From Alphaproteobacteria bacterium (GTDB taxonomy: Bacteria > Pseudomonadota > Alphaproteobacteria > Rickettsiales > UBA8987): a DNA stretch of 59,606 bases. The position numbers and the translations under genes were made by a program. Location of the stretch: positions 1 to 59,606 of the forward strand of contig JAUIEX010000004.1 in NCBI GenBank assembly GCA_030429725.1, in the 5' to 3' direction. The notes beneath the pieces were generated by a model, which saw only the letters and a program-made list of their open reading frames with translations, was not told the DNA's origin and searched no databases. Of this stretch, positions 1 through 59,606 are shown piece by piece; positions within the stretch are counted from its first letter, which is position 1; the number at the start of each line of letters is the position of its first letter.

Positions 1-2931
1 CTCACCCTGCGCGGCCTGAACGTCATCGCGGAAACTGCAAAAAACGATGATGAACCCTTCACCGAATCCCAGCTTGAAAAATATGGGCTGGTGAACTTAC
101 GCATCATCCAGTGGTTGAAGGTGACCGGCAAGCTGATCAAGCAGGAAGAATATAAGCACTCCTACCCCCATTGCTGGCGGACGGATACGCCGATTATCTA
201 TAAGGCGATGAGCAGCTGGTATGTGGCGGTGACGGAGATTAAAGACCGCATGGTGGAACTGAACCAGAATATCAACTGGATCCCGAACCATATTAAAGAC
301 GGGCAATTTGGCAAATGGCTGGAAAATGCCCGCGATTGGAGCATTTCGCGCAACCGCTTCTGGGGCTGCCCGATTCCCGTCTGGCGCACCGAATCCGGCA
401 AGGTGAAGGTGTTTGGCTCTATCAAAGAAATCTGTGATTTCTTTGATGTTGATAAAGAAAATAGCTCCCCCCTTGAGGGGGAGCAGACGAAGCAAGCTGC
501 GCAAGTAGCGAAGCAGAGTCGTGGGGGGGTGTCCGAGGAACAGATTGCCCCCCCACCGAGTCGCTCCGCTCCTCGACTCCCCCTCCAGGGGGGAGTTAGT
601 GAAGCGCGGTCAGGAGACCGCGCCAGCCCTGAGCATGCGGAAGCATCGCTCTATGAGAAAGACAGAAGTCTTTCTCGGGAGCAATCAAAAAAAGACATCC
701 TCCACAAACCCTTCATCGACTCGCTAACAAAAGTTGACCCGGAAACCGGGGAAACCTGGACACGCGTTTCCGATGTGTTTGATTGCTGGTTTGAATCCGG
801 CTCCATGCCTTTTGCGCAAATTCACTACCCGTTTTGTTTATCTAGCTCCCCCCTGGAGGGGGAGTCTGAATTTTCATCTGAGAATTCAGGTGGGGGTCAA
901 ATTTTTACGGAGAGTACCCCCCCCACCGAGTCGTCCGCTTTCGCTTCGCTACAGCGCGACTCCTCGACTCCCCCGCATTTTGATAGCGCCACGCACATGC
1001 GTGCTTCGGCGCATCAAGGGGGGAGTTATCCCCTTCCTCCCAACTTCCCGGCGGATTTCATTGTGGAATATGTGGGGCAAACACGCGGCTGGTTCTATAC
1101 GCTGATGGTGCTTTCCACCGCTTTGTTTGACCGTGAACCGTTCAAAAACTGCATCTGCCACGGCATCATTCTGGCCGAAGACGGCAAGAAGCTCTCCAAG
1201 AAGCTGAAAAACTACCCCGACCCGAACGAAATGTTCGACGCCTACGGCGCGGATGCCATGCGCTGGCGGATGATTAAAGAGCCGATCATGCAGGGCGGAA
1301 ATTTGCAGATCTCCAAGGACGGCAGCTGCATTCGTGATGTGGTGCGCCTTTCCATCAAGCCGATCTGGAATGCCTATCATTTCTTCAGCCTCTATGCCAA
1401 TGCGGACGGGGTGAAGGCCTATAATCTGCTGGAGATTGCCGAGGCGGAGGATGAGGACAGCGCCACGGGCGGCATCTGCTGTGGCGGGGCGCACGGTGCG
1501 GGTGAGCATCCGCTTTCTGATAATCTGCTGGATCGTTACATTCTGGCCAAGCTGGCAGGCGCGGTTCGCCAGATTAGCAAAGCGCTGGATGCTTATGATA
1601 CACCCACTGCCTGCAAGGCCGTCGATAGCTTCTTCGAGGTGCTGAATAACTGGTATATCCGCCGCTCCAGAGAGAGATTTTGGCGGAGCAATGTTGAATT
1701 GTCTCCGGGAAGTTCTACTGAACTTCCCATGAGACGGGGCTCAGGGCTGAGCTCGCCTACTGGCTCGCAGCTTAACTCTCAAAGTTCTGTCGGGGAGGCC
1801 AGCAGGCCGACCGAGCCGTCAGCGCGCGCAAGCGCCGCTCCATGTGATGTTCAGGAAGAACATCACGGGAGCATCGAAAAAGACCCCGACAAACAAGCCG
1901 CGTATGATACGCTCTATACCTGCCTGATTACCATGACAAAAGCCGCTTCGCCCTTGCTGCCATTTACGATGGAGGCGGTGTATCGGGGATTAACAGTGAG
2001 CAGTGAGCAGTTAGCAGAATCGTCATCGCGAGCGAGCGAAGCAAGCGACGCGATCTCTGGATTGCCACGTCGCAACGATGTTGCTCCTCGCAATGACGGA
2101 GAAAAACAGCATACTGCAAACTGCACGCTGCAAACCTCCTTCTCCGTTCACCTCCAGCCTTTCCCGGATGTTTCCGGCGTTTCGGCAGAAACGGAGCTGG
2201 TGCGCGCAATGGATATGGTGCAGGAGGTGTGCACGGCGGCGCTTGCCGTGCGTGACCGGGAGAATATCCGCATTCGCCAGCCGCTCTCCAACGTGATGGT
2301 GGTGGGAAAGGATACCAACCAATTAGGTCAGTTTGATGATTTGATCCGTGATGAGCTGAACGTGAAAGGGCTGGTACTTTCCCAAAGTCTGGATGAGATC
2401 GCCGATCTGCAACTGAAGCTGGATTTCAAACTGCTTGGTAAGCGGCTGGGCGGGGCAATGAAGAATGTGGCGGCTGCCGCCAAGCAGGGCAACTGGCAGA
2501 AACAGGAAGATGGCTCCGTGATGGTGGAAAATGAAGTGCTGCACGCCGATGAATTTGACCTGACACTGGCCATTAAAGACGGGGTGCTGCAGGATTATCA
2601 AAAGGCGGAGGCGCTGCCTTCCAACGGCGCGATTGTGGTGCTGGATACGCGCATTTCCGAGATGCTGCTGAAAGAAGGCATCGCACGTGATGTGGTGCGC
2701 ATGATCCAGCAGGCGCGGAAAGATGCCGATCTGCAGGTAACGGATCGCATCCGCCTTTCCGTGCAGGCGCCGGATGAGGTGAAGGCTGCCATTGAGGCAA
2801 ATCTGGATTATGTTAAAGCGCAGGTGCTGGCGGCCGATCTTGCCTTCACCTCCGCCAATGACCAGCCGCACACCGTGACCCAAAAACTGGGCGAAGCGGA
2901 GGTGACATTGGCCTTTGCGGCGGTGGCGTAA
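1..2931 (+). CDS. ileS: Isoleucine--tRNA ligase, type 2 (5'-partial), with four in-frame repeat insertions
   Basis: Frame open from base 1. Motifs HSYPHCWR, DWSISRNRFWGCPIP, DVFDCWFESG, GQTRGWFY, KLSKK (KMSKS equivalent) and a type-2 C-terminal domain. Non-IleRS segments at about 463-690, 844-1027, 1690-1875 and 1994-2135. Confidence 0.96.
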   Translation, partial: LTLRGLNVIAETAKNDDEPFTESQLEKYGLVNLRIIQWLKVTGKLIKQEEYKHSYPHCWRTDTPIIYKAMSSWYVAVTEIKDRMVELNQNINWIPNHIKDGQFGKWLENARDWSISRNRFWGCPIPVWRTESGKVKVFGSIKEICDFFDVDKENSSPLEGEQTKQAAQVAKQSRGGVSEEQIAPPPSRSAPRLPLQGGVSEARSGDRASPEHAEASLYEKDRSLSREQSKKDILHKPFIDSLTKVDPETGETWTRVSDVFDCWFESGSMPFAQIHYPFCLSSSPLEGESEFSSENSGGGQIFTESTPPTESSAFASLQRDSSTPPHFDSATHMRASAHQGGSYPLPPNFPADFIVEYVGQTRGWFYTLMVLSTALFDREPFKNCICHGIILAEDGKKLSKKLKNYPDPNEMFDAYGADAMRWRMIKEPIMQGGNLQISKDGSCIRDVVRLSIKPIWNAYHFFSLYANADGVKAYNLLEIAEAEDEDSATGGICCGGAHGAGEHPLSDNLLDRYILAKLAGAVRQISKALDAYDTPTACKAVDSFFEVLNNWYIRRSRERFWRSNVELSPGSSTELPMRRGSGLSSPTGSQLNSQSSVGEASRPTEPSARASAAPCDVQEEHHGSIEKDPDKQAAYDTLYTCLITMTKAASPLLPFTMEAVYRGLTVSSEQLAESSSRASEASDAISGLPRRNDVAPRNDGEKQHTANCTLQTSFSVHLQPFPDVSGVSAETELVRAMDMVQEVCTAALAVRDRENIRIRQPLSNVMVVGKDTNQLGQFDDLIRDELNVKGLVLSQSLDEIADLQLKLDFKLLGKRLGGAMKNVAAAAKQGNWQKQEDGSVMVENEVLHADEFDLTLAIKDGVLQDYQKAEALPSNGAIVVLDTRISEMLLKEGIARDVVRMIQQARKDADLQVTDRIRLSVQAPDEVKAAIEANLDYVKAQVLAADLAFTSANDQPHTVTQKLGEAEVTLAFAAVA
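463..597. repeat. Family A palindromic element, complete copy, in ileS
   Basis: AGCTCCCCCCTTGAGGGGGAGC...G-run...C-run...GACTCCCCCTCCAGGGGGGAGTT; closely similar to 49501-49647. Confidence 0.93.
601..682 (-). repeat. Family B three-hairpin element in ileS
   Basis: Hairpins GCGCGGTC/GACCGCGC, GAGCATGC/GCAT(C)GCTC and GAGAAAGAC/GTCTTTCTC. 623-682 matches the reverse complement of 50101-50160 at 54/60 nt. Confidence 0.92.
844..1027. repeat. Family A element in ileS with a 39-nt insert nested in its right terminal hairpin
   Basis: AGCTCCCCCCTGGAGGGGGAGTC...CCCCCCCCACCGAGTCG...GACTCCCCC[975-1013]TCAAGGGGGGAGTT. Confidence 0.9.
1706..1768 (+). repeat. Family B element (middle hairpin missing) in ileS
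   Basis: GGGAAGTTC-TACT-GAACTTCCC-ATGAGACG...GCTCAGGGCTGAGCTCGCCTACTGGCTCGC; similar to 50686-50757. Confidence 0.88.
1794..1869 (-). repeat. Family B element in ileS, inverted relative to 1706-1768
   Basis: 72/76 nt identical to the reverse complement of 50594-50669; encodes [25 protein letters not shown] in both genes. Confidence 0.95.
1994..2134. repeat. Heptamer-repeat arms enclosing a GTCAT(C/T)GCGAG...CTCGCAATGAC palindromic element (2021-2098) in ileS
   Basis: CAGTGAG CAGTGAG CAGTTAG on the left and CTGCAAA CTGCACG CTGCAAA on the right. Internal terminal inverted repeat CGTCATCGCGAG / CTCGCAATGACG matches at 11/12. Confidence 0.85.
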
Positions 2932-2940
2932 AAACCGCTT

Positions 2941-3924
2941 TTACCGCTCCCAGCCGCGGTTATCTTTGTTGAGGTTTTGATTCTTTTCAAGTTCGGAAAT
3001 GCTTTCAAGCGTTTTGTCCACAACCTTGTATGTACTAATAGGGTTAAGTGTAGTCTTCAAAGCAATGGCCGTTTCGGCGGGCACTGAAAACTGCTGCATG
3101 CCATAGGAAAAATCCAGTGTTTTACTATAGTCCTCATTACTGAGAGCGAAGAACACCTGATGAAAGAATTTATCGGCATAAAATGGTGCCAGATCCGGGC
3201 GTTCTTTTAACCAGGCTTGCATGCCCGGATCTTCTTTAAGTCTTTGTTTATCTTGTTGGGCAAACTCTTCTTTAGGAGTCACGCCACCATGTATGCCAAT
3301 CACATGAAACTGATCTTTAAGAGCCTCAAAAACACCCTTTGAATGAAAACGACCACATGTAAAAGTAGCGTTATTTCCACCTTCGGCAATGGTTTCCGCC
3401 ATCTTCTTATCTCGCAAAGAAAGATTTGTCGTATATTTTGCAAAATTCTCTCCATCATCCAGATTCACGTCTGCGGAGTGAAGACTGGCATCTTCACTTA
3501 CAGTGGGAATGTGAGAAAGAATAAACTGGCTATTATCAAACGTTCTTCCCGGAACAAGTAATTGATCTGGTGCACAGTTTCTAATATATTTAAATTGTGC
3601 ATCTGAAAGGCTTTGTGACGAATTGATGTTATTATTGCCCGTTTCAAAATAAAGATTGTTAATGCCATGCAGTTCCGCATCCCGCATCACGATATAGCTC
3701 ATCAGCCCGGCCGTGCGATCATCATGAAGTTCGTCCACCAGAATCAGGATGGGTTTATCTGGATCATCCGCCTTGGCTTTGGCCACTTCTTTGGTGAGGT
3801 AGAGATGAATATCGCGGGTTAGTTGTTCAATTGCTTCTTCATGCCCTGACTCGGCAAGTGTTTGTTCAAATTCCCGCGATATTGTTTCCAAATCTTTAAC
3901 AAGATGCTCTTCTAATTCCGGCAT
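2941..3924 (-). CDS. Hypothetical protein, AT-rich orphan with an effector-like C-terminal tail
   Basis: Long ORF. ATG 3924 preferred over 3957 because it has a GGAGAG RBS and the -10 overlaps 3957. Ends ...NLNKDNRGWER. Confidence 0.75.
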   Translation of the reverse strand: MPELEEHLVKDLETISREFEQTLAESGHEEAIEQLTRDIHLYLTKEVAKAKADDPDKPILILVDELHDDRTAGLMSYIVMRDAELHGINNLYFETGNNNINSSQSLSDAQFKYIRNCAPDQLLVPGRTFDNSQFILSHIPTVSEDASLHSADVNLDDGENFAKYTTNLSLRDKKMAETIAEGGNNATFTCGRFHSKGVFEALKDQFHVIGIHGGVTPKEEFAQQDKQRLKEDPGMQAWLKERPDLAPFYADKFFHQVFFALSNEDYSKTLDFSYGMQQFSVPAETAIALKTTLNPISTYKVVDKTLESISELEKNQNLNKDNRGWER

Positions 3925-3955
3925 TTTTCTCTCCAATAATCTTTTCTCTGCCCGC

Positions 3956-3987
3956 ATCCTAGCAACAAGAGTTTAATATTTTATTAA
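3956..3987 (-). promoter_or_regulatory. CtrA-type box plus -10
   Basis: TTAA-TAAAATA-TTAA, 11 nt, TAGGAT on the minus strand. Confidence 0.75.
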
Positions 3988-4000
3988 AACGCTGATAGGA

Positions 4001-4035
4001 CTTCCCTCTTCCCTCTTCCCTCTTCCCTCTTCCCT
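4001..4035. repeat. (CTTCCCT)5 heptamer tandem repeat
   Basis: Five perfect copies in the divergent intergenic region. Confidence 0.95.
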
Positions 4036-4058
4036 CATTTCTCTTTACTCTCCGGCCT

Positions 4059-4841
4059 ATGATCCGCCATCGCCATTTGCTCTATCAATCCCTTAAGCGG
4101 GAGATTCAGGCGCGCTATCGCGGTTCGGTGCTGGGCATTCTCTGGTCACTGGCAACACCGCTGCTGATGCTCACACTCTATACCTTCGTGTTTGCCATTG
4201 TGCTGAAGGCGCGCTGGGGCGTGGAATCGGTCGATAGCCACACGGGCGGGTTCGCCATTATGCTGTTTTCCGGGCTGATGCTGCATCAGTGCCTGTCGGA
4301 AATCCTCACCCGCAGCCCAACCCTCATCCTCAGCCACGCGCATTATGTCAAGAAGGTGGTCTATCCGCTGGAAATTCTCAGCCCGCAGATTGTGGGTGCG
4401 GCGTTCTTTCAGCTCTTCATCAGCCTGATTGTGTTGCTGGCCGGGCTGTGGGTAACGCAGGGTTCCATCCCGGTAACAACGCTCTGGCTGCCGGTGATCC
4501 TTCTGCCCTTCCTGCTGTTATGCCTTGGCCTAAGCTGGCTGCTGGCAGCGATGGGCACCTATCTGCGGGATACGGCACATCTCACCACCATGCTTTCGCC
4601 GGTGCTGCTATTCTTTAGCACCATTTTCTACCCGGCAGAGCGGCTTCCTGAGGCCATCCGCCCGCTTATCTACCTTAACCCCCTCACCCCGATGACGGAA
4701 CTCACCCGCGATATCCTTATCCTTGGCAACCCGCCATCCCTCCCCATGCTGACAATCTTTACCATCGCCAGCCTTGCCACCGGCATGCTGGGCTGGCTCT
4801 CCTTTAAAACCCTCAAAAATGGTTTTGCGGATATTTGTTAA
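4059..4841 (+). CDS. wzm: ABC-2 polysaccharide/O-antigen export permease (Wzm/RfbA-like)
   Basis: RYRGSVLGILW, KKVVYPLE and YLNPL motifs; multiple TM segments. Confidence 0.88.
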   Translation: MIRHRHLLYQSLKREIQARYRGSVLGILWSLATPLLMLTLYTFVFAIVLKARWGVESVDSHTGGFAIMLFSGLMLHQCLSEILTRSPTLILSHAHYVKKVVYPLEILSPQIVGAAFFQLFISLIVLLAGLWVTQGSIPVTTLWLPVILLPFLLLCLGLSWLLAAMGTYLRDTAHLTTMLSPVLLFFSTIFYPAERLPEAIRPLIYLNPLTPMTELTRDILILGNPPSLPMLTIFTIASLATGMLGWLSFKTLKNGFADIC

Positions 4842-5049
4842 CAACCTCTCAATAATCCGCTGCAGGCTGTGCTGTTTTCGCCACATCCCAGCGGGATGCC
4901 GACTACTGAGACTTTAAATAAAAAGAGTGGACGAAAAAGGGTTGCAATCTGTAAAGAAAGATGGTTGAACACTCTTCAGATATGTAGCAGGAGGTGTCAG
5001 TCTGCCTGCGCATAAGTTGATAACGATAACAACAATAAGGGGTTAGATA

Positions 5050-7608
5050 ATGACTGATTATATTTTTTCACAGGTAGTAGGGACGACAATTACTGCGTTC
5101 GATCCTGCTAACGATACACTTACTTTTGACGTGGTGAATAACACCGTCATCGCAGCCGATACATTGACGCTGACTGACAGTGGTTCCGATCTTGTCATCA
5201 CAACACCTCAGGGTTCCGTAACGCTGGGCGGCACGGAAAAGCTTGCTTTAACAACCACAAACCTGACTTTCATCGGTGGCACGACTTACACCATCGGCGA
5301 TGGCACAACGAACACTCAACTGGATGGTGCCGGTCAGGATTATACCGGCGGTAGTGCGCTGGGCGCTTTGGCAGATTATGCCGAAGGTCTGGGCGGTAAC
5401 GACTCCATCGATGGTGGTGCCGGTAACGATACGCTGAAAGGTCTGGGCGATAATGACTCTCTGGGTGGCGATGCTGGAAATGACTTCCTTAACGGTAATG
5501 CCGGTAACGACGTTGTAGACGGTGATGCCGGTAACGATACCGTTCGCGGTGGTGCCGGTAACGATACCGTTGACGGTGACGTTGCAGGTGGTGCTTTCAC
5601 TGACGATGGTGACGATCAGGTCTGGGGCGGTCAGGGCAATGACGTTCTGGCAACCGGTGGCGGTACGGACGAAGTTCGTGGCGGTGCCGGTAATGATACC
5701 GTTGTGCTTGCTTTCGCAGTGAATGAAGGTGCCGGTGCAGCTTCAGGCGCGAAAGACATTCAAACCGGTGAAGGCGACGACGTTGTTCTGCTGACGGACG
5801 GTGTGGCGGCGGATACCGCTTCCGTACTGCTGGGTGCAGGCGCTGATACGCTGGATGGTTCCGATGCAACCACAGCCTCTAACGCTCTGGTAACACAAGA
5901 AGGTGACGCGGATGATGATTACATCGGTGTGATCACGGCCAACGGTAATGCCGGTAACGACAGTCTGATTGGTGGTAACGGCGATGACGTTCTTCGCGGC
6001 GGTGCTGATAATGATGTTGTTAACGGTCACAGCGGTGCTGATACGCTTTCCGGTGACCTTGGTGACGATACGATCTTCCTGAGTGGTAATGGCGTTGCTG
6101 ATACGGCTGACTCCGTTGATGGTGGTGACGGTGATGATATCATCGCATTCCAAACGGCTGTTGACGGCGTTGGTGCAACGGCACAGGGTGACGACATCAT
6201 CAATGGTGGTGCGGGTAACGATACTATCTTCCTGACGGACGGTGATGCTGGTGATGATATCAGCGGTAGCGGTGGCGACGGTGACGACGTTATCGACGGT
6301 GGTGATGTTGAAACCACAACCAACACAGCTATTACCGGTGAAGGTGGCGCGGATGATATCTTCGCAGGTACCATGAACTTTAACGGTAATGCCGGTAACG
6401 ATACCGTTCGCGGTGGTGCTGGTGCGGATACACTGCGCGGCGGTGCGGATGATGATACCGTATCCGGTGGCGCAGGTGCTGACCGTCTGTTCGGTGATGC
6501 CGGTGACGATGATGTGACTGGTGCCGGTGGTGCCGACTCCATCGAAGGTGGTGCCGGTGACGACACGCTGAACGAAACCGGTGCGGGTGATAACGATACC
6601 GTGCTTGGTGGTGCCGGTAATGACAGCATCACGGCAGACGCTGCCGGTGTTGACAGCATCATCGGTGGTGAAGGTAACGATATCTTCGTACTGACCGGTG
6701 TGTTCGGTGATACGGACGTTCTGGACGGTGGTCTGGGTACGGATACGCTGGATTATGATGGCGTTGACGGTGCTCTGGGTACTGCCCTGACAACTGGCTT
6801 CGAGGTCATTGACCTTGGTGCGATCACCGGTGCGGGTACATTCACTGTGACCGACGATATGATCGTTACGGCTGAAAACCGCGCGATCACCATTCAAGGT
6901 GGTACAACCGACTTCGATCTGGATGTGTCTCAGGCTTCTGCACTGAACAGCACAACCGTAACACTAAGCACAACTGCTCGTGTCGACCTGCAAACCGACG
7001 CTTCTGCTGTAACAATTGCTGATGGTGTGAACGGTAGCGTTGTTGGTACGGCTGCTGCCGATACGATGATCGGCGGTACCGGTACGGACACCTTTGTTGG
7101 TGGCGACGGTGCTGACAGTCTGGTTGGTAATGCTGGCGCAGACACACTGACAGGTGGTCTGGGTGCGGATACCCTCTCAGGTGGTACGGGCGCTGATACG
7201 TTTGACTATCAAACTGTTGACACATCAACTGCTGCAACGATGGATAGCATTACCGACTTTGCTGCCGGTAGCGATATCATCGACTTTGATACGGCTGGCA
7301 ACGATACCGGTGATGACACCGCCATTGTTGCTGCGCTGGCGGATCAGTTTACTGCCGGTGGTTTCGCAACGGGTAACCTGGCAACATTGATTGCTGCGGA
7401 AGCTACTTTGGCTCTGGCGATTGCAGAGTTCCTGGCAGCAACCGGTTGGGATGACGATGATGTGGGTGCCTTCGAATATGGTGGCAATACCTACGTTGTT
7501 CACGCTGATGCGGATAACGCAGCAGGTAATATCGTTGAGCTGGCAGGCGTGACCGGTCTAACGACCATCACCGAAGTTGGTACAACTGACTCCTTCACCA
7601 TCGCATAA
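5050..7608 (+). CDS. RTX (hemolysin-type Ca-binding repeat) protein, possible S-layer protein
   Basis: Dozens of GGxGxDxL nonapeptides; acidic, Gly/Asp/Thr/Ala-rich; no signal peptide; strong GGT/AAC codon bias. Confidence 0.9.
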   Translation: MTDYIFSQVVGTTITAFDPANDTLTFDVVNNTVIAADTLTLTDSGSDLVITTPQGSVTLGGTEKLALTTTNLTFIGGTTYTIGDGTTNTQLDGAGQDYTGGSALGALADYAEGLGGNDSIDGGAGNDTLKGLGDNDSLGGDAGNDFLNGNAGNDVVDGDAGNDTVRGGAGNDTVDGDVAGGAFTDDGDDQVWGGQGNDVLATGGGTDEVRGGAGNDTVVLAFAVNEGAGAASGAKDIQTGEGDDVVLLTDGVAADTASVLLGAGADTLDGSDATTASNALVTQEGDADDDYIGVITANGNAGNDSLIGGNGDDVLRGGADNDVVNGHSGADTLSGDLGDDTIFLSGNGVADTADSVDGGDGDDIIAFQTAVDGVGATAQGDDIINGGAGNDTIFLTDGDAGDDISGSGGDGDDVIDGGDVETTTNTAITGEGGADDIFAGTMNFNGNAGNDTVRGGAGADTLRGGADDDTVSGGAGADRLFGDAGDDDVTGAGGADSIEGGAGDDTLNETGAGDNDTVLGGAGNDSITADAAGVDSIIGGEGNDIFVLTGVFGDTDVLDGGLGTDTLDYDGVDGALGTALTTGFEVIDLGAITGAGTFTVTDDMIVTAENRAITIQGGTTDFDLDVSQASALNSTTVTLSTTARVDLQTDASAVTIADGVNGSVVGTAAADTMIGGTGTDTFVGGDGADSLVGNAGADTLTGGLGADTLSGGTGADTFDYQTVDTSTAATMDSITDFAAGSDIIDFDTAGNDTGDDTAIVAALADQFTAGGFATGNLATLIAAEATLALAIAEFLAATGWDDDDVGAFEYGGNTYVVHADADNAAGNIVELAGVTGLTTITEVGTTDSFTIA

Positions 7609-7632
7609 TTGCGGTAGTGCACTAACCCCTTG

Positions 7633-7660
7633 GAAAGGCCGGGCTTTGCCCGGCCTTTCT
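7633..7660 (+). terminator. Intrinsic terminator after the RTX gene
   Basis: GAAAGGCCGGGC-TTT-GCCCGGCCTTTC. Confidence 0.85.
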
Positions 7661-7756
7661 GCGTTTTAGGCCACGTTTTTTGCCAATATTCACCGCAGAA
7701 AACCCGCCGGAATCTTTGCCCTTCCTTATTTCAGTTCATAGACATAGAATTCCTCT

Positions 7757-9166
7757 GTGAAGCGAAATTTTTCATCCATTGAACGCCGCGTGCCTTTCCG
7801 CACCTTGTTTAAGGGCATGGCTATCATTGCCCTTGCCCCTTATATGCTGTTGATCATCCTGGTATTACAGGGTCAGATCTCCGCACTGGCCGCCATTGCC
7901 GGCGCAGGATTTATCACGGTTATTTCGCTTATCTTTATCTATCCTTACATTGCCAACCTCTCTGCACTCACCGCCTATGTCCGCCAGTTGGCACAGGATG
8001 ACCGCTCCGCCAAAGCCCCGGATCTAAGCTTCCTCAATAACGTTGAAGAACTTTCTGCCGCGGTGGAAGAGCTGCATCAAAGCTGGGAGGTGCGCCGGCG
8101 CGATCTGGAAAGTTCCATCACGGAAAGCCGCCTGCTGATTGATACCCTCCCCGATATTATTCTGATGCTGGATCAGCATCATAATATCGTTCGCACCAAT
8201 CAAACCGCAAGGCAGCATTTTACCCCCCATCTTTACCGGACAAACCTTGAAGAAGTCGTGTCCTCCCCACCCCTTAAGGAGGCCATCGCCAAGGTGGGAT
8301 TAACGGGTCATGGCGTGACGGTTCCCTATACGATGGATACGCAGCCTCAACGCTTTTTCATGATTGCGATTGAACCTTTCCCGCAGCGTGCCAGTTCCAA
8401 TTACCGCTATATCATTGCCATGCATGATATTACCGAACAAAAACGCACGGAAACCATGCTCTCTGATTTTGTGGCCAATGCCAGCCATGAGATACGCACG
8501 CCGCTGACCACCATGCTTGGCTTTGTTGAAACATTACAGACAACCGCGAAGAATGATAAAGACGCGCTGAATGAGTTTTTGCCGCTCATGCGCCAGCAGG
8601 GGGAGCGCATGGCAAAGCTGGTGCGGGATTTGCTCTCACTTTCCAAGCTGGAGCGCAATCTTTCCAACCCGCCGACGGAGCGATGCTCGCTCACTTCCTT
8701 GCTGGCTAACGCTATTGAGCATCTTTCCCCCAGCGCGGAAGAGCGTCAAATTACCCTCAATAATAAGCTTCCTTCACGCCTGCCGCGTATTATTGGGGAT
8801 CATGAGGAGCTGATACAGGTGTTTGAGAATCTACTCAGCAATGCTATTAAATACTCTCCCAAGCAAACTGAAATCACCATCAGCAGCAGCATTTTGCCAG
8901 CAAATGATAAAGAAGACGGCGAATCCGTCCGTATTAATATCACCGATGAAGGCGACGGCATCCCGGAGGCTGTTATTCCACGCCTAACTGAGCGGTTTTA
9001 CCGCGTGGATACGGCACGTTCCCGTAAAATGGGTGGCACAGGGCTAGGCCTTTCGATCGTTAAATATATTCTCGATCGCCATAACGGACGGTTAAAAATC
9101 AAAAGCACCGAGGGTAAAGGCAGCACATTCAGTGTTATTCTGCCACTGCCGGGCAATAAATCTTAG
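7757..9166 (+). CDS. phoR: Phosphate regulon sensor histidine kinase
   Basis: DFVANASHEIRTPLT H-box, NLLSNAIKY, ERFYRVD and GGTGLGL; start uncertain (GTG 7757 or ATG 7817). Confidence 0.92.
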   Translation: MKRNFSSIERRVPFRTLFKGMAIIALAPYMLLIILVLQGQISALAAIAGAGFITVISLIFIYPYIANLSALTAYVRQLAQDDRSAKAPDLSFLNNVEELSAAVEELHQSWEVRRRDLESSITESRLLIDTLPDIILMLDQHHNIVRTNQTARQHFTPHLYRTNLEEVVSSPPLKEAIAKVGLTGHGVTVPYTMDTQPQRFFMIAIEPFPQRASSNYRYIIAMHDITEQKRTETMLSDFVANASHEIRTPLTTMLGFVETLQTTAKNDKDALNEFLPLMRQQGERMAKLVRDLLSLSKLERNLSNPPTERCSLTSLLANAIEHLSPSAEERQITLNNKLPSRLPRIIGDHEELIQVFENLLSNAIKYSPKQTEITISSSILPANDKEDGESVRINITDEGDGIPEAVIPRLTERFYRVDTARSRKMGGTGLGLSIVKYILDRHNGRLKIKSTEGKGSTFSVILPLPGNKS

Positions 9167-9253
9167 TGCAAAACGTTCAATAGGCGGCTTTCTTTCTCTG
9201 ATAATAGCTGTTAGAAAAAGTACGAAACCGGGAATAGGAGGCATTACACCACC

Positions 9254-10447
9254 ATGGCGGCGCTCTTTTTTATCGCAATTCTGATCGTAATGAGCATCAC
9301 CGCGCTGGCAGTAAACCGCCATGTCAAACATTCGGCAGCCGGAAGGGCAGCCGCCCTGCCCCGTTTTTACAGCATCACTGCGCTGTTATGGGTTGGCGTT
9401 CCGTCTCTGGCCTTGCTGCTTTTCTGCATGATCCGGGGGCAAAATCTTCTCTATTCGGGAGGGCTTTTTGCACTTGGGCTTTCGCTGGCGATGGCTGTCT
9501 TTGCCTGGATCAGGCTTAAGCCTGTTTTTCGGGCGCGGCAGCATCTTGAAAAATGGGTGAAGCTGCTACTGCTGCTGGCAGCAGTGCTGGCGGTTTCCAT
9601 CACCGTGTTAATTGTTCTTTCGCTGGCGTTCGAGGCCTGGCGCTTTTTTGGTATGGTTCCACTCCATGAATTCCTCTTTGGCACGCAATGGAGCCCGCAA
9701 ATTGCACTCCGCGCCGATCAGGCCGGCAGCAGCGGGGCCTTTGGTGCGGTGCCGGTTTTTCTGGGAACGCTCCTTATCACCTTCACCGCCATGATCATCG
9801 CTGCGCCGCTGGGGCTGCTTTCCGCCATTTATCTCTCTGAATATGCCAGCAAGCGCTTTCGCGCCGTTGCCAAGCCGGCGCTGGAGGTGTTGGCGGGCAT
9901 TCCAACCGTGGTTTACGGCTATTTCGCGGCCGTTACCTTCGCGCCGTTATTGCGTGGGTTGGGAGAAAATTTAGGGCTGGATGTTGCCAGTGAGAGTGCG
10001 CTGGCAGCCGGCCTTGTGATGGGTGTCATGATTATTCCTTATGTGATGTCGCTTTCGGATGATGTAATCAACGCCGTGCCGAATGATCTGCGCATGGGCG
10101 CGCGGGCATTGGGTGCCACCCCTTCTGAAACGATCCGTCAGGTGGTGTTGCCGGCGGCACTTCCGGGCGTGATGGGGGCATTATTGCTCGCAATCTCACG
10201 CGGCATCGGTGAAACCATGATTGTGGTGATGGCCGCAGGTTTGGCCGCGAATCTGACAATCAACCCGCTGGATTCCGTGACCACCGTCACCGCGCAGATC
10301 GTCAGCCTGCTGGTGGGGGATCAGGAATTTGACAGCCCCAAAACACTGGCGGCTTTCGGCCTGAGCCTGGTGCTGTTTACCGCCACCTTTATCCTCAATT
10401 TTATCGCCATGGTGATTGTGAAGAAATACCGGGAACAATATGACTGA
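9254..10447 (+). CDS. pstC: Phosphate ABC transporter permease
   Basis: FLFGTQWSPQ, LEVLAGIPTVVYG and SRGIGETMIV. Confidence 0.95.
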   Translation: MAALFFIAILIVMSITALAVNRHVKHSAAGRAAALPRFYSITALLWVGVPSLALLLFCMIRGQNLLYSGGLFALGLSLAMAVFAWIRLKPVFRARQHLEKWVKLLLLLAAVLAVSITVLIVLSLAFEAWRFFGMVPLHEFLFGTQWSPQIALRADQAGSSGAFGAVPVFLGTLLITFTAMIIAAPLGLLSAIYLSEYASKRFRAVAKPALEVLAGIPTVVYGYFAAVTFAPLLRGLGENLGLDVASESALAAGLVMGVMIIPYVMSLSDDVINAVPNDLRMGARALGATPSETIRQVVLPAALPGVMGALLLAISRGIGETMIVVMAAGLAANLTINPLDSVTTVTAQIVSLLVGDQEFDSPKTLAAFGLSLVLFTATFILNFIAMVIVKKYREQYD

Positions 10448-11699
10448 TCCAGCCATGCATAGCCTCAAACTCACGCCCGAACACCCGGACTATAAGCGCC
10501 TGCGAAAAAGACGTGCAAAAGAGCGGCGCTTCCAGCTTTATGGGCTTCTGGCGATCATTTTCTCTGCAGTTTTTTTGGCTGGGCTGCTCGTCAGCATCAT
10601 CGGCAAGGGCGCGCCTGCTTTCGTGACCACCGAAATTTTTCTGCCCGTTCCCGACATTGCTTTGGCTGAAGAAAATCCGCGCAAAGCCATCCAAACCAGC
10701 ATCAGAAGCCTGTTTCCGGAGGTGGAAGACCGGCGGCAGAAACGCGACCTTTACGGCCTGATCAGCAAAGGTGCGCCGCAACAACTGGCCACCGCCATCG
10801 CAGAAGGGTCAATCGCGGCGGATGGAGGTATCTGGGTCAGTGCTGCCAGTGATGTGGACATGGTGCGGAAAGGGAAGATTGACAGAGACGCGCCGGCGCA
10901 TCTGCGCCGGGTGAATGATGTGCAGCTTGGCTGGATTGCAGCGCTGGAGGAGCAGGGGCGTGTGCGTCTGTCTTTCAACAGAAACCTCTTCACCCAGGCC
11001 GACAGTCGGGAGCCGGAGCTTGCGGGCATCCTCGGCGCACTGACCGGCTCTCTTATGTCATTATTTATCTGCCTGCTGGTGGCCATGCCGGTTGGCATTG
11101 GCGCGGCCATTTACCTGCAGGAATTTGCCCCGAAAAACAAGATCACCGTCATCATTGAGCTATGCATTAACAATCTGGCGGCCGTGCCATCCATTGTCTT
11201 TGGCTTGCTGGCGCTGGCCGTATACCTGCATTTCTTTAATCTGCCACGCAGCAGCCCCTTGGTTGGCGGGTTGGCGCTGGCCTTGTTGATTCTACCGATT
11301 ATCGTGGTAACGTCCCGCACGGCGATTGCCGCCGTTCCCCCATCCATCCGCGATGCGGCCATTGGGCTGGGCGCCAGCCGCACTCAGGCGATGTTCCATC
11401 ATGTGCTGCCCTTATCCCTGCCCGGCATTATGACCGGAACCATCCTCAGTATTGCCCGCGCACTGGGCGAAACCGCACCACTGCTGATGATCGGCATGGT
11501 GGCTTTCGTCGCGGATGTGCCGGCAGATCTCACCTCCCCGTCCACGGCCATGCCGGTGCAGATTTACCTGTGGTCAGACAGTCCGGAAATGGGCTTTGCG
11601 GAGAAAACATCCGCCGCCATCATGATATTGTTGGTCTTGCTGGCAGTGCTGAATGGCTTCGCCAGTTGGTTAAGGAAGAAGACGGAGCGGCGATGGTAA
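10440..11699 (+). CDS. pstA: Phosphate ABC transporter permease
   Basis: NNLAAVPSIVFGL and ARALGETAPL; overlaps pstC. Confidence 0.95.
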   Translation: MTDPAMHSLKLTPEHPDYKRLRKRRAKERRFQLYGLLAIIFSAVFLAGLLVSIIGKGAPAFVTTEIFLPVPDIALAEENPRKAIQTSIRSLFPEVEDRRQKRDLYGLISKGAPQQLATAIAEGSIAADGGIWVSAASDVDMVRKGKIDRDAPAHLRRVNDVQLGWIAALEEQGRVRLSFNRNLFTQADSREPELAGILGALTGSLMSLFICLLVAMPVGIGAAIYLQEFAPKNKITVIIELCINNLAAVPSIVFGLLALAVYLHFFNLPRSSPLVGGLALALLILPIIVVTSRTAIAAVPPSIRDAAIGLGASRTQAMFHHVLPLSLPGIMTGTILSIARALGETAPLLMIGMVAFVADVPADLTSPSTAMPVQIYLWSDSPEMGFAEKTSAAIMILLVLLAVLNGFASWLRKKTERRW

Positions 11700-11703
11700 T
11701 TCA

Positions 11704-11777
11704 GATGATTGATAATGGATGATAGATTGGTGAAATTCCAATTACTCAATCATCCATCATCTATTATCCATAATCAA
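11704..11777. repeat. Degenerate heptamer repeats in inverted arrangement between pstA and pstB
   Basis: GATGATT GATAATG GATGATA... facing ...ATCATCC ATCATCT ATTATCC ATAATCA. Confidence 0.65.
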
Positions 11778-11790
11778 ATCAGGACAAGAT

Positions 11791-12579
11791 ATGACAAAGA
11801 AAGATAAGACTAAAAAAACACCAAAAACCCGGATGGAAGCACAGAATCTGAGCGTGCTTTATGGCGGCAAGCCGGCGCTGCATGGGGTGGATTTAACCAT
11901 TCCCAACCACCGCGTGACCGCATTGATCGGGCCTTCCGGCTGTGGGAAATCCACTTTTCTGCGCTGCCTGAACCGCATGAATGATCTGGTGGAAGGCTGT
12001 GAAGTGCAGGGGAAGGTATTGCTGGATAACAATAATATCTATTCCAGCCATGTTGATCCCGTTCTCCTCCGTGAAAAGGTGGGAATGGTGTTCCAGAAGC
12101 CGAACCCATTCCCGAAATCCATTTATGATAATGTGGCCTATGGCCCCCGCCTGCATGGCATGGCCGATAGCCGTGATGCGCTGGACGAAATCGTGCAGAA
12201 ATCCCTTAAGCGGGCGGGCATCTGGAAAGAGGTAAAAGACCGGCTGCATGAGCCCGGCACGGCACTTTCCGGCGGGCAGCAGCAGCGTCTCTGCATTGCC
12301 CGCACCATTGCGGTGAACCCGGAAGTGGTGCTGATGGACGAGCCATGCAGCGCACTTGATCCGATTGCCACGGGCATTATTGAGGAACTGATTGCAGAGC
12401 TGAAAAAGAAATACACGATTGTGATCGTTACCCATTCCATGCAGCAGGCACGGCGGGTTTCGGATTATACCGCCTTTTTCCATCTGGGAAATATTGTGGA
12501 GAAAGGAGAGACGGCCAAAATCTTTGAATCACCGAAGAAGAAGCAGACCAAAGAATATATCAGCGGTAAATATGGCTGA
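11791..12579 (+). CDS. pstB: Phosphate ABC transporter ATPase
   Basis: [26 protein letters not shown] and DEPCSALDP. Confidence 0.97.
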
Positions 12580-13285
12580 TCCTGTGGTGCATATTCTGGT
12601 GGTGGAGGATGAGGAAGCCATCCTGCGCCTGATTCAGTATAATCTGGATGCGGCGGGCTATGCCGTGCGCACACAAATGGACGGCGCGGCCGCGCTGGAC
12701 GATATTGAAGACAATCCGCCGGATCTTCTGGTGCTGGACTGGATGCTGCCGGAGGTGGATGGCATTGAAATCTGTGAATATATTCGGGAATCGGAAACAC
12801 ACCGCCATATTCCCATCATCATGCTGACGGCGCGCGGGGAGGAGGAAGACCGCTTGCGCGGACTGGATGCCGGGGCGGATGATTATATGGTTAAGCCTTT
12901 CTCGCCCAAAGAGCTGGTGGCACGCATTGGCGCGGTGCTGCGGCGCGTGCGCCCAAGCCTTGCCAGACAGGTGATTGAAGCCGGGAAGCTGCATGCGGAT
13001 ACGGAGCGCGGAAAGCTTTCCTTAAAGCAGGGCGAAAAACGTGTGGCTGTGAAATGCGGCCCAACGGAATTCCGCCTTGCCTGCCAGCTGATGGAGCATG
13101 CCGGACATGTGCAAAGCCGCAGCCAGCTGCTGGATGCGGTGTGGCAGGATAAGGAATTAGGCTATGATTCCCGCACGGTGGATGTGCATATCCGGCGCCT
13201 GCGTAAGGCGCTGGATGATGCGGCGGCGCATGCCGGTGATCTGATTGAAACGGTGCGTGGCCTTGGCTATCGGCTGGAGCCTTAG
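12572..13285 (+). CDS. phoB: Phosphate regulon response regulator
   Basis: Receiver domain LDWMLP, GADDY.KPFS and winged helix [15 protein letters not shown] 12572 overlaps the pstB end. Confidence 0.93.
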
Positions 13286-13460
13286 ACGCTGTTATTAAAT
13301 TAGGAAATATTTTGCCATGGTTCTCCCAATTGCAGCTTAAATCGTCGCTCGCTTCGTTAAGGCACTTGCCCGCAGAACCACTACGCGCTGCGTTCTTTTC
13401 CTTGCGAATCAACGATTTAAGCCAGCAACAAAATGTCTCCTAATTTAATAACAGTGGCTA
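13283..13460. mobile_element. MITE-like element (family F), 178 nt, TA-flanked
   Basis: Terminal inverted repeats TAGACGCTGTTATTAAATTAGGAAATATTTTG / CAAAATGTCTCCTAATTTAATAACAGTGGCTA; homologous to 32069-32160. Confidence 0.88.
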
Positions 13461-14036
13461 GCGGGACATGGCGGCACTGGCCTTCTGCGGTGGCGCGTTA
13501 TTATCCAGCCCCCTGAACCGCCCAACATTTTCCACATCCAGGCTTGTGTGATAAACAGCAAAAAGAGCATCCGCCAGTAATCCGGATTCCGGCACGCCAA
13601 GTTCCGGATCAAGCTCAAACCGCTCGTCATCGTGGTAGCGCTTCAGCTGCAGCCCCAGATAATGATCTTTCATTTCCGAGACCAGTTCGGGAGTTAACTC
13701 CCCTTTTTTACTTTGCAGCAGCACATCGTATAATTTTTCGGCAAATTGATCGCTGGCCGCTTTCAGCCCTTCCAGATATTCGATCTGAGCCTCAAGATTT
13801 TCCGGCATGTCTTCCTTCAGCCAGTCTATTTCATCATCAATGGCCTTGCTGAACCGAACGAGCTTGGCATGTGCTTTGGCCAGATGTCTCCGCTCCGCAT
13901 GGGCAATGTCCTGCCGATTGAGCGTCTTGGCAAACAACTCACTGGAAATCATTTTCAGCCCGTCATTCCAGAGTTTTTCCGGCGCCATGAGGTTTTGCAT
14001 CAATTCCGCGGCCAGTTTTTTATCTTCTTCCTGCAT
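13458..14036 (-). CDS. Hypothetical helical protein, orphan
   Basis: 192-aa ORF with GGAGG RBS; ends ...DNNAPPQKASAAMSR. Confidence 0.75.
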   Translation of the reverse strand: MQEEDKKLAAELMQNLMAPEKLWNDGLKMISSELFAKTLNRQDIAHAERRHLAKAHAKLVRFSKAIDDEIDWLKEDMPENLEAQIEYLEGLKAASDQFAEKLYDVLLQSKKGELTPELVSEMKDHYLGLQLKRYHDDERFELDPELGVPESGLLADALFAVYHTSLDVENVGRFRGLDNNAPPQKASAAMSR

Positions 14037-14058
14037 GCTCGATCCTCCAAACTGTTTC

Positions 14059-14090
14059 AGTTTACGACAGAAAAGTTAATAAAGAATTCT
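14059..14090 (-). promoter_or_regulatory. CtrA-type half site plus -10
   Basis: AGAA-N7-TTAA, 11 nt, TAAACT on the minus strand. Confidence 0.55.
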
Positions 14091-14177
14091 GAGATAGAAA
14101 AAATTAGACATATTCAGCGCATCAAGAACCTTGTAGTTCTGCTTGAGCCAACCACGCGTACCGCCTAGTTTAGCGCC

Positions 14178-16964
14178 ATGACCCTCCCAAAACATTTATA
14201 CCTGATTGACGGCTATGGCTTTGTTTTCCGCGCCTATCACGCCATCCGCCCGCTGACAAACGGTGAGGGCGTGCCGGTGAATGCCGTGTTTGGCTTTACC
14301 CGCATGTTGATGAATATCCGCAAGCGCGCACTGGATGAGGGCGCTTCCAGCCTGCTTGTGGTGTTTGATGCCGGCAAAACCACCTTCCGGAACGACATTT
14401 ATGCCGAATATAAAGCCAACCGCCCGCCGGCGCCGGAAGATCTGATCCCGCAATTTGAGCTGGTGCGGCAGGCGGCCAGGGCGATGAACCTGCCTTCCTG
14501 CGCGATTGCCGGTTTCGAGGCGGATGATATCATCGCCACCTATGCCGCCAAAGCCCGAAAAGACGGCACGAAAGTGACCATTGTTTCTTCCGATAAAGAC
14601 CTCATGCAGCTGGTGGATGACAGGGTTGAAATGTATGATGCGATGAAAGATCGTGTGATTCAACCAGCTGAAGTGGAAGAGAAATTTGGCGTTGCGCCGG
14701 CAAAAGTGCTGGACATGCTGGCGCTGATGGGGGACAGCTCGGATAACATCCCCGGCGTACCCGGCATTGGCCCGAAAACGGCGGCCGAGCTGCTGAACCA
14801 GTTTGGCACGCTGGAGGAATTGCTGGCGCGTGCGGAAGAAATTCCACAGAAAAAGCGCCGGGAAAGTTTAATTGAATTTGCCGATCAGGCACTTCTTTCC
14901 AAGCAGCTTGCCGCGTTACATTATGATGTGCCGGTGCCGTTTGCCCTGCATGATTTAATGGTGCAGCCGGCCGATGAGGAAACGTTATCCTCTTTCCTGA
15001 ATCAGCATGGCTTCAAAAGCCTGCTTGCAGCAGCTGGCCTTGCTTCCAAACCGCATCAGGGCACGGCAACAGCAGCCGCAACGGCAACGGCAGCAACGAG
15101 CAATCAGCCCATCACAGCAGCCGCGTCTTCCACCCTAAAACCAATATTGATCGAATCACCGCACGCGTTGGAAATCTTCCTTCAGGATGTCACGGCAGAT
15201 TCTCAGATTGCTCTGCTGCCTTTATTGCACGGCGCGCATCATCAGCCAAAAGCGGCGGGAATCTGGCTGGTGCGGCAGGCAGCGCTGGCATATGTGCCGC
15301 TGCATCAGGGGCACTTCATGCCCACTGATTTATTTGGCAATCGGGATGATGATCAAAGCGAAGGCGGCGTTTCACCTCATAGCCTCATTCAGGCACTCAC
15401 CCCGGCACTCACAGAAGATGGCCTGCTGAAAGTGACAACGGATGCCAAAGCGCTTCGACATTTTCTTGCCTGCTATGGCGCTGCCACAAATGCCACCATC
15501 CAATTGGAGGATGTCTGCTTAATGGCCTATGCCCATGGCGGCACGCGCACGGCGCGCAGCATCCCTGCTTTGGCGGAAGCCTATTTAACACAAGAGATTA
15601 CACTACCCGATTGGTTCGGCAAGAAGCCGGAAAAGGCCATGGAGGAAGAGCCGCAAGCCATTATGGATGCTCTTGCTCCGGCGGCCTATGCATTGCTGCC
15701 ACTTTATGCTGCGTTGCAGCATTCCCTGATAGAGAATCGCAACCTCACCCTCTATTACATGCTTGAAAAGCCACTTTCTCCTATTCTTTATGCCATGGAG
15801 CGGCGTGGCATCCTGCTGGATCGTGTTGCATTGCAGCATATGTCGCAGGATTTTGCCACCCGCATGGCAGCGCTGGAAAAATCCGCGCATCAGGCAGCCG
15901 GAAAAGAATTTTCCATTGGTTCACCGAAGCAATTAGGTGAGATTTTATTTGATGATATGAGCATTGAGGGTGGCAAGAAATCAAAAAAATCAGGTCAGTA
16001 TAGCACAGATTCAGATGTGCTGGAAAAGCTGGCTGTTAACCATCCCATCGCCGGAATCGTGCTGGACTGGCGGATGCTGGCTAAACTGAAAAGCACCTAT
16101 ACCGATACGCTGGCCAAGCTGGCGGATGTGGAAGGGCGGGTTCATACCACCTTCAGCATGACCGCCACCAGCACCGGGCGGTTAAGCTCATTGCAGCCGA
16201 ATGTGCAGAATATTCCCATTCGCACCGAGGAAGGGCGGAAGATTCGCACTGCTTTCCGCGCCGGCGAGGGGATGAAACTTATTGGCGCGGATTATTCGCA
16301 GATTGAGCTGCGCCTGCTGGCACATATTGCCGATATGGATAGCCTGAAGAATGCCTTTAAACATCATCTGGATATTCACGCCGCCACGGCAAGCCAGGTT
16401 TTCGGTGTGCCGCTGCAGGAAATCACCCCGGAACTGCGGCGGCGTGCGAAAACGGTTAATTTTGGGATTATTTATGGCCAGAGCGCCTTTGGGCTGGCCA
16501 AACAGCTTGGTATTAGCCGCACGGAGGCCGCCACACTCATCGAAGCCTATTTTAAGCAATATCCCGGTATTCAAACCTATATGGATTCCGCCATTGCTTA
16601 TGCCAGAAAGCATGGTCATGTCCTCACTTTGCTCAATCGGCGCTGTGAAATGGCGGGAATCAACAGTAAAAACCCCAGTGAGCGGCAATTTGCCGAGCGC
16701 GCGGCAATCAATGCGCCGCTGCAAGGCTCTGCAGCAGATATCATTAAGAAAGCGATGGTGGAGCTTAATGCTGCATTGCAGTATCAGTTTCCGCAAGCGC
16801 GGCTACTTTTGCAGGTGCATGACGAACTTTTAATCGAAGCGCCGGAAAATCAGGCAGAAGAAGTGGCAAAGCTTACGCAGCGCATGATGCAGAACACGTT
16901 GCAGCTTTCCGTGCCGCTGACGGTGGATGTGGCGATTGGCGATCATTGGGGTGAGGTACATTAA
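14178..16964 (+). CDS. polA: DNA polymerase I
   Basis: 5'-3' exonuclease (LIDGYGFVFRAYHA, EADD) and PolA motifs ADYSQIELR, RRRAKTVNFGIIYG and LQVHDEL. Confidence 0.97.
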   Translation: MTLPKHLYLIDGYGFVFRAYHAIRPLTNGEGVPVNAVFGFTRMLMNIRKRALDEGASSLLVVFDAGKTTFRNDIYAEYKANRPPAPEDLIPQFELVRQAARAMNLPSCAIAGFEADDIIATYAAKARKDGTKVTIVSSDKDLMQLVDDRVEMYDAMKDRVIQPAEVEEKFGVAPAKVLDMLALMGDSSDNIPGVPGIGPKTAAELLNQFGTLEELLARAEEIPQKKRRESLIEFADQALLSKQLAALHYDVPVPFALHDLMVQPADEETLSSFLNQHGFKSLLAAAGLASKPHQGTATAAATATAATSNQPITAAASSTLKPILIESPHALEIFLQDVTADSQIALLPLLHGAHHQPKAAGIWLVRQAALAYVPLHQGHFMPTDLFGNRDDDQSEGGVSPHSLIQALTPALTEDGLLKVTTDAKALRHFLACYGAATNATIQLEDVCLMAYAHGGTRTARSIPALAEAYLTQEITLPDWFGKKPEKAMEEEPQAIMDALAPAAYALLPLYAALQHSLIENRNLTLYYMLEKPLSPILYAMERRGILLDRVALQHMSQDFATRMAALEKSAHQAAGKEFSIGSPKQLGEILFDDMSIEGGKKSKKSGQYSTDSDVLEKLAVNHPIAGIVLDWRMLAKLKSTYTDTLAKLADVEGRVHTTFSMTATSTGRLSSLQPNVQNIPIRTEEGRKIRTAFRAGEGMKLIGADYSQIELRLLAHIADMDSLKNAFKHHLDIHAATASQVFGVPLQEITPELRRRAKTVNFGIIYGQSAFGLAKQLGISRTEAATLIEAYFKQYPGIQTYMDSAIAYARKHGHVLTLLNRRCEMAGINSKNPSERQFAERAAINAPLQGSAADIIKKAMVELNAALQYQFPQARLLLQVHDELLIEAPENQAEEVAKLTQRMMQNTLQLSVPLTVDVAIGDHWGEVH

Positions 16965-16966
16965 CC

Positions 16967-17893
16967 ATGACAGCATTAGATATTGCAGCGCAGCATTTTT
17001 CCACCATTGCCATCATCGGCCCCACCAATGCCGGGAAATCCACGCTGCTTAACCGCATTTTGCGGCAGAAGGTGGCCATCGTCACTCCTAAAGTACAAAC
17101 CACACGCAGCCGAATCACCGGTATTCTGACCGAAGCCCCGCACCAGCTGGTTTTTATTGATACGCCGGGCTTGTTTGCGCCCAAAAAGCTGCTGGATCGT
17201 GCCATGCTGAAGGCCGCGTGGGATAGCCTTGAAATGGCGGATATCGCACTTTTTACCGTGGATGCCTCCAAAGATATCAGCCTGTTGGAAGGCTTTATCC
17301 GGCAATTGAATCAAGCCAAAGAACATGGGCTTGTGCCGCCTGTCTGGCTGGTTTTAAATCAGGTTGATAAGGTCAAGCAGAAGGAAAAATTATTGTTACT
17401 GGCGCAAAGCCTCTCACAGCAAGTGCAGGCAGATCAGGTTTTTATGATTTCCAGCACCAAGCAAAATGGTGGCGTGGAAAATTTAGTGCAGAGCTTGAAA
17501 AAGGCTTCAAAACCACATCCATGGGCGCATGATGAAGAGGAAATTACCACCCTTCCAAACAAGCTTTTTGCAGCGGAAATCACACGTGAAGCGCTCATGT
17601 TTGCCATGCAGAATGAGCTTCCTTATGTGCTTTCGGTGGAAACCGAACAATGGGAGGAGCGCACCACGCCCAGTCTGTCCATTCATATTTCTCAGGTTAT
17701 TTTGGTGAAAACCGAAGGCCAGAAGGCGATTATCGTTGGCAAAGGCGGGCAGAGCATTAAGGCGATCGGCCAGCGTTCCCGAGAGCAACTCAGCAAGCTC
17801 TATGAGATGCCGGTGCATCTCAAATTATTCGTCAAACTTGCCCCAAAATGGGATGAGCGTTCTGAAAATCTCGCGGAAATCGGCCTGCATTAG
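16967..17893 (+). CDS. era: GTPase Era
   Basis: GPTNAGKST, QTTR, DTPG and KH domain (IIVGKGG). Confidence 0.95.
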   Translation: MTALDIAAQHFSTIAIIGPTNAGKSTLLNRILRQKVAIVTPKVQTTRSRITGILTEAPHQLVFIDTPGLFAPKKLLDRAMLKAAWDSLEMADIALFTVDASKDISLLEGFIRQLNQAKEHGLVPPVWLVLNQVDKVKQKEKLLLLAQSLSQQVQADQVFMISSTKQNGGVENLVQSLKKASKPHPWAHDEEEITTLPNKLFAAEITREALMFAMQNELPYVLSVETEQWEERTTPSLSIHISQVILVKTEGQKAIIVGKGGQSIKAIGQRSREQLSKLYEMPVHLKLFVKLAPKWDERSENLAEIGLH

Positions 17894-17897
17894 CCCT

Positions 17898-18359
17898 CTA
17901 TAAGGAAGGCTTTTCCTCCGGGCTTTGCTTTTGCTCCACCGCACTGCCTTCTTCCTGTTCATTCAGGCTTTCCAGTTTTTTCATGGATTTTTCCGTCGAA
18001 ATCACCAGCTCTTCAAACACATCAAACAGCGCGCGAATTTTCTCGGAAGCCTGTGTTTCTTTTTCCACCTGCTGCGCTTTTTCCTGCACCACCTGCGCCG
18101 TATCTTCCATACTGCGCCGCGCCTGCTGCCCCCATTCTTTGAGTTTACCGGTAAAATCCAGCGCCTTCATGGCCGCACTTTCCGCTTCCAGCACCGTCAC
18201 ACGCTCCTGCAACAGCGTCACCTTATCGCCCATCAACTTGGCATAAAATAATGCACCCACCGCAATGGCGATGGCAAAAAAGATACCCAGCAGCAGCACC
18301 GCCTGCGTTCCGTTACTGTTGTTACAATTCTGTGATGGCTGATTCATATCGTATCCCAT
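17898..18359 (-). CDS. Hypothetical membrane-anchored coiled-coil protein
   Basis: N-terminal TM segment followed by a charged helical region. Confidence 0.7.
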   Translation of the reverse strand: MGYDMNQPSQNCNNSNGTQAVLLLGIFFAIAIAVGALFYAKLMGDKVTLLQERVTVLEAESAAMKALDFTGKLKEWGQQARRSMEDTAQVVQEKAQQVEKETQASEKIRALFDVFEELVISTEKSMKKLESLNEQEEGSAVEQKQSPEEKPSL

Positions 18360-18366
18360 GGTTCAA

Positions 18367-18897
18367 TTAGCCTTTCCACATGCGCTTTAGCACGCGGTTC
18401 TCTTTCCTGTCAAAAAACTGATGTTTCAGCGCCCCACCGGCATGCGCCAGAATGATAGCCAGCATAAGATAAGGGAAAATTTCATGTATTTCATGCGCAA
18501 ACCCGCCCAATGCCTTATCCGTGGCCAGAAGATCCGGCAAGGGCAAACCAAACAGACTAATGGCGTGCCCGCCCGCATCCGACATCACAAAGCCGGAAAC
18601 CGGCACGGCCACCATCAGCACATAAAGCAGGAATTGCGCGCCGTGTGCGGCCTTTCTTTCAACAGGTTTGATGGTTTGAGGCAAGGGCGGCACGGTTGAT
18701 TTCAAACGGATGAGGATGCGTAAGACAATCAGCCCCAGCAGCGTCACCCCGAAGGATTTATGCAGGCCATAAACCTGCCATTTCTGCTCCCCCGGTGCCA
18801 GATCCACCATCAAAAAGCCGCTTAAAATCATCCCCAGAATCAGCACGGCCATCAGCCAGTGCATGATTCGCATCGCTTTTGAATAAACCACTTCCAT
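18367..18897 (-). CDS. cybB: Cytochrome b561
   Basis: HWLMA, HKSFG, AHGA/HE..HAGGALKH heme-ligand pattern; 4 TM segments. Confidence 0.9.
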   Translation of the reverse strand: MEVVYSKAMRIMHWLMAVLILGMILSGFLMVDLAPGEQKWQVYGLHKSFGVTLLGLIVLRILIRLKSTVPPLPQTIKPVERKAAHGAQFLLYVLMVAVPVSGFVMSDAGGHAISLFGLPLPDLLATDKALGGFAHEIHEIFPYLMLAIILAHAGGALKHQFFDRKENRVLKRMWKG

Positions 18898-18912
18898 CCT
18901 CCTTATATGGCT

Positions 18913-19539
18913 TTAATAGCCCTTAAATACTCCATAATTCTTCTGCTGCCGGATGGTTTTACTTTCATCCACGGTAAACACACTCGGATATTCAATGCCT
19001 TTTCTGGCATAATAATCCTGATGATATTCTTCAGCCGGGTAAAATTTACCGGCAGGCAGAATCTTGGTGGCAATGGGCTTCTGAAAGCGGCCACTTTCAG
19101 AAAGCGCCTTCAGGCTGGCCTCCGCAGCCACGCGTTGCGCATCATTAAGCACAAAAATGGCGGAACGATATTGTGGGCCAATATCAATCCCCTGCCCGTC
19201 AGTTTGCGTGGGATTATGCACCTTCCAAAAAGCATCCAATAATGTGTCATAGTTCAGCTTTTCAGGATCAAAAAACACGGAAACCGCCTCATAATGCCCG
19301 GATTTCTTGGTCAGAACATCTTCATAATCCGGGTTTTCCACCGTGCCGCCAATATAGCCGGAAACCACCTCCACCACGCCGTCAATCGCCTGAAATTCCG
19401 ATTCCACGCACCAGAAACACCCGGCGGCAAAGATCGCCACTTCCGTTTTCATATGATTATCCGTCATATCCTTCCCCCACACGGGAAGAGATAGGTTAAA
19501 AATCCCTACCATCAATAACAAACTCAGAATGCCGCGCAT
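18913..19539 (-). CDS. msrA: Peptide-methionine (S)-S-oxide reductase with N-terminal signal peptide
   Basis: GCFWC, GHYEAV, QYRSAIF and FYPAEEYHQDY. Confidence 0.93.
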   Translation of the reverse strand: MRGILSLLLMVGIFNLSLPVWGKDMTDNHMKTEVAIFAAGCFWCVESEFQAIDGVVEVVSGYIGGTVENPDYEDVLTKKSGHYEAVSVFFDPEKLNYDTLLDAFWKVHNPTQTDGQGIDIGPQYRSAIFVLNDAQRVAAEASLKALSESGRFQKPIATKILPAGKFYPAEEYHQDYYARKGIEYPSVFTVDESKTIRQQKNYGVFKGY

Positions 19540-19549
19540 GTGGTTACCT

Positions 19550-20239
19550 CTAATAAGCGTTGGTCAAACGTACCACCACCCAAACTGTACGGCATAAAAT
19601 CTTAATATCCAACCATAATGACCAGTTCTCAATATAATCATTATCCGCATCCACACGGTGCTGCATATCGCTGTTTTCATAAATCATTCCACGGAAACCC
19701 GCCACCTGAGCCAGCCCTGTCAGGCCGGGCTTCATCCGGAAGCGCCGGTCATAACCCTGCACCACCGCCCGGTAAATCTCATCGTGATGCAGCATATGCG
19801 GCCGTGGACCAATAACGGACATATCCCCCTTCAACACATTAAAAAGCTGTGGCAATTCATCAATGCTGGTGGCACGCAGAAAGCGCCCGATGCGCGTCAC
19901 ACGGTAATCCCCCGGCGTGGCGTGCCCGGCCTTATCGTCACGACAGGCATCCACCGTCATGGTGCGAAATTTGTAAATGGTGAACATCTTGCCGTTACGC
20001 CCGCCGCGCTTCTGCTTGAACAACACCGGCCCACGGCTTTCCAGCTTCACAATAAGCGCTGCCAGCAGCATGATGGGGGATGTGACCAAGATGCAGAGCA
20101 TCGCAATCAGCGTATCCTCAAACCACTTCACAAACCGACACCAGGGCGTTTTCCATGGCTGGCGGCGTTTTTTTATACCATGATTGGCCTGCGGGGATGT
20201 TTTCATCATCCACAAAGTGCCGGGAACTATCATTTCCAT
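19550..20239 (-). CDS. Bacterial sugar transferase (WcaJ/WbaP C-terminal domain)
   Basis: [29 protein letters not shown] and [10 protein letters not shown]; start uncertain. Confidence 0.9.
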
Positions 20240-20343
20240 AGCTTCAGACTTACGTTGTCTGGTTTTAGGACACAAGCAAGCTGCACCTAACAGGATCACA
20301 GAGTGATAACCTTGTCACGCAACTGTTACTCATTGGCCAACAC

Positions 20344-20371
20344 AAAAAAGGCGGCCGGGTGGCCGCCTTTT
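20344..20371. terminator. Intrinsic terminator (bidirectional shape)
   Basis: AAAAAAGGCGGCC-GGGT-GGCCGCCTTTT. Confidence 0.8.
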
Positions 20372-20391
20372 CATTTCCGGTTGAACTTTGC

Positions 20392-21246
20392 CTATGCTGG
20401 CTCAGTTACCTCATCTTTCTGTGGTTCGGCCACCTCAACTTTGGCGCCATCTGCCTTGGCCGCCGCCACCGGATCCACCTTCGGCTGCGGTGCATTTTCA
20501 TCCACACGCTGAATCGGCATAGACGTTGGTTTTTTCTTCAGCTGCACCATGGAGCTGAATTTGCCCACGGCCGCCTTTGGCTGATCCTTCGGCAGGGTTC
20601 CGGGTGCGGATTTCATTTCCACCACCGGTTTTTTCTTAGCCCCATCATAGGTGTTTTCTTCCACCTCAATGATAAACCCGCCTTTGTCGGCAACTTTAAT
20701 ATGCAGCACATATTTTTGCACCGGGTTGCCTTCATGCTGGCGGCTATAAACCATGATATACATCTTGTTCGTACATGGAATGGAAATGGCCGGGAATTCC
20801 TCATGCAGCCGCTGGAACAAGGCGCGTGCTTCCTCCACACTGGCAAAGACTGTCTTTTTCTTCACCATGCGCAATAACGGATGGCCGAAATTCGGATGGC
20901 GCTGCTTCGGGCGACGCTTCTGTGGATGTTTGTTCACTTCCACCTCTTCCCTTATGGCATAAAGCATCCATTTGCCACGCGGCGTCTGGCGGCATTTCAC
21001 CAGGGCAAAATTTCCTAAGCCCCCCTTCTCCTCCTGACCGGGTGTCACCGCATAGCCTTTAATCCACAGGCGCACGGATGGATCGCTCTGATCCTCTTCC
21101 TGATCTTTGGAAACAATAAAATATTCCTTAATGGTTTCCAGCCGTTCAATGGCCTGTTCTTTGCTGGCCAGCCGGAAAAACTCGTTGACGATAGCTTCGA
21201 TCGTCGGATTGTTGACGGTTGCGACCGCCTTGGTTTCTGTGCTCAT
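20392..21246 (-). CDS. Hypothetical protein with an apparent internal duplication
   Basis: 284-aa ORF with GGAGG RBS; two similar halves (KEQAIERLETIKEYF / VEEARALFQRLHEEF). Confidence 0.8.
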   Translation of the reverse strand: MSTETKAVATVNNPTIEAIVNEFFRLASKEQAIERLETIKEYFIVSKDQEEDQSDPSVRLWIKGYAVTPGQEEKGGLGNFALVKCRQTPRGKWMLYAIREEVEVNKHPQKRRPKQRHPNFGHPLLRMVKKKTVFASVEEARALFQRLHEEFPAISIPCTNKMYIMVYSRQHEGNPVQKYVLHIKVADKGGFIIEVEENTYDGAKKKPVVEMKSAPGTLPKDQPKAAVGKFSSMVQLKKKPTSMPIQRVDENAPQPKVDPVAAAKADGAKVEVAEPQKDEVTEPA

Positions 21247-21299
21247 GATACCCTCCCCTATGGTTCATGATAAGACGGATTAATTCCGCCACTGCCCTC

Positions 21300-21331
21300 A
21301 TTATGCACCATGAAGGTTAAGGAAGGGTTAA
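21300..21331 (-). promoter_or_regulatory. CtrA box plus -10
   Basis: TTAA-CCCTTCC-TTAAC; 11 nt after TTAA, CATAAT. Confidence 0.8.
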
Positions 21332-21388
21332 AGAGACTGCGTCAAAAACATGCAATTATGCACCGCGTGCCGGGGGAGTGAGTGCCCC

Positions 21389-23140
21389 TCACCACTCCCG
21401 GCGTAATTTACCAAGAAGCTGCTGATAGCTATGTTTCATCGTCATGGCCGGGGCTAAAAAAGATGCCTCTTTTTGTGCATGCTGATCAAAATCCACAAAA
21501 AATTGTTCCGCACGCTCCGCCAGTTCCACCATGGTCTTTTGAATCGGCGCCGGGTAGGGCTTGCGCACCAGATGCCCCAATGAAAGCGTCAGCGCATCAT
21601 GCTTCGCCAGCAATTCCTTAGGCAGGTAAACCCGGCTGCGGCGGGCATCTTCGCGCACATCCCGCAGGATATTGACCAGTTGCAGCCCTTTGCCGAGCGC
21701 AATGGCGGCCTTTTCCGAGCTTTCATGCCGGCAACCGAAAATGCGCGTGGAAAGCACACCCACCGTGCCGGCAACGCAATGACAATAACGCATCAGATCC
21801 GGCCAGGCCGGGCGCAGCATTTCCCCCTCAATATCCATGGTGATGCCCTGAAAAAGCTCATCAAACTGTTTTTTTGGCAGGCTGAATCCATCCACCACCG
21901 GCAGCAATGCCCGGCTGACCGGGTGGCGCGGATAGGCTTGCAGTTGCTTGCTGTAAATCACCTCCAGATCCATTTCCCATTGGGTGAGTGCGTTCAGCGC
22001 CACCGGTTTTTCAATGCCGGAATCCGCCACGTCATCCACCATGCGGCAGAAGCTATAGAGCCGGAAAATCCCCTCCCTCCGGTAAGAGGGAAGCTGGCGC
22101 ATGCCAATGAAAAAGCTGCTTTTTTTGATTGCCTCTCGCATCACCTTCGGCTTTTCATGATGTTTGCCGCCATCAAAGCCTGTCCATAATCCACGAAAAA
22201 TTGCACTCAACAACGCTGATTTTTTTTCACTCTTCGTTAATGCCACCGAGGTGGCAATCGGGTCATATTTCCGCAATTTCACCAATAGCTGCATCGCCAC
22301 ATTCATCACCGTCACTATTTCCATTCTCAATCGCATGGATTGAAGGCTCTCCGGCAAATCCGCCGAAAGCACCAATTGCCGCTCCACCTCATCCAGTAAT
22401 TTCTGACATGTGTCATGCACGGCATCGCTGGATGCCCCATCCTTCACACTTTGAATCACCGCCTCTTCTCCGGCACCGCCGATTTCCGAAGGCAGATAGA
22501 TGCGCTGACGCTCTTGCCAGTCTTCAGAAATATCCTGAATGTGGTTGATCAGCTGCAAGGCAATGCAGAGTGCGTCCGAGGCCGCAATATTCGCGTAATG
22601 TTCGCCGCAAAGCTCCAGCACCGCACGCCCCACCGGTGCGGCGGAATGCTGACAGTAATCAAGCAATTCCTCCAGCGTCTCATAGCGTGACATCGTCACA
22701 TCCTGCTTGAACGCTTTTAACAGCGCCAGCCCGTGCCGGCGCGCCATTTTTCCCTGCGCCAGCAGTTGAAAATAATTCATTAGCCATTGCGGCCATTCCT
22801 TCGGACTGCCACGGTATTTTCCGGTCAGAATATCTTCCACACGTTGCAGTTTTTTGAGCCGATAATCCGCCGGCAACGCGCCGTCATCGGCAATATCGTC
22901 CACGTGGCGGGCAAAGGAATAAAGTGCCACAATCGCATCCCGCGCACCGCCGGGAACCAGCCAGCTGGCAACCGGAAAATTCTCCTCATAGCGCTTCTCA
23001 ACACTTTCCTCGCTGTCATGAAGCGGGATATCTTCCTCTGATAGCACACTGATCTTTGCTTCCGTGGCAGTGGCCTCTCCCTCACCCACCGGACTGGCCT
23101 GCTCCGGATGTGGTGATGTGATTACTTCCTCCTGCATCAT
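21389..23140 (-). CDS. hpnC-hpnD: Fused squalene/phytoene synthase-family protein (HpnC-like N half plus HpnD-like C half)
   Basis: N half: ENFPVAS, DDIAD, YCQHSAAPVGR, LQLINHIQD. C half: SSFFIGMR, FCRMVDDVAD, YCHCVAGTVG, LQLVNILRDVRED. Confidence 0.85.
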   Translation of the reverse strand: MMQEEVITSPHPEQASPVGEGEATATEAKISVLSEEDIPLHDSEESVEKRYEENFPVASWLVPGGARDAIVALYSFARHVDDIADDGALPADYRLKKLQRVEDILTGKYRGSPKEWPQWLMNYFQLLAQGKMARRHGLALLKAFKQDVTMSRYETLEELLDYCQHSAAPVGRAVLELCGEHYANIAASDALCIALQLINHIQDISEDWQERQRIYLPSEIGGAGEEAVIQSVKDGASSDAVHDTCQKLLDEVERQLVLSADLPESLQSMRLRMEIVTVMNVAMQLLVKLRKYDPIATSVALTKSEKKSALLSAIFRGLWTGFDGGKHHEKPKVMREAIKKSSFFIGMRQLPSYRREGIFRLYSFCRMVDDVADSGIEKPVALNALTQWEMDLEVIYSKQLQAYPRHPVSRALLPVVDGFSLPKKQFDELFQGITMDIEGEMLRPAWPDLMRYCHCVAGTVGVLSTRIFGCRHESSEKAAIALGKGLQLVNILRDVREDARRSRVYLPKELLAKHDALTLSLGHLVRKPYPAPIQKTMVELAERAEQFFVDFDQHAQKEASFLAPAMTMKHSYQQLLGKLRREW

Positions 23141-23158
23141 CGAAATAACCGCGCCTAA

Positions 23159-23644
23159 CTAACGGTAATGCCGAAGAACATCGTCAAATTCATCCAGAAG
23201 GCTTTCATAAAGCGCCCGTTTAAACGGCACGATAATTTCCGGCAGAACACTGTGATGCACCCATTTCCAGTCACAGAATTCGGGATGTTTGGTCTCAATA
23301 TTAATCTCGGCATCGTCCCCCTGAAATTTCAGCAGGAACCATTTCTGCGTCTGCCCACGATATTGCCCGTTCCACAGGCGTGGCACTAAATGTTCCGGCA
23401 AGTCATAGGAAAGCCAGCGCCGGCTTTCTCGAAGCACTTCCACATTCTTAATGCCCGTTTCCTCATGAAGCTCACGGATGGCAGCCTCGTGCGGTGGCTC
23501 GCCATCATCAATGCCGCCCTGTGGCATCTGCCAGGCCTCGGCGCGGGAATCAATTCGCCGTGCCACAAACACCTCTCCAACCTTATTCAAAAGCATGATC
23601 CCGGCGCAGGGACGATAGGGTAATTTTTCAATTTCAGGAGTCAT
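23159..23644 (-). CDS. rppH: RNA pyrophosphohydrolase (Nudix)
   Basis: LPYRPCAG, WQMPQGGID.GE, RELHEETG, YRGQTQKWF and IVPFKR. Confidence 0.95.
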   Translation of the reverse strand: MTPEIEKLPYRPCAGIMLLNKVGEVFVARRIDSRAEAWQMPQGGIDDGEPPHEAAIRELHEETGIKNVEVLRESRRWLSYDLPEHLVPRLWNGQYRGQTQKWFLLKFQGDDAEINIETKHPEFCDWKWVHHSVLPEIIVPFKRALYESLLDEFDDVLRHYR

Positions 23645-25083
23645 TATTCTTGCGCCTCACTTTCATGCGATACTTCTTGAGAAACTTCCTCCTCCATGCC
23701 ATCAGAAGGCGGCAATATCCCTTGATCCTTCCTCTCCCATTCCACCAGCAGCGCGTCTATATCTTCCAGCAGCGCTTCCAGCTGATCCGGCGCGGCGGCC
23801 TGTTCATCGGCAGTCATGCCTTCCATTACCTCACGTGCCTCCTCCATCGGCGCAACCAGCGGCGCAAGGCTGCTTGAGGTTGGATCAGCCGGCAGAGTGT
23901 CGTCTTCCTGCTCCGGCGCGGCCTCACCTTCCTGATGCGGATTTTCAGAGGGTGGCATCGCATCCTCAACAGGCGCTGCCGGCACAACCGCCGGCACCGG
24001 CCTGGCAACCTCTTCCGCTTCGGCCTTTGCTTGCGCTTCGGCCTCTTGCTTGCGATACACATCCGCAATCAGCGCGGAAGGTGTAACCAAATCCAGCGGT
24101 TTATTTTTCAATTCCGTCAGCCATGCCTGAATCACATCAATGGCCGCCGGATAAGGATACACCGCCAACACAGCATAGCCTCCTTCCGTTTCCGCTATCT
24201 GTTTTTCAAGCATCTCCAGCGCGTGTTCCACCACATCACTACCCAAAGAAGCATCCGCAAAATAGAGCTTCGGCAGAAACTTTAAGTTAGCATTGGCAAG
24301 CTGCACATTGAAAGGCGCGGCAACTTCCTCCTCCTGCGTGTTCGCATTCGCATAAAAGCTCTGCGTTTCCTGCTCCGAATGTTCCGGTTGATAATTAAAC
24401 AGCGTATATTTTGCAGGATGTTTACGAAATAACGGTAATAATGACGCCAGCTGATCGGCCTCCGCCAAAAAATTGGTATTCTCAGCAAAAAGATAACCGC
24501 TGGCAGCGGGCATCAACTCCAGAATCTTTCCTAAATTGGCAATATTCTCATCCACCGGCTGGTTGGCATCCAGCGCATATTTCCCGGCATCGCTATCAGG
24601 AAAATCCTCATATTGCAGGGGAATATCCAGTAATAATTCCCGCCCTTTGATCCGCGCCACCACCTCTCCCAGATCATGCGTATAGGGTGAAAAACTAAAG
24701 GCCACCCGTGGATCCAGCGCCTGCGCTGTCTGCACTATCCGCGATGAAAGGCCAAGACCGGTTACGATGATGCTGATTTTGCCATGCTCTTTTTCCACCA
24801 CCACTTCTTCAACCACCTTCTCCGGCACATAATCTTCGGAAGCCGCCCTTTTTTCAGCCTCCGCCCTGTCTTTCATGGCACGCCATTCATCTTCCGGCAA
24901 AACGGGTTTATACGAGGCGCGGGCAGTTTCAATATCCACCACCACACGTGTGCCCCGGCCAAACGCACGATCCGCCTCCGTCGTGTAATAATCAAAAAAC
25001 CGGTAAATGAAGAAAAACATCATCACCACGGCCAGCGCCATGGCCACCATCCAGCCGTAATAATGAAGCAACGCGCGGTTCAT
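23644..25083 (-). CDS. Divergent polysaccharide deacetylase family protein
   Basis: ISIIVTGLGLS, FSFSPY and ELLLDIPL; conserved position between ctpA and rppH; long acidic tail. Confidence 0.75.
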   Translation of the reverse strand: MNRALLHYYGWMVAMALAVVMMFFFIYRFFDYYTTEADRAFGRGTRVVVDIETARASYKPVLPEDEWRAMKDRAEAEKRAASEDYVPEKVVEEVVVEKEHGKISIIVTGLGLSSRIVQTAQALDPRVAFSFSPYTHDLGEVVARIKGRELLLDIPLQYEDFPDSDAGKYALDANQPVDENIANLGKILELMPAASGYLFAENTNFLAEADQLASLLPLFRKHPAKYTLFNYQPEHSEQETQSFYANANTQEEEVAAPFNVQLANANLKFLPKLYFADASLGSDVVEHALEMLEKQIAETEGGYAVLAVYPYPAAIDVIQAWLTELKNKPLDLVTPSALIADVYRKQEAEAQAKAEAEEVARPVPAVVPAAPVEDAMPPSENPHQEGEAAPEQEDDTLPADPTSSSLAPLVAPMEEAREVMEGMTADEQAAAPDQLEALLEDIDALLVEWERKDQGILPPSDGMEEEVSQEVSHESEAQE

Positions 25084-25124
25084 TCCTTTATGCCCTCATT
25101 TATCATCAGCCATGTGCCATGCGT

Positions 25125-26513
25125 TTAGTCTTTCGCCGAACGGTGTTTCTGATTCACACCGTGATTGAAAATATAAATCCCCCGAATCAGATCCACCGCA
25201 CGACCCAGCTGATAGTCCTCTTCATAAAGCTTCTTGCTGGCCGAGGCGCGGTTACTCTTGGCAGAATTTTCAGCCTTTCCTTCTTTCTCCGTTGCCTCAT
25301 CGCCCGGCTCATCTTCCTGCGAAGCTTCGTTATCATTCGCCACCCGGTTTTTATCATCCGCTTTCTGATGCGCATTGGCCAGATGCCCCGGCAGGGAGGC
25401 TTCGGAATTATGTTTCCGGCTTTTGGAAAATTCAATATTGGCCGGATCAATCACCACATCCGGCGTAATACCTTCTGCCTGAATGGATGTGCCTGAAGGC
25501 GTGTAATAAAGCGCCGTGGTCAGGCGGATGGCACTATCCTCCGGCAGCGGGATCACCGTCTGCACCGAACCCTTGCCGAAGCTTTGCGTGCCCACCACCA
25601 CTGCGCGGCCATGATCCTGCAAGGCGCCGGCCACAATTTCCGATGCGCTGGCCGAACCGCCATTAATCAGCACCGCCATGGGCAACCCATCCAGCATATC
25701 GCCGCCTTTGGCATAAAAGCGCTTGGTTTCTTCCGCCGTACGGCCACGGGTGGAAACAATCTCCCCCTCATCCAGGAACAAATCGGAAACACTGATCGCC
25801 TGCGTCAGCAACCCGCCCGGATTATTCCGCAGATCCAGCACCACGCCCTTAAGTTCTTTATCCTTCATATCCTTACGATGCTGCTCAAAGGCTTTTTCCA
25901 GATCCTCCTCCGCACGCTCGGAAAAACTTGTCACCCGCAGGTAAATCACATCATCTTCCACACGGCTGCGCACCGCTTTGATGGTAATAATATCCCGCGT
26001 GATGGTAATTTCCAGCGGCTCTTCCTCTCCCTCACGCAGGACGGTCAGCACAATATCCGTGCCGCGTTTGCCGCGCATTTTTTTCACCGCTTCGCTGATG
26101 GTCAGCCCCATGACGGATTCCCCGTCCAGATGGCTGATATAGTCCCCCGCTTTCAGCCCCGCCTTATAGGCCGGCGTGTCATCAATCGGCGAAACCACAT
26201 AAACCAGCCCGTTGCGCATGGTCACCTCAATACCAAGCCCGCCAAATTCACCTTTGGTCTGCACCTGCATCTCTTTGAAGGAATCCAGGTCAAGAAAACT
26301 GGAATGCGGATCAAGATCGGTCAACATGCCGTTAATGGCGGATTCAATCAATTCCTTATCGGTCGGCTCCTCCACATATTCTTCGCGCACTTTTTCAAAC
26401 ACATTGCCGAAAAGCTGCAACAGCTTAAGCGTTTCTTTATCAAGCTCTTTTGCGTGCAGCATCGGTGCGGGTAACATCACCGCAAGTAAGGTAAAAATAA
26501 GAAAAATGCGCAT
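25125..26513 (-). CDS. ctpA: S41 C-terminal processing peptidase
   Basis: LDPHS, GEFGGLGIEV (PDZ), DLRNNPGG, SASASEIVAGALQD and FGKGSVQT. Confidence 0.95.
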   Translation of the reverse strand: MRIFLIFTLLAVMLPAPMLHAKELDKETLKLLQLFGNVFEKVREEYVEEPTDKELIESAINGMLTDLDPHSSFLDLDSFKEMQVQTKGEFGGLGIEVTMRNGLVYVVSPIDDTPAYKAGLKAGDYISHLDGESVMGLTISEAVKKMRGKRGTDIVLTVLREGEEEPLEITITRDIITIKAVRSRVEDDVIYLRVTSFSERAEEDLEKAFEQHRKDMKDKELKGVVLDLRNNPGGLLTQAISVSDLFLDEGEIVSTRGRTAEETKRFYAKGGDMLDGLPMAVLINGGSASASEIVAGALQDHGRAVVVGTQSFGKGSVQTVIPLPEDSAIRLTTALYYTPSGTSIQAEGITPDVVIDPANIEFSKSRKHNSEASLPGHLANAHQKADDKNRVANDNEASQEDEPGDEATEKEGKAENSAKSNRASASKKLYEEDYQLGRAVDLIRGIYIFNHGVNQKHRSAKD

Positions 26514-26637
26514 GGTCGCTCCGCCGTTAGAAGGTTATCACCTGTTCTTATACCATCCCGAAGCGGCAATGCCAGCCCCGATTGACACCTTGATTGCTAC
26601 CTTCCCGGTCAGCGCATTCCACACCGCCAAACTGCAT

Positions 26638-26682
26638 AAAAAAAAGGCTGCGAAAGGTACCGTAATACCGTTTCGCAGCCTT
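26638..26682 (-). terminator. Intrinsic terminator after the TonB receptor
   Basis: A-run then AAGGCTGCGAAA...TTTCGCAGCCTT stem. Confidence 0.7.
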
Positions 26683-26723
26683 CACTTGACTTAATGAGGC
26701 GGTATCACCCGCCAGACCGGCGC

Positions 26724-28808
26724 TTACCAGGTCAGCGCGGCACGAACATAATAATTCTGCCCGGCCTCCAGAGACTGGCCAAACACACGCTCATATTCAT
26801 GATCCAGCACATTATCCACCCCAATGCGGAAGGAAACGTCCCGCGCGCCGCCCAGCTTTGCCGGCGTCCAGTCCGCATAAAGATCCAACACGCCATAGCC
26901 GTCACGCACCGCTGCAGGGTCCTGCGTTTTATCATGCCCCTCTGCCACGGTGAAACGCGCACTCAGCGCCGCATCATATTCCGGCAGCTTGAAGGTGGCA
27001 TTATTCACCACTGTCAGCGGGGTGATGTTGGTCAGATACGCACCGGAATTATCATCCTTACCCGTCACATAGCTCAAAGAGGTGCGCAGGTTAAACATCG
27101 GATGATCATATTCCGCACTGGCTTCATACCCCCACAAAGAGGCGCTGGCCACATTCACGGATTGGGTTGTTCCCGCAGAGCAGGTTGGAGGAGCAGCCGG
27201 GCTGAAACACACGCCCGGAACATTCAGCCCCGTCACCGCCGCATCAATGTAATTATCCGCCGAGGTAATGAAGCGGGAAGCGGAGAATGACGCCGCATCC
27301 TTTTCCGTCAGCAGGCCATCGCCGCGCAGCTTCGCGCCAAATTCATAGGTGAAGTTTTCTTCCGGCTTCAGGTTCGGGTTCGGAATGAAATTATTCACAT
27401 AAGGCCCGATGGCAAAATGCCGCCCGGTGGAATAAATCTCCGTCAGATCCGGGCTGCGGAACGCTTTACCCGCATTTCCGAACAGATTCAGCCAGCCGGT
27501 CGGCTGATAGGACAAGCCCAGCTGTGGTGAAAAGGCGCTTTCATCATTGCTGTTGCCATTTGCATCATCAGATTCATAGCTGTCATAGCGCGCGCTTGGA
27601 ATCAGCGTCACCGTGCCGGGCATGCCACCGGGGCCATCCAGCGTGATCGTGTTCTGCACATAAGCGCCCATAAACTCCGCTTCCGCATCCGGCACGCCGC
27701 CACGTGTCGGGTTGCCGGTATCGCCACCATCCTGATCGTCGCGGTAAGCTTCCACGCCGTAAGCCAGCGCATGTTTGGCGCTGCCGGTGACAAAATCCGT
27801 CCCGGCATCCACATTAATGCCATAGGTCATCAGCTCGCGGCTTAGTTTGTCGCCTGCCGCATTGGTGTTGGTGGCCACCAGCACCGTTTCTTCCACGGAA
27901 CTGTTCGTCACATAAAGCTTGGTGTTTAAGCGGTTCAGCCACGCATGGTCGGTATTTTCATAATCATGATGCAGTTGCGCGGTGTAGGATTCCGCCTCTT
28001 TATCCACAATTTGCGGCGCCAGCGGGCTGGCCACTCCGGTCTGCGGATTGTTCGGCTCCAGTGAATCATCACGATAGCCCTTCAGCTGGAAACCCAGCGA
28101 GTGCAGATCATTGGCGAGATAATTGATTTTGAACAGGCCGCTCAGCACATCATTATTGGTGAAAAGCTCGTTACCGTCGCCCAAACGCACACTGCCGCTC
28201 TGGCGGGTGGTTAGGCTGCCAACCACGTCAAATTTATCCTGAAGCATGAAGCCGGTTGTTGTGACGCTATATTCATCATTGGCACTTTGTGTGCCGGCGC
28301 TGATCCGCACGCCGGAAGGGTCTTCATCCGTCGCTAAATCCGCCGCGTCCACGGTTTCAAAGCTCACCACGCCGCCAAGCGCACCGCTTCCGTAAAGCGT
28401 GGAAGTCGGGCCACGCACCACTTCCACCCGCTTGACTAAAGAAGGATCAAGGAAAAAACGCCCATCATGTTCGGAATTGAAATTCTGACGCACACCATCC
28501 ACCAGCACCAGCAGCCCGTCATCATCATAGCCACGCATGGATGGCACCTGGCCGGAACGCCGCGCGCTGCCATAAGCCTCCAGCGCCGCCACATCCTTGA
28601 ACATGTCGCCAATGGTGGAGGCACTTTTCAGCGCCGATTGCTCACCGCCAATCACATCCACCTGCTTGGGCACCGCAAAAGCGGCCGTGGCGCTGCGGGT
28701 AGCCGTCACGGTAATCGCATCCAGCGTGGTGACGGAGTCAGCAGCATTGGCCGTGCCGGCCAGTGCGGTGGAAGCCAGAAGAACAGTGGCTAATAAGGGC
28801 GTTTTCAT
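26724..28808 (-). CDS. TonB-dependent heme/hemoglobin receptor
   Basis: Signal peptide, TonB box DAITVTATR, plug RVEVVRGP.S.LYGSGALGG, FRSP and NPNLKPE motifs, C-terminal W. Confidence 0.92.
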   Translation of the reverse strand: MKTPLLATVLLASTALAGTANAADSVTTLDAITVTATRSATAAFAVPKQVDVIGGEQSALKSASTIGDMFKDVAALEAYGSARRSGQVPSMRGYDDDGLLVLVDGVRQNFNSEHDGRFFLDPSLVKRVEVVRGPTSTLYGSGALGGVVSFETVDAADLATDEDPSGVRISAGTQSANDEYSVTTTGFMLQDKFDVVGSLTTRQSGSVRLGDGNELFTNNDVLSGLFKINYLANDLHSLGFQLKGYRDDSLEPNNPQTGVASPLAPQIVDKEAESYTAQLHHDYENTDHAWLNRLNTKLYVTNSSVEETVLVATNTNAAGDKLSRELMTYGINVDAGTDFVTGSAKHALAYGVEAYRDDQDGGDTGNPTRGGVPDAEAEFMGAYVQNTITLDGPGGMPGTVTLIPSARYDSYESDDANGNSNDESAFSPQLGLSYQPTGWLNLFGNAGKAFRSPDLTEIYSTGRHFAIGPYVNNFIPNPNLKPEENFTYEFGAKLRGDGLLTEKDAASFSASRFITSADNYIDAAVTGLNVPGVCFSPAAPPTCSAGTTQSVNVASASLWGYEASAEYDHPMFNLRTSLSYVTGKDDNSGAYLTNITPLTVVNNATFKLPEYDAALSARFTVAEGHDKTQDPAAVRDGYGVLDLYADWTPAKLGGARDVSFRIGVDNVLDHEYERVFGQSLEAGQNYYVRAALTW

Positions 28809-28885
28809 AATATTTCCTTTTCAATTACGGGTCAGAATTAAAATCGCATGTTGTCTAAAACACTCCCCTGACAGATGCAAGAGTA

Positions 28886-28906
28886 AATTGCGAATGATTT
28901 GCAGTT
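28886..28906. promoter_or_regulatory. Putative Fur-type iron box
   Basis: Imperfect palindrome AATTGCGAATGATTTGCAGTT about 80 nt upstream of the heme receptor. Confidence 0.6.
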
Positions 28907-29062
28907 GCCATTAAAAAACCCTCATTTTTTATGCAATTCCGAATCATTGTGCCTGCTAAGAAACAGTTATTTCACCATCTCCTCATTTTTCCCTATCCCG
29001 GTTCAGCCATTGCTTTTCATGCCTTATTATCCATGTTATGCCTTCGGAAATCACTTGCGTAG

Positions 29063-30019
<957 letters not shown>

Positions 30020-30085
30020 ATTACAGCACTTGCCGGCGGCAACGCGGTAGTCACTTATTCTTCCGCCCGTTTGGTTCGCTATTGC

Positions 30086-30154
30086 GTCATTCCAAACGCG
30101 ATTGGGAATCCAGCCTTTCCACTATTTTTGGATCCCCGCGTGCGCGAGGATGGC
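30086..30154. repeat. Intergenic palindromic element (family E), degenerate
   Basis: GTCATTCC...GGGAATCCAG...TGGATCCCCGCG..CGCGAGGATGGC; related to 43542-43624. Confidence 0.75.
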
Positions 30155-30253
30155 TGTTCTTTAAGGGAATTAGGTGTTAGCCTGTTATCCATTCGGCAGA
30201 AAGCCACAGCCGCGCCAGAAGTTAACAATAAAACAGCACTTGCATCCATTTTT

Positions 30254-30285
30254 TTAACGCCCTATTAACGGTCTTACGTTACCCT
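30254..30285 (+). promoter_or_regulatory. CtrA box plus -10
   Basis: TTAA-CGCCCTA-TTAAC; 11 nt after TTAA, TACCCT. Confidence 0.8.
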
Positions 30286-30317
30286 GAAGGGCAATGAAAC
30301 GAGAGTGAGGTCGTGCA

Positions 30318-30599
30318 ATGGCATCGGTAAAAGATATGATTGATAACATCCCCGAACCAGCGGAAGGGGATAGCAGGGTGGAAGATCTGATGCAGGATCC
30401 GGAATATCTTCGTATGTCTTCACAGGTAATTCAGGAAGCGCTGAAAAAGGGCTTTGATGTGTTGCAGCTGGAAAATGGCGATATTGTTACCACCGGCACT
30501 AAGGTCATCGTCACCCAATATCACTGGGATGAGAAGAAAAATGACATGGTCAAACTTACCAACGCACAGCGCAAAGTGCTGGAAAAGAAAAAGAAATAA
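30318..30599 (+). CDS. Small conserved protein, DUF2671-like
   Basis: ALKKGFDVLQLENGDIV...QYHWD resembles the Rickettsiales DUF2671 family (from recall, not searched); GAGG RBS. Confidence 0.65.
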   Translation: MASVKDMIDNIPEPAEGDSRVEDLMQDPEYLRMSSQVIQEALKKGFDVLQLENGDIVTTGTKVIVTQYHWDEKKNDMVKLTNAQRKVLEKKKK

Positions 30600-30727
30600 C
30601 TCCTTCATGGTGAGTGAGGAAACGCAGCCTAAAGCCACTCACTCCTGAACACACACCGCTCACTTCTCAGAATTGCTTCATTGGCCTGCCGCCTCCACGC
30701 GGACGAAAAACCACCCAACCACTTCAA

Positions 30728-32050
30728 TTAGCGCTTTTTCATCGGCACGAAATCCCGCCGTGGTTCGCCGGTGTAAATCTGCCGTGGGCGGCCGATTTTC
30801 TGCTCCGGATCGGAGATCATCTCCCGCCACTGCGCCACCCAGCCTGCCGTTCTGGCCATGGCAAACAGCCCGGTATACAGCTCCACCGGTATGTGCAGCG
30901 CCTCATAAATAATGCCGGAATAAAAATCCACGTTGGGGAAAAGCTTCCGCTCCACAAAATATTCATCCTCCAGCGCAATTCGCTCTAATTCCTTCGCAAT
31001 CTGTAATTTCGGGCTATTTGTTACACCCACCTCTTCCAGCACCTCATCACAGGATAGCTTCAGCACCGCCGCGCGCGGGTCGTAATTCTTATAAACGCGG
31101 TGGCCGAAGCCCATCAGGCGGAACGGGTCTTCCTTATCCTTCGCGCGGTTGATAAATTCGGGAATATTGCTGACATCACCAATCTCTTCCAGCATATCAA
31201 TCACCGCTTCATTCGCGCCGCCATGCGCCGGCCCCCACAGGCAGGAAATACCCGCGCCGATGCAGGCAAACGGGTTCGCCTGTGACGAGCTGGCCAGCCG
31301 CACCGTGCTGGTGGAGGCATTCTGCTCATGATCGGCATGCAGAATCAGCAGCTTGTTCATCGCCCGTGCGGCCACATCACTCACCTTATATTCCTCGCAA
31401 GGCGTGGCAAACATCATATGCAGGAAATTACTCGTATAATCCAGATCGTTACGCGGATAAACAAAAGGCTGCCCCAGCGAATATTTATGCGCCATGGCGG
31501 TCAGGGTCGGCATTTTTGCTAACATACGGATAGAAGCCAAATCGCGCTGTTTCTCATCAAAAATATCCAGTGAATCGTGATAGAACGCTGAAAGTGAGGC
31601 CACCGAACCCACCAGAATCGCCATCGGGTGTGCCCGGCGCGGAAAGCCGCGCAGCAGGAAATTAATCTGCTCATGCACCATGGTGTGGTAAGTGATTTTA
31701 TGCGCAAACTCCTGATATTCCTTCTCATTTGGTAGCTCGCCATACATCAGCAGATAGCACACTTCCAGATAGGTGCAATTATCCGCCAGATCCTGAATAT
31801 CATAGCCGCGATGGCGCAGAATCCCCTCCTCACCGTCAATGAAAGTGATGGCTGAAGCACAGGAAGAGGTGCTGAAAAAGCCGGGATCATGCGTAAACAC
31901 ACCCGCTTCACGGTAAAGCCCGCGCACATCCACCACGCTGGGGCCTTCCGTGCCGCAATAGACCGGAAGCTCCACTTCTTTAGGCGCAGCGCCGCCAATT
32001 TCCAGCTTTAACGTTGCCTTGCCGCAACCTTCCATTTTCCCGACAGCCAT
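30728..32050 (-). CDS. gltA: Citrate synthase (type II)
   Basis: [34 protein letters not shown] and PNVDFYSG. Confidence 0.97.
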
Positions 32051-32068
32051 AGAATATCTCCTGTTATT

Positions 32069-32160
32069 TAGACACTGTTATTAAAATAGGGGTTATTTTG
32101 TTACCGGCTTAAATCGTTGATTCGCAAGGAAAAATATCTCCTACTTTATAACAGTGTCTA
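32069..32160. mobile_element. MITE-like element (family F), internally deleted copy, upstream of gltA
   Basis: TAGACACTGTTAT...ATAACAGTGTCTA; shares GGCTTAAATCGTTGATTCGCAAGGAAAA with the reverse complement of 13283-13460. Confidence 0.85.
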
Positions 32161-32286
32161 ACAGGATGATAGCAAGTTTGTTCGCAGGTGCAAAAAAACC
32201 GGCCGAAGCCGGTTCTAATCTTCATCAATCACCGCTGAATTGTGCCTTTTCTACCATCACCCTTTTGGTGTGGCGGCCGGCCGGGC

Positions 32287-34503
32287 TTAAGTGTGAACCA
32301 CCGTTTGTTCTTGCATCATTTCTTTTTGTTGTTGCATGAAGTCTTTCTCACCCTTCTCGCCATTTTTTTCACGGAATTTTTTACGGAGTTCTTCACCTTT
32401 GAGTTGGCTGGTGGTTAAATTGGCCATGGCTTGCTCGGGTGTCAGCGCCGGGTCAACATGGCCTTTTTGAATGCGCACGGCCGCTTCCGGATTTGCAGCC
32501 ATGGAGCCACCGACCCGCACCACCTGCTCATTCGCAATATTGGCAGCAAAATTCGTCGATTTATCCCCAGGCGTTGAGTTGCCGGGCAGGCCATTGATAT
32601 CCACATTGCTCACCGTCACCCCGGCAAATGCATTGCCCGGCACCGCGCCGGCATCACTTGATATTCCCACATCGGCGCTGCTTAATTTCCCTCCCTTCTT
32701 ATCAATTTTTTCGTTCATTTTCTCCAGCTTCGCTTCCAGCTCTTCCAGCTCATTGGCCGCGCCGCGCTTCATTTTCCCACTTTTTTTATAATTATCCGGG
32801 TCGGCTTCCAGCGCATCAATCTGCTGCTGAATCTCTTCCGCCTCGCCTTCCAGCCTGTCCATGCGGCGCTCCTGCCGTTCTTCCTGCTGCTCCTGCCGTT
32901 CTTGCTGCTGCTGACCTTTTTTAACATCCCGCACCGCGCCTTTTGGGTTCACCTTTGCTTGCTTGTCCTGCGCTTTTTCCTGCGATGCTTCTGTTCGCTG
33001 ACTTTGTTTTCCGGCACGATCCAGTGCGGCATCAAATTCTTTCTGAAGCATTTCAGGTGTCACCTCTTTCAGCCCTTCATTTCCAAGGCTTTTTGCTACA
33101 AAATTTGCTTCTTGTGGGTGTTTCTTAGCAAATTCTGAAAATATTCTCATAGACTCATGATTCATCCCGGCAACCGACATCTGATGTGCAATTGTCTTGA
33201 CATTTTCCACCGCGGCGGTGTGGTTTGCTTCTTTGATAACGCCATCTGCAAGTGATTGATCAAGCAGCTTGATCTGACCATCTCTATATTCGGCAATATC
33301 TTTCACAAGCTGCGCCTGGCGCTGCTCCGGCGTTAAATTGGCGCGTTCTGCCAGATGCTGGGTGGTTGCCGGCTCCTTGCCGTTTAACTTATCCCAGCCG
33401 GCGCTTAAATCATCGCTAATGCTCTGCCCGCTCACACCGTTTTCATTATGGTGCTTCTTGCCCTTGAATAATAAGAGCGCACCGCCAATCAACACCACCG
33501 GCACAATCAATTTCTTCAGCAGGCCACCCAAACCGCCCAACATACCACCCAGGCCGCCTTTGCCGCCCTTGCCGAAAATTCCAAAAGCAAGCGCACCCAC
33601 CGCACCCAGCAGGCCAAGCTTGCCCCATTCCGGGCCATCGCCGTCGCCAATGCCCAGCGTGTCTTTCATCCAGTCTTTCGCGCGCTCAAAAAAGCTTTTT
33701 TCCTGGTCATCGCCTTTTTCTTTGTCTTTGGCGGCAGCTTGCTTGCGCTTTTCTTCTTCTATCTCTGCCTTGGTCATCGGGGCGGTGGAAAGTTCATCCT
33801 TCACATATTCCCGCGCTTTGATATCCGCCGGCACGTCGGAACTGGCCGGCAGTGTGGATGTAAACGTCACCAGCTCTTTCTTTGCCGCGCGCGCTTCGTC
33901 AATAAAGCTCTTACCTGTTTTGCTTTTGCCCTCCAGCGTGGCCACCTCCCCGCTCTCATGATGCACCATCACAAATTGCAGATTGCCATTGGCCAGATCG
34001 GGGGAATTATCCGCATTGCGCTTCAGCGTCAGGCGGAAGCCGGCCTCTTCAAATTTTTCAATGGATTTCAGCTGGGCATCGGTGAAATATTTCCCCAGAT
34101 CCACCGCGGCGTCCTGATTGCCCGTCACCCGTGGGTTGTTGGAACCGGCAATGCTGCCCTCTTTGCCATCCCCCGTGCCGAACAGGGTGAAGCCAAAGGC
34201 ACCTTCCGTCACATCATCGGTGAATTTTGCGGCTTTATCCGCCACCCTTCCCCCGGTGCGCGACAGGGATTCTCCAAGCGCTTCCCCCGTGCTAATATTC
34301 GGGTTTTCGGCTCTCACCGCCTTATAATCGTCAATGGCGCCGCTCTTATCGGCCACCACCACATAGGCAGCCGTGCCTTTCGTTGCAACATCTGTCACAG
34401 TTTTCACGCCTTTCACCGTTTTCGCGCTGGCGCCAAACATTTCCGCCACACCGCCGGCCACTTTCGGAACCACGCTGAATAATGCTTTAATTGCTCTAAA
34501 CAT
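32287..34503 (-). CDS. Hypothetical 738-aa protein with Gly-rich hydrophobic hairpin and coiled coils
   Basis: GGAG RBS; TM-like GLLGAVGALAFG...VVLIGGALLLF segments; Q/E/K-rich coiled regions. Confidence 0.8.
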   Translation of the reverse strand: MFRAIKALFSVVPKVAGGVAEMFGASAKTVKGVKTVTDVATKGTAAYVVVADKSGAIDDYKAVRAENPNISTGEALGESLSRTGGRVADKAAKFTDDVTEGAFGFTLFGTGDGKEGSIAGSNNPRVTGNQDAAVDLGKYFTDAQLKSIEKFEEAGFRLTLKRNADNSPDLANGNLQFVMVHHESGEVATLEGKSKTGKSFIDEARAAKKELVTFTSTLPASSDVPADIKAREYVKDELSTAPMTKAEIEEEKRKQAAAKDKEKGDDQEKSFFERAKDWMKDTLGIGDGDGPEWGKLGLLGAVGALAFGIFGKGGKGGLGGMLGGLGGLLKKLIVPVVLIGGALLLFKGKKHHNENGVSGQSISDDLSAGWDKLNGKEPATTQHLAERANLTPEQRQAQLVKDIAEYRDGQIKLLDQSLADGVIKEANHTAAVENVKTIAHQMSVAGMNHESMRIFSEFAKKHPQEANFVAKSLGNEGLKEVTPEMLQKEFDAALDRAGKQSQRTEASQEKAQDKQAKVNPKGAVRDVKKGQQQQERQEQQEERQERRMDRLEGEAEEIQQQIDALEADPDNYKKSGKMKRGAANELEELEAKLEKMNEKIDKKGGKLSSADVGISSDAGAVPGNAFAGVTVSNVDINGLPGNSTPGDKSTNFAANIANEQVVRVGGSMAANPEAAVRIQKGHVDPALTPEQAMANLTTSQLKGEELRKKFREKNGEKGEKDFMQQQKEMMQEQTVVHT

Positions 34504-34524
34504 TGTCTTTCTCCATTTATCCTT

Positions 34525-35724
34525 CTATCCAATTCCCTGGCCAGTTGTTTTTGCCTGCTGTTGCTGTTGCGCGTCAATCTGCGCAGATGAAAGCCCCTCC
34601 AGAGACGCCGCCGAAAAATAGCTGGCAGCATCAATTGCGGCATACGGCATATTATCTGCCTCATTCTCCTGCGTTTCCCGCGTGGCGGCATCCGTTGCTT
34701 TTGCTGTGGTTGTTTGCATCATTTGGGCGATGTCACTCTCCAGCGCCGGCAATTGTGCCTGCACAAACTTCGCCGTATCAGTGGCATAGCCCACCTCGCG
34801 GCGCGTTCCATCCGCCATCACGGAAAAAACCTTATCATTCTGCTCCGGGTCAATCACCAGATATTGCGGCAGAACTGAAGGCACCACCATTCCCGCAGCG
34901 CTGGCCGCCTCACGATAAGCCGCCAATTTTCCGTTTAGAGCCACTACATTGGTAACGGTCTGTTCATAATATTGTTCATTGGTCATGCCACCGGTAACGG
35001 AGGCGATTTTCTGTTCCGCTTCTGCGCCGGTTCCCAGCCCAATCACCGCATCCCCGGCCAGTCCGGCCGCTTCCACGCGGGATGTTTCCTTTTCGGAATC
35101 GAAATTCTTATAAGTGTCCCAATTTTGGTACACGCTGTAAGCTGCCAAACCAATCGTGGCAACCCAACCAATCACCGGGATGGCACGAAAACCAACCTTG
35201 CCGCCTACCTTGGCCGCAACTTTGGCCGCAACTTTGGCGGCTTTGGCCTCTTGTGCCGCAACTTTGGCCGCAACTTTGGCCGCAGCTTTGGCCTCTTGTG
35301 CTGCAAGCCTGGCTACATCATCTGCCAAATTCCCTGCCGCTTTCAGGGATTGATCCAGCGCTTTTTTGGCAACGGGGTTGTTCAATATGTTGACGGCTTT
35401 GGCCAATTCTGTTGTTTTTTGTGTACCAACCACCACGCTCTGAAGCGCTTTCTGCACTTCCGCCACCCGCGCGGCAACAGCCGCTTGCGAGGCATTGGTT
35501 GCCAGCCCAAGTGTTTTATAGGCGTTATTCAGTAAATTTCCATCAATCAGGCTCATGGCGGCTCTCATTTCCGCCGCCTGTGCGGCGCTGACCGCACCGG
35601 CAATTTTCAGCTGCGTAGCATGGTGAGCAACCTTTTCCGCCATCTGGGCATACGTCGCACCCGGCGCTATATCCAGCGTTTTAAATGCTGCTGCCATTTT
35701 TTTTGCGATCTCTACTTCACTCAT
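34525..35724 (-). CDS. Hypothetical 399-aa protein with two J-domain-like starts, AAKV repeats and a TM segment
   Basis: AFKTLDIAPGATYAQM and AYKTLGLATNASQAAV; AIPVIGWVATIGLAAY hydrophobic segment. Confidence 0.8.
   Translation of the reverse strand: MSEVEIAKKMAAAFKTLDIAPGATYAQMAEKVAHHATQLKIAGAVSAAQAAEMRAAMSLIDGNLLNNAYKTLGLATNASQAAVAARVAEVQKALQSVVVGTQKTTELAKAVNILNNPVAKKALDQSLKAAGNLADDVARLAAQEAKAAAKVAAKVAAQEAKAAKVAAKVAAKVGGKVGFRAIPVIGWVATIGLAAYSVYQNWDTYKNFDSEKETSRVEAAGLAGDAVIGLGTGAEAEQKIASVTGGMTNEQYYEQTVTNVVALNGKLAAYREAASAAGMVVPSVLPQYLVIDPEQNDKVFSVMADGTRREVGYATDTAKFVQAQLPALESDIAQMMQTTTAKATDAATRETQENEADNMPYAAIDAASYFSAASLEGLSSAQIDAQQQQQAKTTGQGIG
35210..35305. repeat. Coding tandem repeat (12-nt TTGGCCGCAACT units) giving AAKV/AAQEAK repeats
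   Basis: Directly visible in the sequence. Confidence 0.85.
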
Positions 35725-35733
35725 AACCCTTAC

Positions 35734-35765
35734 ATTCTAACAGGTAAAGATTAACAACTGGTTAA
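35734..35765 (-). promoter_or_regulatory. CtrA box plus -10
   Basis: TTAA-CCAGTTG-TTAA, 11 nt, TAGAAT, 9 nt, ATG. Confidence 0.8.
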
Positions 35766-35996
35766 GCCGGCTGGGCATCGGCGCAATTTCTTAAGGCACT
35801 GAACTACCCTGTGTTGGAACAAAAAACAAAGTAATTTCAATGTATTAAAAAGTCTGCACACCCCCTTGCTCAAAGATTAATCAGGGGTTACGTTCCTATG
35901 GCACGCATTGGGAGGAAAAATTGGCAGTTCTCGGCACCGGAATTTTACAGATGCACCATAATTGCTGTGGCGGGCATCGTGGGCGATAAGCACTCC

Positions 35997-37025
35997 ATGT
36001 TTTCGCAGGAGGGTTTTCAACCCGTCATCACCGGGGTACATCGCTTTCTGGCCAGTGAAAAACCCCCCATTCGGGAAGGAAAACCTCTCTGGCAACGTGG
36101 CAGCACGCAGCTGCTCTCTTTTTGTTCCGATAGCGAAACAATTGCTGATTACCCAATCATTCTGGTGCCCTCGCTGATCAATAAGGCGCATATTTTCGAT
36201 CTGCTGCCGGAGGTCAGCCTGGTGGCGTTTCTGCGCGCGCAGGGCTTCAATCCGCTGCTGTTGGATTGGGGCGTGCCGGGGGCGGAAGAGGCGGATTTTA
36301 CCGTGGCGGAGTATGTCACGCAGCGCCTGCTGCCTTCCATGCAGTATCTTTCTGAAAAATCAGGAGAAACACCCGTTCTACTCGGCTATTGCCTGGGCGG
36401 AATGATGGCGCTGGCTGCCGCGCAGCTTGCCCCGGAAAAAACGCGCGGCCTTGTGCTGGTGGCCACCCCGTGGGATTTTCATGCCGGGCTGTCCCCGGAA
36501 AAAACTCCATTAGCGAAAGATATGCGCCAGACCACCGGCAGTTTTCTGGAGTTGCTACTCACCCGCCATCACGCCATTCCGCCCGCCATCATCCAGCATT
36601 TATTCTATCTGAAAGACCCACAGGCGGAACATCAGCGCTTCACGGACTACGCCCATTTGCCGGACAATGACAAAAAAGCCCTGCTTTTTGAGGCACGGCA
36701 GCACTGGCTTCAGGATGGTGTGCCGCTAACGGCCAATGTGGCGAAGGATTGTTTTGTGCATTTTTCGCGGGATAATCGCGCTTTGCACGAGCAGTGGCAG
36801 GTGGGGGGGAAGGCCATTTCTCCAAAAAAAGTCACCCGCCCAACCTATCTTCTTAACGGCGCGCATGATGCGCTTGTTCCGGCGGAATGCTCTGTTTTTC
36901 TTAAGGAATCCATCGTTCAAAGCCAGCAGCATATTGCGCCGACCGGGCATTTGGGTTTGGTTTCCAGCCCACGCGCCGCTAAGGCATGGTGGCTTACCCT
37001 TGCGGATTGGCTAAAAACACATTAA
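35997..37025 (+). CDS. phaC: PHA synthase-like alpha/beta hydrolase (class III PhaC-like)
   Basis: LVPSLIN, LLDWG, lipase box GYCLGG, D.LVP and GHLG; directly upstream of phaA-phaB; start uncertain. Confidence 0.72.
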
Positions 37026-37087
37026 CTGCAACCATAGGTAAAATAACCGTTTTTGCTGCATTGCAGCATTTTGTAGGAGAAACTATC

Positions 37088-38281
37088 ATGGCCAACGCCG
37101 TCATCACCCACGCCATCCGCACGCCAATCGGCAATTTTTTGGGCGGGCTTTCCGGCTTAAAGGCGCATCAGCTTTCCGCGCCATTAATTGCGGCATTGCT
37201 CAAACAAAGCGGCCTGAAACCGGATGAAATCAGCGAAGTGATTCTGGGGCAGGTACTTTCCGCAGCAGCCGGGCAGAATGAGGCGCGTCAGGCTGCCATT
37301 CACGGCGGGCTGGATGAATCTGTGCCGGCATGGACGATCAATCAGGTCTGCGGTTCCGGCCTGCGCACGGTGGCACTGGCCTGTCAGGCAATCTGCCACG
37401 GGGATGCGGAAATTATTATTGCCGGCGGCCATGAAAGCATGAGCAACGCCCCGCACGCCGTGCATTTGCGGGGCGGCACCAAAATGGGCAACGCCGCCAT
37501 GATCGACACCATGATTACCGATGGCTTGTGGGATGCGTTTAACGATTACCATATGGGGCAGACGGCGGAAAATGTGGCCGAGAAATATGGCATCAGCCGG
37601 CAGGAACAGGATGCCTTTGCCGCCGCCTCGCAGCAGAAAGCCGAAGCGGCACAGAAATCCGGTAAGTTTGATACGGAAATTCACCCCATCACCATTAAGG
37701 GCCGCAAAGGGGATGTGACGATTGATACGGATGAATTTCCCCGTCACGGCACCACGGCGGAGGGGTTAAGTGGCCTGCGCCCCGCATTTGCCAAAGATGG
37801 CACGGTGACAGCCGGCAACGCCTCGGGCATTAATGACGGCGCGGCGCTGGTGATTGTGATGAGCGAAGAGGCTGCAAAAAAGCGCGGCCTGAAGCCACTG
37901 GCGCGGATTGTGGCTTCCGCTACGTGCGGTGTTGACCCTAAAATCATGGGCACCGGCCCCATTCCCGCCAGCAGCAAGGCGCTGCAAAAAGCCGGCTGGA
38001 GCGTGGATGATCTGGATGTGATCGAGGCTAACGAAGCCTTCGCCGCGCAGGCCATTGCCGTGAATAAAGAGATGGGCTGGGATACGGCAAAAGTGAATGT
38101 CAATGGTGGTGCCATTGCGCTGGGGCACCCGATTGGCGCTTCCGGTGCGCGGGTGCTCGTTACCCTGCTGCATGAACTTAACCGCCGCGCCGAAGCGGCC
38201 GGAAAGCCGCAAAAAGGGCTGGCAACGCTCTGCATCGGCGGCGGCATGGGCGTGGCTTTGGCGGTGGAAACTGTCAGTTAG
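37088..38281 (+). CDS. phaA: Acetyl-CoA C-acetyltransferase (thiolase)
   Basis: [29 protein letters not shown] and [16 protein letters not shown]. Confidence 0.95.
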
Positions 38282-38377
38282 CAGCTGGCGGTATGCAGTG
38301 TGCAGTTTTAAAAAAATTGCTGCAAACTGCTGACTGAACACTTCGAACTTATTCAATCATCAATTATCTATCATCAG
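38275..38377. repeat. Degenerate heptamer repeats in inverted arrangement between phaA and phaB
   Basis: CAGTTAG CAGCTGG CGGTATG CAGTGTG ... CTGCAAA CTGCTGA CTGAACA; same style as the arms at 1994-2134. Confidence 0.65.
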
Positions 38378-38392
38378 AATCAGGAGAACATC

Positions 38393-39115
38393 ATGACCAA
38401 AACAGCTCTTGTCACCGGCGGCACACGCGGCATCGGCGCTTCCATTTCCATCGCACTGCAAAAAGCCGGCTATAAGGTGGCCGCCAATTATGCCACCAAC
38501 CATGATGTGGCCAAAACCTTCACGGCGGAAACCGGCATCAAGGCCTTTTCCTGGGATGTGGGAGATTTTGACGCCTGCGCCACCGGCATTGCGAAAGTGG
38601 AAGAAGAAATCGGTGCGGTGGATATTCTGGTGAATAATGCCGGCATCACCTGGGACGGCATGATGCATAAAATGAGCGCGGAACAATGGCAGAAGGTGAT
38701 TAATGTGAACCTTAATTCGGTGTTTAACGTCACCCGCGCCGTGATTGAAGGCATGCGCGCGCGCAATTTTGGCCGCGTGGTGAATATCAGTTCCATCAAC
38801 GCCCAGGCAGGCCAGATGGGGCAGACGAATTATTCCGCCACCAAGGCCGGAATTATGGGCTTCACCAAGGCTTTAGCACGGGAATCCGCGCGCAAAAACA
38901 TCACGGTTAACACCGTTGCACCCGGCTATATTGAAACGGAAATGACCGGCAAGATCGACCAGAAAATCCTGGATAGCATCATCGCACAGATTCCGGTGGG
39001 GCGCATGGGTCACCCGGAAGAGATCGCCCGTGCTGTGCTGTTCCTTGCCGCCGATGAGGCCGGGTTCATCACCGGGGAAACCCTTTCCATCAATGGCGGC
39101 CATCATATGGAATAG
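38393..39115 (+). CDS. phaB: Acetoacetyl-CoA reductase
   Basis: TGGTRGIG, NNAGIT, GQMGQTNYSATK and INGG. Confidence 0.95.
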   Translation: MTKTALVTGGTRGIGASISIALQKAGYKVAANYATNHDVAKTFTAETGIKAFSWDVGDFDACATGIAKVEEEIGAVDILVNNAGITWDGMMHKMSAEQWQKVINVNLNSVFNVTRAVIEGMRARNFGRVVNISSINAQAGQMGQTNYSATKAGIMGFTKALARESARKNITVNTVAPGYIETEMTGKIDQKILDSIIAQIPVGRMGHPEEIARAVLFLAADEAGFITGETLSINGGHHME

Positions 39116-39166
39116 GCCGCTTTTTGGCGACCCCCGCGTTCCGGGGATGACAACTCAAACAAACGC

Positions 39167-40387
39167 CTAGGCCGCTTTGGCATCCGCCTTTGAGAGCACC
39201 GCCACGCCGGGCAGATCTTGCCCTTCCAGCCATTCCATGAAGGCTCCACCGGCGGTGGAGATATAGCTGATCTGATCCGCCACGCCGGCATGGTTGATGG
39301 CGGCCACCACATCCCCACCACCGGCGACGGAAACCAGCTTTCCTTCGCCGCTCTGCCGCGCCACCATCCGCGCGAAATGCAGGGTTGCCGCGTCAAACGG
39401 GCTTAGCTCAAACACGCCCAGCGGGCCGTTCCACACCAGAGTTTTGCATTGCTGCAGCGCCTCACTCCAGCCCAGCATGGTGCAGGGGCCGATATCCAGA
39501 ATCATTTTATCCTCCGGCACGTTGCCGGCAGCCACCACATGATTCGCCGCATGAGCTTCAAATTTCTCAGCCACCACCACATCTTCCGGCAGCAATAGCT
39601 GGCAGCCGGATTGCTCCGCTGCAACCGCAATTTCCCGCGCCGTTTCCAGAAAATCCTGCTCGCACAGCGAAGCGCCCACCGAGCAGCCGGAGGCCGCCAG
39701 GAAGGTGTTGGCCATGCCGCCGCCCACCACCAGATAATCCACCTGCTCGACCAGATTTTTCAGCACCGCAATTTTGGTGGAAACCTTTGCGCCACCCACC
39801 ACCGCCATCACCGGGCGCTCCGGCGCGCTTAACGCCTGTTCCAGATGCCGGATTTCCTCTTCCAGCAGCAGCCCCGCCGCAGAAGGAAGCCGGGAGGCCA
39901 CACCCGTGATGGAAGCATGGGCGCGGTGACTGCATGAAAAAGCATCATTCACATACATATCCGCTAACGCCGCCAGCCCGTCCACAAAGGCCGGGTCATT
40001 TTGCCGTTCACCATCGTGAAAGCGGAGATTTTCCAACAGCAATACTTCGCCGGGGGCGCATTTCTCCACCGCCGCTTCGGCCGCCGCGCCCACACAATCC
40101 ACACCAAAATGTACTTTCTCGCCCAGAATATCCTGCAGCGCATCGGCCACCGGGGCAAGGCTCAAACCCGGTTCATAGACCCCTTTCGGGCGGCCGAAAT
40201 GGGAAATCAGAATCACCTTACAGCCATGTTTTTGCAGGCGTTTGATGGTGGGCAATGTCCGCAGAATCCGCGCATCATCCGTCACGCGCCCCTGCTTCAT
40301 CGGCACGTTATAATCCACCCGCACCAAAGCACGCAGCCCTGTGGAAGGTTGCTGCGCCAATAAATCATCCAGTCGGTTCAGTGCCAT
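39167..40387 (-). CDS. pgk: Phosphoglycerate kinase
   Basis: RVDYNVP, SHFGRPKG, LENLRF, GGAKVSTK and STAGGAFMEWLEG. Confidence 0.96.
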   Translation of the reverse strand: MALNRLDDLLAQQPSTGLRALVRVDYNVPMKQGRVTDDARILRTLPTIKRLQKHGCKVILISHFGRPKGVYEPGLSLAPVADALQDILGEKVHFGVDCVGAAAEAAVEKCAPGEVLLLENLRFHDGERQNDPAFVDGLAALADMYVNDAFSCSHRAHASITGVASRLPSAAGLLLEEEIRHLEQALSAPERPVMAVVGGAKVSTKIAVLKNLVEQVDYLVVGGGMANTFLAASGCSVGASLCEQDFLETAREIAVAAEQSGCQLLLPEDVVVAEKFEAHAANHVVAAGNVPEDKMILDIGPCTMLGWSEALQQCKTLVWNGPLGVFELSPFDAATLHFARMVARQSGEGKLVSVAGGGDVVAAINHAGVADQISYISTAGGAFMEWLEGQDLPGVAVLSKADAKAA

Positions 40388-40493
40388 GCGGGCATTGTTA
40401 ATGCGTCCGCCTGAACTTGGCAAGTTATACTGATCGTGACGGTGATGGCGTTTTTCACTGCCTTGTGCCTTCCGGCCGTGCTACTGTGCCGGC

Positions 40494-41309
40494 ATGTTAA
40501 CGGCGGACGATATTGATTACCTCAAGGCGCTGGCGCAGGAAGCCGGCGCGGAAATTCTGCGCCATTATCAGGGCGCGGCGCAGGTTGAAATCAAAGAGGA
40601 TGACAGCCCGGTGACGGCCGCCGATCTGGCCGCAAATGCCATTATCATGCGCGGTTTGCGTGCGCGCTGGCCGAAAACTTACATCGTTTCCGAGGAAGGT
40701 GCGCCCAATGACGGCCTGATGCCGCCGGACGTGGCGGGAAGCTTCTGGCTGGTGGACCCGCTGGATGGCACGAAAAGTTACATTAAGCGCACCGGTGAAT
40801 TTACGGTGAATATTGCGCTGATTCAGGCCGGGCAGCCGGTTTTCGGCGTGGTGTTCGTGCCGGTGCAGAACCTGCTTTACTGGACGGATGCGCAGGGTGC
40901 GGCGTGGCGGAAAAATGCCTCCGACGCGGCGGAAAAAATCACCGTGCGCCGGCCGCCGGCAGCGGGGCTTACCGTGGTGGCCAGCAAGTCTCACCGCTCA
41001 AAAGAGACGGATGAGATGATTGCGCATCTGAAGGAAGCCACCGGCTTTGCGGTGGCGGAATTTCGCGCGGCCAGCAGCTCGCTCAAATTCTGCCTGCTGG
41101 CCGAAGGCGCGGCGGATCTTTACCCGCGCTTAGGCCCCACGATGGAGTGGGACACGGGCGCAGCGCATGCTATTTTGCGAGCAGCCGGGGGTAAACTTCG
41201 CCGGCCGGACGGCACGGCTTTCACCTATGGCAACCGGCAGCAGGCGCGGCCTTACCTTAACCCCTTCTTCATCGCCTGGGGTGATTTTGAACTGGGTTTG
41301 GAGGGTTAG
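40494..41309 (+). CDS. cysQ: 3'(2'),5'-bisphosphate nucleotidase
   Basis: SPVTAAD, WLVDPLDGTK, SSLKFC and MEWDTGA. Confidence 0.94.
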   Translation: MLTADDIDYLKALAQEAGAEILRHYQGAAQVEIKEDDSPVTAADLAANAIIMRGLRARWPKTYIVSEEGAPNDGLMPPDVAGSFWLVDPLDGTKSYIKRTGEFTVNIALIQAGQPVFGVVFVPVQNLLYWTDAQGAAWRKNASDAAEKITVRRPPAAGLTVVASKSHRSKETDEMIAHLKEATGFAVAEFRAASSSLKFCLLAEGAADLYPRLGPTMEWDTGAAHAILRAAGGKLRRPDGTAFTYGNRQQARPYLNPFFIAWGDFELGLEG

Positions 41310-42544
41310 CTTAATTGCGCAGCCGGAGCGGGTGGCAGAAGTCTGTCCGCCCGGGTGATGGCGCCGCCGCCTCCGGCGGGTTCGTTTGCCGAAACATTCG
41401 TACTCTTTTGCTCAGCACGGAATTTTTCCACCAGACGGTTGAACTGCTTGGTAACGGATGCTTCCATTGTAAAATGCTTCTTGAATCCCCAATCATTTTC
41501 TGAGCGGGAAACATCCAATTTCTTGGCCCATTCCTTGGTAAAACTCGTCTTTTTAGTGTCCAAGTGGTAATAGTCATCAATACTAAAGGTTTTAGCTTTA
41601 TCACCCATTAAAGGAGTCAAAACTTTCATGATATCCATCATTGATGCATTATATTCCGACAAATTATAATTAGATGCTAGATCACTAATTTTATTAGCGG
41701 GGGTATGTAAGAATCGAATAGTCTCAAGCCCAACGCTATCACCATCAATCATCGGAAAAGATGCCATTGCCGGTATCTTTGATTCAAATACCCCATCATT
41801 TGAATATCCAAGTTTTGTGCCCTCTTTTCCACCTTTCACATAATATTCAGCGACTGCGACGATCAGCCGATCCAGCTCCTCTGTGGTGCCATCACTGGGT
41901 GGCACATGGCAGGTCAAAACCCCACCATAACGCAGGCAGGTTGCCAAAAATTTATCCGCAGTCTGATTAATACTCCTAAATGAAGCTTCCACCGCAGCTT
42001 TAGCAATACCGTAAAACCCTTTTGGCTTGGTTGGTGCATAAATACCTGCCTCGTCCAATTGCGTATCCTGACCAATCACCGCCATGGAACTTGGCATGAA
42101 GAAACGCCGAACTCCAAGTTCTTTGGAGATTTCAGCCATTTTAATGGGAGCTTTTTCATTGATTTCCCTTCCAAGCTCCGGAAATTTCTCCGCCGCGCCG
42201 GAAAGGAGGGCCGCCAGGTTGATGACCACTTTGGCGTTATTGTCATTAATGCCGTTACTCACCATTGTTTCATCGGTGATGTCCAGCATCTCGATGCCTT
42301 GTTCTTTGAGCGCCGCCACGCGCGCTTCGCGGCCTGGCGCGCCTTTGGGCACCCAATCCGTCAGCTTCACCTGATCGCCATACATCTGCTTCAACATCGG
42401 CACCAGATATTGCGCCACCTGCCCGTTGGCACCGGTCACTAAAATAGTTTCCGGCTTTTCCTCACCCGGCTTTACAGGTGCAACCAAGTCGCCATATTGC
42501 TGTTGGATTTCTTTAAGTTTTGTCTGTGTATCAATCGCGTTCAT
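41306..42544 (-). CDS. NAD-dependent epimerase/L-threonine dehydrogenase-like SDR with extra N- and C-terminal extensions
   Basis: TGANGQV, LAALLSG..E, PSSMAV, YGIAK and GTT motifs. Confidence 0.8.
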   Translation of the reverse strand: MNAIDTQTKLKEIQQQYGDLVAPVKPGEEKPETILVTGANGQVAQYLVPMLKQMYGDQVKLTDWVPKGAPGREARVAALKEQGIEMLDITDETMVSNGINDNNAKVVINLAALLSGAAEKFPELGREINEKAPIKMAEISKELGVRRFFMPSSMAVIGQDTQLDEAGIYAPTKPKGFYGIAKAAVEASFRSINQTADKFLATCLRYGGVLTCHVPPSDGTTEELDRLIVAVAEYYVKGGKEGTKLGYSNDGVFESKIPAMASFPMIDGDSVGLETIRFLHTPANKISDLASNYNLSEYNASMMDIMKVLTPLMGDKAKTFSIDDYYHLDTKKTSFTKEWAKKLDVSRSENDWGFKKHFTMEASVTKQFNRLVEKFRAEQKSTNVSANEPAGGGGAITRADRLLPPAPAAQLS

Positions 42545-42550
42545 CCACAC

Positions 42551-42582
42551 AGGTTAGCAGCAAAAGGTTAATGAAAGCTTTG
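42551..42582 (-). promoter_or_regulatory. CtrA-type half site plus -10, leaderless-like
   Basis: CAAA-N7-TTAAC; 11 nt after TTAA, TAACCT, 6 nt, ATG. Confidence 0.55.
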
Positions 42583-42591
42583 TGAGAAGCG

Positions 42592-43524
42592 TTAAAGCTG
42601 TTGCATCATTTCCGGCACGGCGGTGAAGAGGTCTGCTACCAAACCATAATCCGCCACCTCGAAGATGGGTGCGTTTTCATCCTTATTGATGGCCACAATC
42701 ACCTTGCTGCCTTTCATGCCCGCCAGATGCTGGATGGCGCCGGAAAGGCCAATGGCGATGTATAAATCCGGCGCGACCACTTTGCCGGTTTGCCCCACCT
42801 GCCAGTCATTGGGGGCATAGCCGGAATCCACCGCCGCGCGGGAAGCGCCCACGGCGCCGCCCAATTTATCGGCTAAGTCCTCGATAATCTTGAAATCTTC
42901 CTTGCTGCCAACCCCGCGCCCGCCGGAAACCACAATGGAAGCCGCGGTCAGGTCGGGCTTATCGCCGCCGGTGGTGGCCAGATTCACAAATTCGGAAAGG
43001 CCCGCATCGCCGGCGCCGGCGCGGCTTTCCACCGCCGCGTTGCCGCCGTCGGCGCATTTATCGAAGGTGGAGGTGCGCACGGTGATCACCTTCACCGCGT
43101 CGGAGGATTGCACCGTGGCCAGCGCATTGCCGGCATAGATCGGGCGCACGAAGGTATCGGCAGTTTCCACTCTGATAATGTCGGAAATCTGCTGCACGTC
43201 CAGCGCCACGGCCACGCGCGGCATAAAATCCTTCCCGAAAGCCGTTGCCGGCGCCAGCACATGGGAATAGCCGCCTTCTTTGGCCACAGCCACCGTGAGC
43301 GGCGCCAGATTTTCCGCCAGATAGTCCTTATACACCCCATCATCCACGGTGATGACCTTCGCCACGCCGTCCAGCGTTCTGGCGGCATCCGCCACGCTGC
43401 CAATGCCCTGCCCGGCCACCAGCACGTGAATCTCCCCGCCGATTTCCTTCGCGGCGGTAACCACCGGCCGCACATTGTGCGAAAGCTTTCCTTCATGATG
43501 TTCAGCAATGATCAAAATACTCAT
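42592..43524 (-). CDS. etfA: Electron transfer flavoprotein alpha subunit
   Basis: [21 protein letters not shown] and [10 protein letters not shown]. Confidence 0.96.
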
Positions 43525-43541
43525 TTTCTTCTCCTCTTTTT

Positions 43542-43624
43542 GTCATTCCCGCGCAGGCGGGAATCCAGTCTTTATTTTCTGGATTCCGGGTCTGATCCTC
43601 GCTGTTGCTCGGGCCCGGAATGAC
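43542..43624. repeat. Intergenic palindromic element (family E) with a dRS3-like core
   Basis: GTCATTCCCGCGCAGGCGGGAATCCAG...CTGGATTCCGGG...CCCGGAATGAC; contains ATTCCC-N8-GGGAAT. Confidence 0.85.
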
Positions 43625-43636
43625 ACTAGTGATATG

Positions 43637-44386
43637 TTAAAGCACCTTCGCCTCGTTCTTTAATTTATCCAGTAGTTCCGCCACATCGGCCACTTTGATG
43701 CCGCCGGCACGCTTGGGCGGCTCCTGCACTTTGAGCGTTTTCAGGCGCGGGGTGATATCCACGCCATAATCACCCGGTGCTTTCTTAGTCACGGGCTTAC
43801 TGCGTGCCTTCATGATTTCCGGCAGTTTGACATAGCGCGGCTCATTCAAACGCAGATCGGTCGTCACCACGGCGGGCATGTTGATTTTGATGGTGCTTAA
43901 ACCGCCATCCACCTCCCGCGTTACGGTGGCTTTATCGCCCTCAATCACTAATTTGGAGGCAAAGGTTGCCTGCGGCCAGCCTAAAAGCGCGGCCAGCATC
44001 TGCCCGGTCTGGTTGGCGTCATCATCAATGGCCTGCTTGCCCATAATCACCAGCCCCGGCGCTTCCTCCGCCACCAGTTTGGCCAGCAACTTGGCGGCGC
44101 CCAGAGGCTGAATTTCACTGTCACTAAGAATATGAATGCCGGAATCCGCGCCCATCGCCAGGCCGGTGCGTAAGATATCCTCGCATTTGGCCTCACCCAT
44201 CGTCACCAGCACCACTTCCGTGGCCTTGCCGGCCTCTTTCAGGCGGATGGCCTCTTCCACCGCGATCTCATCAAACGGGTTCATCGACATTTTCACATTG
44301 GCCGTTTCCACTCCGGTTTCATCGGCCTTCACGCGCACTTTCACGTTATAATCAATCACGCGCTTCACGGGTACGAGTATCTTTAT
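43637..44386 (-). CDS. etfB: Electron transfer flavoprotein beta subunit (apparent ATA start)
   Basis: [35 protein letters not shown] and DLRLNEPRY. Confidence 0.94.
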
Positions 44387-44502
44387 GACGCCCTCCAAAA
44401 GTTAATTTTTTAACTTTGTCAGTCTATCAGACACAAATCGGTATTTCCACCCCGTATGAAAACAGAGCACTAAAAACAGAACTAAAACACACCGGCCTGT
44501 GC

Positions 44503-44688
44503 CTAATTTGTAGAGAAAAACAACACCAGCGTAAACACGGCCAGCGCCTGAAACACAACGCGCATCACCATCAGCTTGTTGCTGAACTTCTGGTTCACCT
44601 TGCCGCCGGTGGCCATCAGCACCACGCCGGCAATCACCATCAGCAAGGCTAATGCCATAAAAATTCCGATAATCACCATGGGTGCCAT
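44503..44688 (-). CDS. Twin-transmembrane small protein (HIG1-like)
   Basis: GG..N.KFSNKLM.MRV.FQA pattern; GGAGG RBS; typical neighbour of etfB. Confidence 0.82.
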   Translation of the reverse strand: MAPMVIIGIFMALALLMVIAGVVLMATGGKVNQKFSNKLMVMRVVFQALAVFTLVLFFSTN

Positions 44689-44811
44689 ACGCCACCTCCC
44701 CTGCTTTCTTCTTAGCGCGGCCTGCGGCATAACTAAACCTAAAAATTCAAGATACTGCTTGCTTTTTCCGGTTTTTTAGCGTAGTCAGGCCGTCCCGCAA
44801 TGAAGCGGTAA

Positions 44812-44940
44812 ATCACACACGGGATGCGCTTAAGCCGCCCTTGAAGAATTTCTTCTTCGGTCGTTTCGGCACTCGGTGGTGGGTTGATAATGAGGGCAAG
44901 CCTCTGTTTAATCTCATCTTTTCCCGTGGAGGCAGAACCG
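44812..44940 (+). ncRNA. rpsB 5' leader (t44-like S2 autoregulatory structure)
   Basis: CACACACGGG...CCCGTGGAGGC..AACC pairing pattern immediately upstream of rpsB. Confidence 0.6.
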
Positions 44941-44954
44941 AAAAGGAGAAAACG

Positions 44955-45839
44955 ATGTCTGCAATTCCTAAATTTACGATGAAAGACCTGCTGGATGCCG
45001 GCGTGCATTACGGCCATAAAACCATGCGCTGGAACCCCGCCATGGCGCCTTATATTTACGGCGAAAAAAATAATATTCACATCATCAACCTGCAAACCAC
45101 CGTGCCCTTGATGCACCGTGCGCTGAAAGCCATCCGCGAAGTGGGTGAGAAAAATGGCCGCATCCTGTTTGTGGGCACGAAGCGTCAGGCTTCCGATATT
45201 GTTGCGGAAACGGCAAAAAGCTGTGGCCAGTATTATGTCAATCACCGTTGGTTGGGTGGCATGTTGACCAACTGGAACACCGTTTCTAAATCCATCAAAA
45301 CATTGTCGGATTATCAGGACTTGCTGAAAAATGACGATGTTGCTTTAAACAAAAAAGAACGCCTGCAGATTCAGCGTAAAATCGATAAGCTGGAGGCCAC
45401 ATTGGGTGGAATTAAGAACATGGCCGGTACGCCGGATCTGATTTTTATCATTGATACCAACAAAGAACATATTGCCGTGAAAGAAGCCAATCAGCTTGGT
45501 ATTCCGGTGGTGGCCGTGCTGGATACGAATTCCAGCCCCGAAGGTGTTGATCTGCCGATCCCCGGCAATGATGATGCCATGCGCTCCATCCAGCTTTATT
45601 GCGATCTGGCTGCTCAGGCTGTTCTTGGCGGCATGCAAACGGCATTGGGTGGTGGCAAAGCCGCCAATGACGATGCCGTTGCTGCGCAGGAAAAAGCCGC
45701 AGCAGAAGAAGCCGCCAAGGCGGAAGAAGCTGCTAAAGATGATGGCGTTAAAGTAGAAACGAAGAAAACCCGCACCGTGAAAAAAGATGCGGAAAAAGCA
45801 CAGGACGCTAAAGATAATAAAGAAGCTTCCGCCGCTTAA
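44955..45839 (+). CDS. rpsB: 30S ribosomal protein S2
   Basis: [21 protein letters not shown] and PGNDDA. Confidence 0.97.
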
Positions 45840-45932
45840 ACCTCAACCGTAAGAAGCAGGGGTTGATCTTGCATCACTCCTGCTTATCTCACTTAAACAA
45901 TTGATAGATTAAAATAAAGACAGGAGAAACCC

Positions 45933-46835
45933 ATGGCAATTTCAGCAAGTGATGTAAAACGCCTTCGCGAAGAAACCGGCGCAGGCATGATGGATTGTAA
46001 AAAAGCACTCGAAGAAAATAACGGTGATTATGAAAACTCTAAAGACTGGCTGCGTGAAAAAGGCATCGCCGGTGCGGCTAAGAAAGCCAGCCGTGTGGCG
46101 GCCGAAGGGCTGGTGGGCGTGAAGGTGAAGGGCAATCAGGGTGTGCTGGTTGAACTGAACTCTGAAACCGATTTCGTCGCTAAAAATGAGCAATTCCAAA
46201 AGCTGCTGGACAGCGTGCTGGATCAGGCGCTGGAAGTGAATGGTGATTATGATGCGCTGAAGGAAAAAACAGCGGGTCAGATCACCGATGCCGTTGCCAC
46301 CATCCGTGAAAACATGTCCCTGCGTCGCAGCACGCAAGTTGCTGTGAATAAGGGCATTATCGGTGCTTATATCCATAATCAGCAAGCCGCCGGTCTGGGT
46401 CAGATCGGTGTGCTGGTGGCGCTGGAATCCGATGCGCCGGCCGAGAAGCTGGAGCCGGTTGCCAAGCAGCTGGCCATGCATGTGGCCGCCGCCAAGCCAA
46501 CGGCTCTTTCACGCGATGAGGTGGATTCCTCCGAGCTGGATCGTGAGCGTAAAATTTTCAGTGAGCAGGCCAAAGCCTCCGGCAAGCCGGAAGAAATCAT
46601 CGCCAAGATGGTTGAAGGCCGTATCCGCAAATATTACGAAGAAGTGGTGCTTCCGGAGCAGACTTTTGTGATTGACGGTAAAACCAAAATTTCCGACTTT
46701 ATTGAGGCTGCCGCCAAGGAAGCCGGTGCTGCCATCACCCTCAAAGCATTTGTCCAATACACGCTGGGCGAAGGCATTGAGAAGGAAGAAACCGATTTCG
46801 CCGCTGAGGTTCAAGCGGCTGCCTCCGCAGCTTAA
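45933..46835 (+). CDS. tsf: Elongation factor Ts
   Basis: LREETGAGMMDCKKAL, NSETDFVAKN and GEGIEK. Confidence 0.97.
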   Translation: MAISASDVKRLREETGAGMMDCKKALEENNGDYENSKDWLREKGIAGAAKKASRVAAEGLVGVKVKGNQGVLVELNSETDFVAKNEQFQKLLDSVLDQALEVNGDYDALKEKTAGQITDAVATIRENMSLRRSTQVAVNKGIIGAYIHNQQAAGLGQIGVLVALESDAPAEKLEPVAKQLAMHVAAAKPTALSRDEVDSSELDRERKIFSEQAKASGKPEEIIAKMVEGRIRKYYEEVVLPEQTFVIDGKTKISDFIEAAAKEAGAAITLKAFVQYTLGEGIEKEETDFAAEVQAAASAA

Positions 46836-46881
46836 AACCTCTCTTTTATCGGGCTGCGGGTCGGTCAGATAAGGCACTAAG

Positions 46882-46916
46882 AAAACCCGCCAACTTCACT
46901 GTTGGTGGGTTTTTTT
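46882..46916 (+). terminator. Intrinsic terminator after tsf
   Basis: AAAACCCGCCAAC...GTTGGTGGGTTTTTT. Confidence 0.8.
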
Positions 46917-47820
46917 ATTTCTGCACCGGCTTTTTCTGGACGCGGCCATCCCGCATATAGGAAAGCAGGGCGGCGCCCAGAATCATCCCGCCGCCGACCA
47001 ATGTCCAGAACTGAATGATTTCGTCAAACAACATTGCCGCCAGCAGGGATGTAAACAGCAGGTTCAGAAAGCTGAAGGGCAACACGGTGGTGATCGCCGC
47101 GCCGGTGAAAGCCTTCGTCACCGCATATTGCTGTAACGCCACTGCTGCCCCAAGCCCAAGCAAAAACGGCAGATGTGCCAATGCCACTTCCTGCCAGAAA
47201 TAGAGCGCGCAGGGCAAGGTGGCCAACGCCGTCAGCCACAGCATCACAAATGTGATCTGCGCCGGATGTTCCGTTTGCATCATCTTGCGAATCAAAATAC
47301 CACAATTAGCAAAGCAGAAGCTGGCGCCCAGCATCAGCATCACGCCCAGCCCAAACTGCCCGCTGCCCGGCTGGGCAATCACAATCACTCCGATGCTTCC
47401 CAGCAGCAGCGCCACATAATTCTGCCAATGCGGGCGCTCGCCCAGCCGGATAATAGCCAGCACGGAAACCATCAGCGGTGTAACAAATGCCAGCGCCGCC
47501 AGCATCGGCAGCGGCACAATTGCCATGACCAGAAAGAACAGGGTGAAACCAATCGTTTCCAGCAGGGAGCGCACCATAAAACGCCGCTTCTGCTGCCCAA
47601 GGCTAAACCGCAAAGGCCAGCTGCGCCGGCCGAGCAAATGCCGCACACAGGCCAGTGCGCCATAGGCCAGCAAACCGAAAATATTGTAGAAAAACACCAT
47701 CTGCATGGCGTGAAAATCCGGCCGCAACTGCCGGCCAAAGCCATTGACCAGCGCTGCACCCAGCATGGCCAGCACCATCCAGCCAATGGCCATACGCGCT
47801 GAAATCTGTGGGTTCATCAT
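46915..47820 (-). CDS. DMT/EamA family transporter
   Basis: About 10 TM segments with two EamA-like repeats (LGE, FDE). Confidence 0.88.
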   Translation of the reverse strand: MMNPQISARMAIGWMVLAMLGAALVNGFGRQLRPDFHAMQMVFFYNIFGLLAYGALACVRHLLGRRSWPLRFSLGQQKRRFMVRSLLETIGFTLFFLVMAIVPLPMLAALAFVTPLMVSVLAIIRLGERPHWQNYVALLLGSIGVIVIAQPGSGQFGLGVMLMLGASFCFANCGILIRKMMQTEHPAQITFVMLWLTALATLPCALYFWQEVALAHLPFLLGLGAAVALQQYAVTKAFTGAAITTVLPFSFLNLLFTSLLAAMLFDEIIQFWTLVGGGMILGAALLSYMRDGRVQKKPVQK

Positions 47821-47876
47821 GGGGGGTTTAACTGTCTTTTGGATAGCTTTTTAACCACAACAATCCGCCTTCAAAC

Positions 47877-48497
47877 TCAGCCATCCAGACCGTCACCCGC
47901 CAGATAGTTGACCAGACGGAAGCGAATATCCTGCGCCATCTCTTTTAAGATGCGGTTATTCGTATCCTGCTCGGCGGCGTAGGTGGCAAAATCGGAAGTG
48001 TCCGCCGCATCAAAACTGCCGATGATCTGGCTGCGGTCGCGCCACACCACCTCCCCATTGCTGATATCCACCAGCGCAAGGCTTGCATCAACCGTCAGGC
48101 TGAAACGCGTCACTTCCCGATCCTGCTGAATATTCAGCTCCTGCCGCTGGCGGGAAAGATCAATCCGCAATTCATGCGTTTTCGCTTCACCCTGTTTGAT
48201 CAGCAGATTTTCCAGCTCCGTCTTCAGCAACTGCCCGTCCCGCCCGGCGGGAATATTGGCCACACGCACTTTGGCCAACGCCGCCTGCACCGGCACGCTG
48301 ATGGCAGATTGCTCACTGTAAAGCGGGGTAAAGCCGCAGGAAGTGAGCAAGATACACAAGAACAGCGCCATAAAGAGAGGATATAGCTCCCCCCCATCGC
48401 ATCGGCGTGCTTCGCATGCGCCTCTGCGACTCCCCCACAGGTGGGGAGTTGAGCTAAACTCTGAACTCTGAACTCTGAACTCCGGACTCTGTCTCAT
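47877..48497 (-). CDS. lptE: LPS assembly lipoprotein LptE with a repeat insertion in the signal-peptide n-region
   Basis: Lipobox [13 protein letters not shown] overlaps the leuS TGA (ATGA); conserved leuS-lptE order. Confidence 0.85.
48385..48490. repeat. Family A right half + GAGCTAAA + (CTGAACT)n heptamers inside the lptE 5' end
   Basis: Same composite as 49576-49681. Confidence 0.88.
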
Positions 48498-51400
48498 GCT
48501 GCCACCACGTTAATAATTTTTCCCGGCACCACAATCACCTTGCGCACCTGTTTACCTTCAATGAACTTTAACACATTCTCATGAGAAAGTGCCTGTTTTT
48601 CTGCCTCTTCCTTATCCGTGCCCACCGCCATTTCCAGCGTGCCGCGCATTTTGCCGTTCACCTGCAGCGCCACCGTGACCGTCTCCTCCACCAGCAAATC
48701 AGGCAGGGCTTGCGGCCATGGCTGCCGGCAGAGCATTTCCGTGTGCCCCAATTGCTGCCAGCATTCCTCGGTGAGGTGCGGAATCATCGGGTGCAGGAGG
48801 GTGATGGCCACTTCTACGCCTTCGCGGAAAACGGCCTTGGAAGCACGCTGCTCCCGTGGCATTTTTTCCAGCGCATTGGTCAGCTCCCGCACCTTGGCCA
48901 CGGCTTTGTTATAACCGAAACGGTGCAGTTCCTGCGTCACATCGCGGATGGTGCGGTGAATCAGCTGATGCATTTCCAGCAAGCCACCGGCCAACCCCTG
49001 CAGCCAGTGTTTGCCATCCATCATGCCCAGCGGCTCCACCTCTTCCACCAACTTCCACAGCCGATCGAGATATTTGCGCGTGCCGGCCACGCCGGCATCG
49101 CTCCATTCCAGATCGCGCTCCGGCGGGGAGTCGGAGAGCATGAATAAACGCGCTGTATCGGCGCCGAAACGACCCATAATATCCTTCGGATTGACCGTGT
49201 TCAGCTTGGATTTTGACATTTTGATGGATGGGCCAGCTTTCACCGGTGCGCCCGCTTTTGTTTGGTAGCTGCCATCTCTCTGGCGGATGACCTCTTCCGG
49301 ATAAAGCCACTGGCCTGCCTCATTCTGATACGTCTCATGGCACACCATGCCCTGCGTCAACAGGGCTTTGAAAGGTTCTTTCACGTCCGTATAGCCGCAA
49401 CGGTTCAGCGCGCGGGTAAAGAACCGCGCATACAGCAGATGCAGCACCGCATGCTCAATCCCGCCAATATACTGATCCACTGGCATATAGGGTGAGGAGT
49501 AGCTCCCCCCTTGAGGGGGAGCGGACGAAGCCTCTTTTGAGGCTGAGTCGTGGGGGGGCGTTCCATCCCGCGATTGCCCCCCCACCGCATCATCTCCTAG
49601 CGCTTCGCGCTGAGGAGATTCTGCGACTCCCCCTCCAGGGGGGAGTTGAGCTAAATCCTGAACTCTGAACTCTGAACTCTGCCCCGCAAATGCCAGAAAA
49701 TACCAGCTGGATTCAAAGAACGTATCAAATGTGTCCGTCTCACGCGTGGCTTGTTTGCCGCATTGCGGGCAATCCACATCTTTCCATGTGGGATGCAGCA
49801 ATAGCGGGTTGCCCGTTTGCGTGCCGTCAATCACCACATCTTTGGGAAGGGTGACGGGCAATTGATCCTTCGGCACGGGCACTGCGCCACAATCCGCGCA
49901 GTGGATCACCGGAATCGGACAGCCCCAGTAACGCTGGCGGGAAATGCCCCAGTCCCGCAAACGGTAATTGGTTTGCCGTTTCCCGACACCAAGCGCCTCA
50001 AGCTTTTCAATGGCTGCTTGTTTCGCTTCCGAAACATTCATGCCATTCATAAAATCGGAGTTCACCAACACCCCATCCCCGGTGTAGGGCTCCTTTAACT
50101 GCTCCCGAGAAAGCCTACTGGCTTTCTCATGGAGCGCTGCTTCCGCAGGCTCAGGGCTGGGCTCGCCTGCTGGCTCGCTAACCTCTTCTCTTTTCTCTTC
50201 ACTCTTCACTCTTCGCTCTTCCGGCGCCACCACCTGTGTAATCGGCAGGCCATATTTGCTGGCGAAGGCAAAGTCGCGCTCATCATGCGCCGGGCAGGCA
50301 AAAATTGCGCCCGTGCCATAGCCCATCAGCACAAAATTGGCCACATAAACCGGCAGGGTGATGTTTGCATCCAGCGGATGCCGCACCCGCAAGCCTGTAT
50401 CAAAACCCTTCTTTTCAGCCTTATCAATCGCTTCCGTGGCGGTGCCCAGCGCAGCGCATTCAGCAATAAAATCCTGCAACTCTTTATTATCCTGCGCTAA
50501 TGCTTCCGCAAGCGGGTGCCCGGCGGCAATGCCAATGAAGGACGCCCCGAACAATGTTTCCGGCCGCGTGGTATAGACTTCGATATGATTATCCCCGTGA
50601 TGTTCTTCCTGAACATCACATGGGATGGCGCTTGCGCGCGCTGACGGCTCGGTCGGCCTACTGGCCTCCTTGGTATGATTATCTACGGGAAATTCTCCTG
50701 AATTTCCCATGAGACGATCCTTCGGATGCTCATGGCTGTGCTCGCCTACTGGCTTGCCTGCACCCTCACCTGAAAATGCTTCAGCATTTTCAGACTCTCC
50801 CATCAAGGGAGAGTGCTTATTACTCCCCACCTGTGGGGGAGTCGAGGAGTGGTCAGCGTTAGCGCCACGACTCGGTGGGGGGGAGCAAGCTGAACTCTCT
50901 ATCTGGAATCGCACCAAGGCACCTTCGGATTTGCCGATCCAGTTTTCCTGCATATGGCGCACACGCTCCGGCCATTCTTCCAGCTCACTTAAGCCCTGCA
51001 ACAGCGCTTCGGAAAAATCGGAAATACGCAAAAACCATTGCTGCAGCTTGCGCCGCTCCACAGGCGCGCCGCTGCGCCAGCCTTTACCGTCAATCACCTG
51101 TTCATTGGCCAGCACGGTCTGATCCACCGGATCCCAGTTCACTTCCGCCTCTTTGCGATAGGCCAGATCATTCGCCCAGAAATCCAGAAACATGGCCTGT
51201 TCCTGTGCATAATAATCCGGCAGGCAGGTGGCCAGCTCGCGCCGCCAGTCATAGGACAGGCCGATGGCTTTCAGTTCACCGCGCATTTCCGCGATATTGC
51301 CCAGCGTCCAGTCTTCCGGATGCAGGGGGTTATCCTGATTTTCCGGACGGGAATTATGGGCGATGGTGGCATTTTCCGCCGGCAGACCGAAGGCATCCCA

Positions 51401-51628
51401 GCCAATCGGGTGCAGCACATCAAAGCCCTGCATGCGTTTATGCCGCGCCACCACATCCCCCAGCGTATAATTCCGCACATGCCCCATATGGATTTTGCCG
51501 GAGGGATACGGGAACATTTCCAGCACATAATAAGGATTTTGTGGGTTATCCGGCGCGTGATGCACGCCGGCATCTTCCCATGCACGCTGCCATTTCGCTT
51601 CAATTATTTTGGGGTTATAATCACTCAT
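48494..51628 (-). CDS. leuS: Leucine--tRNA ligase with three in-frame repeat insertions
   Basis: [53 protein letters not shown] and KMSKS; 1044 aa from ATG 51628. Confidence 0.96.
49501..49681. repeat. Family A complete copy (49501-49647) plus heptamer tail in leuS
   Basis: Termini identical to 463-597; lies antisense relative to how that copy lies in ileS. Confidence 0.93.
50101..50221 (+). repeat. Family B element (50101-50178) plus TTC(A/T)CTC heptamers in the leuS CP1 domain
   Basis: GAGAAAGCC-TACT-GGCTTTCTC and CTGC-TTCC-GCAG hairpins; encodes [41 protein letters not shown]. Confidence 0.9.
50584..50886. repeat. Stack of four elements in leuS: B (50594-50669), B (50686-50757), A left half (50762-50815), A right half (50821-50886)
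   Basis: Each part aligns by eye to copies in ileS; 10-nt direct repeat TATGATTATC at 50584 and 50674. Confidence 0.9.
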
Positions 51629-51689
51629 AACGCTGTCTATACCCCTGCAACAGGGTTCTGACAACGGCTTGTCTTATGAAATGCGGCGC

Positions 51690-52016
51690 TTAAGCCAGCC
51701 CTTCCTGTGCGGCGCGTTGCTGCAGCGCCGCTTGCATGGCGTTTAACTCCGCCAGCGCGGCGGCTTTTTCCGCCCCCTCCGCCAGCGCTTCCAGCATTTT
51801 CGCCTGATTGGCAATGCTCACCAGCCCAAGATTATCGGCCGCGCCCTTCAGCTCATGCGCACCGGCCCGAAACGCCGCACTGCCCACAGGCTCCTGCCGC
51901 AGGGTGGTGATGGTGCGGTTCATCGTCTTCATCAGCAGCATAATCAACTCTCGCCCAAGTTCATTATCCCCATCGGTAATGCTGTGGAAACGGTTCATGT
52001 CATAACGATCCGGCAT
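51690..52016 (-). CDS. Hpt domain protein
   Basis: AHELKGAADNLG phosphotransfer motif. Confidence 0.88.
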   Translation of the reverse strand: MPDRYDMNRFHSITDGDNELGRELIMLLMKTMNRTITTLRQEPVGSAAFRAGAHELKGAADNLGLVSIANQAKMLEALAEGAEKAAALAELNAMQAALQQRAAQEGLA

Positions 52017-52095
52017 AGCTGGAAGCTACCGAAAACAGGGGGAAATGTCACTGATTTTTTCAATCAGCAGTTACCGGTCAGGCCATTTTGAAAGA

Positions 52096-53058
52096 TCAGA
52101 GCCGAATCAGCGCACTGCCCCAGGCCAGCCCGCCGCCAATGGCCTGCATGGAAAGCACATCCCCTGCCTTAAACCGCCCTTGTTGCATGGCATCATCCAG
52201 CGCTAAAGGAATGGAGGCGGCCGATGTATTGGCATGTTTTGCCACGGTGCTCACCACCTTATCTGCCGGAATTTCCAGCTTTTTTGCCAGCGCATCCAGA
52301 ATCCGCTGATTGGCCTGATGCGGGATAAACCCCGCCACATCCGCCACATTCAACCCATTAGCCTCTAACGATTCTAGCGTACATTCCGCCAATTTTGCCA
52401 CGGCATGTTTAAACACATCCCGCCCCTCCATATGAATAAACCCGGTTTTCTGATTGCTGCCCGCGCCACCATCCACATAGAGCAAATCCCGCGTTGCACC
52501 CGCGCCGTGCAGATGGGTGGATAAGATACCGCGCACGGGCGCACCTGTTGCCGGTTCCGCCTGAAGCACCACCGCACCGGCGCCGTCACCAAATAAAATA
52601 CAGGTATTACGATCCTGCCAGTCCACAATCCGCGAAAGCGCATCCGCACCAATCACCAAAGCCGTGCGATGTGCGCCCGTTTTCAGCAAAGCGTCCACAA
52701 CGCTCAACGCGTAGACAAACCCGCTACACACGGCCTGAATATCAAAAAATGCGCCGGCCGCACCAATCTCGGCCTGCACCTTGCCTGCCGTGGCGGGAAA
52801 TGTGTTATCCGGCGTTGTTGTGGCCACCACCACCAAATCCACCGCGCGGCCGTCAATCCCCGCTGCCTGCAGCGCCTTTTGCGCGGCGGCAATCGCCATA
52901 TCACCCGTGGTTTGGCCTGCGGCAACAATATGTCTTTGGCCAATACCCGTCCGCGCGATAATCCATTCATCACTCGTATCCACCGTCTCAGAAAGTTCCG
53001 CATTCGAAACAACCCTCTCCGGCAGGTAACTTCCCGTGCCAAGCAAACGGCTATTCAT
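52096..53058 (-). CDS. fabH: Beta-ketoacyl-ACP synthase III
   Basis: AVCSGF, LFGDGAGA, PHQANQRI and NTSAASIP. Confidence 0.96.
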   Translation of the reverse strand: MNSRLLGTGSYLPERVVSNAELSETVDTSDEWIIARTGIGQRHIVAAGQTTGDMAIAAAQKALQAAGIDGRAVDLVVVATTTPDNTFPATAGKVQAEIGAAGAFFDIQAVCSGFVYALSVVDALLKTGAHRTALVIGADALSRIVDWQDRNTCILFGDGAGAVVLQAEPATGAPVRGILSTHLHGAGATRDLLYVDGGAGSNQKTGFIHMEGRDVFKHAVAKLAECTLESLEANGLNVADVAGFIPHQANQRILDALAKKLEIPADKVVSTVAKHANTSAASIPLALDDAMQQGRFKAGDVLSMQAIGGGLAWGSALIRL

Positions 53059-54139
53059 CCTGATCCAGCCCCTTGGGAAGCAGCTCCGTTTCCCCTAGCG
53101 CGTCTTCCAGATCAAACCCGGGGTAAGAGGTGGCCGCCAGTTCTTCAATAATCTTGCGGTTAATATCAAACTGCGCAAGGCGCACCGCTTTCTCAATGGC
53201 GCAGGCATGGCCATACGCATCGGAACCGCCATGGCTTTTCACCACAATGCCATTCAGGCCGATAAACATCGCCCCGTTATATTCGCGTGGGTCAATGCGC
53301 CGCTTCACATTCTCCAGCCCTTGTTTGGCAATGAGTGCGCCCATACGCACCCAGATCGGCGCCGTCTTCAGCCCTTCCTTCAGGAATCCGGCAAACATGC
53401 CGGCCGTGCCTTCAATGGTTTTCAGGGCAATATTCCCCGTAAACCCATCCGTCACAATCACGTCCACAATACCGCGTGTAATATCATTGCCTTCGATAAA
53501 GCCATGGAAATTGATCGGGCAATCTTCTTCCTGCAACATGGCGGCCGCATTCTGCACCGCTTCGGGGCCTTTGATGTCTTCACTGCCCACATTCAGCAGC
53601 CCAATGGTTGGGTTTTCCCGCCCCAGCAAGGCACGGGCAAAGGCATCCCCCATCGCGGCAAATTCAAATAAATTACTGGCATCGCAGTGTATATTTGCCC
53701 CAAGATCCAACATGATATTATCATGTTTCAGGCTGGGCATCACCCCGGCAATGGCCGGCCGGTCGATCCCCGGCAAGGTTTGCAGCACCAGCTTGGAAAT
53801 GGCCATCATCGCCCCGGTATTCCCGGCGGAAACAATGCCCGCCGCCTGCCCTTCTTTCACGGCGCGAATCGCCAGACGCATGGAGCTTTTCCGCCCACGG
53901 CGCAACGCGATGGAAGGTTTTTCATCATCGGCAATCATTTCATCAGTATGAATAATCGTGGTTTTTGGCTTCAGCGCCGGATAGATTTCCAGCAGCGGGT
54001 GAATCACCGCCTCATCCCCCACCATCAGAAAGGTCACCACACGGTAATCCTTCATTATCAGGTTTGCACCTTCAATGATGGCTGCCGCGCCATGGTCCCC
54101 GCCCATCACATCCAGCGCCACGGTAACAGGCACATTCAT
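53051..54139 (-). CDS. plsX: Phosphate acyltransferase
   Basis: ALDVMGGDHG, SAGNTGA, DGFTGNIALK and KSHG. Confidence 0.95.
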   Translation of the reverse strand: MNVPVTVALDVMGGDHGAAAIIEGANLIMKDYRVVTFLMVGDEAVIHPLLEIYPALKPKTTIIHTDEMIADDEKPSIALRRGRKSSMRLAIRAVKEGQAAGIVSAGNTGAMMAISKLVLQTLPGIDRPAIAGVMPSLKHDNIMLDLGANIHCDASNLFEFAAMGDAFARALLGRENPTIGLLNVGSEDIKGPEAVQNAAAMLQEEDCPINFHGFIEGNDITRGIVDVIVTDGFTGNIALKTIEGTAGMFAGFLKEGLKTAPIWVRMGALIAKQGLENVKRRIDPREYNGAMFIGLNGIVVKSHGGSDAYGHACAIEKAVRLAQFDINRKIIEELAATSYPGFDLEDALGETELLPKGLDQDE

Positions 54140-54274
54140 TCTTGAATCTTTACGTCGTAACGGCATACCTTCTTGGCAATACAGGAATCCGCCAAAAGTG
54201 CAAGCTGTCGCAACCCATTTCACCTGTTTTTCTTCAAAAATGATGGATTCACCATCTTTGTTCCATCCTGGCTA

Positions 54275-54306
54275 TTAAAGCTTTGTTAGGTTTTGCCTGT
54301 TATGAT
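54275..54306 (+). promoter_or_regulatory. CtrA-type box plus -10, leaderless-like
   Basis: TTAA-AGCTTTG-TTAG, 11 nt, TATGAT, 6 nt, ATG 54313. Confidence 0.65.
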
Positions 54307-54312
54307 GCTTTG

Positions 54313-55860
54313 ATGGGAAGTAGAGAATCTGATCCGCCGGGCTTTGGTAAACCCGCATATGGCTTTGACCAGGAATCATGGGACAAAGCACTCAACGCTG
54401 CCATTTCTCCGGATTGCTGGAGCAAAACAATTCAGAAATCCGAAAATCTTCAGCCCGGCTTCATGCTGGCACGGGAAAAACAACAGGAAATCCTTGACAA
54501 TACGGCGCTGATGACTGCCGTCTGGACGAACATCGCCCGGCATTACAATGTCTATCCCGATGATGCCCTGCCGGAGAGCGACTGTCTGGATGTCTGCATT
54601 GACGACACCATCGAAGAGCGCTTGATTATCAACGTCACTCAGCGTGACGGCAGCACGCTTTCTCTGCGGCTGGTGGCGGCCACGCCGCTGCGTGATCCTG
54701 AAGGAAATCCGCTTTATGGCCCCCGCTACGCCGGCATGGAAACCCTGCCGATTTCCGGAGAGGAGGTGGCGCGTTACAGCTTTTCAGAGCCGGAATCCGG
54801 CGCAAAATTGCTGCTGTTTGAACCCATTGATGGCGCCGGCAACCGCCTGCAGAATGCAGCCCCCATTCTGATGATGCCGGGTGCGGAATTTCCGCTGAAA
54901 TATGCCAAAGAAAGCGGTGATTATAAGATGATTGAGGGCGTGATCTTGTGGTCTGACAAAGACAACAAATCCCACCGTCAGGGCAAAGCAACCGAGCAGC
55001 TGGCGCTGCAAATGCTTGGTGATTATTACCAACAGCGCTCTCCCGATACCACGCCGGAAGAAGCCATGCGGCACACCGCACCGGTCATTCTTGCCCATTC
55101 CCTTGGCACGCAGGGCGCGGTGCGCACCCATTTGCGGCTGGCGCAGCAGGGCATTACGCCAGAAACGCTGATTGTGGATGGGTTTGCCCCCGCCGGCGCG
55201 CTGGACGCAATGAAGCCGGCGCTGATGCAATGGGCAAATACCCAGCCCCAATATCAGGCAGTTTCCGGGGAAGAACGATGGAACCGCGTGCAGCAGGATT
55301 TACTGCAAAACCTCACCGATCTGCGGATTTTTCCGCAAACGCTGGTCAGCGACTGGGGCGCGCTGAACGCCCCAACATGGACACGGCAAATCGGCGCTCA
55401 ACCCAGCTTCCTGATGAACCCCAACGCGCAGGAAGTGGCGCGTTATCTTGAAAGCTCCGGTAAAAAAGAGGGTCTCTTTGAAAAAATGGGCACCGGCAAA
55501 TTGCAGGATTTCGGCATAAAAACTTCCGAAAGGCTGGATTATTTCAAAAACCATTTCCCCACCACCATCAATGATATTCTCAGCGGCGCTGCCGGCTTTC
55601 AGATGGTCATCGCCGCCCCTTATAACCCCGCCACCGTTTCGGCGGAATATCTGCAATCCGCCGCCCAGCCAAGCCAAACACAGCACTGGGATCATTACCG
55701 CTCCCCGGCGGTGGAAGCACGGCTGGAAGCGCTGCTGAACCAGGATATCACATCAACATTGCAGCAATGGCAGCAATGGCAGAAATACGCCGTGCCGGAT
55801 CGCACACCCGTCCCGTTCCGGCCGGGTCACGCACCCGGCGGCCGCAGCGGTGGGCAATAG
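54313..55860 (+). CDS. Hypothetical protein with a lipase-like AHSLG motif and a Gly/Arg C-terminal tail
   Basis: 515-aa ORF; VILAHSLG nucleophile-elbow-like motif; ends ...FRPGHAPGGRSGGQ. Confidence 0.75.
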   Translation: MGSRESDPPGFGKPAYGFDQESWDKALNAAISPDCWSKTIQKSENLQPGFMLAREKQQEILDNTALMTAVWTNIARHYNVYPDDALPESDCLDVCIDDTIEERLIINVTQRDGSTLSLRLVAATPLRDPEGNPLYGPRYAGMETLPISGEEVARYSFSEPESGAKLLLFEPIDGAGNRLQNAAPILMMPGAEFPLKYAKESGDYKMIEGVILWSDKDNKSHRQGKATEQLALQMLGDYYQQRSPDTTPEEAMRHTAPVILAHSLGTQGAVRTHLRLAQQGITPETLIVDGFAPAGALDAMKPALMQWANTQPQYQAVSGEERWNRVQQDLLQNLTDLRIFPQTLVSDWGALNAPTWTRQIGAQPSFLMNPNAQEVARYLESSGKKEGLFEKMGTGKLQDFGIKTSERLDYFKNHFPTTINDILSGAAGFQMVIAAPYNPATVSAEYLQSAAQPSQTQHWDHYRSPAVEARLEALLNQDITSTLQQWQQWQKYAVPDRTPVPFRPGHAPGGRSGGQ

Positions 55861-55961
55861 CACAAGGGCGCCCCTCACTTCACATTCCGGGCGGAAGATA
55901 ACTGCAGGCGGCATGCGAATGGCTGATTGATCTGGCCACCACCCTGCCCTATGCTGCCTTC

Positions 55962-57005
55962 ATGAAAATTCAGGCCTATAAAGTGGATGCGTTTATGAAA
56001 GCGCCGCCAGCCAATCTGGCCGGGGTGCTGTTCTATGGCCCGGATGCCGGACAGGTATCGGAAAAAGCTAAAATCATGGCACAACAAATGGTTGTCGATC
56101 TGGATGACCCTTTCCTCACCGCCTTGTTGGATGGTGAAGATGTGAAGGAAGATCCCGCCAAAGTGCAGGATGAGCTTTCCGCCATGGCCTTTGGCGGCGG
56201 GCGCCGCCTGCTGAAAATTCGTGATGCCGGAAACGCCCACGCCAAAACCCTCACCGACGCGGTGGAGACCATCCCGCAAGGCCGGGAAGCGGATTATGCT
56301 TTTCTTATCGTCACCGCCGGCGAGCTGGACACAAAAAGCAAGCTACGCGCATTGTTTGAAAAAGATGCGCGATTGGCCGCGCTGCCTTGCTACACGGATG
56401 ATAGCCGCGACCTCAGTCAGATTGTCCGCACGGAATGCCAAACGGTTGGCATTTTGCCGGAGCGCGGCGTTGTCGAATATCTCTCCGCCGAATGTCAGGG
56501 GGATCGTTTAATCGCCAAAAATGCCGTGCGTAAGCTGGCGCTTTATGTCGGTGGCGGGCAGGTCACGCTGGAGCAGGCCATGGCCTGCATTCGCCCTGTC
56601 ACCGAAGCCCAGCTGGACACGATCAGCCATGCGCTGCTGGCCGGCAATGGCGCAGCCGTGCAGGAGCAGGTGCGCCGGGCATTGCTGCAAGGGCTGCAAC
56701 CGGTGCAGATGGTGCGCGCCTGTTTGCGCGCCACCGAACGGCTGATGTTGATTACTGCCGGTATGCGTGCTGGACAATCCTTCGATTTGGCCATCAAGCC
56801 CCTCTGGCCGCCGGTTTTCTATAAAGACAAGCCGCTGGTGCAGGCACAGGCCAACCGCTATCAGCGGGCGCCAAAACGGCTGCAGGCACTGCATAAAGCA
56901 TTGTTTGAGGCAGAAATTCAGCTGAAATCCACCCTGCTTCCGCCGGAACTGACCCTTAACCATGCCCTGCTCGTCGCCGTTTGGGGACTGATGCCAAAAC
57001 GCTGA
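55962..57005 (+). CDS. holA: DNA polymerase III delta subunit
   Basis: LFYGPDAGQV, FGGGRR, L..KSKLR.LFE and PPVFYK. Confidence 0.9.
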   Translation: MKIQAYKVDAFMKAPPANLAGVLFYGPDAGQVSEKAKIMAQQMVVDLDDPFLTALLDGEDVKEDPAKVQDELSAMAFGGGRRLLKIRDAGNAHAKTLTDAVETIPQGREADYAFLIVTAGELDTKSKLRALFEKDARLAALPCYTDDSRDLSQIVRTECQTVGILPERGVVEYLSAECQGDRLIAKNAVRKLALYVGGGQVTLEQAMACIRPVTEAQLDTISHALLAGNGAAVQEQVRRALLQGLQPVQMVRACLRATERLMLITAGMRAGQSFDLAIKPLWPPVFYKDKPLVQAQANRYQRAPKRLQALHKALFEAEIQLKSTLLPPELTLNHALLVAVWGLMPKR

Positions 57006-57134
57006 TTATCGCGCATTCAGGCCATACTGAATGAAGAAGAATCACCCGATAAGGGCGGGCGTTCACGCTGAAGTTGCAATCTTTTTAAAAATCCGTCTTA
57101 ACTGATTTTTGAATCAATCTTCAGGAGTGTCCGC

Positions 57135-58349
57135 ATGGCAAAAATCAACGCCCCCAAAATGGTCTATGTGCAGGGTGAGGAGATGACCCGCTATGGCATG
57201 GAGCTGATTCTGGAACAGTGGATCGAACCGCATGTGGATATCAGCAACTGGCAGTTTTACGATCTTTCCTGTGTTTCACGCGATAAAACGGAAGATCAGG
57301 TGCTGCATGATCTGGTGGCAGCCGGTGCGGAGATTGGGGCGATCTTCAAAGAACCAACCATCACCCCCACCAACGAACAGAAAGAGGCGCTGGGGCTGAA
57401 AAAAGCCTGGGGCAGCCCAAATGGCGCGATGCGCCGCGGCTGGAACGGCATTTCCATCAGCCGCGATACGATCATGATCGACGGGCTGAAGCTGGGCTAT
57501 CAAAAGAAAGTGCTGTTCGACCGTCACGCCGTGGGCGGTGAATATGGCGCCGGCTTCGGCATGGTGGGCGCCGGCAAGGCCGTGACCACCTTCCACCCGG
57601 CAGATGGCAGCGCGCCGGTGGTGGTGGATGAGCGGATGCTCAAAGACAGCGAAAACGCGCTGGTAACCTACCATAACCCGCTGGATAATGTGGAAGATCT
57701 GGCGCATCACTTTTTCAGCCGCTCACTGGCGGCGAACGTGACACCCTATGTAACCACGAAAAAGACCGTGTTCAAATGGCAGGAACGTTTCTGGGGCATT
57801 ATGAAAGAGGTGTTTGACGCGCATTACCGCGAGGATTTCCGCGCCAAAAACCTGCTGGAACATAGCAAGGGCGAGCTGTCACACATTATTTCCGATGCCG
57901 CCTGCATGGAGCTGGTGAAGTGGACGGATGGCGGGTTTGCCTTCTGCGCACATAATTATGACGGGGACATGCTGACCGATTTGATGGCGCAGATTCACCG
58001 CTCACCGGGTTTTATTTCCTCCGTGCTGAACGGTAAAGCGGCGGACGGAAGGCCGATCAAGGAATTTGAGGCCAGCCACGGCACGGTGGCTGCCATGTGG
58101 AAACGCCATTTAGAGGGCGGTGAAACCTCCCTCAACCCGCTGGGCATGGTGGATGCGCTGATCGGCGCGATGAACCATAGCGCCAGGCTGGAAAGCCCGG
58201 AAAAAGAGAAAGAGGTGAAAGCCTTCACCGATAGGCTCTATAACGCCATGGTGAACGTGATGACCAGCGGCAAAGGCACGCGTGATCTGGCCGGAAAATC
58301 CGGTGCTACCACGGAAGAATTCGTTAAAGCCGTGGCCGCGGAGATTTAA
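57135..58349 (+). CDS. icd: NADP-dependent isocitrate dehydrogenase
   Basis: GEEMTR, KEPTITP, SPNGAMR, HNYDGD, EASHGTV and TRDL. Confidence 0.9.
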   Translation: MAKINAPKMVYVQGEEMTRYGMELILEQWIEPHVDISNWQFYDLSCVSRDKTEDQVLHDLVAAGAEIGAIFKEPTITPTNEQKEALGLKKAWGSPNGAMRRGWNGISISRDTIMIDGLKLGYQKKVLFDRHAVGGEYGAGFGMVGAGKAVTTFHPADGSAPVVVDERMLKDSENALVTYHNPLDNVEDLAHHFFSRSLAANVTPYVTTKKTVFKWQERFWGIMKEVFDAHYREDFRAKNLLEHSKGELSHIISDAACMELVKWTDGGFAFCAHNYDGDMLTDLMAQIHRSPGFISSVLNGKAADGRPIKEFEASHGTVAAMWKRHLEGGETSLNPLGMVDALIGAMNHSARLESPEKEKEVKAFTDRLYNAMVNVMTSGKGTRDLAGKSGATTEEFVKAVAAEI

Positions 58350-58545
58350 GGCACTCCTTTGATATCTTGAGTGAATGTGAAATCTGCGAACATGAGAGGC
58401 AGATTAATGTTAAAAATCTTGCATGGAAATTTAGGCTAAATCAGCGCATCGGCAACGCCCAACAGTTTCTGCCGCGCCGGTAACGCTGCCAGTTTCAGCA
58501 ACTGCGATCAAACATTATGACGTGATTGTGCATCAATTAACATAA

Positions 58546-58935
58546 GTTTTTCTATCTAATGCCGATCACAAGAACGCGGCATTAAATCACCTTGATACGC
58601 TATATGCTTATGATCTGGGCACGGTATTATTCAAGCCAACAAAAGCAGCCGCTGATCAGTTCCGTGGCACAGAAGAGGAGGCGCTATCCTGTTTTGTGGG
58701 TGGGAGCATTTCAGAAGATAAAGGCTTTGCGCTGGCACCATACATAAAGGTACGTTTTGAAAATGAAGGCATAAATATTGACTGTGATTCTGCGTTAGCT
58801 ATGGGCAATTATTACTTCACCAAAACTGATGGCCAAGAAATCAAGGTTGAATATAGCTTTGGTTATGTTGAAGACAAAGATGGTCATTTGAAAATTAACC
58901 TACATCATTCTTCCTTACCTTACACACCAGAGTAA
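58546..58935 (+). pseudogene. 5'-truncated iota-carbonic-anhydrase-like (COG4337/LCIP63-type) gene
   Basis: LYAYD..VLFKPTKA, ALAMGNYYF, KVEYSFGY and LHHSSLPY; in-frame TAA at 58543-58545 with no start codon before the conserved region. Confidence 0.65.
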
Positions 58936-59098
58936 CGATGAGCCGCGCCTATCAAAATGCAGGTTTTATGCTATTCTCATCGCTTAAGACCTGCTCTAAA
59001 CGTTCCTGTCGTCTGGCCTGTAGGGATGGTTTGAAGTTTTGGTTGAAGGCATGTTGGTTAAGTTGAGACACGGAGCATTTTCAGATAATTCTATAAAC

Positions 59099-59495
59099 AT
59101 GGAGACTGGAGCTACCTTATCTGACTGTCGCTGCTATCGTTATGCGTTGTGGCGTATCTGGAATAGTTCAAAGCCTTTTGTTCTTTTTATTGGTCTAAAT
59201 CCATCAACAGCAGATGAGAATGACGATGATCCAACCCTCCTAAAATGTATGCGTTATGCACAGTCATGGGGATATGGAGGCGTGTATATGGCAAATCTCT
59301 TTGCCTATAGGGAAACGCTACCAAGTAAAATGAAGCAGGCACTAAATCCCGTTGGTGAAGAAAATGATAAGCATCTTGTGGAGCTTGCTGGGAAAGCTGG
59401 CCTTATCATTGGAGCGTGGGGAAATGACGGTGTGTTTAAAAATAGATCTTCGGTAGTCAAAGAGTTAATTCCAGACTTGCATTATTTAAAGCTTA
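59099..59495 (+). pseudogene. DUF1643 family gene interrupted by an IS
   Basis: YRYALWR.W, FIGLNPSTADE..DDPT, NLFAYR and AWG; homology stops at LKL before the usual HPLY motif. Confidence 0.8.
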
Positions 59496-59606
59496 GTGAA
59501 TCTCCACGGGCCAAGGCCCGTGGTATCACGCTTCGCTACGCTCAGATTTCAAGCTGCGCTTGTCCAGAATCTTCTTTTCCCTGATGTTCGATATAACGTC
59601 TGATAA
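59496..59606 (-). mobile_element. tnpA: IS200/IS605-family element: right end and tnpA 3' end (partial)
   Basis: Minus strand 59604-59542 reads IRRYIEHQGKEDSGQAQLEI* (YIxxQ catalytic-Tyr motif). Subterminal hairpin CCACGGGCC-AA-GGCCCGTGG at 59504-59523; end TTCAC. Confidence 0.85.

Follow-up and report, generated by a model that had tools for sequence, protein, structure and literature searches.

Most descriptions of in-frame palindromic repeats concern Rickettsia. These elements (RPEs) are interspersed palindromic repeats of ~100-150 bp found between genes and, in frame, in unrelated housekeeping genes including pheT, and passages on them in two papers name no mobilising gene and leave their origin open (PMC10969869, PMC1779305). 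The repeats analysed here come from a lineage related to Rickettsia but probably distinct from it, and show the same phenomenon at higher density: they are palindromic, ~100-150 bp long, and lie both between genes and in frame inside housekeeping genes, synthetases among them. Unlike RPEs, they form GC-rich C-run/G-run hairpins in a genome of 51% GC, they are modular and stacked, and one family has arms in common with an element carrying a DUF559 domain.

With MITEs these repeats share terminal inverted arms and short, cargo-less, multi-copy derivatives that have the ends of a larger coding element, but the larger partner is here a Vsr-like nuclease domain with no start codon of its own instead of a transposase, no clear target-site duplication was seen, and many copies are in frame and predicted to be translated. 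Vsr-like homing endonucleases of 'fractured genes' are known (PMC2677866). Like homing endonuclease genes, the elements described below place a Vsr/PD-(D/E)XK fold inside essential genes of the replication, repair and synthetase type, fill the same site sporadically in different taxa, and have endonuclease-free remnants; unlike the homing genes of inteins and introns, they show no Hint domain, intron or gene fracture, and appear to be translated along with the host protein, with hairpin arms at their borders. REP/REPIN sequences are likewise short GC-rich hairpins, often in inverted pairs, whose structure is kept by compensatory change. However, REPs are extragenic and sit beside a Y1 transposase, whereas here the Y1 genes have other hairpins and half of the hairpins lie in large ORFs.

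Repeat inserts in ileS and leuS

The window, by which we mean the whole analysed stretch of 59,606 nucleotides, is one contig (C65) of a metagenome bin of 1.74 Mb in 74 contigs. The host genome has ~51% GC, is 98% complete and contains carB, thiC and ubiD; a 25-nt end of repeat family A is found in records of uncultured Rickettsiales and Alphaproteobacteria MAGs. An earlier note on this DNA had reported four inserts in ileS and three in leuS, in frame and built from common repeat modules, adding about 245 and 200 aa, respectively. Alignment to orthologues (6 to 9 for ileS, 8 for leuS) and blastn agree with this, giving ~240-250 and ~190-200 aa, and the leuS inserts are absent from the 8 orthologues. 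The features are:

1-2931, + strand: ileS (eukaryote-like IleRS), host gene, open throughout, 5' end cut
463-699, + strand: ileS insert 1, 79 aa, a family A element followed by module B
~838-1050, + strand: ileS insert 2, ~60 aa net, repeated part 843-1030, a composite of arm-type hairpin modules
1693-1872, + strand: ileS insert 3, 60 aa, module C (1698-1770) plus module D (1790-1872)
2020-2139, + strand: ileS insert 4, 40 aa, low-copy, short palindromes
48389-48482, + strand: half element in the leuS-lptE spacer, family A right arm plus CTGAACT-repeat tail
48494-51664, - strand: leuS, host gene, 1056 aa, open; 829-841+ aa in 8 relatives without these inserts
49500-49681, + strand: leuS insert at aa 664-722, a family A element (49500-49650) antisense to leuS, plus tail
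50094-50178, - strand: leuS insert at aa 487-523, directly after the editing domain, module B
50583-50896, no strand assigned: leuS insert at aa 258-355, directly before the editing domain, module stack

Approximately 443 N-terminal residues of IleRS are missing from the assembly. In insert 1, the family A element (464-596) consists of a left arm (464-529), an 18-nt loop and a right arm (548-596), and module B (604-693) contains three hairpins. The modules of insert 2 are common to DnaE (two copies), ValRS and Mfd, and its site is also filled in the IleRS of three relatives (G001, G007 and G021); insert 3 occupies IleRS site 838, where G007 has a DUF559 element. Insert 4 has a single match of 42 nt in the rest of the genome; all the other ileS and leuS inserts are multi-copy (depth 4-16 by blastn). 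Smaller additions are a further expansion of ileS near 1579-1665 and 9 aa near aa 106 of leuS.

The stack in leuS comprises module D (50591-50669, - strand), module C (50678-50757, + strand) and two arm-type hairpin modules (50758-50883). The family A copy of leuS is 90% identical to that of ubiD, central loop included, which points to recent copying within the genome. In an AlphaFold2 model of LeuRS the three inserts fall within long stretches of coil of low confidence (258-358, 486-521 and 651-737, pLDDT below 50), a result to be read with the weakness of the model (mean pLDDT 61.5, 9 sequences) and partly built in, because the inserts are gaps in the model's alignment.

As the earlier note had stated, copies occur in both orientations relative to translation, and the other genes of the window, about 45 by its count, have no repeat region. 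The copy that it had placed inside lptE belongs instead to the spacer, since the likely lptE start, Met43 at 48371, comes downstream of the half element at 48389-48482. A lipobox follows Met43, and Pfam places the LptE domain at ORF aa 75-195.

It is conceivable that the assembler misplaced repeats into genes, given a fragmented metagenome bin of 74 contigs in which contig breaks occur at repeats, but we give this hardly any credence. The frames remain open, and the same architecture recurs in further assemblies, one of them a 2.1-Mb chromosome in a single contig. Further, separately built contigs of a public run tile leuS and span every host/insert junction with 0 differences, although the two runs look like one data set filed twice, possibly the assembly's own source, and do not constitute independent support.

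Structure and distribution of the repeats

Family A elements are 135-157 nt long and modules B, C and D 70-95 nt, and all of them can form hairpins. Family A carries a C-run/G-run hairpin at either end, a G7...C7 hairpin in the centre and two hairpins that vary, and its arms are inverted relative to each other (43/66 bases). Modules B and D have three hairpins, with compensatory changes across 15 copies through which the hairpins are maintained. A 'TA' precedes ~5 of 11 aligned copies, and neither a target-site duplication nor a target motif recurred consistently among them.

Every family A copy contains stops in some frames, and the host frame is always open. Five clean-ended copies in named genes measure 135, 135, 141, 147 and 147 nt, each divisible by three; five copies outside named genes measure 155 nt (four copies) and 157 nt, and 0/5 are multiples of three. 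These figures bear on whether an intron, an intein or translational bypass removes the inserts before the mature protein, leaving enzymes of normal size. Nothing argues directly for removal, the only resemblance to inteins and introns being the location in essential genes, and we hold it to be very improbable: removal from RNA would not demand that genic copies, unlike those elsewhere, be stop-free and multiples of three. Moreover, no Rfam intron family was matched (no Rfam match in the window at the gathering threshold, none within 48300-51700 at E <= 1, and none across six related loci), and no Hint/intein domain was detected in IleRS and LeuRS of the present genome or in IleRS of G001 and G007, four proteins in which Pfam recognises synthetase domains only, plus DUF559 in the relatives.

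The hairpin CTCCCCC-N3-5-GGGGGAG is present 72 times in the genome and the reversed control pattern 0 times, so that chance can be excluded; this count is the highest among the 41 genomes searched. Thirty-seven of the 72 hairpins are inside ORFs of at least 300 aa, while 21/72 are at or beyond ORF edges. Of 122 repeat loci, 58 are not within any ORF. These figures count against a bias restricted to synthetase genes; within the window, where the earlier note had counted no intergenic copies, the half element in the leuS-lptE spacer is one.

In large ORFs (at least 300 aa) we found 38 insertion loci, distributed over 21 ORFs, all open. According to NCBIfam and Pfam, the hosts include IleRS, LeuRS, ValRS, CysRS, DnaE, CarB, RecG, Mfd, UvrB, PcrA/UvrD, LigA, ClpB, UbiD, ThiC, a FadB-like protein, an acyl-CoA dehydrogenase, a YbbP-like permease, NadE, a UDG-family protein and a SpoU methylase. 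Class Ia synthetases hold 13 of the 38 loci, against 0.49 expected by length, and outside the window 7 of 32 against 0.25 expected, 6 of these 7 in valS alone. The dense, stacked and class Ia-enriched arrangement that had been proposed is thus real, but it is not specific to synthetases, as DnaE (6 hairpins) and CarB (5) exceed every one of them. Among the synthetases suggested for checking, valS and cysS hold repeats and MetRS does not; ArgRS of the present genome has none either.

Other repeats in the window are the following:

4001-4056, strand not given: heptamer tandem, intergenic, loosely chained to the same superfamily as the hairpin repeats
13286-13465, no strand assigned: 180-nt near-perfect palindrome, intergenic, from a separate 17-copy family that is mostly intergenic
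32069-32133: second, partial copy of the 180-nt palindrome family
59495-59606, no strand assigned: end of an IS200/IS605-type element (Y1 transposase), multi-copy, outside the hairpin families

The 180-nt palindrome family is probably the one named E or F in the earlier note. The IS200/IS605-type element is the break point of the present contig and of several others.

DUF559 domains between repeat arms in relatives

In a relative of the same family (G011), IleRS holds a DUF559 (Vsr-like endonuclease) domain in frame between two arms. The left arm of this element matches the left arm of the ileS family A element at 58/67 bases, the G011 arms match one another as inverted repeats (59/68), and the DUF559 coding stretch occupies the exact place of the 18-nt loop of family A. 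The same arm-DUF559-arm layout is found in G006. The match of the family A right arms to the G011 arm is weak (41/65 and 48/71), and family A end sequences adjoin DUF559 in G011, G006, G020, G013 and G001. The sole domain between the arms is PF04480 (REase_MTES_1575), with no transposase there. This domain matches PDB 3hrl_A with E = 1.4e-29, and in a published survey DUF559 falls into one group with Vsr and with a group I intron homing endonuclease (PMC3424549).

Strong PF04480 matches number 26 in 40 relatives, and 17 of them are in frame within larger proteins: 10 class Ia synthetases, 2 CarB, 1 DnaE, 1 RecJ, 1 RecO, 1 Smr-domain protein and 1 oxidoreductase. Of the 41 genomes searched, 19 contain PF04480. 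The present genome, 98% complete and with the 5' half of ileS missing from the assembly, gave no match, so the proposed driver is unseen in it; in 7 of the 8 DUF559-bearing IleRS genes examined, DUF559 lies in the 5' half of the gene. The hairpin is found in 12 relatives, all of them with DUF559 (12/0/7/21, Fisher P = 9e-6, for genomes that are related and not independent). Modules B, C and D show only partial matches, in 4 of the 40 relatives, and none of the 40 bears a cargo for them.

The sites are shared as well. After the motif 'VSPQI' of ValRS, DUF559 is inserted in G007 and G002, cargo-less inserts are found in the present genome, G019 and G011, and 3 of 8 genomes are empty. At IleRS site ~297, DUF559 is present in 5 genomes from 4 GTDB families and the other genomes are empty. 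The targeted or hot-spot insertion that the earlier note had suggested is supported by this filling of the same IleRS and ValRS sites in several genera. DUF559 domains are 41-72% identical and their hosts 48-75%, a divergence that fits long vertical residence equally well as homing.

Inserts of this kind could also be host-beneficial additions, that is, peptides or domains that this lineage has appended to its synthetases and repair enzymes and that serve a protein or mRNA function. The conserved motifs of DUF559, its host-like divergence, the sites filled across several families and the GNAT domains that IleRS also bears in this lineage would agree with such a role, which we nonetheless judge improbable. 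The same sequences are intergenic too (21/72 hairpins outside ORFs), the hosts are unrelated enzymes, the occurrence among relatives is sporadic, and the inserts are predicted to be coil; further, the encoded peptides are unrelated because copies lie in both orientations.

A stronger alternative, although still an unlikely one, is that the elements are RPE- or MITE-like hairpins moved by another enzyme, either an IS200/IS605-type Y1 transposase (RAYT-like) or host recombination and repair, with DUF559 as a mere passenger. Y1 transposases act on single-stranded DNA hairpins. The genome has two PF01797 genes, one of them multi-copy, no DUF559 was found in it, and nothing links modules B, C and D to DUF559. 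However, the hairpins beside both Y1 genes are unlike modules A to D and no copy of A to D lies beside them, REP/RAYT systems are extragenic, unlike these elements, all 12 hairpin-bearing relatives have DUF559, and in at least G011 and G006 DUF559 lies precisely between the arms.

A candidate origin for the inserts

We consider it probable that the inserts are modular selfish hairpin elements comparable to RPEs, read as surface loops, and that a DUF559 element gave rise to family A at least. Hairpin-forming DNA of this sort would have inserted into many genes of this uncultured alphaproteobacterium, persisting in essential ones only where its length is divisible by three, no stop interrupts the host frame and the site is a tolerant surface loop; from these three conditions we infer that the inserts are translated as unstructured loops. 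Family A would descend from a larger element as a MITE-like form without cargo; in that element, as found in relatives, two ~65-nt inverted arms surround a DUF559 (Vsr-like PD-(D/E)XK) domain in the host frame. The putative endonuclease may drive, or may once have driven, insertion at preferred sites in IleRS, ValRS, CarB, DnaE and repair enzymes, and may mobilise the cargo-less copies in trans. The apparent synthetase bias could then reflect preferred sites or hot spots, together with the large number of permissive loops in these large enzymes.

More tentatively, since we would not yet lean towards it, hairpin-armed DUF559 endonucleases might form a distinct class of selfish elements in essential genes, neither intron nor intein, translated through as a tolerated surface domain and preferring class Ia synthetases, CarB and DnaE, with these protein-coding palindromes, and possibly the RPEs of Rickettsia, as cargo-less remnants. 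The arms of one repeat family lead back to an in-frame Vsr-like endonuclease element. If the endonuclease is the driver, this would provide a testable mechanism for the origin of the repeats and for their clustering in synthetase, replication and repair genes, and would give homing-type endonucleases a third way of life in addition to introns and inteins. The elements bear on annotation too: proteins annotated as 'isoleucyl-tRNA synthetase/very-short-patch-repair endonuclease' exist in public databases, and our literature search on such fusions found no paper describing them. Finally, IleRS of this lineage also bears GNAT domains and matches NCBIfam NF040702 ('ileS_w_GNAT'); like the DUF559 case, this is a foreign domain in frame in IleRS in the same broad lineage, but the inserted domain is a different one.

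In-frame inserts in ileS and leuS

The window is contig C65 of a 1.74-Mb assembly (G000) of 74 contigs and ~51% GC, and alignment of its IleRS and LeuRS to related proteins gives four inserts in IleRS, relative to orthologues of the same family and order, and three in LeuRS.

Synthetase genes of the window and their inserts
1-2931, + strand: ileS, 5' end cut by the contig end, frame open
463-699: ileS insert 1, from alignment to orthologues
about 838-1050: ileS insert 2, from the same alignment
1693-1872: ileS insert 3, from the same alignment
2020-2139: ileS insert 4, from the same alignment
48494-51664, - strand: leuS, whole gene, frame open
LeuRS aa 258-355, 487-523 and 664-722: three inserts, from alignment to 8 relatives

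An earlier note, made from the window sequence alone, had counted four in-frame inserts in ileS and three in leuS and had put the added lengths at ~245 and 200 aa; the alignments return the same counts, with both frames open, and nearby lengths (~240-250 aa in IleRS, 190-200 aa in LeuRS). The LeuRS inserts are absent from all eight aligned relatives, though the first LeuRS site holds other, short inserts in two of them. Inserts 1 and 2 of LeuRS lie on either side of the Pfam editing domain (aa 356-495). A further small IleRS expansion, at 1579-1665 ('...SATGGICCGGAHGAGEHPLSD'), is single-copy; the relative G001 is expanded there too, but by less.

The possibility of an assembly artefact, which the same note had raised, is opposed by two observations. 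Contigs of a second assembler, from a public run, tile leuS and cross every host/insert junction with 0 differences, and the same architecture is found in separate assemblies of relatives, one of them a single 2.1-Mb chromosome. The relatives' assemblies are the stronger support. The public runs X1 and X2 have identical contig sets and are probably duplicate entries of a single data set, which may be the one that the assembly was made from. Candidate insert-free alleles at contig joints (e.g. 50623 to 50728) had short sides and were read as other repeat copies.

Hairpin modules and their distribution

Sequence that recurs in the genome makes up every ileS and leuS insert except 2020-2139. Single-linkage clustering merged 114 repeat regions into one mosaic group, and modules were defined by alignment instead. 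Alignment of family A copies, including those at 464-596 (ileS) and 49500-49650 (leuS), shows an element of 135-157 nt in five parts.

Parts of family A
Part 1: terminal hairpin, GCTCCCCCC-loop-GGGGGAGC
Part 2: hairpin of variable sequence
Part 3: central G7...C7 hairpin with an 18-nt loop
Part 4: second variable hairpin
Part 5: terminal hairpin, ACTCCCCC-loop-GGGGGGAGT

Modules B and D form a single family of three hairpins, and across its 15 copies many stem positions are altered on both strands yet still paired; module C consists of two hairpins. The modules are stacked as A+B and C+D in ileS and as D+C plus two arm-type modules in leuS, and copies run either way relative to the host gene, so that both the stacking and the mixed orientation described in the earlier note are borne out. 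No Rfam match to the repeats was obtained in the window, the leuS region or six related loci, and no consistent target-site duplication was found at the aligned family A copies. In modules B/D (e.g. 604-693, 1790-1872) the lowest part of the hairpin 3 stem has a T opposite a G in 15/15 copies; T:G mismatches are the recognition target of Vsr-type enzymes.

From their reading frames we infer that the inserts are translated as part of the host proteins. Family A copies have stops in 2-3 of the six frames, and the host frame is open in every case. The five clean-ended copies in named genes measure 135, 135, 141, 147 and 147 nt, each length divisible by three, and the five copies outside named genes 155 nt (four) and 157 nt; fuzzy matching gave 16 rows, and six with unreliable ends (C24, two overlapping rows in C35, three in C74) were left out of this count. 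Removal at the RNA level would not need such a filter for open frames and multiples of three, which favours translation, and no intron or intein signature was found by Pfam on the scanned IleRS and LeuRS or by Rfam. An AlphaFold2 model places the three LeuRS inserts in long coil stretches (258-358, 486-521 and 651-737, pLDDT <50); with a mean pLDDT of 61.5 and a 9-sequence alignment in which the inserts are gaps, this model lends weak backing to the inserts being coil.

Self-comparison of G000 gave ~200 repeat regions, reduced to 122 loci when neighbouring regions were merged and contig ends set aside. With ORFs taken as greedy calls rather than gene predictions, 42 of these loci lie well within ORFs of >=300 aa, 22 in smaller ORFs or at ORF edges, and 58 outside ORFs. 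Four unrelated cases were removed before the enrichment test (paralogous motifs in C3, C69:21991 and C74:34614, and an internal tandem in C38:38907), leaving 38 loci in 21 ORFs of >=300 aa.

Named host genes of the repeats in G000
Synthetases: IleRS, LeuRS, ValRS (6 loci), CysRS
Replication and repair: DnaE, RecG, Mfd, UvrB, PcrA/UvrD, LigA, UDG-family protein
Other housekeeping: CarB, ClpB, UbiD, ThiC, NadE, FadB-like protein, acyl-CoA dehydrogenase, YbbP-like permease, SpoU methylase

A marker independent of the repeat sequences agrees with this distribution: the hairpin CTCCCCC-N3-5-GGGGGAG occurs 72 times in G000, versus 0 for the reversed control pattern. Large ORFs contain 37 (among them DnaE 6, CarB 5, ValRS 4, LigA 3, UbiD 3, IleRS 3 and LeuRS 2), ORFs of 80-299 aa 14 (unclassified), and 21 are outside ORFs. 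Class Ia synthetases hold 13 of the 38 loci, versus 0.49 expected by length (P about 1e-15). The fair test of the synthetase bias proposed in the earlier note is the count outside the window, where these enzymes have 7 of 32 loci versus 0.25 expected (P about 5e-9), six of the seven being in valS alone. The enrichment thus stands, but the repeats spread beyond synthetases, as the named hosts and the hairpin counts in DnaE and CarB show. Among the further synthetases that the note had singled out, ValRS and CysRS carry repeats but MetRS does not; none was found in ArgRS of G000 either. A family A cluster at G000:C66:25000-34100 lies within and between small ORFs, one of which has a prepilin-type N-terminal methylation motif, and adjoins a 1252-aa NHL-repeat-like protein that itself carries a family A copy.

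Family A and DUF559 elements of relatives

IleRS is oversized also in the relatives G001 (1483 aa) and G007 (1379 aa), and contains there a complete in-frame DUF559 (PF04480, a Vsr-like PD-(D/E)XK endonuclease domain; E = 3.5e-36 and 4.7e-39, respectively) with CTCCCC...GGGGAG hairpins on both sides in the DNA. In G011, which belongs to the same family as G000, the IleRS element consists of a left arm (terminal hairpin, variable hairpin, GAGTCGTGGGGGG), ~310 nt that code for DUF559 in frame with IleRS, with no start codon of their own seen, and a right arm that repeats the left one in inverted orientation (59/68 bases); the element of G006 has the same layout. Since the G011 left arm is identical to that of the ileS family A copy at 58/67 bases, family A corresponds to a G011-type element with an 18-nt loop in place of the endonuclease stretch. 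The right arms agree less well (41/65 and 48/71 bases). The family A terminal hairpin (23-30 nt, 92-97% identity) adjoins DUF559 in G011, G006, G020, G013 and G001, and in G006 a 70-nt family A match at 74% lies beside the domain. For modules B, C and D no cargo was found, with partial matches only, in 4 of 40 relatives.

PF04480 had no match in the G000 assembly, from the whole of which ~443 N-terminal IleRS residues are missing, a region that covers the DUF559 sites of seven of the eight DUF559-bearing IleRS genes examined. A full-length IleRS of the same species was sought among proteins, the nearest match being only 80%. The first codons of the window read 'LTLRGLNV', and the DUF559 element of G011 stops directly before 'LSLKGLNV'; the contig break therefore probably fell inside a fifth ileS insert. 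The IleRS of G001 has a hairpin insert at the corresponding spot.

In the 40 relatives we found 26 strong PF04480 matches across 18 genomes, 17 of them in frame within larger proteins, and the hosts overlap those of the cargo-less inserts (hairpins without DUF559) of G000. The other nine copies are in ORFs of 115-379 aa.

Hosts of the 17 in-frame DUF559 copies
Class Ia synthetases: 10 copies
CarB: 2 copies
DnaE: 1 copy
RecJ: 1 copy
RecO: 1 copy
Smr-domain protein: 1 copy
Oxidoreductase: 1 copy

Individual sites are shared as well. In ValRS, the position following 'VSPQI' is occupied by DUF559 in G007 and G002 and by cargo-less hairpins in G000 (family A), G019 and G011, and is unoccupied in G003, G020 and G008. 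IleRS site 838 (G003 numbering) is taken by DUF559 in G007 and by insert 3 in G000; site 650 has cargo-less inserts in G000, G007 and G021, with one at 640 in G001; and five genomes, from four GTDB families, have DUF559 at site about 297. The G011 site, ~440, was not taken from the MAFFT alignment, which drew the G011 domain under the others. Homing would account for such sharing, and old vertical residence of DUF559 followed by losses would do so equally well, because the domains have diverged about as much as their host proteins. The motifs ELDGxQH and RFWNNE are present in 10/10 in-frame copies compared, and the G011 domain matches PDB 3hrl_A ('endonuclease-like protein') at E = 1.4e-29. 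In a PD-(D/E)XK survey, VSR, DUF559 and DUF2726 form one group, with Vsr mismatch repair and group I intron homing given as functions (PMC3424549), and a study of 'fractured genes' describes Vsr-like homing endonucleases within replication and repair genes (PMC2677866).

The hairpin and DUF559 co-occur in 12/12 hairpin-bearing relatives, with DUF559 and no exact hairpin in seven and neither in 21 (Fisher P = 9e-6, the genomes being related and not independent); G000 has the highest hairpin count (72), followed by G011 (55) and G033 (33). The family A copies of leuS and ubiD are 90% identical, central loop included, which points to recent movement of cargo-less copies between unrelated genes. 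There is a good chance that the DUF559 element is the autonomous partner of such 'protein-coding palindromes'.

A 25-nt family A end was found in 27 stretches, only in records of uncultured Alphaproteobacteria or Rickettsiales-type MAGs, and is intergenic in some stretches of 31-35% GC. In four such MAG contigs (L077, L090, L094, L095; 31-35% GC) the GC-rich left arm is intergenic and followed by ~200-250 nt of AT-rich sequence with no DUF559 frame, the right arm being present in one. A collection of 5.8 billion protein sequences contains in-frame fusions of DUF559 with many partners, among the 120 matches listed IleRS (5), DnaE-type polymerases, SufD, HrpA, PriA- and RecG-like helicases, IGPS, cysteine desulfurase and EPSP synthase; the flanks of six fusion proteins inspected are Pro/Gly-rich 'PLP..GEG'-type peptides, as expected from such hairpins. 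PF04480 is present in 18 of the best 120 IleRS proteins nearest to that of G000. A GNAT acetyltransferase domain (PF13302/PF00583) is present in frame in many IleRS proteins of the lineage (P0142, P0167, P0189 and others), in some of them together with DUF559.

Known systems and other features of the contig

The closest known system is that of the Rickettsia palindromic elements (RPEs), described as 100-150-bp palindromes that occur intergenically and also, in frame, within many housekeeping genes, pheT among them (PMC10969869, PMC1779305). In anatomy and location the G000 elements behave like RPEs. They resemble MITEs in their inverted arms and in ends common to a longer element, but differ on a third point, since that longer partner lacks a transposase. 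They are not REP/RAYT elements, inteins or introns. A literature search that reached few subscription journals returned no paper on DUF559 insertions into synthetases or on DUF559 flanked by inverted repeats.

G000 has two Y1 (IS200/IS605-type) transposase genes, whose flanking hairpins are unlike those of the insert families. One belongs to an ordinary multi-copy IS found where contigs end (PF01797, 149-aa ORF; also at G000:C63:61957-62501), and its terminus makes up the last 112 bases of the window (59495-59606). At least nine contigs terminate in one or other end of this element, which is thus one cause of assembly fragmentation.

The window has other repeats as well. An 852-aa protein (5050-7608, + strand) has nine matches to the calcium-binding RTX nonapeptide repeat (PF00353, E = 9.5e-56) and a weak one to the serralysin C-terminal domain; it accounts for the repeats D1/D2, whose period is 27 nt. 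At 13286-13465 lies an AT-rich, nearly perfect palindrome of 180 nt (dG -63 kcal/mol), with a partial copy at 32069-32133. It belongs to a separate 17-copy family, with 12 copies intergenic, four partial and one inside an ORF. An intergenic CTTCCCT heptamer tandem lies at 4001-4056, with similar purine/pyrimidine-rich tandems elsewhere (e.g. G000:C60:9523-9637), and a tandem of 12-nt period (GCCGCAACTTTG-like) occupies 35183-35326 within an ORF at 34525-35724 (- strand).

What the first reader, a model, noticed from the sequence alone, without database searches (positions are those of the whole stretch)
601..682. Family B: an ~80-nt three-hairpin element with compensatory substitutions
Seen: six copies (601-682, 1706-1768, 1794-1869, 50101-50178, 50594-50669, 50686-50757). 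Hairpin 1 is always a 9-bp stem but with differing sequence: GAGAAAGAC/GTCTTTCTC, GAGAAAGCC/GGCTTTCTC, GGGAAGTTC/GAACTTCCC, GGGAAATTC/GAATTTCCC, GTGATGTTC/GAACATCAC, with a T(T)NCT-type loop. The middle hairpin covaries too (ATGC/GCAT, CTGC/GCAG, ATCC/GGAT). Between 623-682 and 50101-50160, 4 of the 6 differences form two compensatory pairs. It lacks the terminal inverted repeats of a normal MITE. Inference: structure rather than peptide is being conserved, as expected for an ssDNA- or RNA-recognised mobile unit. I do not recognise the family.
Basis: partly seen in the sequence, partly recalled or inferred. Interest (0 to 1): 0.85.

Follow-up and report, generated by a model that had tools for sequence, protein, structure and literature searches.

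The report
Hairpin repeat invading essential bacterial genes
A roughly 80-base DNA repeat that folds into hairpins on one strand has multiplied through this small bacterial genome and its relatives, often sitting in frame inside essential genes, much like the palindromic elements known from Rickettsia.

Summary
All six copies are real. A covariance model finds 43 copies in the 1.74-Mb genome, and matches in 51 of 151 sampled genomes of the same order, but in only 1 genome outside the order among 151 sampled across the class.

Compensatory changes are extensive. On 94 foreign copies, 85.5% of cells pair against 63.9% in shuffles, and 24 of 25 pairs change on both sides.

Genome-wide, 20 of 43 copies sit in 13 conserved genes, in all three sense frames and in antisense.

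Non-canonical pairs are strongly one-sided (G·T 131 vs A·C 22; G·A 170 vs T·C 5), so one strand's fold is what is kept. The middle hairpin is usually a GCGN(N)AGC mini-hairpin.

There are no terminal inverted repeats, no target duplications and no Rfam match. Congeneric genomes show whole-unit presence/absence and compensatory change at orthologous copies.

Best reading: a non-autonomous, single-strand-recognised mobile repeat, similar to RPE and REP elements. Its enzyme is unknown: Y1 HUH transposases do not co-occur with it, and this genome has no reverse transcriptase. I rate it a new variant of a known kind.

The parts
604..684 (+). Family B copy 1, sense, in frame in ileS. H1 is 604-611/616-623 (loop 612-615). 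The mini-hairpin is 624-625/630-631. H2 is 635-638/643-646 (core GCGGAAGC, 637-644). The outer stem is 648-652/678-682. H3 is 655-663/668-676 (loop 664-667). An A-rich tail starts at 683.
1699..1768 (-). Family B copy 2, short form without H2, antisense to ileS but still open in the ileS frame. It lies head-to-head with copy 3.
1794..1874 (+). Family B copy 3, sense in ileS, H3 with a 5-nt loop. It is read in a different frame from copy 1.
50099..50178 (-). Family B copy 4, sense in leuS. It forms the insert within LeuRS residues 485-523, a stretch that 16 of 16 aligned orthologues lack.
50589..50669 (-). Family B copy 5, sense in leuS, part of the ~100-residue insert block at LeuRS 257-356. 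It lies in tandem with copy 6.
50679..50757 (-). Family B copy 6, sense in leuS, in the third sense frame.
1..2931 (+). Host gene: isoleucine-tRNA ligase, 5'-truncated at the window start. About 590 of its 2931 nt are dispersed repeat (458-692, 842-1028, 1698-1770, 1792-1887).
48494..51664 (-). Host gene: leucine-tRNA ligase, 1056 aa here against 829-841 aa in the ten full-length orthologues used for the fold. Its repeat-derived blocks are 49500-49680, 50094-50178, 50586-50758 and 50761-50883.

Best explanation
Family B is a non-autonomous, copy-and-paste repeat of about 70-82 nt. It occurs across one order of Alphaproteobacteria; public MAG records that hold it are titled Rickettsiales or Alphaproteobacteria bacterium. 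One defined strand folds into four parts: a 7-8 bp hairpin H1 (loop AGNA closed by C-G, often with a tandem G.A/A.G); a 2-bp mini-hairpin; an optional GCGN(N)AGC mini-hairpin H2; and a 9-10 bp hairpin H3 of the same loop type, held in a 5-bp outer stem and followed by an A-rich tail. That single-stranded fold, most likely in DNA, is what the copying or maintenance machinery recognises. Stems are therefore free to change as long as they still pair. New copies land without terminal inverted repeats or target duplications. They land in intergenic DNA (mostly at gene 3' ends), next to the 5' end of an existing copy in inverted orientation, and in permissive loops of genes. In genes, only copies that leave the frame open survive, and these are translated as disordered inserts. 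Shown: the fold, its strand bias, amplification within the lineage, in-frame residence, unit gain or loss between species, and distribution across the order. Inferred: that the intermediate is DNA rather than RNA, that inserts are translated, and the enzyme, which is unidentified.
For: Copy number and spread: 43 copies in the genome. Matches in 51 of 151 order genomes, 39 of 105 genera. At class level, 3 of 151 genomes match: this one, one of the same order, and one other with 10% contamination. Structure. Strand bias of non-canonical pairs: G.T 131 vs A.C 22 and G.A 170 vs T.C 5 in other genomes; 34 vs 7 and 73 vs 2 here. H2 matches GCGN(N)AGC in 22 of 30 long copies here and 30 of 43 elsewhere; that motif is described as an extraordinarily stable DNA mini-hairpin (PMC13037366, abstract seen in the listing). 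No terminal inverted repeats or target duplications: the longest shared flank word averages 4.6 nt vs 4.4 in controls. Recent amplification: 34 of 36 copies have their best match inside this genome, 87.5% vs 62.9% identity. Mobility between two genomes of one genus: two sites where a whole unit of about 80 nt is present in one and absent in the other. Structural constraint in place: orthologous copies differ by compensatory pairs. Adjacent pairs: 11 head-to-head, 8 tandem, 0 tail-to-tail. In genes: 20 of 43 copies in 13 conserved genes, and 22 of 94 copies elsewhere lie in ORFs of at least 250 aa. All three sense frames and antisense frames are used. The LeuRS inserts are absent from 16 of 16 aligned orthologues and fall at indel-prone loops. 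Orientation is not tied to host transcription.
Against: No enzyme was found. Y1 HUH transposases occur in 31 of 151 order genomes but in only 8 of the 51 that carry the element, against about 10 expected by chance. The two Y1 genes of this genome are about 4 kb from the nearest copy and are flanked by different hairpins. No conserved target tetranucleotide lies 5' of the element; information there is at most 0.3 bit per position. Orientation relative to GC skew is only 20 vs 10, and it is confounded by gene strand and by clustered copies. G.U pairs, tandem G.A and GNRA-like loops also suit RNA. No strain-level filled/empty pair was available, so the exact ends and target are not fixed. Translation of the inserts is not shown. 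The foreign copies were picked by a pattern and a structure-aware model, which favours paired copies.
Confidence: 0.55

Rival explanations
1. It acts as RNA. Either it is a structured cis element or small RNA made from the forward strand, or it is a retro-mobile unit copied through an RNA intermediate, which would also explain the A-rich 3' tail.
For: The one-strand fold carries G.U pairs, tandem G.A and GNRA-like loops. A short covarying hairpin suggests a compact fold. There is an A-rich tail. In genes there is a sense bias of 28 vs 12.
Against: No reverse transcriptase was found in this 98%-complete genome. Intergenic copies have no fixed orientation to neighbouring genes: the gene on the 3' side is on the opposite strand 40 times and on the same strand 18 times. 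Of 40 in-gene copies, 12 are antisense. No Rfam family matches. GAA and GCA triloops closed by C-G dominate H2, and these are DNA-type mini-hairpins (abstracts of PMC13037366 and PMC3201870 in the listing).
Confidence: 0.17
2. It is a host-serving DNA motif, for example a binding site or a replication/repair signal. It is kept by selection and homogenised by gene conversion rather than moved by a dedicated enzyme.
For: Orthologous copies persist between species at 75-83% flank identity, with compensatory changes. Modules are exchanged between copies: H3 is swapped and H2 is gained or lost at one orthologous site. No transposase correlates with the element.
Against: New copies appear at new sites, including inside essential genes where orthologues have nothing. 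Whole units are gained or lost. Copy number ranges from 1 to at least 28 among genomes of the order, and 100 of 151 genomes have none. A benefit from inserts inside aminoacyl-tRNA ligases is hard to see.
Confidence: 0.13
3. It is a protein-coding module: a repeated peptide selected at the protein level.
For: Twenty of 43 copies are in frame in genes.
Against: All three sense frames and antisense frames are used, giving unrelated peptides. About half of the copies are intergenic. Covariation follows base pairing, not codons. Stop-free frames number about 3 of 6 per copy, against 2.6 expected.
Confidence: 0.02

Closest known systems
Rickettsia palindromic elements (RPEs)
   Same: Both are short dispersed palindromic repeats found in intergenic and protein-coding DNA. 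Both are inserted in frame in unrelated housekeeping genes, including aminoacyl-tRNA ligases, with lineage-specific proliferation and no known transposase (passages read in PMC1779305, PMC1458961 and PMC10969869). The host group appears to be the same broad order, judging by record titles.
   Different: RPEs are given as 100-150 bp, with a conserved encoded peptide for each family. Family B is 70-82 nt and is read in every frame. It has a defined multi-hairpin fold on one strand, and it is found in environmental genomes of about 32-70% local G+C. Sequence relatedness to the RPE families could not be tested, because no RPE sequences or models were at hand and PMC186582 is not held.
REP / REPIN elements with RAYT (TnpA-REP)
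   Same: Both involve a hairpin recognised as single-stranded DNA, strand-specific imperfections, inverted doublets, and long persistence with within-genome populations (abstracts of PMC3116915, PMC8266576 and PMC3733652 in the listing).
   Different: REPs are 20-40 bp, extragenic, carry a conserved tag at one end, and sit beside a single-copy RAYT gene. Family B is longer, has 3-4 hairpins, is often intragenic, has no conserved end tag, and shows no link to Y1 genes.
IS200/IS605-derived miniature elements
   Same: Both lack terminal inverted repeats and target duplications, and both have hairpins near both ends read on one strand (abstract of PMC6006769 in the listing; the rest is recalled).
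   Different: No cognate TnpA with matching ends was found and no conserved target word. TnpB is absent here.
In-frame MITEs of other bacteria (review PMC10969869)
   Same: Both are small non-autonomous elements that can fuse in frame with host ORFs (passage read).
   Different: Classical MITEs have terminal inverted repeats and target duplications. Family B has neither.

Membership tests
Rickettsia palindromic elements | Dispersed palindromic repeat in both intergenic and coding DNA that leaves host ORFs open | tested here: met
   20 of 43 copies lie in 13 conserved genes, all open.
Rickettsia palindromic elements | Length of 100-150 bp (PMC1779305) | tested here: not met
   Core length is 68-80 nt.
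Rickettsia palindromic elements | A conserved encoded peptide for each family (PMC10969869) | tested here: not met
   Three sense frames and antisense frames are used.
Rickettsia palindromic elements | Sequence match to the RPE-1 to RPE-10 models | not testable with these tools
REP/REPIN-RAYT | A 20-40 bp single palindrome with a conserved tag at one end | tested here: not met
   The element is 70-82 nt with 3-4 hairpins, and the 5' flank holds at most 0.3 bit per position.
REP/REPIN-RAYT | Inverted doublets | tested here: met
   11 head-to-head pairs, 0 tail-to-tail and 8 tandem.
REP/REPIN-RAYT | A cognate Y1 (RAYT) gene in genomes that hold the repeat, flanked by it | tested here: not met
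   Only 8 of 51 element-bearing genomes have a Y1_Tnp gene. Here the two Y1 genes have other hairpins at their ends.
IS200/IS605-derived miniature element | No terminal inverted repeats, no target duplication, end hairpins read on one strand | tested here: met
IS200/IS605-derived miniature element | A conserved target word next to the left end, and a matching autonomous element | tested here: not met
   The search for split ends was too insensitive to count.
Classical MITE | Terminal inverted repeats and target-site duplication | tested here: not met
Any Rfam RNA family | Score at or above the gathering threshold | tested here: not met
   0 matches in the window. In 50050-50800 only three chance-level matches, with E above 3.

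The most novel reading that the evidence does not exclude
Family B is a previously undescribed, order-wide class of single-strand-folding mobile DNA. It is propagated by an enzyme that is not a Y1 HUH transposase, TnpB, a reverse transcriptase or a common DDE transposase; possibly it is a core host function acting on folded lagging-strand DNA. It extends the colonisation of essential proteins by selfish DNA, so far tied to Rickettsia, to a whole order of environmental bacteria. In two pilin-like genes it may even supply the start codon.
Probability: 0.3. Interest if true: 0.85.

Novelty: new variant of a known kind. Interest (0 to 1): 0.68.

Why it matters
How RPE-type repeats enter and survive inside essential genes, and what moves them, has been open since 2000. 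This family gives that question a well-defined handle: a compact fold whose active strand is known, many independent lineages, filled and empty sites between congeneric species, and a clear negative result for the obvious transposase candidates. It also matters in practice. About a fifth of ileS and leuS in this genome is repeat-derived, which inflates protein lengths, breaks assemblies at the copies and can mislead annotation and phylogenomics of these MAG-only lineages.

Tried and rejected

Databases: Rfam gave nothing at gathering thresholds and only chance-level rows in E-value mode. A blastn of one copy against plasmids gave no match. Of 5 pattern matches in viral contigs, only 1 was a real copy.

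Near strains: the metagenome scan with a LeuRS piece gave relatives of at most 72% identity. No strain-level filled/empty comparison was therefore possible.

Sequencing runs: no RNA holder is listed. The laid runs are contigs. X1 and X2 look like one data set; they match the window exactly and break at the repeats, and the joints listed there are most simply other copies. Nothing on expression or polymorphism follows from this.

Candidate enzymes: in this genome TnpB, RVT_1, IS110, DDE_Tnp_1 and DUF559 were not found. There are two rve matches and two Y1_Tnp matches. The genome is 98% complete, but repeats may be unassembled. The TLC search rang in no control genome, so it says nothing.

Autonomous parent: a search for a longer element with separated 5' and 3' halves failed, because a sequence-only model of the variable 3' hairpin is insensitive. 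This is inconclusive.

Start codon: I tested whether the element's ATG generally starts genes. Only 2 of 36 copies fit.

Terminator role: rejected by reading, because the A-run follows the hairpin on the forward strand, so on the other strand the T-run precedes it.

Integron attC-like sites: considered by eye only, and I saw no matching end motifs. This was not formally tested.

Split genes: genes that would point to RNA-level removal of the element were looked for only by listing neighbouring ORFs. None was obvious, and this was not tested further.

AlphaFold: the LeuRS model has pLDDT below 50 exactly over the three insert blocks. Those columns have no alignment depth, so this is weak support for disorder.

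Papers: PMC186582 is not held. Supplements of the RPE papers (the RPE tables) were not opened and may bear on RPE lengths and frames. The statement that I found no published description of this family rests on searches only.
Full report
**What is at the coordinates.** Three of them (1706, 50101 and the two after it) are written in the finding on the strand opposite to the element's own orientation. Once turned, all six align over about 80 nt. An iterated nhmmer search of the 1.74-Mb, 74-contig genome found 43 copies. A covariance model built from 36 of them (A1, R1) found the same number, and only these six in the window.

**The fold.** Read 5' to 3' on the element's forward strand, the parts are as follows.
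- H1 is a 7-8 bp hairpin with loop AGNA closed by C-G.
- A 2-bp mini-hairpin (S-A, loop GCCN, T-S') follows. Its outer pair is C-G in 65 copies and G-C in 27.
- H2 is an optional short hairpin.
- A 5-bp outer stem encloses the 9-10 bp hairpin H3. H3 has the same loop type as H1 and a conserved T.G next to a bulged A.
- The tail is GCAA followed by an A-rich run.

On the 36 copies of this genome, 88.6% of cells pair against 70.6% in shuffles, and 12 of 15 pairs of the H3/outer helix change on both sides. I also aligned 94 copies from other genomes with MAFFT, without any structure. There 85.5% of cells pair against 63.9%, 24 of 25 pairs change on both sides, the covariation score is 0.547 against 0.167, and no shuffle or slid register comes near. 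Those 94 copies had been picked with a pattern and a structure-aware model, which favours paired copies. Mutual information computed blind to the structure recovers the same stems.

**One strand matters.** Where a stem position is not Watson-Crick, it is nearly always G.T or G.A on the forward strand. The counts are G.T 131 vs A.C 22 and G.A 170 vs T.C 5 in other genomes, and 34 vs 7 and 73 vs 2 here. On the complementary strand these would be A.C and C.T mismatches.

The G.A cells form a tandem G.A/A.G in the middle of H1 (CGAGG...CCGAG), and in some genomes in H3 as well. H2 matches GCGN(N)AGC in 22 of 30 long copies here and 30 of 43 elsewhere, with GCGAAGC the commonest form. That motif is described as an extraordinarily stable DNA mini-hairpin (PMC13037366; d(GNA) loops in PMC3201870; abstracts seen in the listing). 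Nearest-neighbour folding does not separate the two strands, because it does not credit these motifs.

**Where the copies sit.** All six window copies lie inside ORFs. Three are in a 5'-truncated isoleucine-tRNA ligase (1-2931) and three are in leucine-tRNA ligase (48494-51664, minus strand).

Genome-wide, 20 of 43 copies lie in 13 conserved genes: ileS, leuS, cysS, uvrD-like, recG (four copies), uvrB, carB, thiC, nadE, ubiD, an FtsX-type permease, a SpoU methylase and cinA. Every one leaves the frame open.

The copies are read in all three sense frames (4, 5 and 4 copies) and in antisense frames (5 copies). The same holds for 22 in-gene copies of other genomes, so no peptide is conserved. A copy has about 3 of 6 frames free of stops, against 2.6 expected. 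The element is therefore not built to be coding-neutral; selection simply removes the copies that break a gene.

LeuRS here has 1056 residues, against 829-841 in the ten full-length orthologues of related genera used for the fold. The extra length comes in three blocks at positions where the orthologues themselves vary in length, and 16 of 16 aligned orthologues lack the inserts. An AlphaFold model shows a confident core and pLDDT below 50 over exactly those blocks. This is weak evidence, since the blocks have no alignment depth. About a fifth of each ligase gene is dispersed repeat, from Family B and other families.

**Distribution.** The model finds the family in 51 of 151 sampled genomes of the same order, covering 39 of 105 genera. 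In a sample of one genome per family across the class, only 3 of 151 match: this genome, one of the same order, and one other with 10% contamination.

Of the 80 loci whose titles were shown, 65 were confirmed by the model. All 65 are MAG records titled Rickettsiales, Alphaproteobacteria or Rhodospirillaceae bacterium, or carry an Azospirillum label. The 15 unconfirmed loci include the records from other phyla. Elsewhere in the order, 22 of 94 copies lie in ORFs of at least 250 aa, so invasion of genes is general.

**Mobility.** Of 36 copies, 34 have their closest relative inside this genome, with mean best identity 87.5% against 62.9% to 94 foreign copies. Several copies share identical stems, so the family multiplied within this lineage.

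Two complete genomes of one genus (G104 and G150) share three loci at 75-83% flank identity. At two of these loci one genome has a head-to-head pair and the other has only one member. The difference is one whole unit of about 80 nt.

The shared copies differ by compensatory pairs: one pair in H1 and two in H2 at one locus, and one pair in the outer stem at another. At the third locus the 5' half is kept, H2 is present in one genome only, and H3 differs at 4 of 8 pairs, all compensated. That looks like exchange of a module between copies.

Among neighbouring copies within 300 nt there are 11 head-to-head pairs, 8 tandem pairs and no tail-to-tail pair. There are no terminal inverted repeats and no target duplications.

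**What moves it.** This is not settled. The genome has two Y1 HUH transposase genes. One belongs to a multi-copy IS200-like element whose own end hairpins sit at contig ends, including the end of this window. The other has different hairpins again. Neither is next to a Family B copy.

Across the order, only 8 of the 51 carriers have a Y1 gene, where about 10 would be expected by chance. TnpB, reverse transcriptase, IS110-type, DDE_Tnp_1 and DUF559 genes were not found here.

Orientation is not tied to neighbouring genes. The forward strand lies on the G-rich strand 20 times against 10, which fits exposure on the lagging-strand template. However, this count is confounded by gene strand and is not significant.

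**Reading.** The evidence fits a selfish, non-autonomous repeat recognised as a folded single strand. DNA is more likely than RNA, for three reasons: the mini-hairpin motif, the lack of a reverse transcriptase, and the indifference to transcription direction. In behaviour it is closest to the Rickettsia palindromic elements (passages read in PMC1779305, PMC1458961 and PMC10969869). In likely mechanism it is closest to REP/REPIN and IS200/IS605-type elements. It fails defining features of each of these (see the membership table).

I found no description of it in three full-text searches. I file it as a new variant of a known kind.

Noticed in passing
window 458-600, 842-1028, 49500-49680, 50761-50883: Other dispersed repeat families, with up to 9-19 further genomic matches per base and C-run/G-run hairpins, are inserted in frame in the same ileS and leuS genes, some directly abutting Family B copies. 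Two partial Family B copies elsewhere (C7:20506, C68:40112) carry such a hairpin in place of H1, so modules of different families are joined.
   Followed up: partly
window 59504-59523; also C63:61972-62483 and several contig ends: This 20-nt hairpin is the end of a multi-copy IS200-like element that carries only a Y1 transposase gene. Its two end hairpins occur at 12 places, mostly within 100 nt of contig ends, so the element probably breaks the assembly.
   Followed up: partly
G000 C66:33197-33286 and 33787-33878 (L067 1198-1287 and 1788-1879, minus strand): Two neighbouring ORFs appear to start at the ATG just before H3 of a Family B copy. The ORF at 33787-33878 has a pilin-type N-terminal hydrophobic segment; the one at 33197-33286 is hydrophobic but less clearly pilin-like. 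If so, the element would supply the start codon and a short leader.
   Followed up: partly
L317 9962-10041 (an IMG/VR contig of 14.3 kb): One genuine Family B copy (56 bits) lies on a contig filed as viral. It could be a prophage or a misfiled bacterial fragment.
   Followed up: no
G274 C1:147-226 and C28:2717-2796: This is the only genome outside the order with matches in the class sample. It has 10% contamination, so the copies may belong to a contaminant.
   Followed up: no
G030, G064, G138 (family f19 of the order): These complete genomes of about 2 Mb have at least 27 scored Y1 transposase copies each (up to 222 candidates) and no Family B copy. That is the opposite pattern to the one a Y1-driven Family B would predict.
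   Followed up: no
G104/G150 loci L296 and L291: At an orthologous copy, the H2 mini-hairpin is present in one species and cleanly absent in the other. The long and short forms therefore interconvert in place.
   Followed up: partly

What the first reader, a model, noticed from the sequence alone, without database searches (positions are those of the whole stretch)
3956..54306. A shared CtrA-type promoter marks seven dispersed, mostly orphan genes
Seen: upstream of the ORFs starting at 3924(-), 14036(-), 21246(-), 30318(+), 35724(-), 42544(-) and 54313(+) is TTAA-N7-TTAA (4 perfect, 1 ending TTAG, 2 half sites). In every case exactly 11 nt separate it from a -10-like hexamer (TAGGAT, TAAACT, CATAAT, TACCCT, TAGAAT, TAACCT, TATGAT). 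Three have the ATG only 6-9 nt further on (leaderless-like). I did not notice this motif before housekeeping genes. Known: TTAA-N7-TTAA(C) is the CtrA site and overlaps the -35 region at activated promoters. Inference: a cell-cycle or life-stage regulon that switches on lineage-specific proteins.
Basis: partly seen in the sequence, partly recalled or inferred. Interest (0 to 1): 0.8.

Follow-up and report, generated by a model that had tools for sequence, protein, structure and literature searches.

The report
CtrA-box promoters driving orphan genes
Seven genes in this stretch, and about fifty in the whole genome, share one rigid promoter built around the binding site of the alphaproteobacterial regulator CtrA, and it sits almost only in front of genes found in no other organism plus a protein-injection machine, so one known switch probably turns on this bacterium's private set of secreted or host-directed proteins.

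Summary
All seven sites have the stated box, the exact 11-nt spacer and the stated -10 hexamers. A weight matrix built from genome-wide sites scores exactly these seven at 20 bits or more in the window; the next hit scores 8.5.

Genome-wide, TTAA-N7-TTAA is about five-fold enriched in intergenic DNA at spacing 7 only. A TANNNT hexamer follows 28 of 54 boxes at exactly 11 nt. In 18 of 52 promoters the ATG lies 5-9 nt after the hexamer, which indicates leaderless mRNAs.

The genome encodes a CtrA equivalog and ChpT, and the box geometry equals Caulobacter ctrA P2. Of 50 assessable target genes, 37 have no Pfam family, against 13 of 130 random genes. The virB3-virB4-virB6 type IV secretion operon is also a target.

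The same promoter type is enriched in most of 40 related genomes. The orphan bias replicates in another family.

Verdict: a genuine CtrA-type class II regulon, a known mechanism with an unusual orphan and secretion-related content. That the orphans are effectors is inferred, not shown. This scan has noted similar promoter sets in other uncultured alphaproteobacteria.

The parts
3956..3987 (-). Promoter 1: full box TTAATAAAATATTAA (3973-3987), 11-nt spacer, -10 TAGGAT (3956-3961)
   Evidence: weight matrix 26.0 bits
2941..3924 (-). Target 1: orphan protein; first ATG after the -10 is at 3924, 31 nt downstream; no Pfam, NCBIfam or PHROG family
   Evidence: coding score positive
14059..14090 (-). 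Promoter 2: half box (AGAA-N7-TTAA), 11-nt spacer, -10 TAAACT (14059-14064)
   Evidence: 20.6 bits and not in the matrix training set
13458..14036 (-). Target 2: 192-aa orphan; ATG 22 nt after the -10, preceded by GGAGG
21300..21331 (-). Promoter 3: full box TTAACCCTTCCTTAA (21317-21331), 11-nt spacer, -10 CATAAT (21300-21305)
   Evidence: 27.3 bits and not in the training set
20392..21246 (-). Target 3: 284-aa orphan; ATG 53 nt after the -10
30254..30285 (+). Promoter 4: full box TTAACGCCCTATTAA (30254-30268), 11-nt spacer, -10 TACCCT (30280-30285)
   Evidence: 24.3 bits
30318..30599 (+). Target 4: 93-aa DUF2671 protein. Homologs were found in 35 of 41 genomes searched, but a matching promoter upstream in only 3 of 30 loci.
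35734..35765 (-). Promoter 5: full box TTAACCAGTTGTTAA (35751-35765), 11-nt spacer, -10 TAGAAT (35734-35739); best site in the window
   Evidence: 36.0 bits
34525..35724 (-). Target 5: 399-aa orphan, leaderless-like (ATG 9 nt after the -10). No homolog in 40 related genomes, nor in the 5.8-billion-protein collection at near lengths.
42551..42582 (-). Promoter 6: half box (CAAA-N7-TTAA), 11-nt spacer, -10 TAACCT (42551-42556)
   Evidence: 20.1 bits and not in the training set
41306..42544 (-). Target 6: 412-aa NAD-dependent epimerase/dehydratase-family protein, leaderless-like (ATG 6 nt after the -10). Only weak matches (30-38% identity) in 3 of 40 relatives, so it is an accessory gene.
54275..54306 (+). 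Promoter 7: box TTAAAGCTTTGTTAG (54275-54289), 11-nt spacer, -10 TATGAT (54301-54306)
   Evidence: 23.2 bits and not in the training set
54313..55860 (+). Target 7: 515-aa orphan, leaderless-like (ATG 6 nt after the -10). One relative among 1.84 billion representatives. There is a weak lipase-like lead (an AHSLG motif).

Best explanation
These are class II, activator-dependent sigma-70-type promoters. A dimer of the response regulator CtrA, phosphorylated through CckA-ChpT, binds the two TTAA half sites, which lie one helical turn apart at about -38 to -24. It replaces the missing -35 element and recruits RNA polymerase to a TAnA(C/A)T -10 hexamer placed exactly 11 nt downstream. Transcription starts 6-8 nt after the hexamer. 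About a third of the genes are therefore made as leaderless mRNAs and the rest have 10-50-nt leaders.

The roughly 50 promoters of this genome form one regulon. It switches on together the virB3-virB4-virB6 type IV secretion operon, two-partner-secretion exoproteins, J-domain proteins and about 37 hydrophilic, acidic, lineage-specific proteins.

Shown here: the motif, its rigid spacings, its genome-wide and order-wide enrichment, the presence of ctrA and chpT, and the make-up of the target set. Inferred: that CtrA binds and activates, the transcription starts, the timing, and that the orphans are secreted or injected proteins.
For: Motif and spacing. Intergenic TTAA-Nk-TTAA counts 54 at k=7 against 4-18 at the 20 other spacings tested; coding DNA shows no excess (9). 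TANNNT lies at offset 11 after 28 of 54 intergenic boxes; most other offsets give 0-4, offset 30 gives 8. The perfect composite occurs 28 times against 0-5 at control spacings, and with one mismatch 47 times against 8-38. The weight matrix gives 52 genome hits at 20 bits or more against 0-6 with a shifted spacer. Flanks outside the 34 columns are not conserved, so this is not a repeat element.

Independent sign that the hexamer is a real -10. The first long-ORF ATG lies 5-9 nt after it in 18 of 52 sites, with a peak of 10 at 6 nt, none at 10-15 nt, and the rest at 16-53 nt.

Regulator. A CtrA equivalog scores over its cut-off. Only 2 OmpR-type regulators exist in the genome. ChpT is present. 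TTAA boxes lie upstream of ctrA itself. No such box lies before the phoR-pst-phoB operon.

Geometry. It equals the published Caulobacter full-motif activation position (PMC4287350).

Targets. 37 of 50 have no Pfam family against 13 of 130 random genes. No paralogy was found among 57 target proteins of perfect or one-mismatch sites. The 49 targets with a complete ORF are less hydrophobic (p 6e-12) and more acidic than the other genes. VirB3 is a target. A 1208-aa orphan with its own box sits directly after virD4.

Relatives. The N11 composite far exceeds the reversed control and the N12 form in most of 40 genomes. In genome G026, of another family, 15 of 34 targets have the ATG 6-9 nt after the hexamer, and 24 of 34 have no Pfam family against 10 of 50 neighbouring genes. 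A perfect box lies within 250 nt upstream of virB3 in 13 of 30 loci, against 4 of 30 for the DUF2671 gene.
Against: There is no experimental datum: no RNA run was listed, so no transcription start, binding or expression result exists.

Gene calls and start codons are my own ORF-based calls.

'No Pfam family' is only a proxy for orphan. Direct homolog searches were run for four targets only.

The one conserved small target, DUF2671, keeps the promoter in only 3 of 30 related loci, so gene-by-gene conservation of the link is poor.

A C-terminal GR/RG signature that I saw after the fact in this genome (14 of 49 against 54 of 1371) did not replicate in G026 (0 of 34 against 12 of 171).

The second type IV secretion cluster (virB8-virB9) has no hit of 16 bits or more.

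Confidence: 0.78

Rival explanations
1. Another DNA-binding protein, not CtrA, reads the TTAA-N7-TTAA box. Candidates are the PhoB-like regulator encoded in the window (12494-13285) or a regulator of another family. The regulon would then respond to phosphate or another signal and not to the CtrA phosphorelay.
For: PhoB is the only other OmpR-type regulator in the genome. The box core is palindromic, so the sequence alone does not say which dimer binds.
Against: The phoR-pst-phoB operon has no such box upstream, whereas ctrA's own upstream region has four TTAA half sites. The motif, including the TTAAC preference (C in 19 of 29 at position 5), and its position match published CtrA full-motif promoters. 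Rickettsia CtrA complements Caulobacter, which suggests a conserved site (PMC2877005, passage read).
Confidence: 0.1
2. CtrA binds but represses. The box overlaps the polymerase-binding region, so the orphan genes would be silenced when CtrA is active and expressed when it is degraded.
For: CtrA represses some Caulobacter promoters by occlusion (PMC4287350). The box here covers -38 to -24.
Against: No -35-like hexamer is present at the required place, so without an activator these promoters should be weak. In Caulobacter, repressing sites lie over the -10 or at about -14, and activating full motifs lie near -35 to -39. The rigid 11-nt phasing to the -10 is what face-of-the-helix contact with polymerase requires, not simple occlusion.
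Confidence: 0.07
3. The pattern is a by-product of AT-rich, recently acquired DNA or of a mobile promoter-carrying repeat, with no common regulator.
For: Target genes have somewhat lower GC3 (median 0.50 against 0.56). Earlier notes describe foreign AT-rich single genes in this genome (e1-4684198).
Against: Enrichment is confined to one spacing pair, 28 against 0-5, and to intergenic DNA. Flanks are unrelated and the targets are not paralogs. The same architecture is enriched in most of 40 related genomes.
Confidence: 0.03

Closest known systems
CtrA full-motif (class II) activated promoters of Caulobacter crescentus, for example ctrA P2 (Zhou et al. 2015, PMC4287350; passages read)
   Same: A TTAA-N7-TTAA box whose 5' base lies near -35 to -39, replacing the -35 element. 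ctrA is autoregulated. The regulator is an OmpR-type response regulator fed by CckA-ChpT.
   Different: Here the box-to-hexamer spacer is fixed at 11 nt in nearly all sites, and a third of the targets are leaderless. The regulon is 74% genes without any Pfam family and includes a type IV secretion operon. Among the targets I annotated I saw no flagellar, division or methylase gene; this was not searched exhaustively. GcrA was not found.
PmrA-activated effector genes of Legionella pneumophila and Coxiella burnetii (PMC6989116 and PMC2701608, passages read). The PmrA consensus, a tandem TTAA-containing repeat upstream of the -10, is recalled from Zusman et al. 2007 and was not seen here.
   Same: One winged-helix response regulator activates about 40 dispersed, mostly function-unknown, fast-evolving genes together with parts of a type IV secretion system. 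The shared promoter element has been used to discover effectors.
   Different: The regulator here is the CtrA equivalog; the PmrA model scores 185 bits against a cut-off of 330. The secretion system here is VirB/VirD4-type, not Dot/Icm. Translocation of any target is untested.
Predicted or partly tested CtrA regulons of Rickettsiales. Wolbachia has 34-55 ORFs with upstream consensus sites (PMC4426382, passages read). The Ehrlichia chaffeensis regulon (Cheng et al. 2011) is not held in the library and is recalled only.
   Same: Small-genome alphaproteobacteria that keep CckA/CtrA, with CtrA sites before several dozen genes.
   Different: Those studies counted perfect 8-mer or 9-mer sites within 450 bp of starts. 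In the passages I read they gave no fixed spacing to a -10, no orphan bias and no secretion operon as target.
CtrA phosphorelay control of type IV secretion, gene transfer agent and flagella in Dinoroseobacter shibae (PMC6473078; search listing and start of abstract only)
   Same: CtrA-dependent expression of a type IV secretion system in an alphaproteobacterium.
   Different: That system is wired through quorum sensing. Orphan genes are not reported as the bulk of the regulon in the part I saw.

Membership tests
CtrA-activated class II promoter / CtrA regulon | A CtrA ortholog is encoded in the genome | tested here: met
   NF045991 CtrA equivalog scores 381.1 bits against a cut-off of 350, on contig C38
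CtrA-activated class II promoter / CtrA regulon | The CckA-ChpT phosphorelay is present | tested here: inconclusive
   ChpT (PF10090) scores 76.9 bits, over its cut-off. CckA was not sought specifically, although PAS-HisKA kinases exist.
CtrA-activated class II promoter / CtrA regulon | TTAA-N7-TTAA(C) box enriched in promoter regions at that spacing only | tested here: met
   54 intergenic at k=7 against 4-18 at other spacings; 9 in coding DNA. C follows the first TTAA in 19 of 29 sites.
CtrA-activated class II promoter / CtrA regulon | The box overlaps the -35 region (5' base near -35 to -39 from the start) and no -35 hexamer is present | tested here: met
   The box starts 26 nt before the -10 hexamer. 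Leaderless ATGs 6-7 nt after the hexamer put the 5' base at -38 or -39, as at Caulobacter ctrA P2. The start sites are inferred, not mapped.
CtrA-activated class II promoter / CtrA regulon | Direct binding by phosphorylated CtrA and CtrA-dependent transcription | not testable with these tools
   No RNA run was listed and no binding data exist.
CtrA-activated class II promoter / CtrA regulon | CtrA boxes lie at ctrA's own promoter (autoregulation) | tested here: met
   Four TTAA half sites, including one full box, lie within about 90 nt upstream of ctrA
PmrA-type effector regulon (Legionella/Coxiella) | The regulator is a PmrA ortholog | tested here: not met
   The PmrA model scores 185 bits against a cut-off of 330, while the CtrA model passes
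PmrA-type effector regulon (Legionella/Coxiella) | Targets are translocated substrates of the co-regulated type IV system | not testable with these tools
   Only circumstantial evidence: the virB3 operon is a target; an orphan lies next to virD4; the targets are hydrophilic and acidic; the C-terminal signature did not replicate.
Rickettsiales-type (rvh-like) type IV secretion system | Scattered islands with virB3-virB4 followed by several virB6 copies, a duplicated virB4, and virB8-virB9 and virB11-virD4 placed elsewhere (layout recalled from the literature) | tested here: met
   VirB3, VirB4 and a VirB6/TrbL protein lie on C8, followed by two ORFs of similar size that were not scanned. A second VirB4 lies on C31. 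VirB8 and VirB9 lie on C27. A secretion ATPase (PF00437 match, presumed VirB11) and VirD4 lie on C71. VirB3 was found in 41 of 41 genomes of the order sample. The name of the order could not be established.

The most novel reading that the evidence does not exclude
Across a whole order of small-genome, type-IV-secretion-bearing alphaproteobacteria, CtrA has become the master switch of the host- or prey-interaction arsenal. It drives the secretion machine together with a species-specific, rapidly replaced set of injected effectors, each of which has independently acquired the same rigid, often leaderless CtrA promoter. If so, the promoter signature alone (box, N11, -10) would list effector candidates in any genome of the group, as PmrA boxes did for Legionella and Coxiella.
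Probability: 0.35. Interest if true: 0.8.

Novelty: new member of a known kind. Interest (0 to 1): 0.55.

Why it matters
Substrates of Rickettsiales-like type IV secretion systems are hard to find, because they have no conserved domains and the bacteria are uncultured or intracellular.

A promoter signature that marks about 50 genes per genome could give a cheap, testable list of candidate effectors. Three quarters of the marked genes have no known family, and the secretion operon is among them.

It would also tie their expression to the CtrA cell-cycle or life-stage switch.

Finally, it shows how a conserved regulator can keep its mechanism while almost all of its targets are replaced between genera.

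Tried and rejected
1. RNA evidence: no RNA holder was listed for window 30200-36000, so no start sites could be mapped.

2. Naming the organism: the search for related loci with CtrA returned Sphingomonadales CtrA at 59-64% identity and unrelated regulators, but no close relative.

3. Structure: the single-sequence AlphaFold2 model of the 515-aa target had mean pLDDT 37.5, so no fold search was made.

4. The ESM Atlas gave only a weak lipase-like lead, score 0.92 and recognition below the usual level. Pfam at E up to 1 gave nothing for it.

5. C-terminal GR/RG tail as a secretion signal: it was seen after the fact in this genome and did not replicate in G026. It is kept only as a lineage-specific curiosity.

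6. Conservation of the promoter before the DUF2671 gene: only 3 of 30 loci.

7. A classical -35/-10 scan (TTGNNN-N16/17-TANNNT) shows only a weak intergenic excess, 170 and 155 against 126-152 at most other spacings, with 181 at k=22. It gave no clean housekeeping promoter model for comparison.

8. PHROGs: 36 of 37 orphans have no phage family, so a prophage origin is not supported.

9. Literature: a search for PmrA + TTAA + effectors + Coxiella found 0 papers. PMC3241975 (Ehrlichia CtrA regulon) is not held. Searches listed no paper whose title or abstract start describes a CtrA regulon made mainly of orphan genes or a CtrA box before virB3. This covers the held library only.

10. Rfam found nothing in the seven loci of the second promoter class.


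Full report
WHAT IS IN THE WINDOW. The window is contig C65 of a 1.74-Mb, 74-contig genome with GC 0.51. Its completeness is 98% and contamination 1%. On the strand of each downstream gene there is TTAA-N7-TTAA: four are perfect, one ends in TTAG and two have only the promoter-proximal TTAA. Exactly 11 nt follow, then TAGGAT, TAAACT, CATAAT, TACCCT, TAGAAT, TAACCT or TATGAT. At 35724, 42544 and 54313 the ATG lies 9, 6 and 6 nt after the hexamer. Four perfect boxes in 59.6 kb compare with 0.52 expected, and 0 of 100 shuffles reach 4.

IS IT MORE THAN CHANCE. I made my own ORF-based gene calls: 1,438 genes covering 86.6% of the genome. They are not from a standard gene caller.
- In intergenic DNA (235 kb), TTAA-Nk-TTAA occurs 54 times at k=7 and 4-18 times at every other k from 0 to 20. 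In coding DNA k=7 gives 9, with no excess.
- After the 54 intergenic boxes, read in both directions, a TANNNT hexamer begins at offset 11 in 28 cases. Most other offsets give 0-4; offset 30 gives 8, which probably belongs to the second promoter class below.
- The perfect composite with spacers (7,11) occurs 28 times in intergenic DNA, against 0-5 for twelve other spacer pairs. With one mismatch the counts are 47 against 8-38. With two mismatches there is no clear excess, 215 against 142-211.
- Boxes with only the proximal TTAA, followed by N11 and TANNNT, number 79 against 41-62 at other spacings. The exception is k=8 with 94, which by my reasoning the full boxes themselves generate; I did not compute this separately.
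- The aligned perfect sites give the consensus TTAAC(C/G)wtTtgTTAA, a T-rich spacer ending in G-y, then TAnA(C/A)T-G. Flanks show no conservation and nothing at the -35 position resembles TTGACA.

A weight matrix of these 34 columns finds 52 sites at 20 bits or more in the genome, against 0-6 when the spacer is lengthened or shortened by 1-2 nt. The next best is 8.5. Three of the seven were training sites. The other four, including both half sites, were not. Seven of 52 sites in 3.4% of the genome is more than the 1.8 expected (Poisson p 0.002).

AN INDEPENDENT SIGN THAT THE HEXAMER IS A -10. For the 52 sites, the first ATG that opens a long ORF lies 5-9 nt after the hexamer in 18. Ten of these are at 6 nt, none is at 10-15 nt, and the rest are at 16-53 nt. 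This two-peaked pattern is what leaderless mRNAs plus short leaders would give if transcription starts 6-8 nt after the hexamer. It puts the first T of the box at about -38 or -39.

WHO READS IT. The genome has two OmpR-type regulators. One is PhoB-like and lies in the window beside pst genes. The other, on C38, passes NCBI's CtrA equivalog model at 381 bits against a cut-off of 350.
- Its own upstream region holds four TTAA half sites including one full box.
- ChpT is present. GcrA was not found.
- The phoR-pst-phoB operon has no such box.
- In Caulobacter the 5' base of the full CtrA motif lies near the -35 region of activated promoters, at -39 of ctrA P2, while repressing sites lie at about -14 (PMC4287350, passages read). 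The geometry here is the activating one.
- Two TTAA elements one helical turn apart, with neither at a workable -35 distance from the hexamer, also argue for a dimeric activator and against an alternative sigma factor. This last point is inference.

WHAT IS SWITCHED ON. Of the 52 sites, 50 have an assessable downstream gene; one is a contig-end duplicate and one target is cut by a contig end. Thirty-seven of the 50 have no Pfam family at E up to 1e-4. For the 24 genes behind perfect sites first examined the figure is 21 of 24. A random sample of other genes of 80 aa or more, drawn from 20 random 20-kb regions, gives 13 of 130; 130 of the 148 drawn were sent. Fisher p is about 1e-16.

The 13 targets with a family are:
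- VirB3, the first gene of a virB3-virB4-virB6 operon; two more ORFs of virB6-like size follow it but were not scanned;
- two TPS-domain exoproteins;
- two J-domain proteins;
- ClpS, an HD protein, a sugar transferase, PEPcase-like, PfkB-like and decarboxylase-like proteins;
- the window's epimerase-family protein and its DUF2671 protein.

The 57 target proteins of perfect or one-mismatch sites are not paralogs of one another. Compared with the other genes, the 49 targets with a complete ORF are less hydrophobic (p 6e-12), more acidic overall, richer in S/T/N/Q and slightly lower in GC3. Thirty-six of 37 orphans have no PHROG family.

Direct orphan tests:
- The 399-aa protein at 34525-35724 has no match in 40 related genomes, nor in the 5.8-billion-protein collection at near lengths.
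- The 515-aa protein at 54313-55860 has one relative among 1.84 billion representatives.
- A 1208-aa target that lies directly after virD4 has no match in 40 relatives.
- The epimerase-family target has only 30-38% matches in 3 of 40 relatives.

The genome also carries a second VirB4, VirB8, VirB9 and VirD4, flagellar and chemotaxis genes, a gene transfer agent, ankyrin and Sel1 proteins, and no ATP/ADP translocase.

BEYOND THIS GENOME. In 40 related genomes (17 of the same family, 23 of other families of the order, 1.1-2.5 Mb) the N11 composite usually far exceeds both its reversed control and the N12 form. Examples are G001 with 52 against 1 and 5, G009 with 110 against 7 and 31, and G005 with 121 against 13 and 30. 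A few genomes show no excess, and G035 prefers N12, 48 against 9. Related genomes are not independent samples.

I fetched 50 of the 54 sites of G026, which belongs to another family.
- 34 have a complete downstream ORF.
- The ATG lies 6-9 nt after the hexamer in 15 of them and never at 10-19 nt.
- 24 of 34 have no Pfam family, against 10 of 50 neighbouring genes, which were scored at the stricter E of 1e-6. Fisher p is 5e-6.
- The targets are again less hydrophobic and more acidic.

VirB3 is found in 41 of 41 genomes. A perfect box lies within 250 nt upstream of it in 13 of 30 loci, against 4 of 30 for the DUF2671 gene (p 0.02). By contrast, the DUF2671 gene is conserved in 35 of 41 genomes but keeps a matching promoter in only 3 of 30 loci. 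The mechanism is conserved while most targets are not.

HOW IT MOST LIKELY WORKS. Phosphorylated CtrA binds the box, substitutes for the -35 element, and activates a sigma-70-type polymerase at about 50 promoters at once. These drive the secretion operon, surface exoproteins and a private set of hydrophilic proteins.

That these proteins are injected or secreted effectors is an inference. It rests on co-regulation with virB3-B4-B6, the orphan next to virD4, their composition, and the parallel with PmrA-activated effector genes of Legionella: about 40 genes, with the element used to predict effectors (PMC6989116 and PMC2701608, passages read; the PmrA consensus itself is recalled).

A C-terminal GR/RG tail was seen post hoc in 14 of 49 targets against 54 of 1371 other genes. 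It failed to replicate in G026, 0 of 34. There, four of 34 targets instead end in a shared GTVNKP tail, against 2 of 171 other genes. I therefore give the effector reading about one chance in three.

COMPARISON AND NOVELTY. The promoter type is the known CtrA class II kind. Counts of CtrA sites in Wolbachia genomes exist (PMC4426382; bioRxiv 2024.04.08.588587), and CtrA-linked control of a type IV system is reported for Dinoroseobacter (PMC6473078, listing only). In the held library, my searches listed no paper whose title or abstract start describes a CtrA regulon that is mostly orphan genes, or a CtrA box at virB3 of Rickettsiales-like bacteria. The Ehrlichia regulon paper is not held.

Earlier agents of this scan described very similar promoter sets in other uncultured alphaproteobacteria (e1-2364663, e1-2415234, e1-2405780, e1-2194440, e1-4990623). 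I file this as a new member of a known kind whose regulon content is unusual.

LIMITS. There are no expression or binding data. The gene calls are home-made. The backgrounds are sampled, not whole proteomes. The weight matrix was trained on perfect sites, which is partly circular for three window sites. The order is unnamed. Supplementary tables of the cited papers were not opened.

Noticed in passing
G000 contigs C2:23093, C38:73940, C49:1037, C50:2314, C55:39558, C71:37013, C74:44887 (loci L204-L210): A second shared promoter class occurs at seven loci: a TTAA-N7-TTAA box (at 6 of the 7), then 5-7 nt, CTTGCA, a (GA)n run and TTTGATAgAAT. This looks like a sigma-70 -35/-10 pair with the box further upstream. 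Only the promoter is conserved and the downstream sequence differs. There was no Rfam match.
   Followed up: partly
window 4003-4037; also G000 C7:23391, C31:14647, C73:19375, C53:12658, C67:533: Tandem 7-nt repeats (CTTCCCT or CTCTTAT units) lie directly beside several CtrA-type boxes and at other intergenic places. Their function is unknown.
   Followed up: no
genome G035 (same order, another family): This genome prefers a 12-nt spacer between box and -10 hexamer: 48 sites against 9 with 11 nt. This is a lineage-specific one-base shift of the promoter geometry.
   Followed up: no
G026 loci L168:108-569(-), L170:3075-3752(+), L176:156-1265(-), L191:84-848(-): Four of 34 promoter targets in G026 end in the same tail, LGTVNKP(V/Q)(FL), against 2 of 171 other genes. 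It may be a lineage-specific C-terminal sorting or secretion tag. The motif is absent from G000.
   Followed up: partly
G000 C55:47637(-) with its target C55:46929-47600: A one-mismatch promoter (25.4 bits) lies inside the gene-transfer-agent cluster, between the tail-tube gene and the DUF2460 gene. Its 223-aa 'orphan' target sits where a GTA tape-measure-like gene would be expected (the expected gene order is recalled).
   Followed up: no
window 5050-7608 (+): An 852-aa RTX-repeat protein with a serralysin-type C-terminal region lies beside an ABC-2 transporter gene (4059-4841). It has no CtrA-type promoter.
   Followed up: no
G026 and G000 contig ends: Many composite promoters lie within a few hundred bases of contig ends, for example G026 C4:73, C71:117 and C103:269, and G000 C4:156, C5:151 and C40:37. 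This suggests that assemblies break in the variable regions that carry these genes.
   Followed up: no
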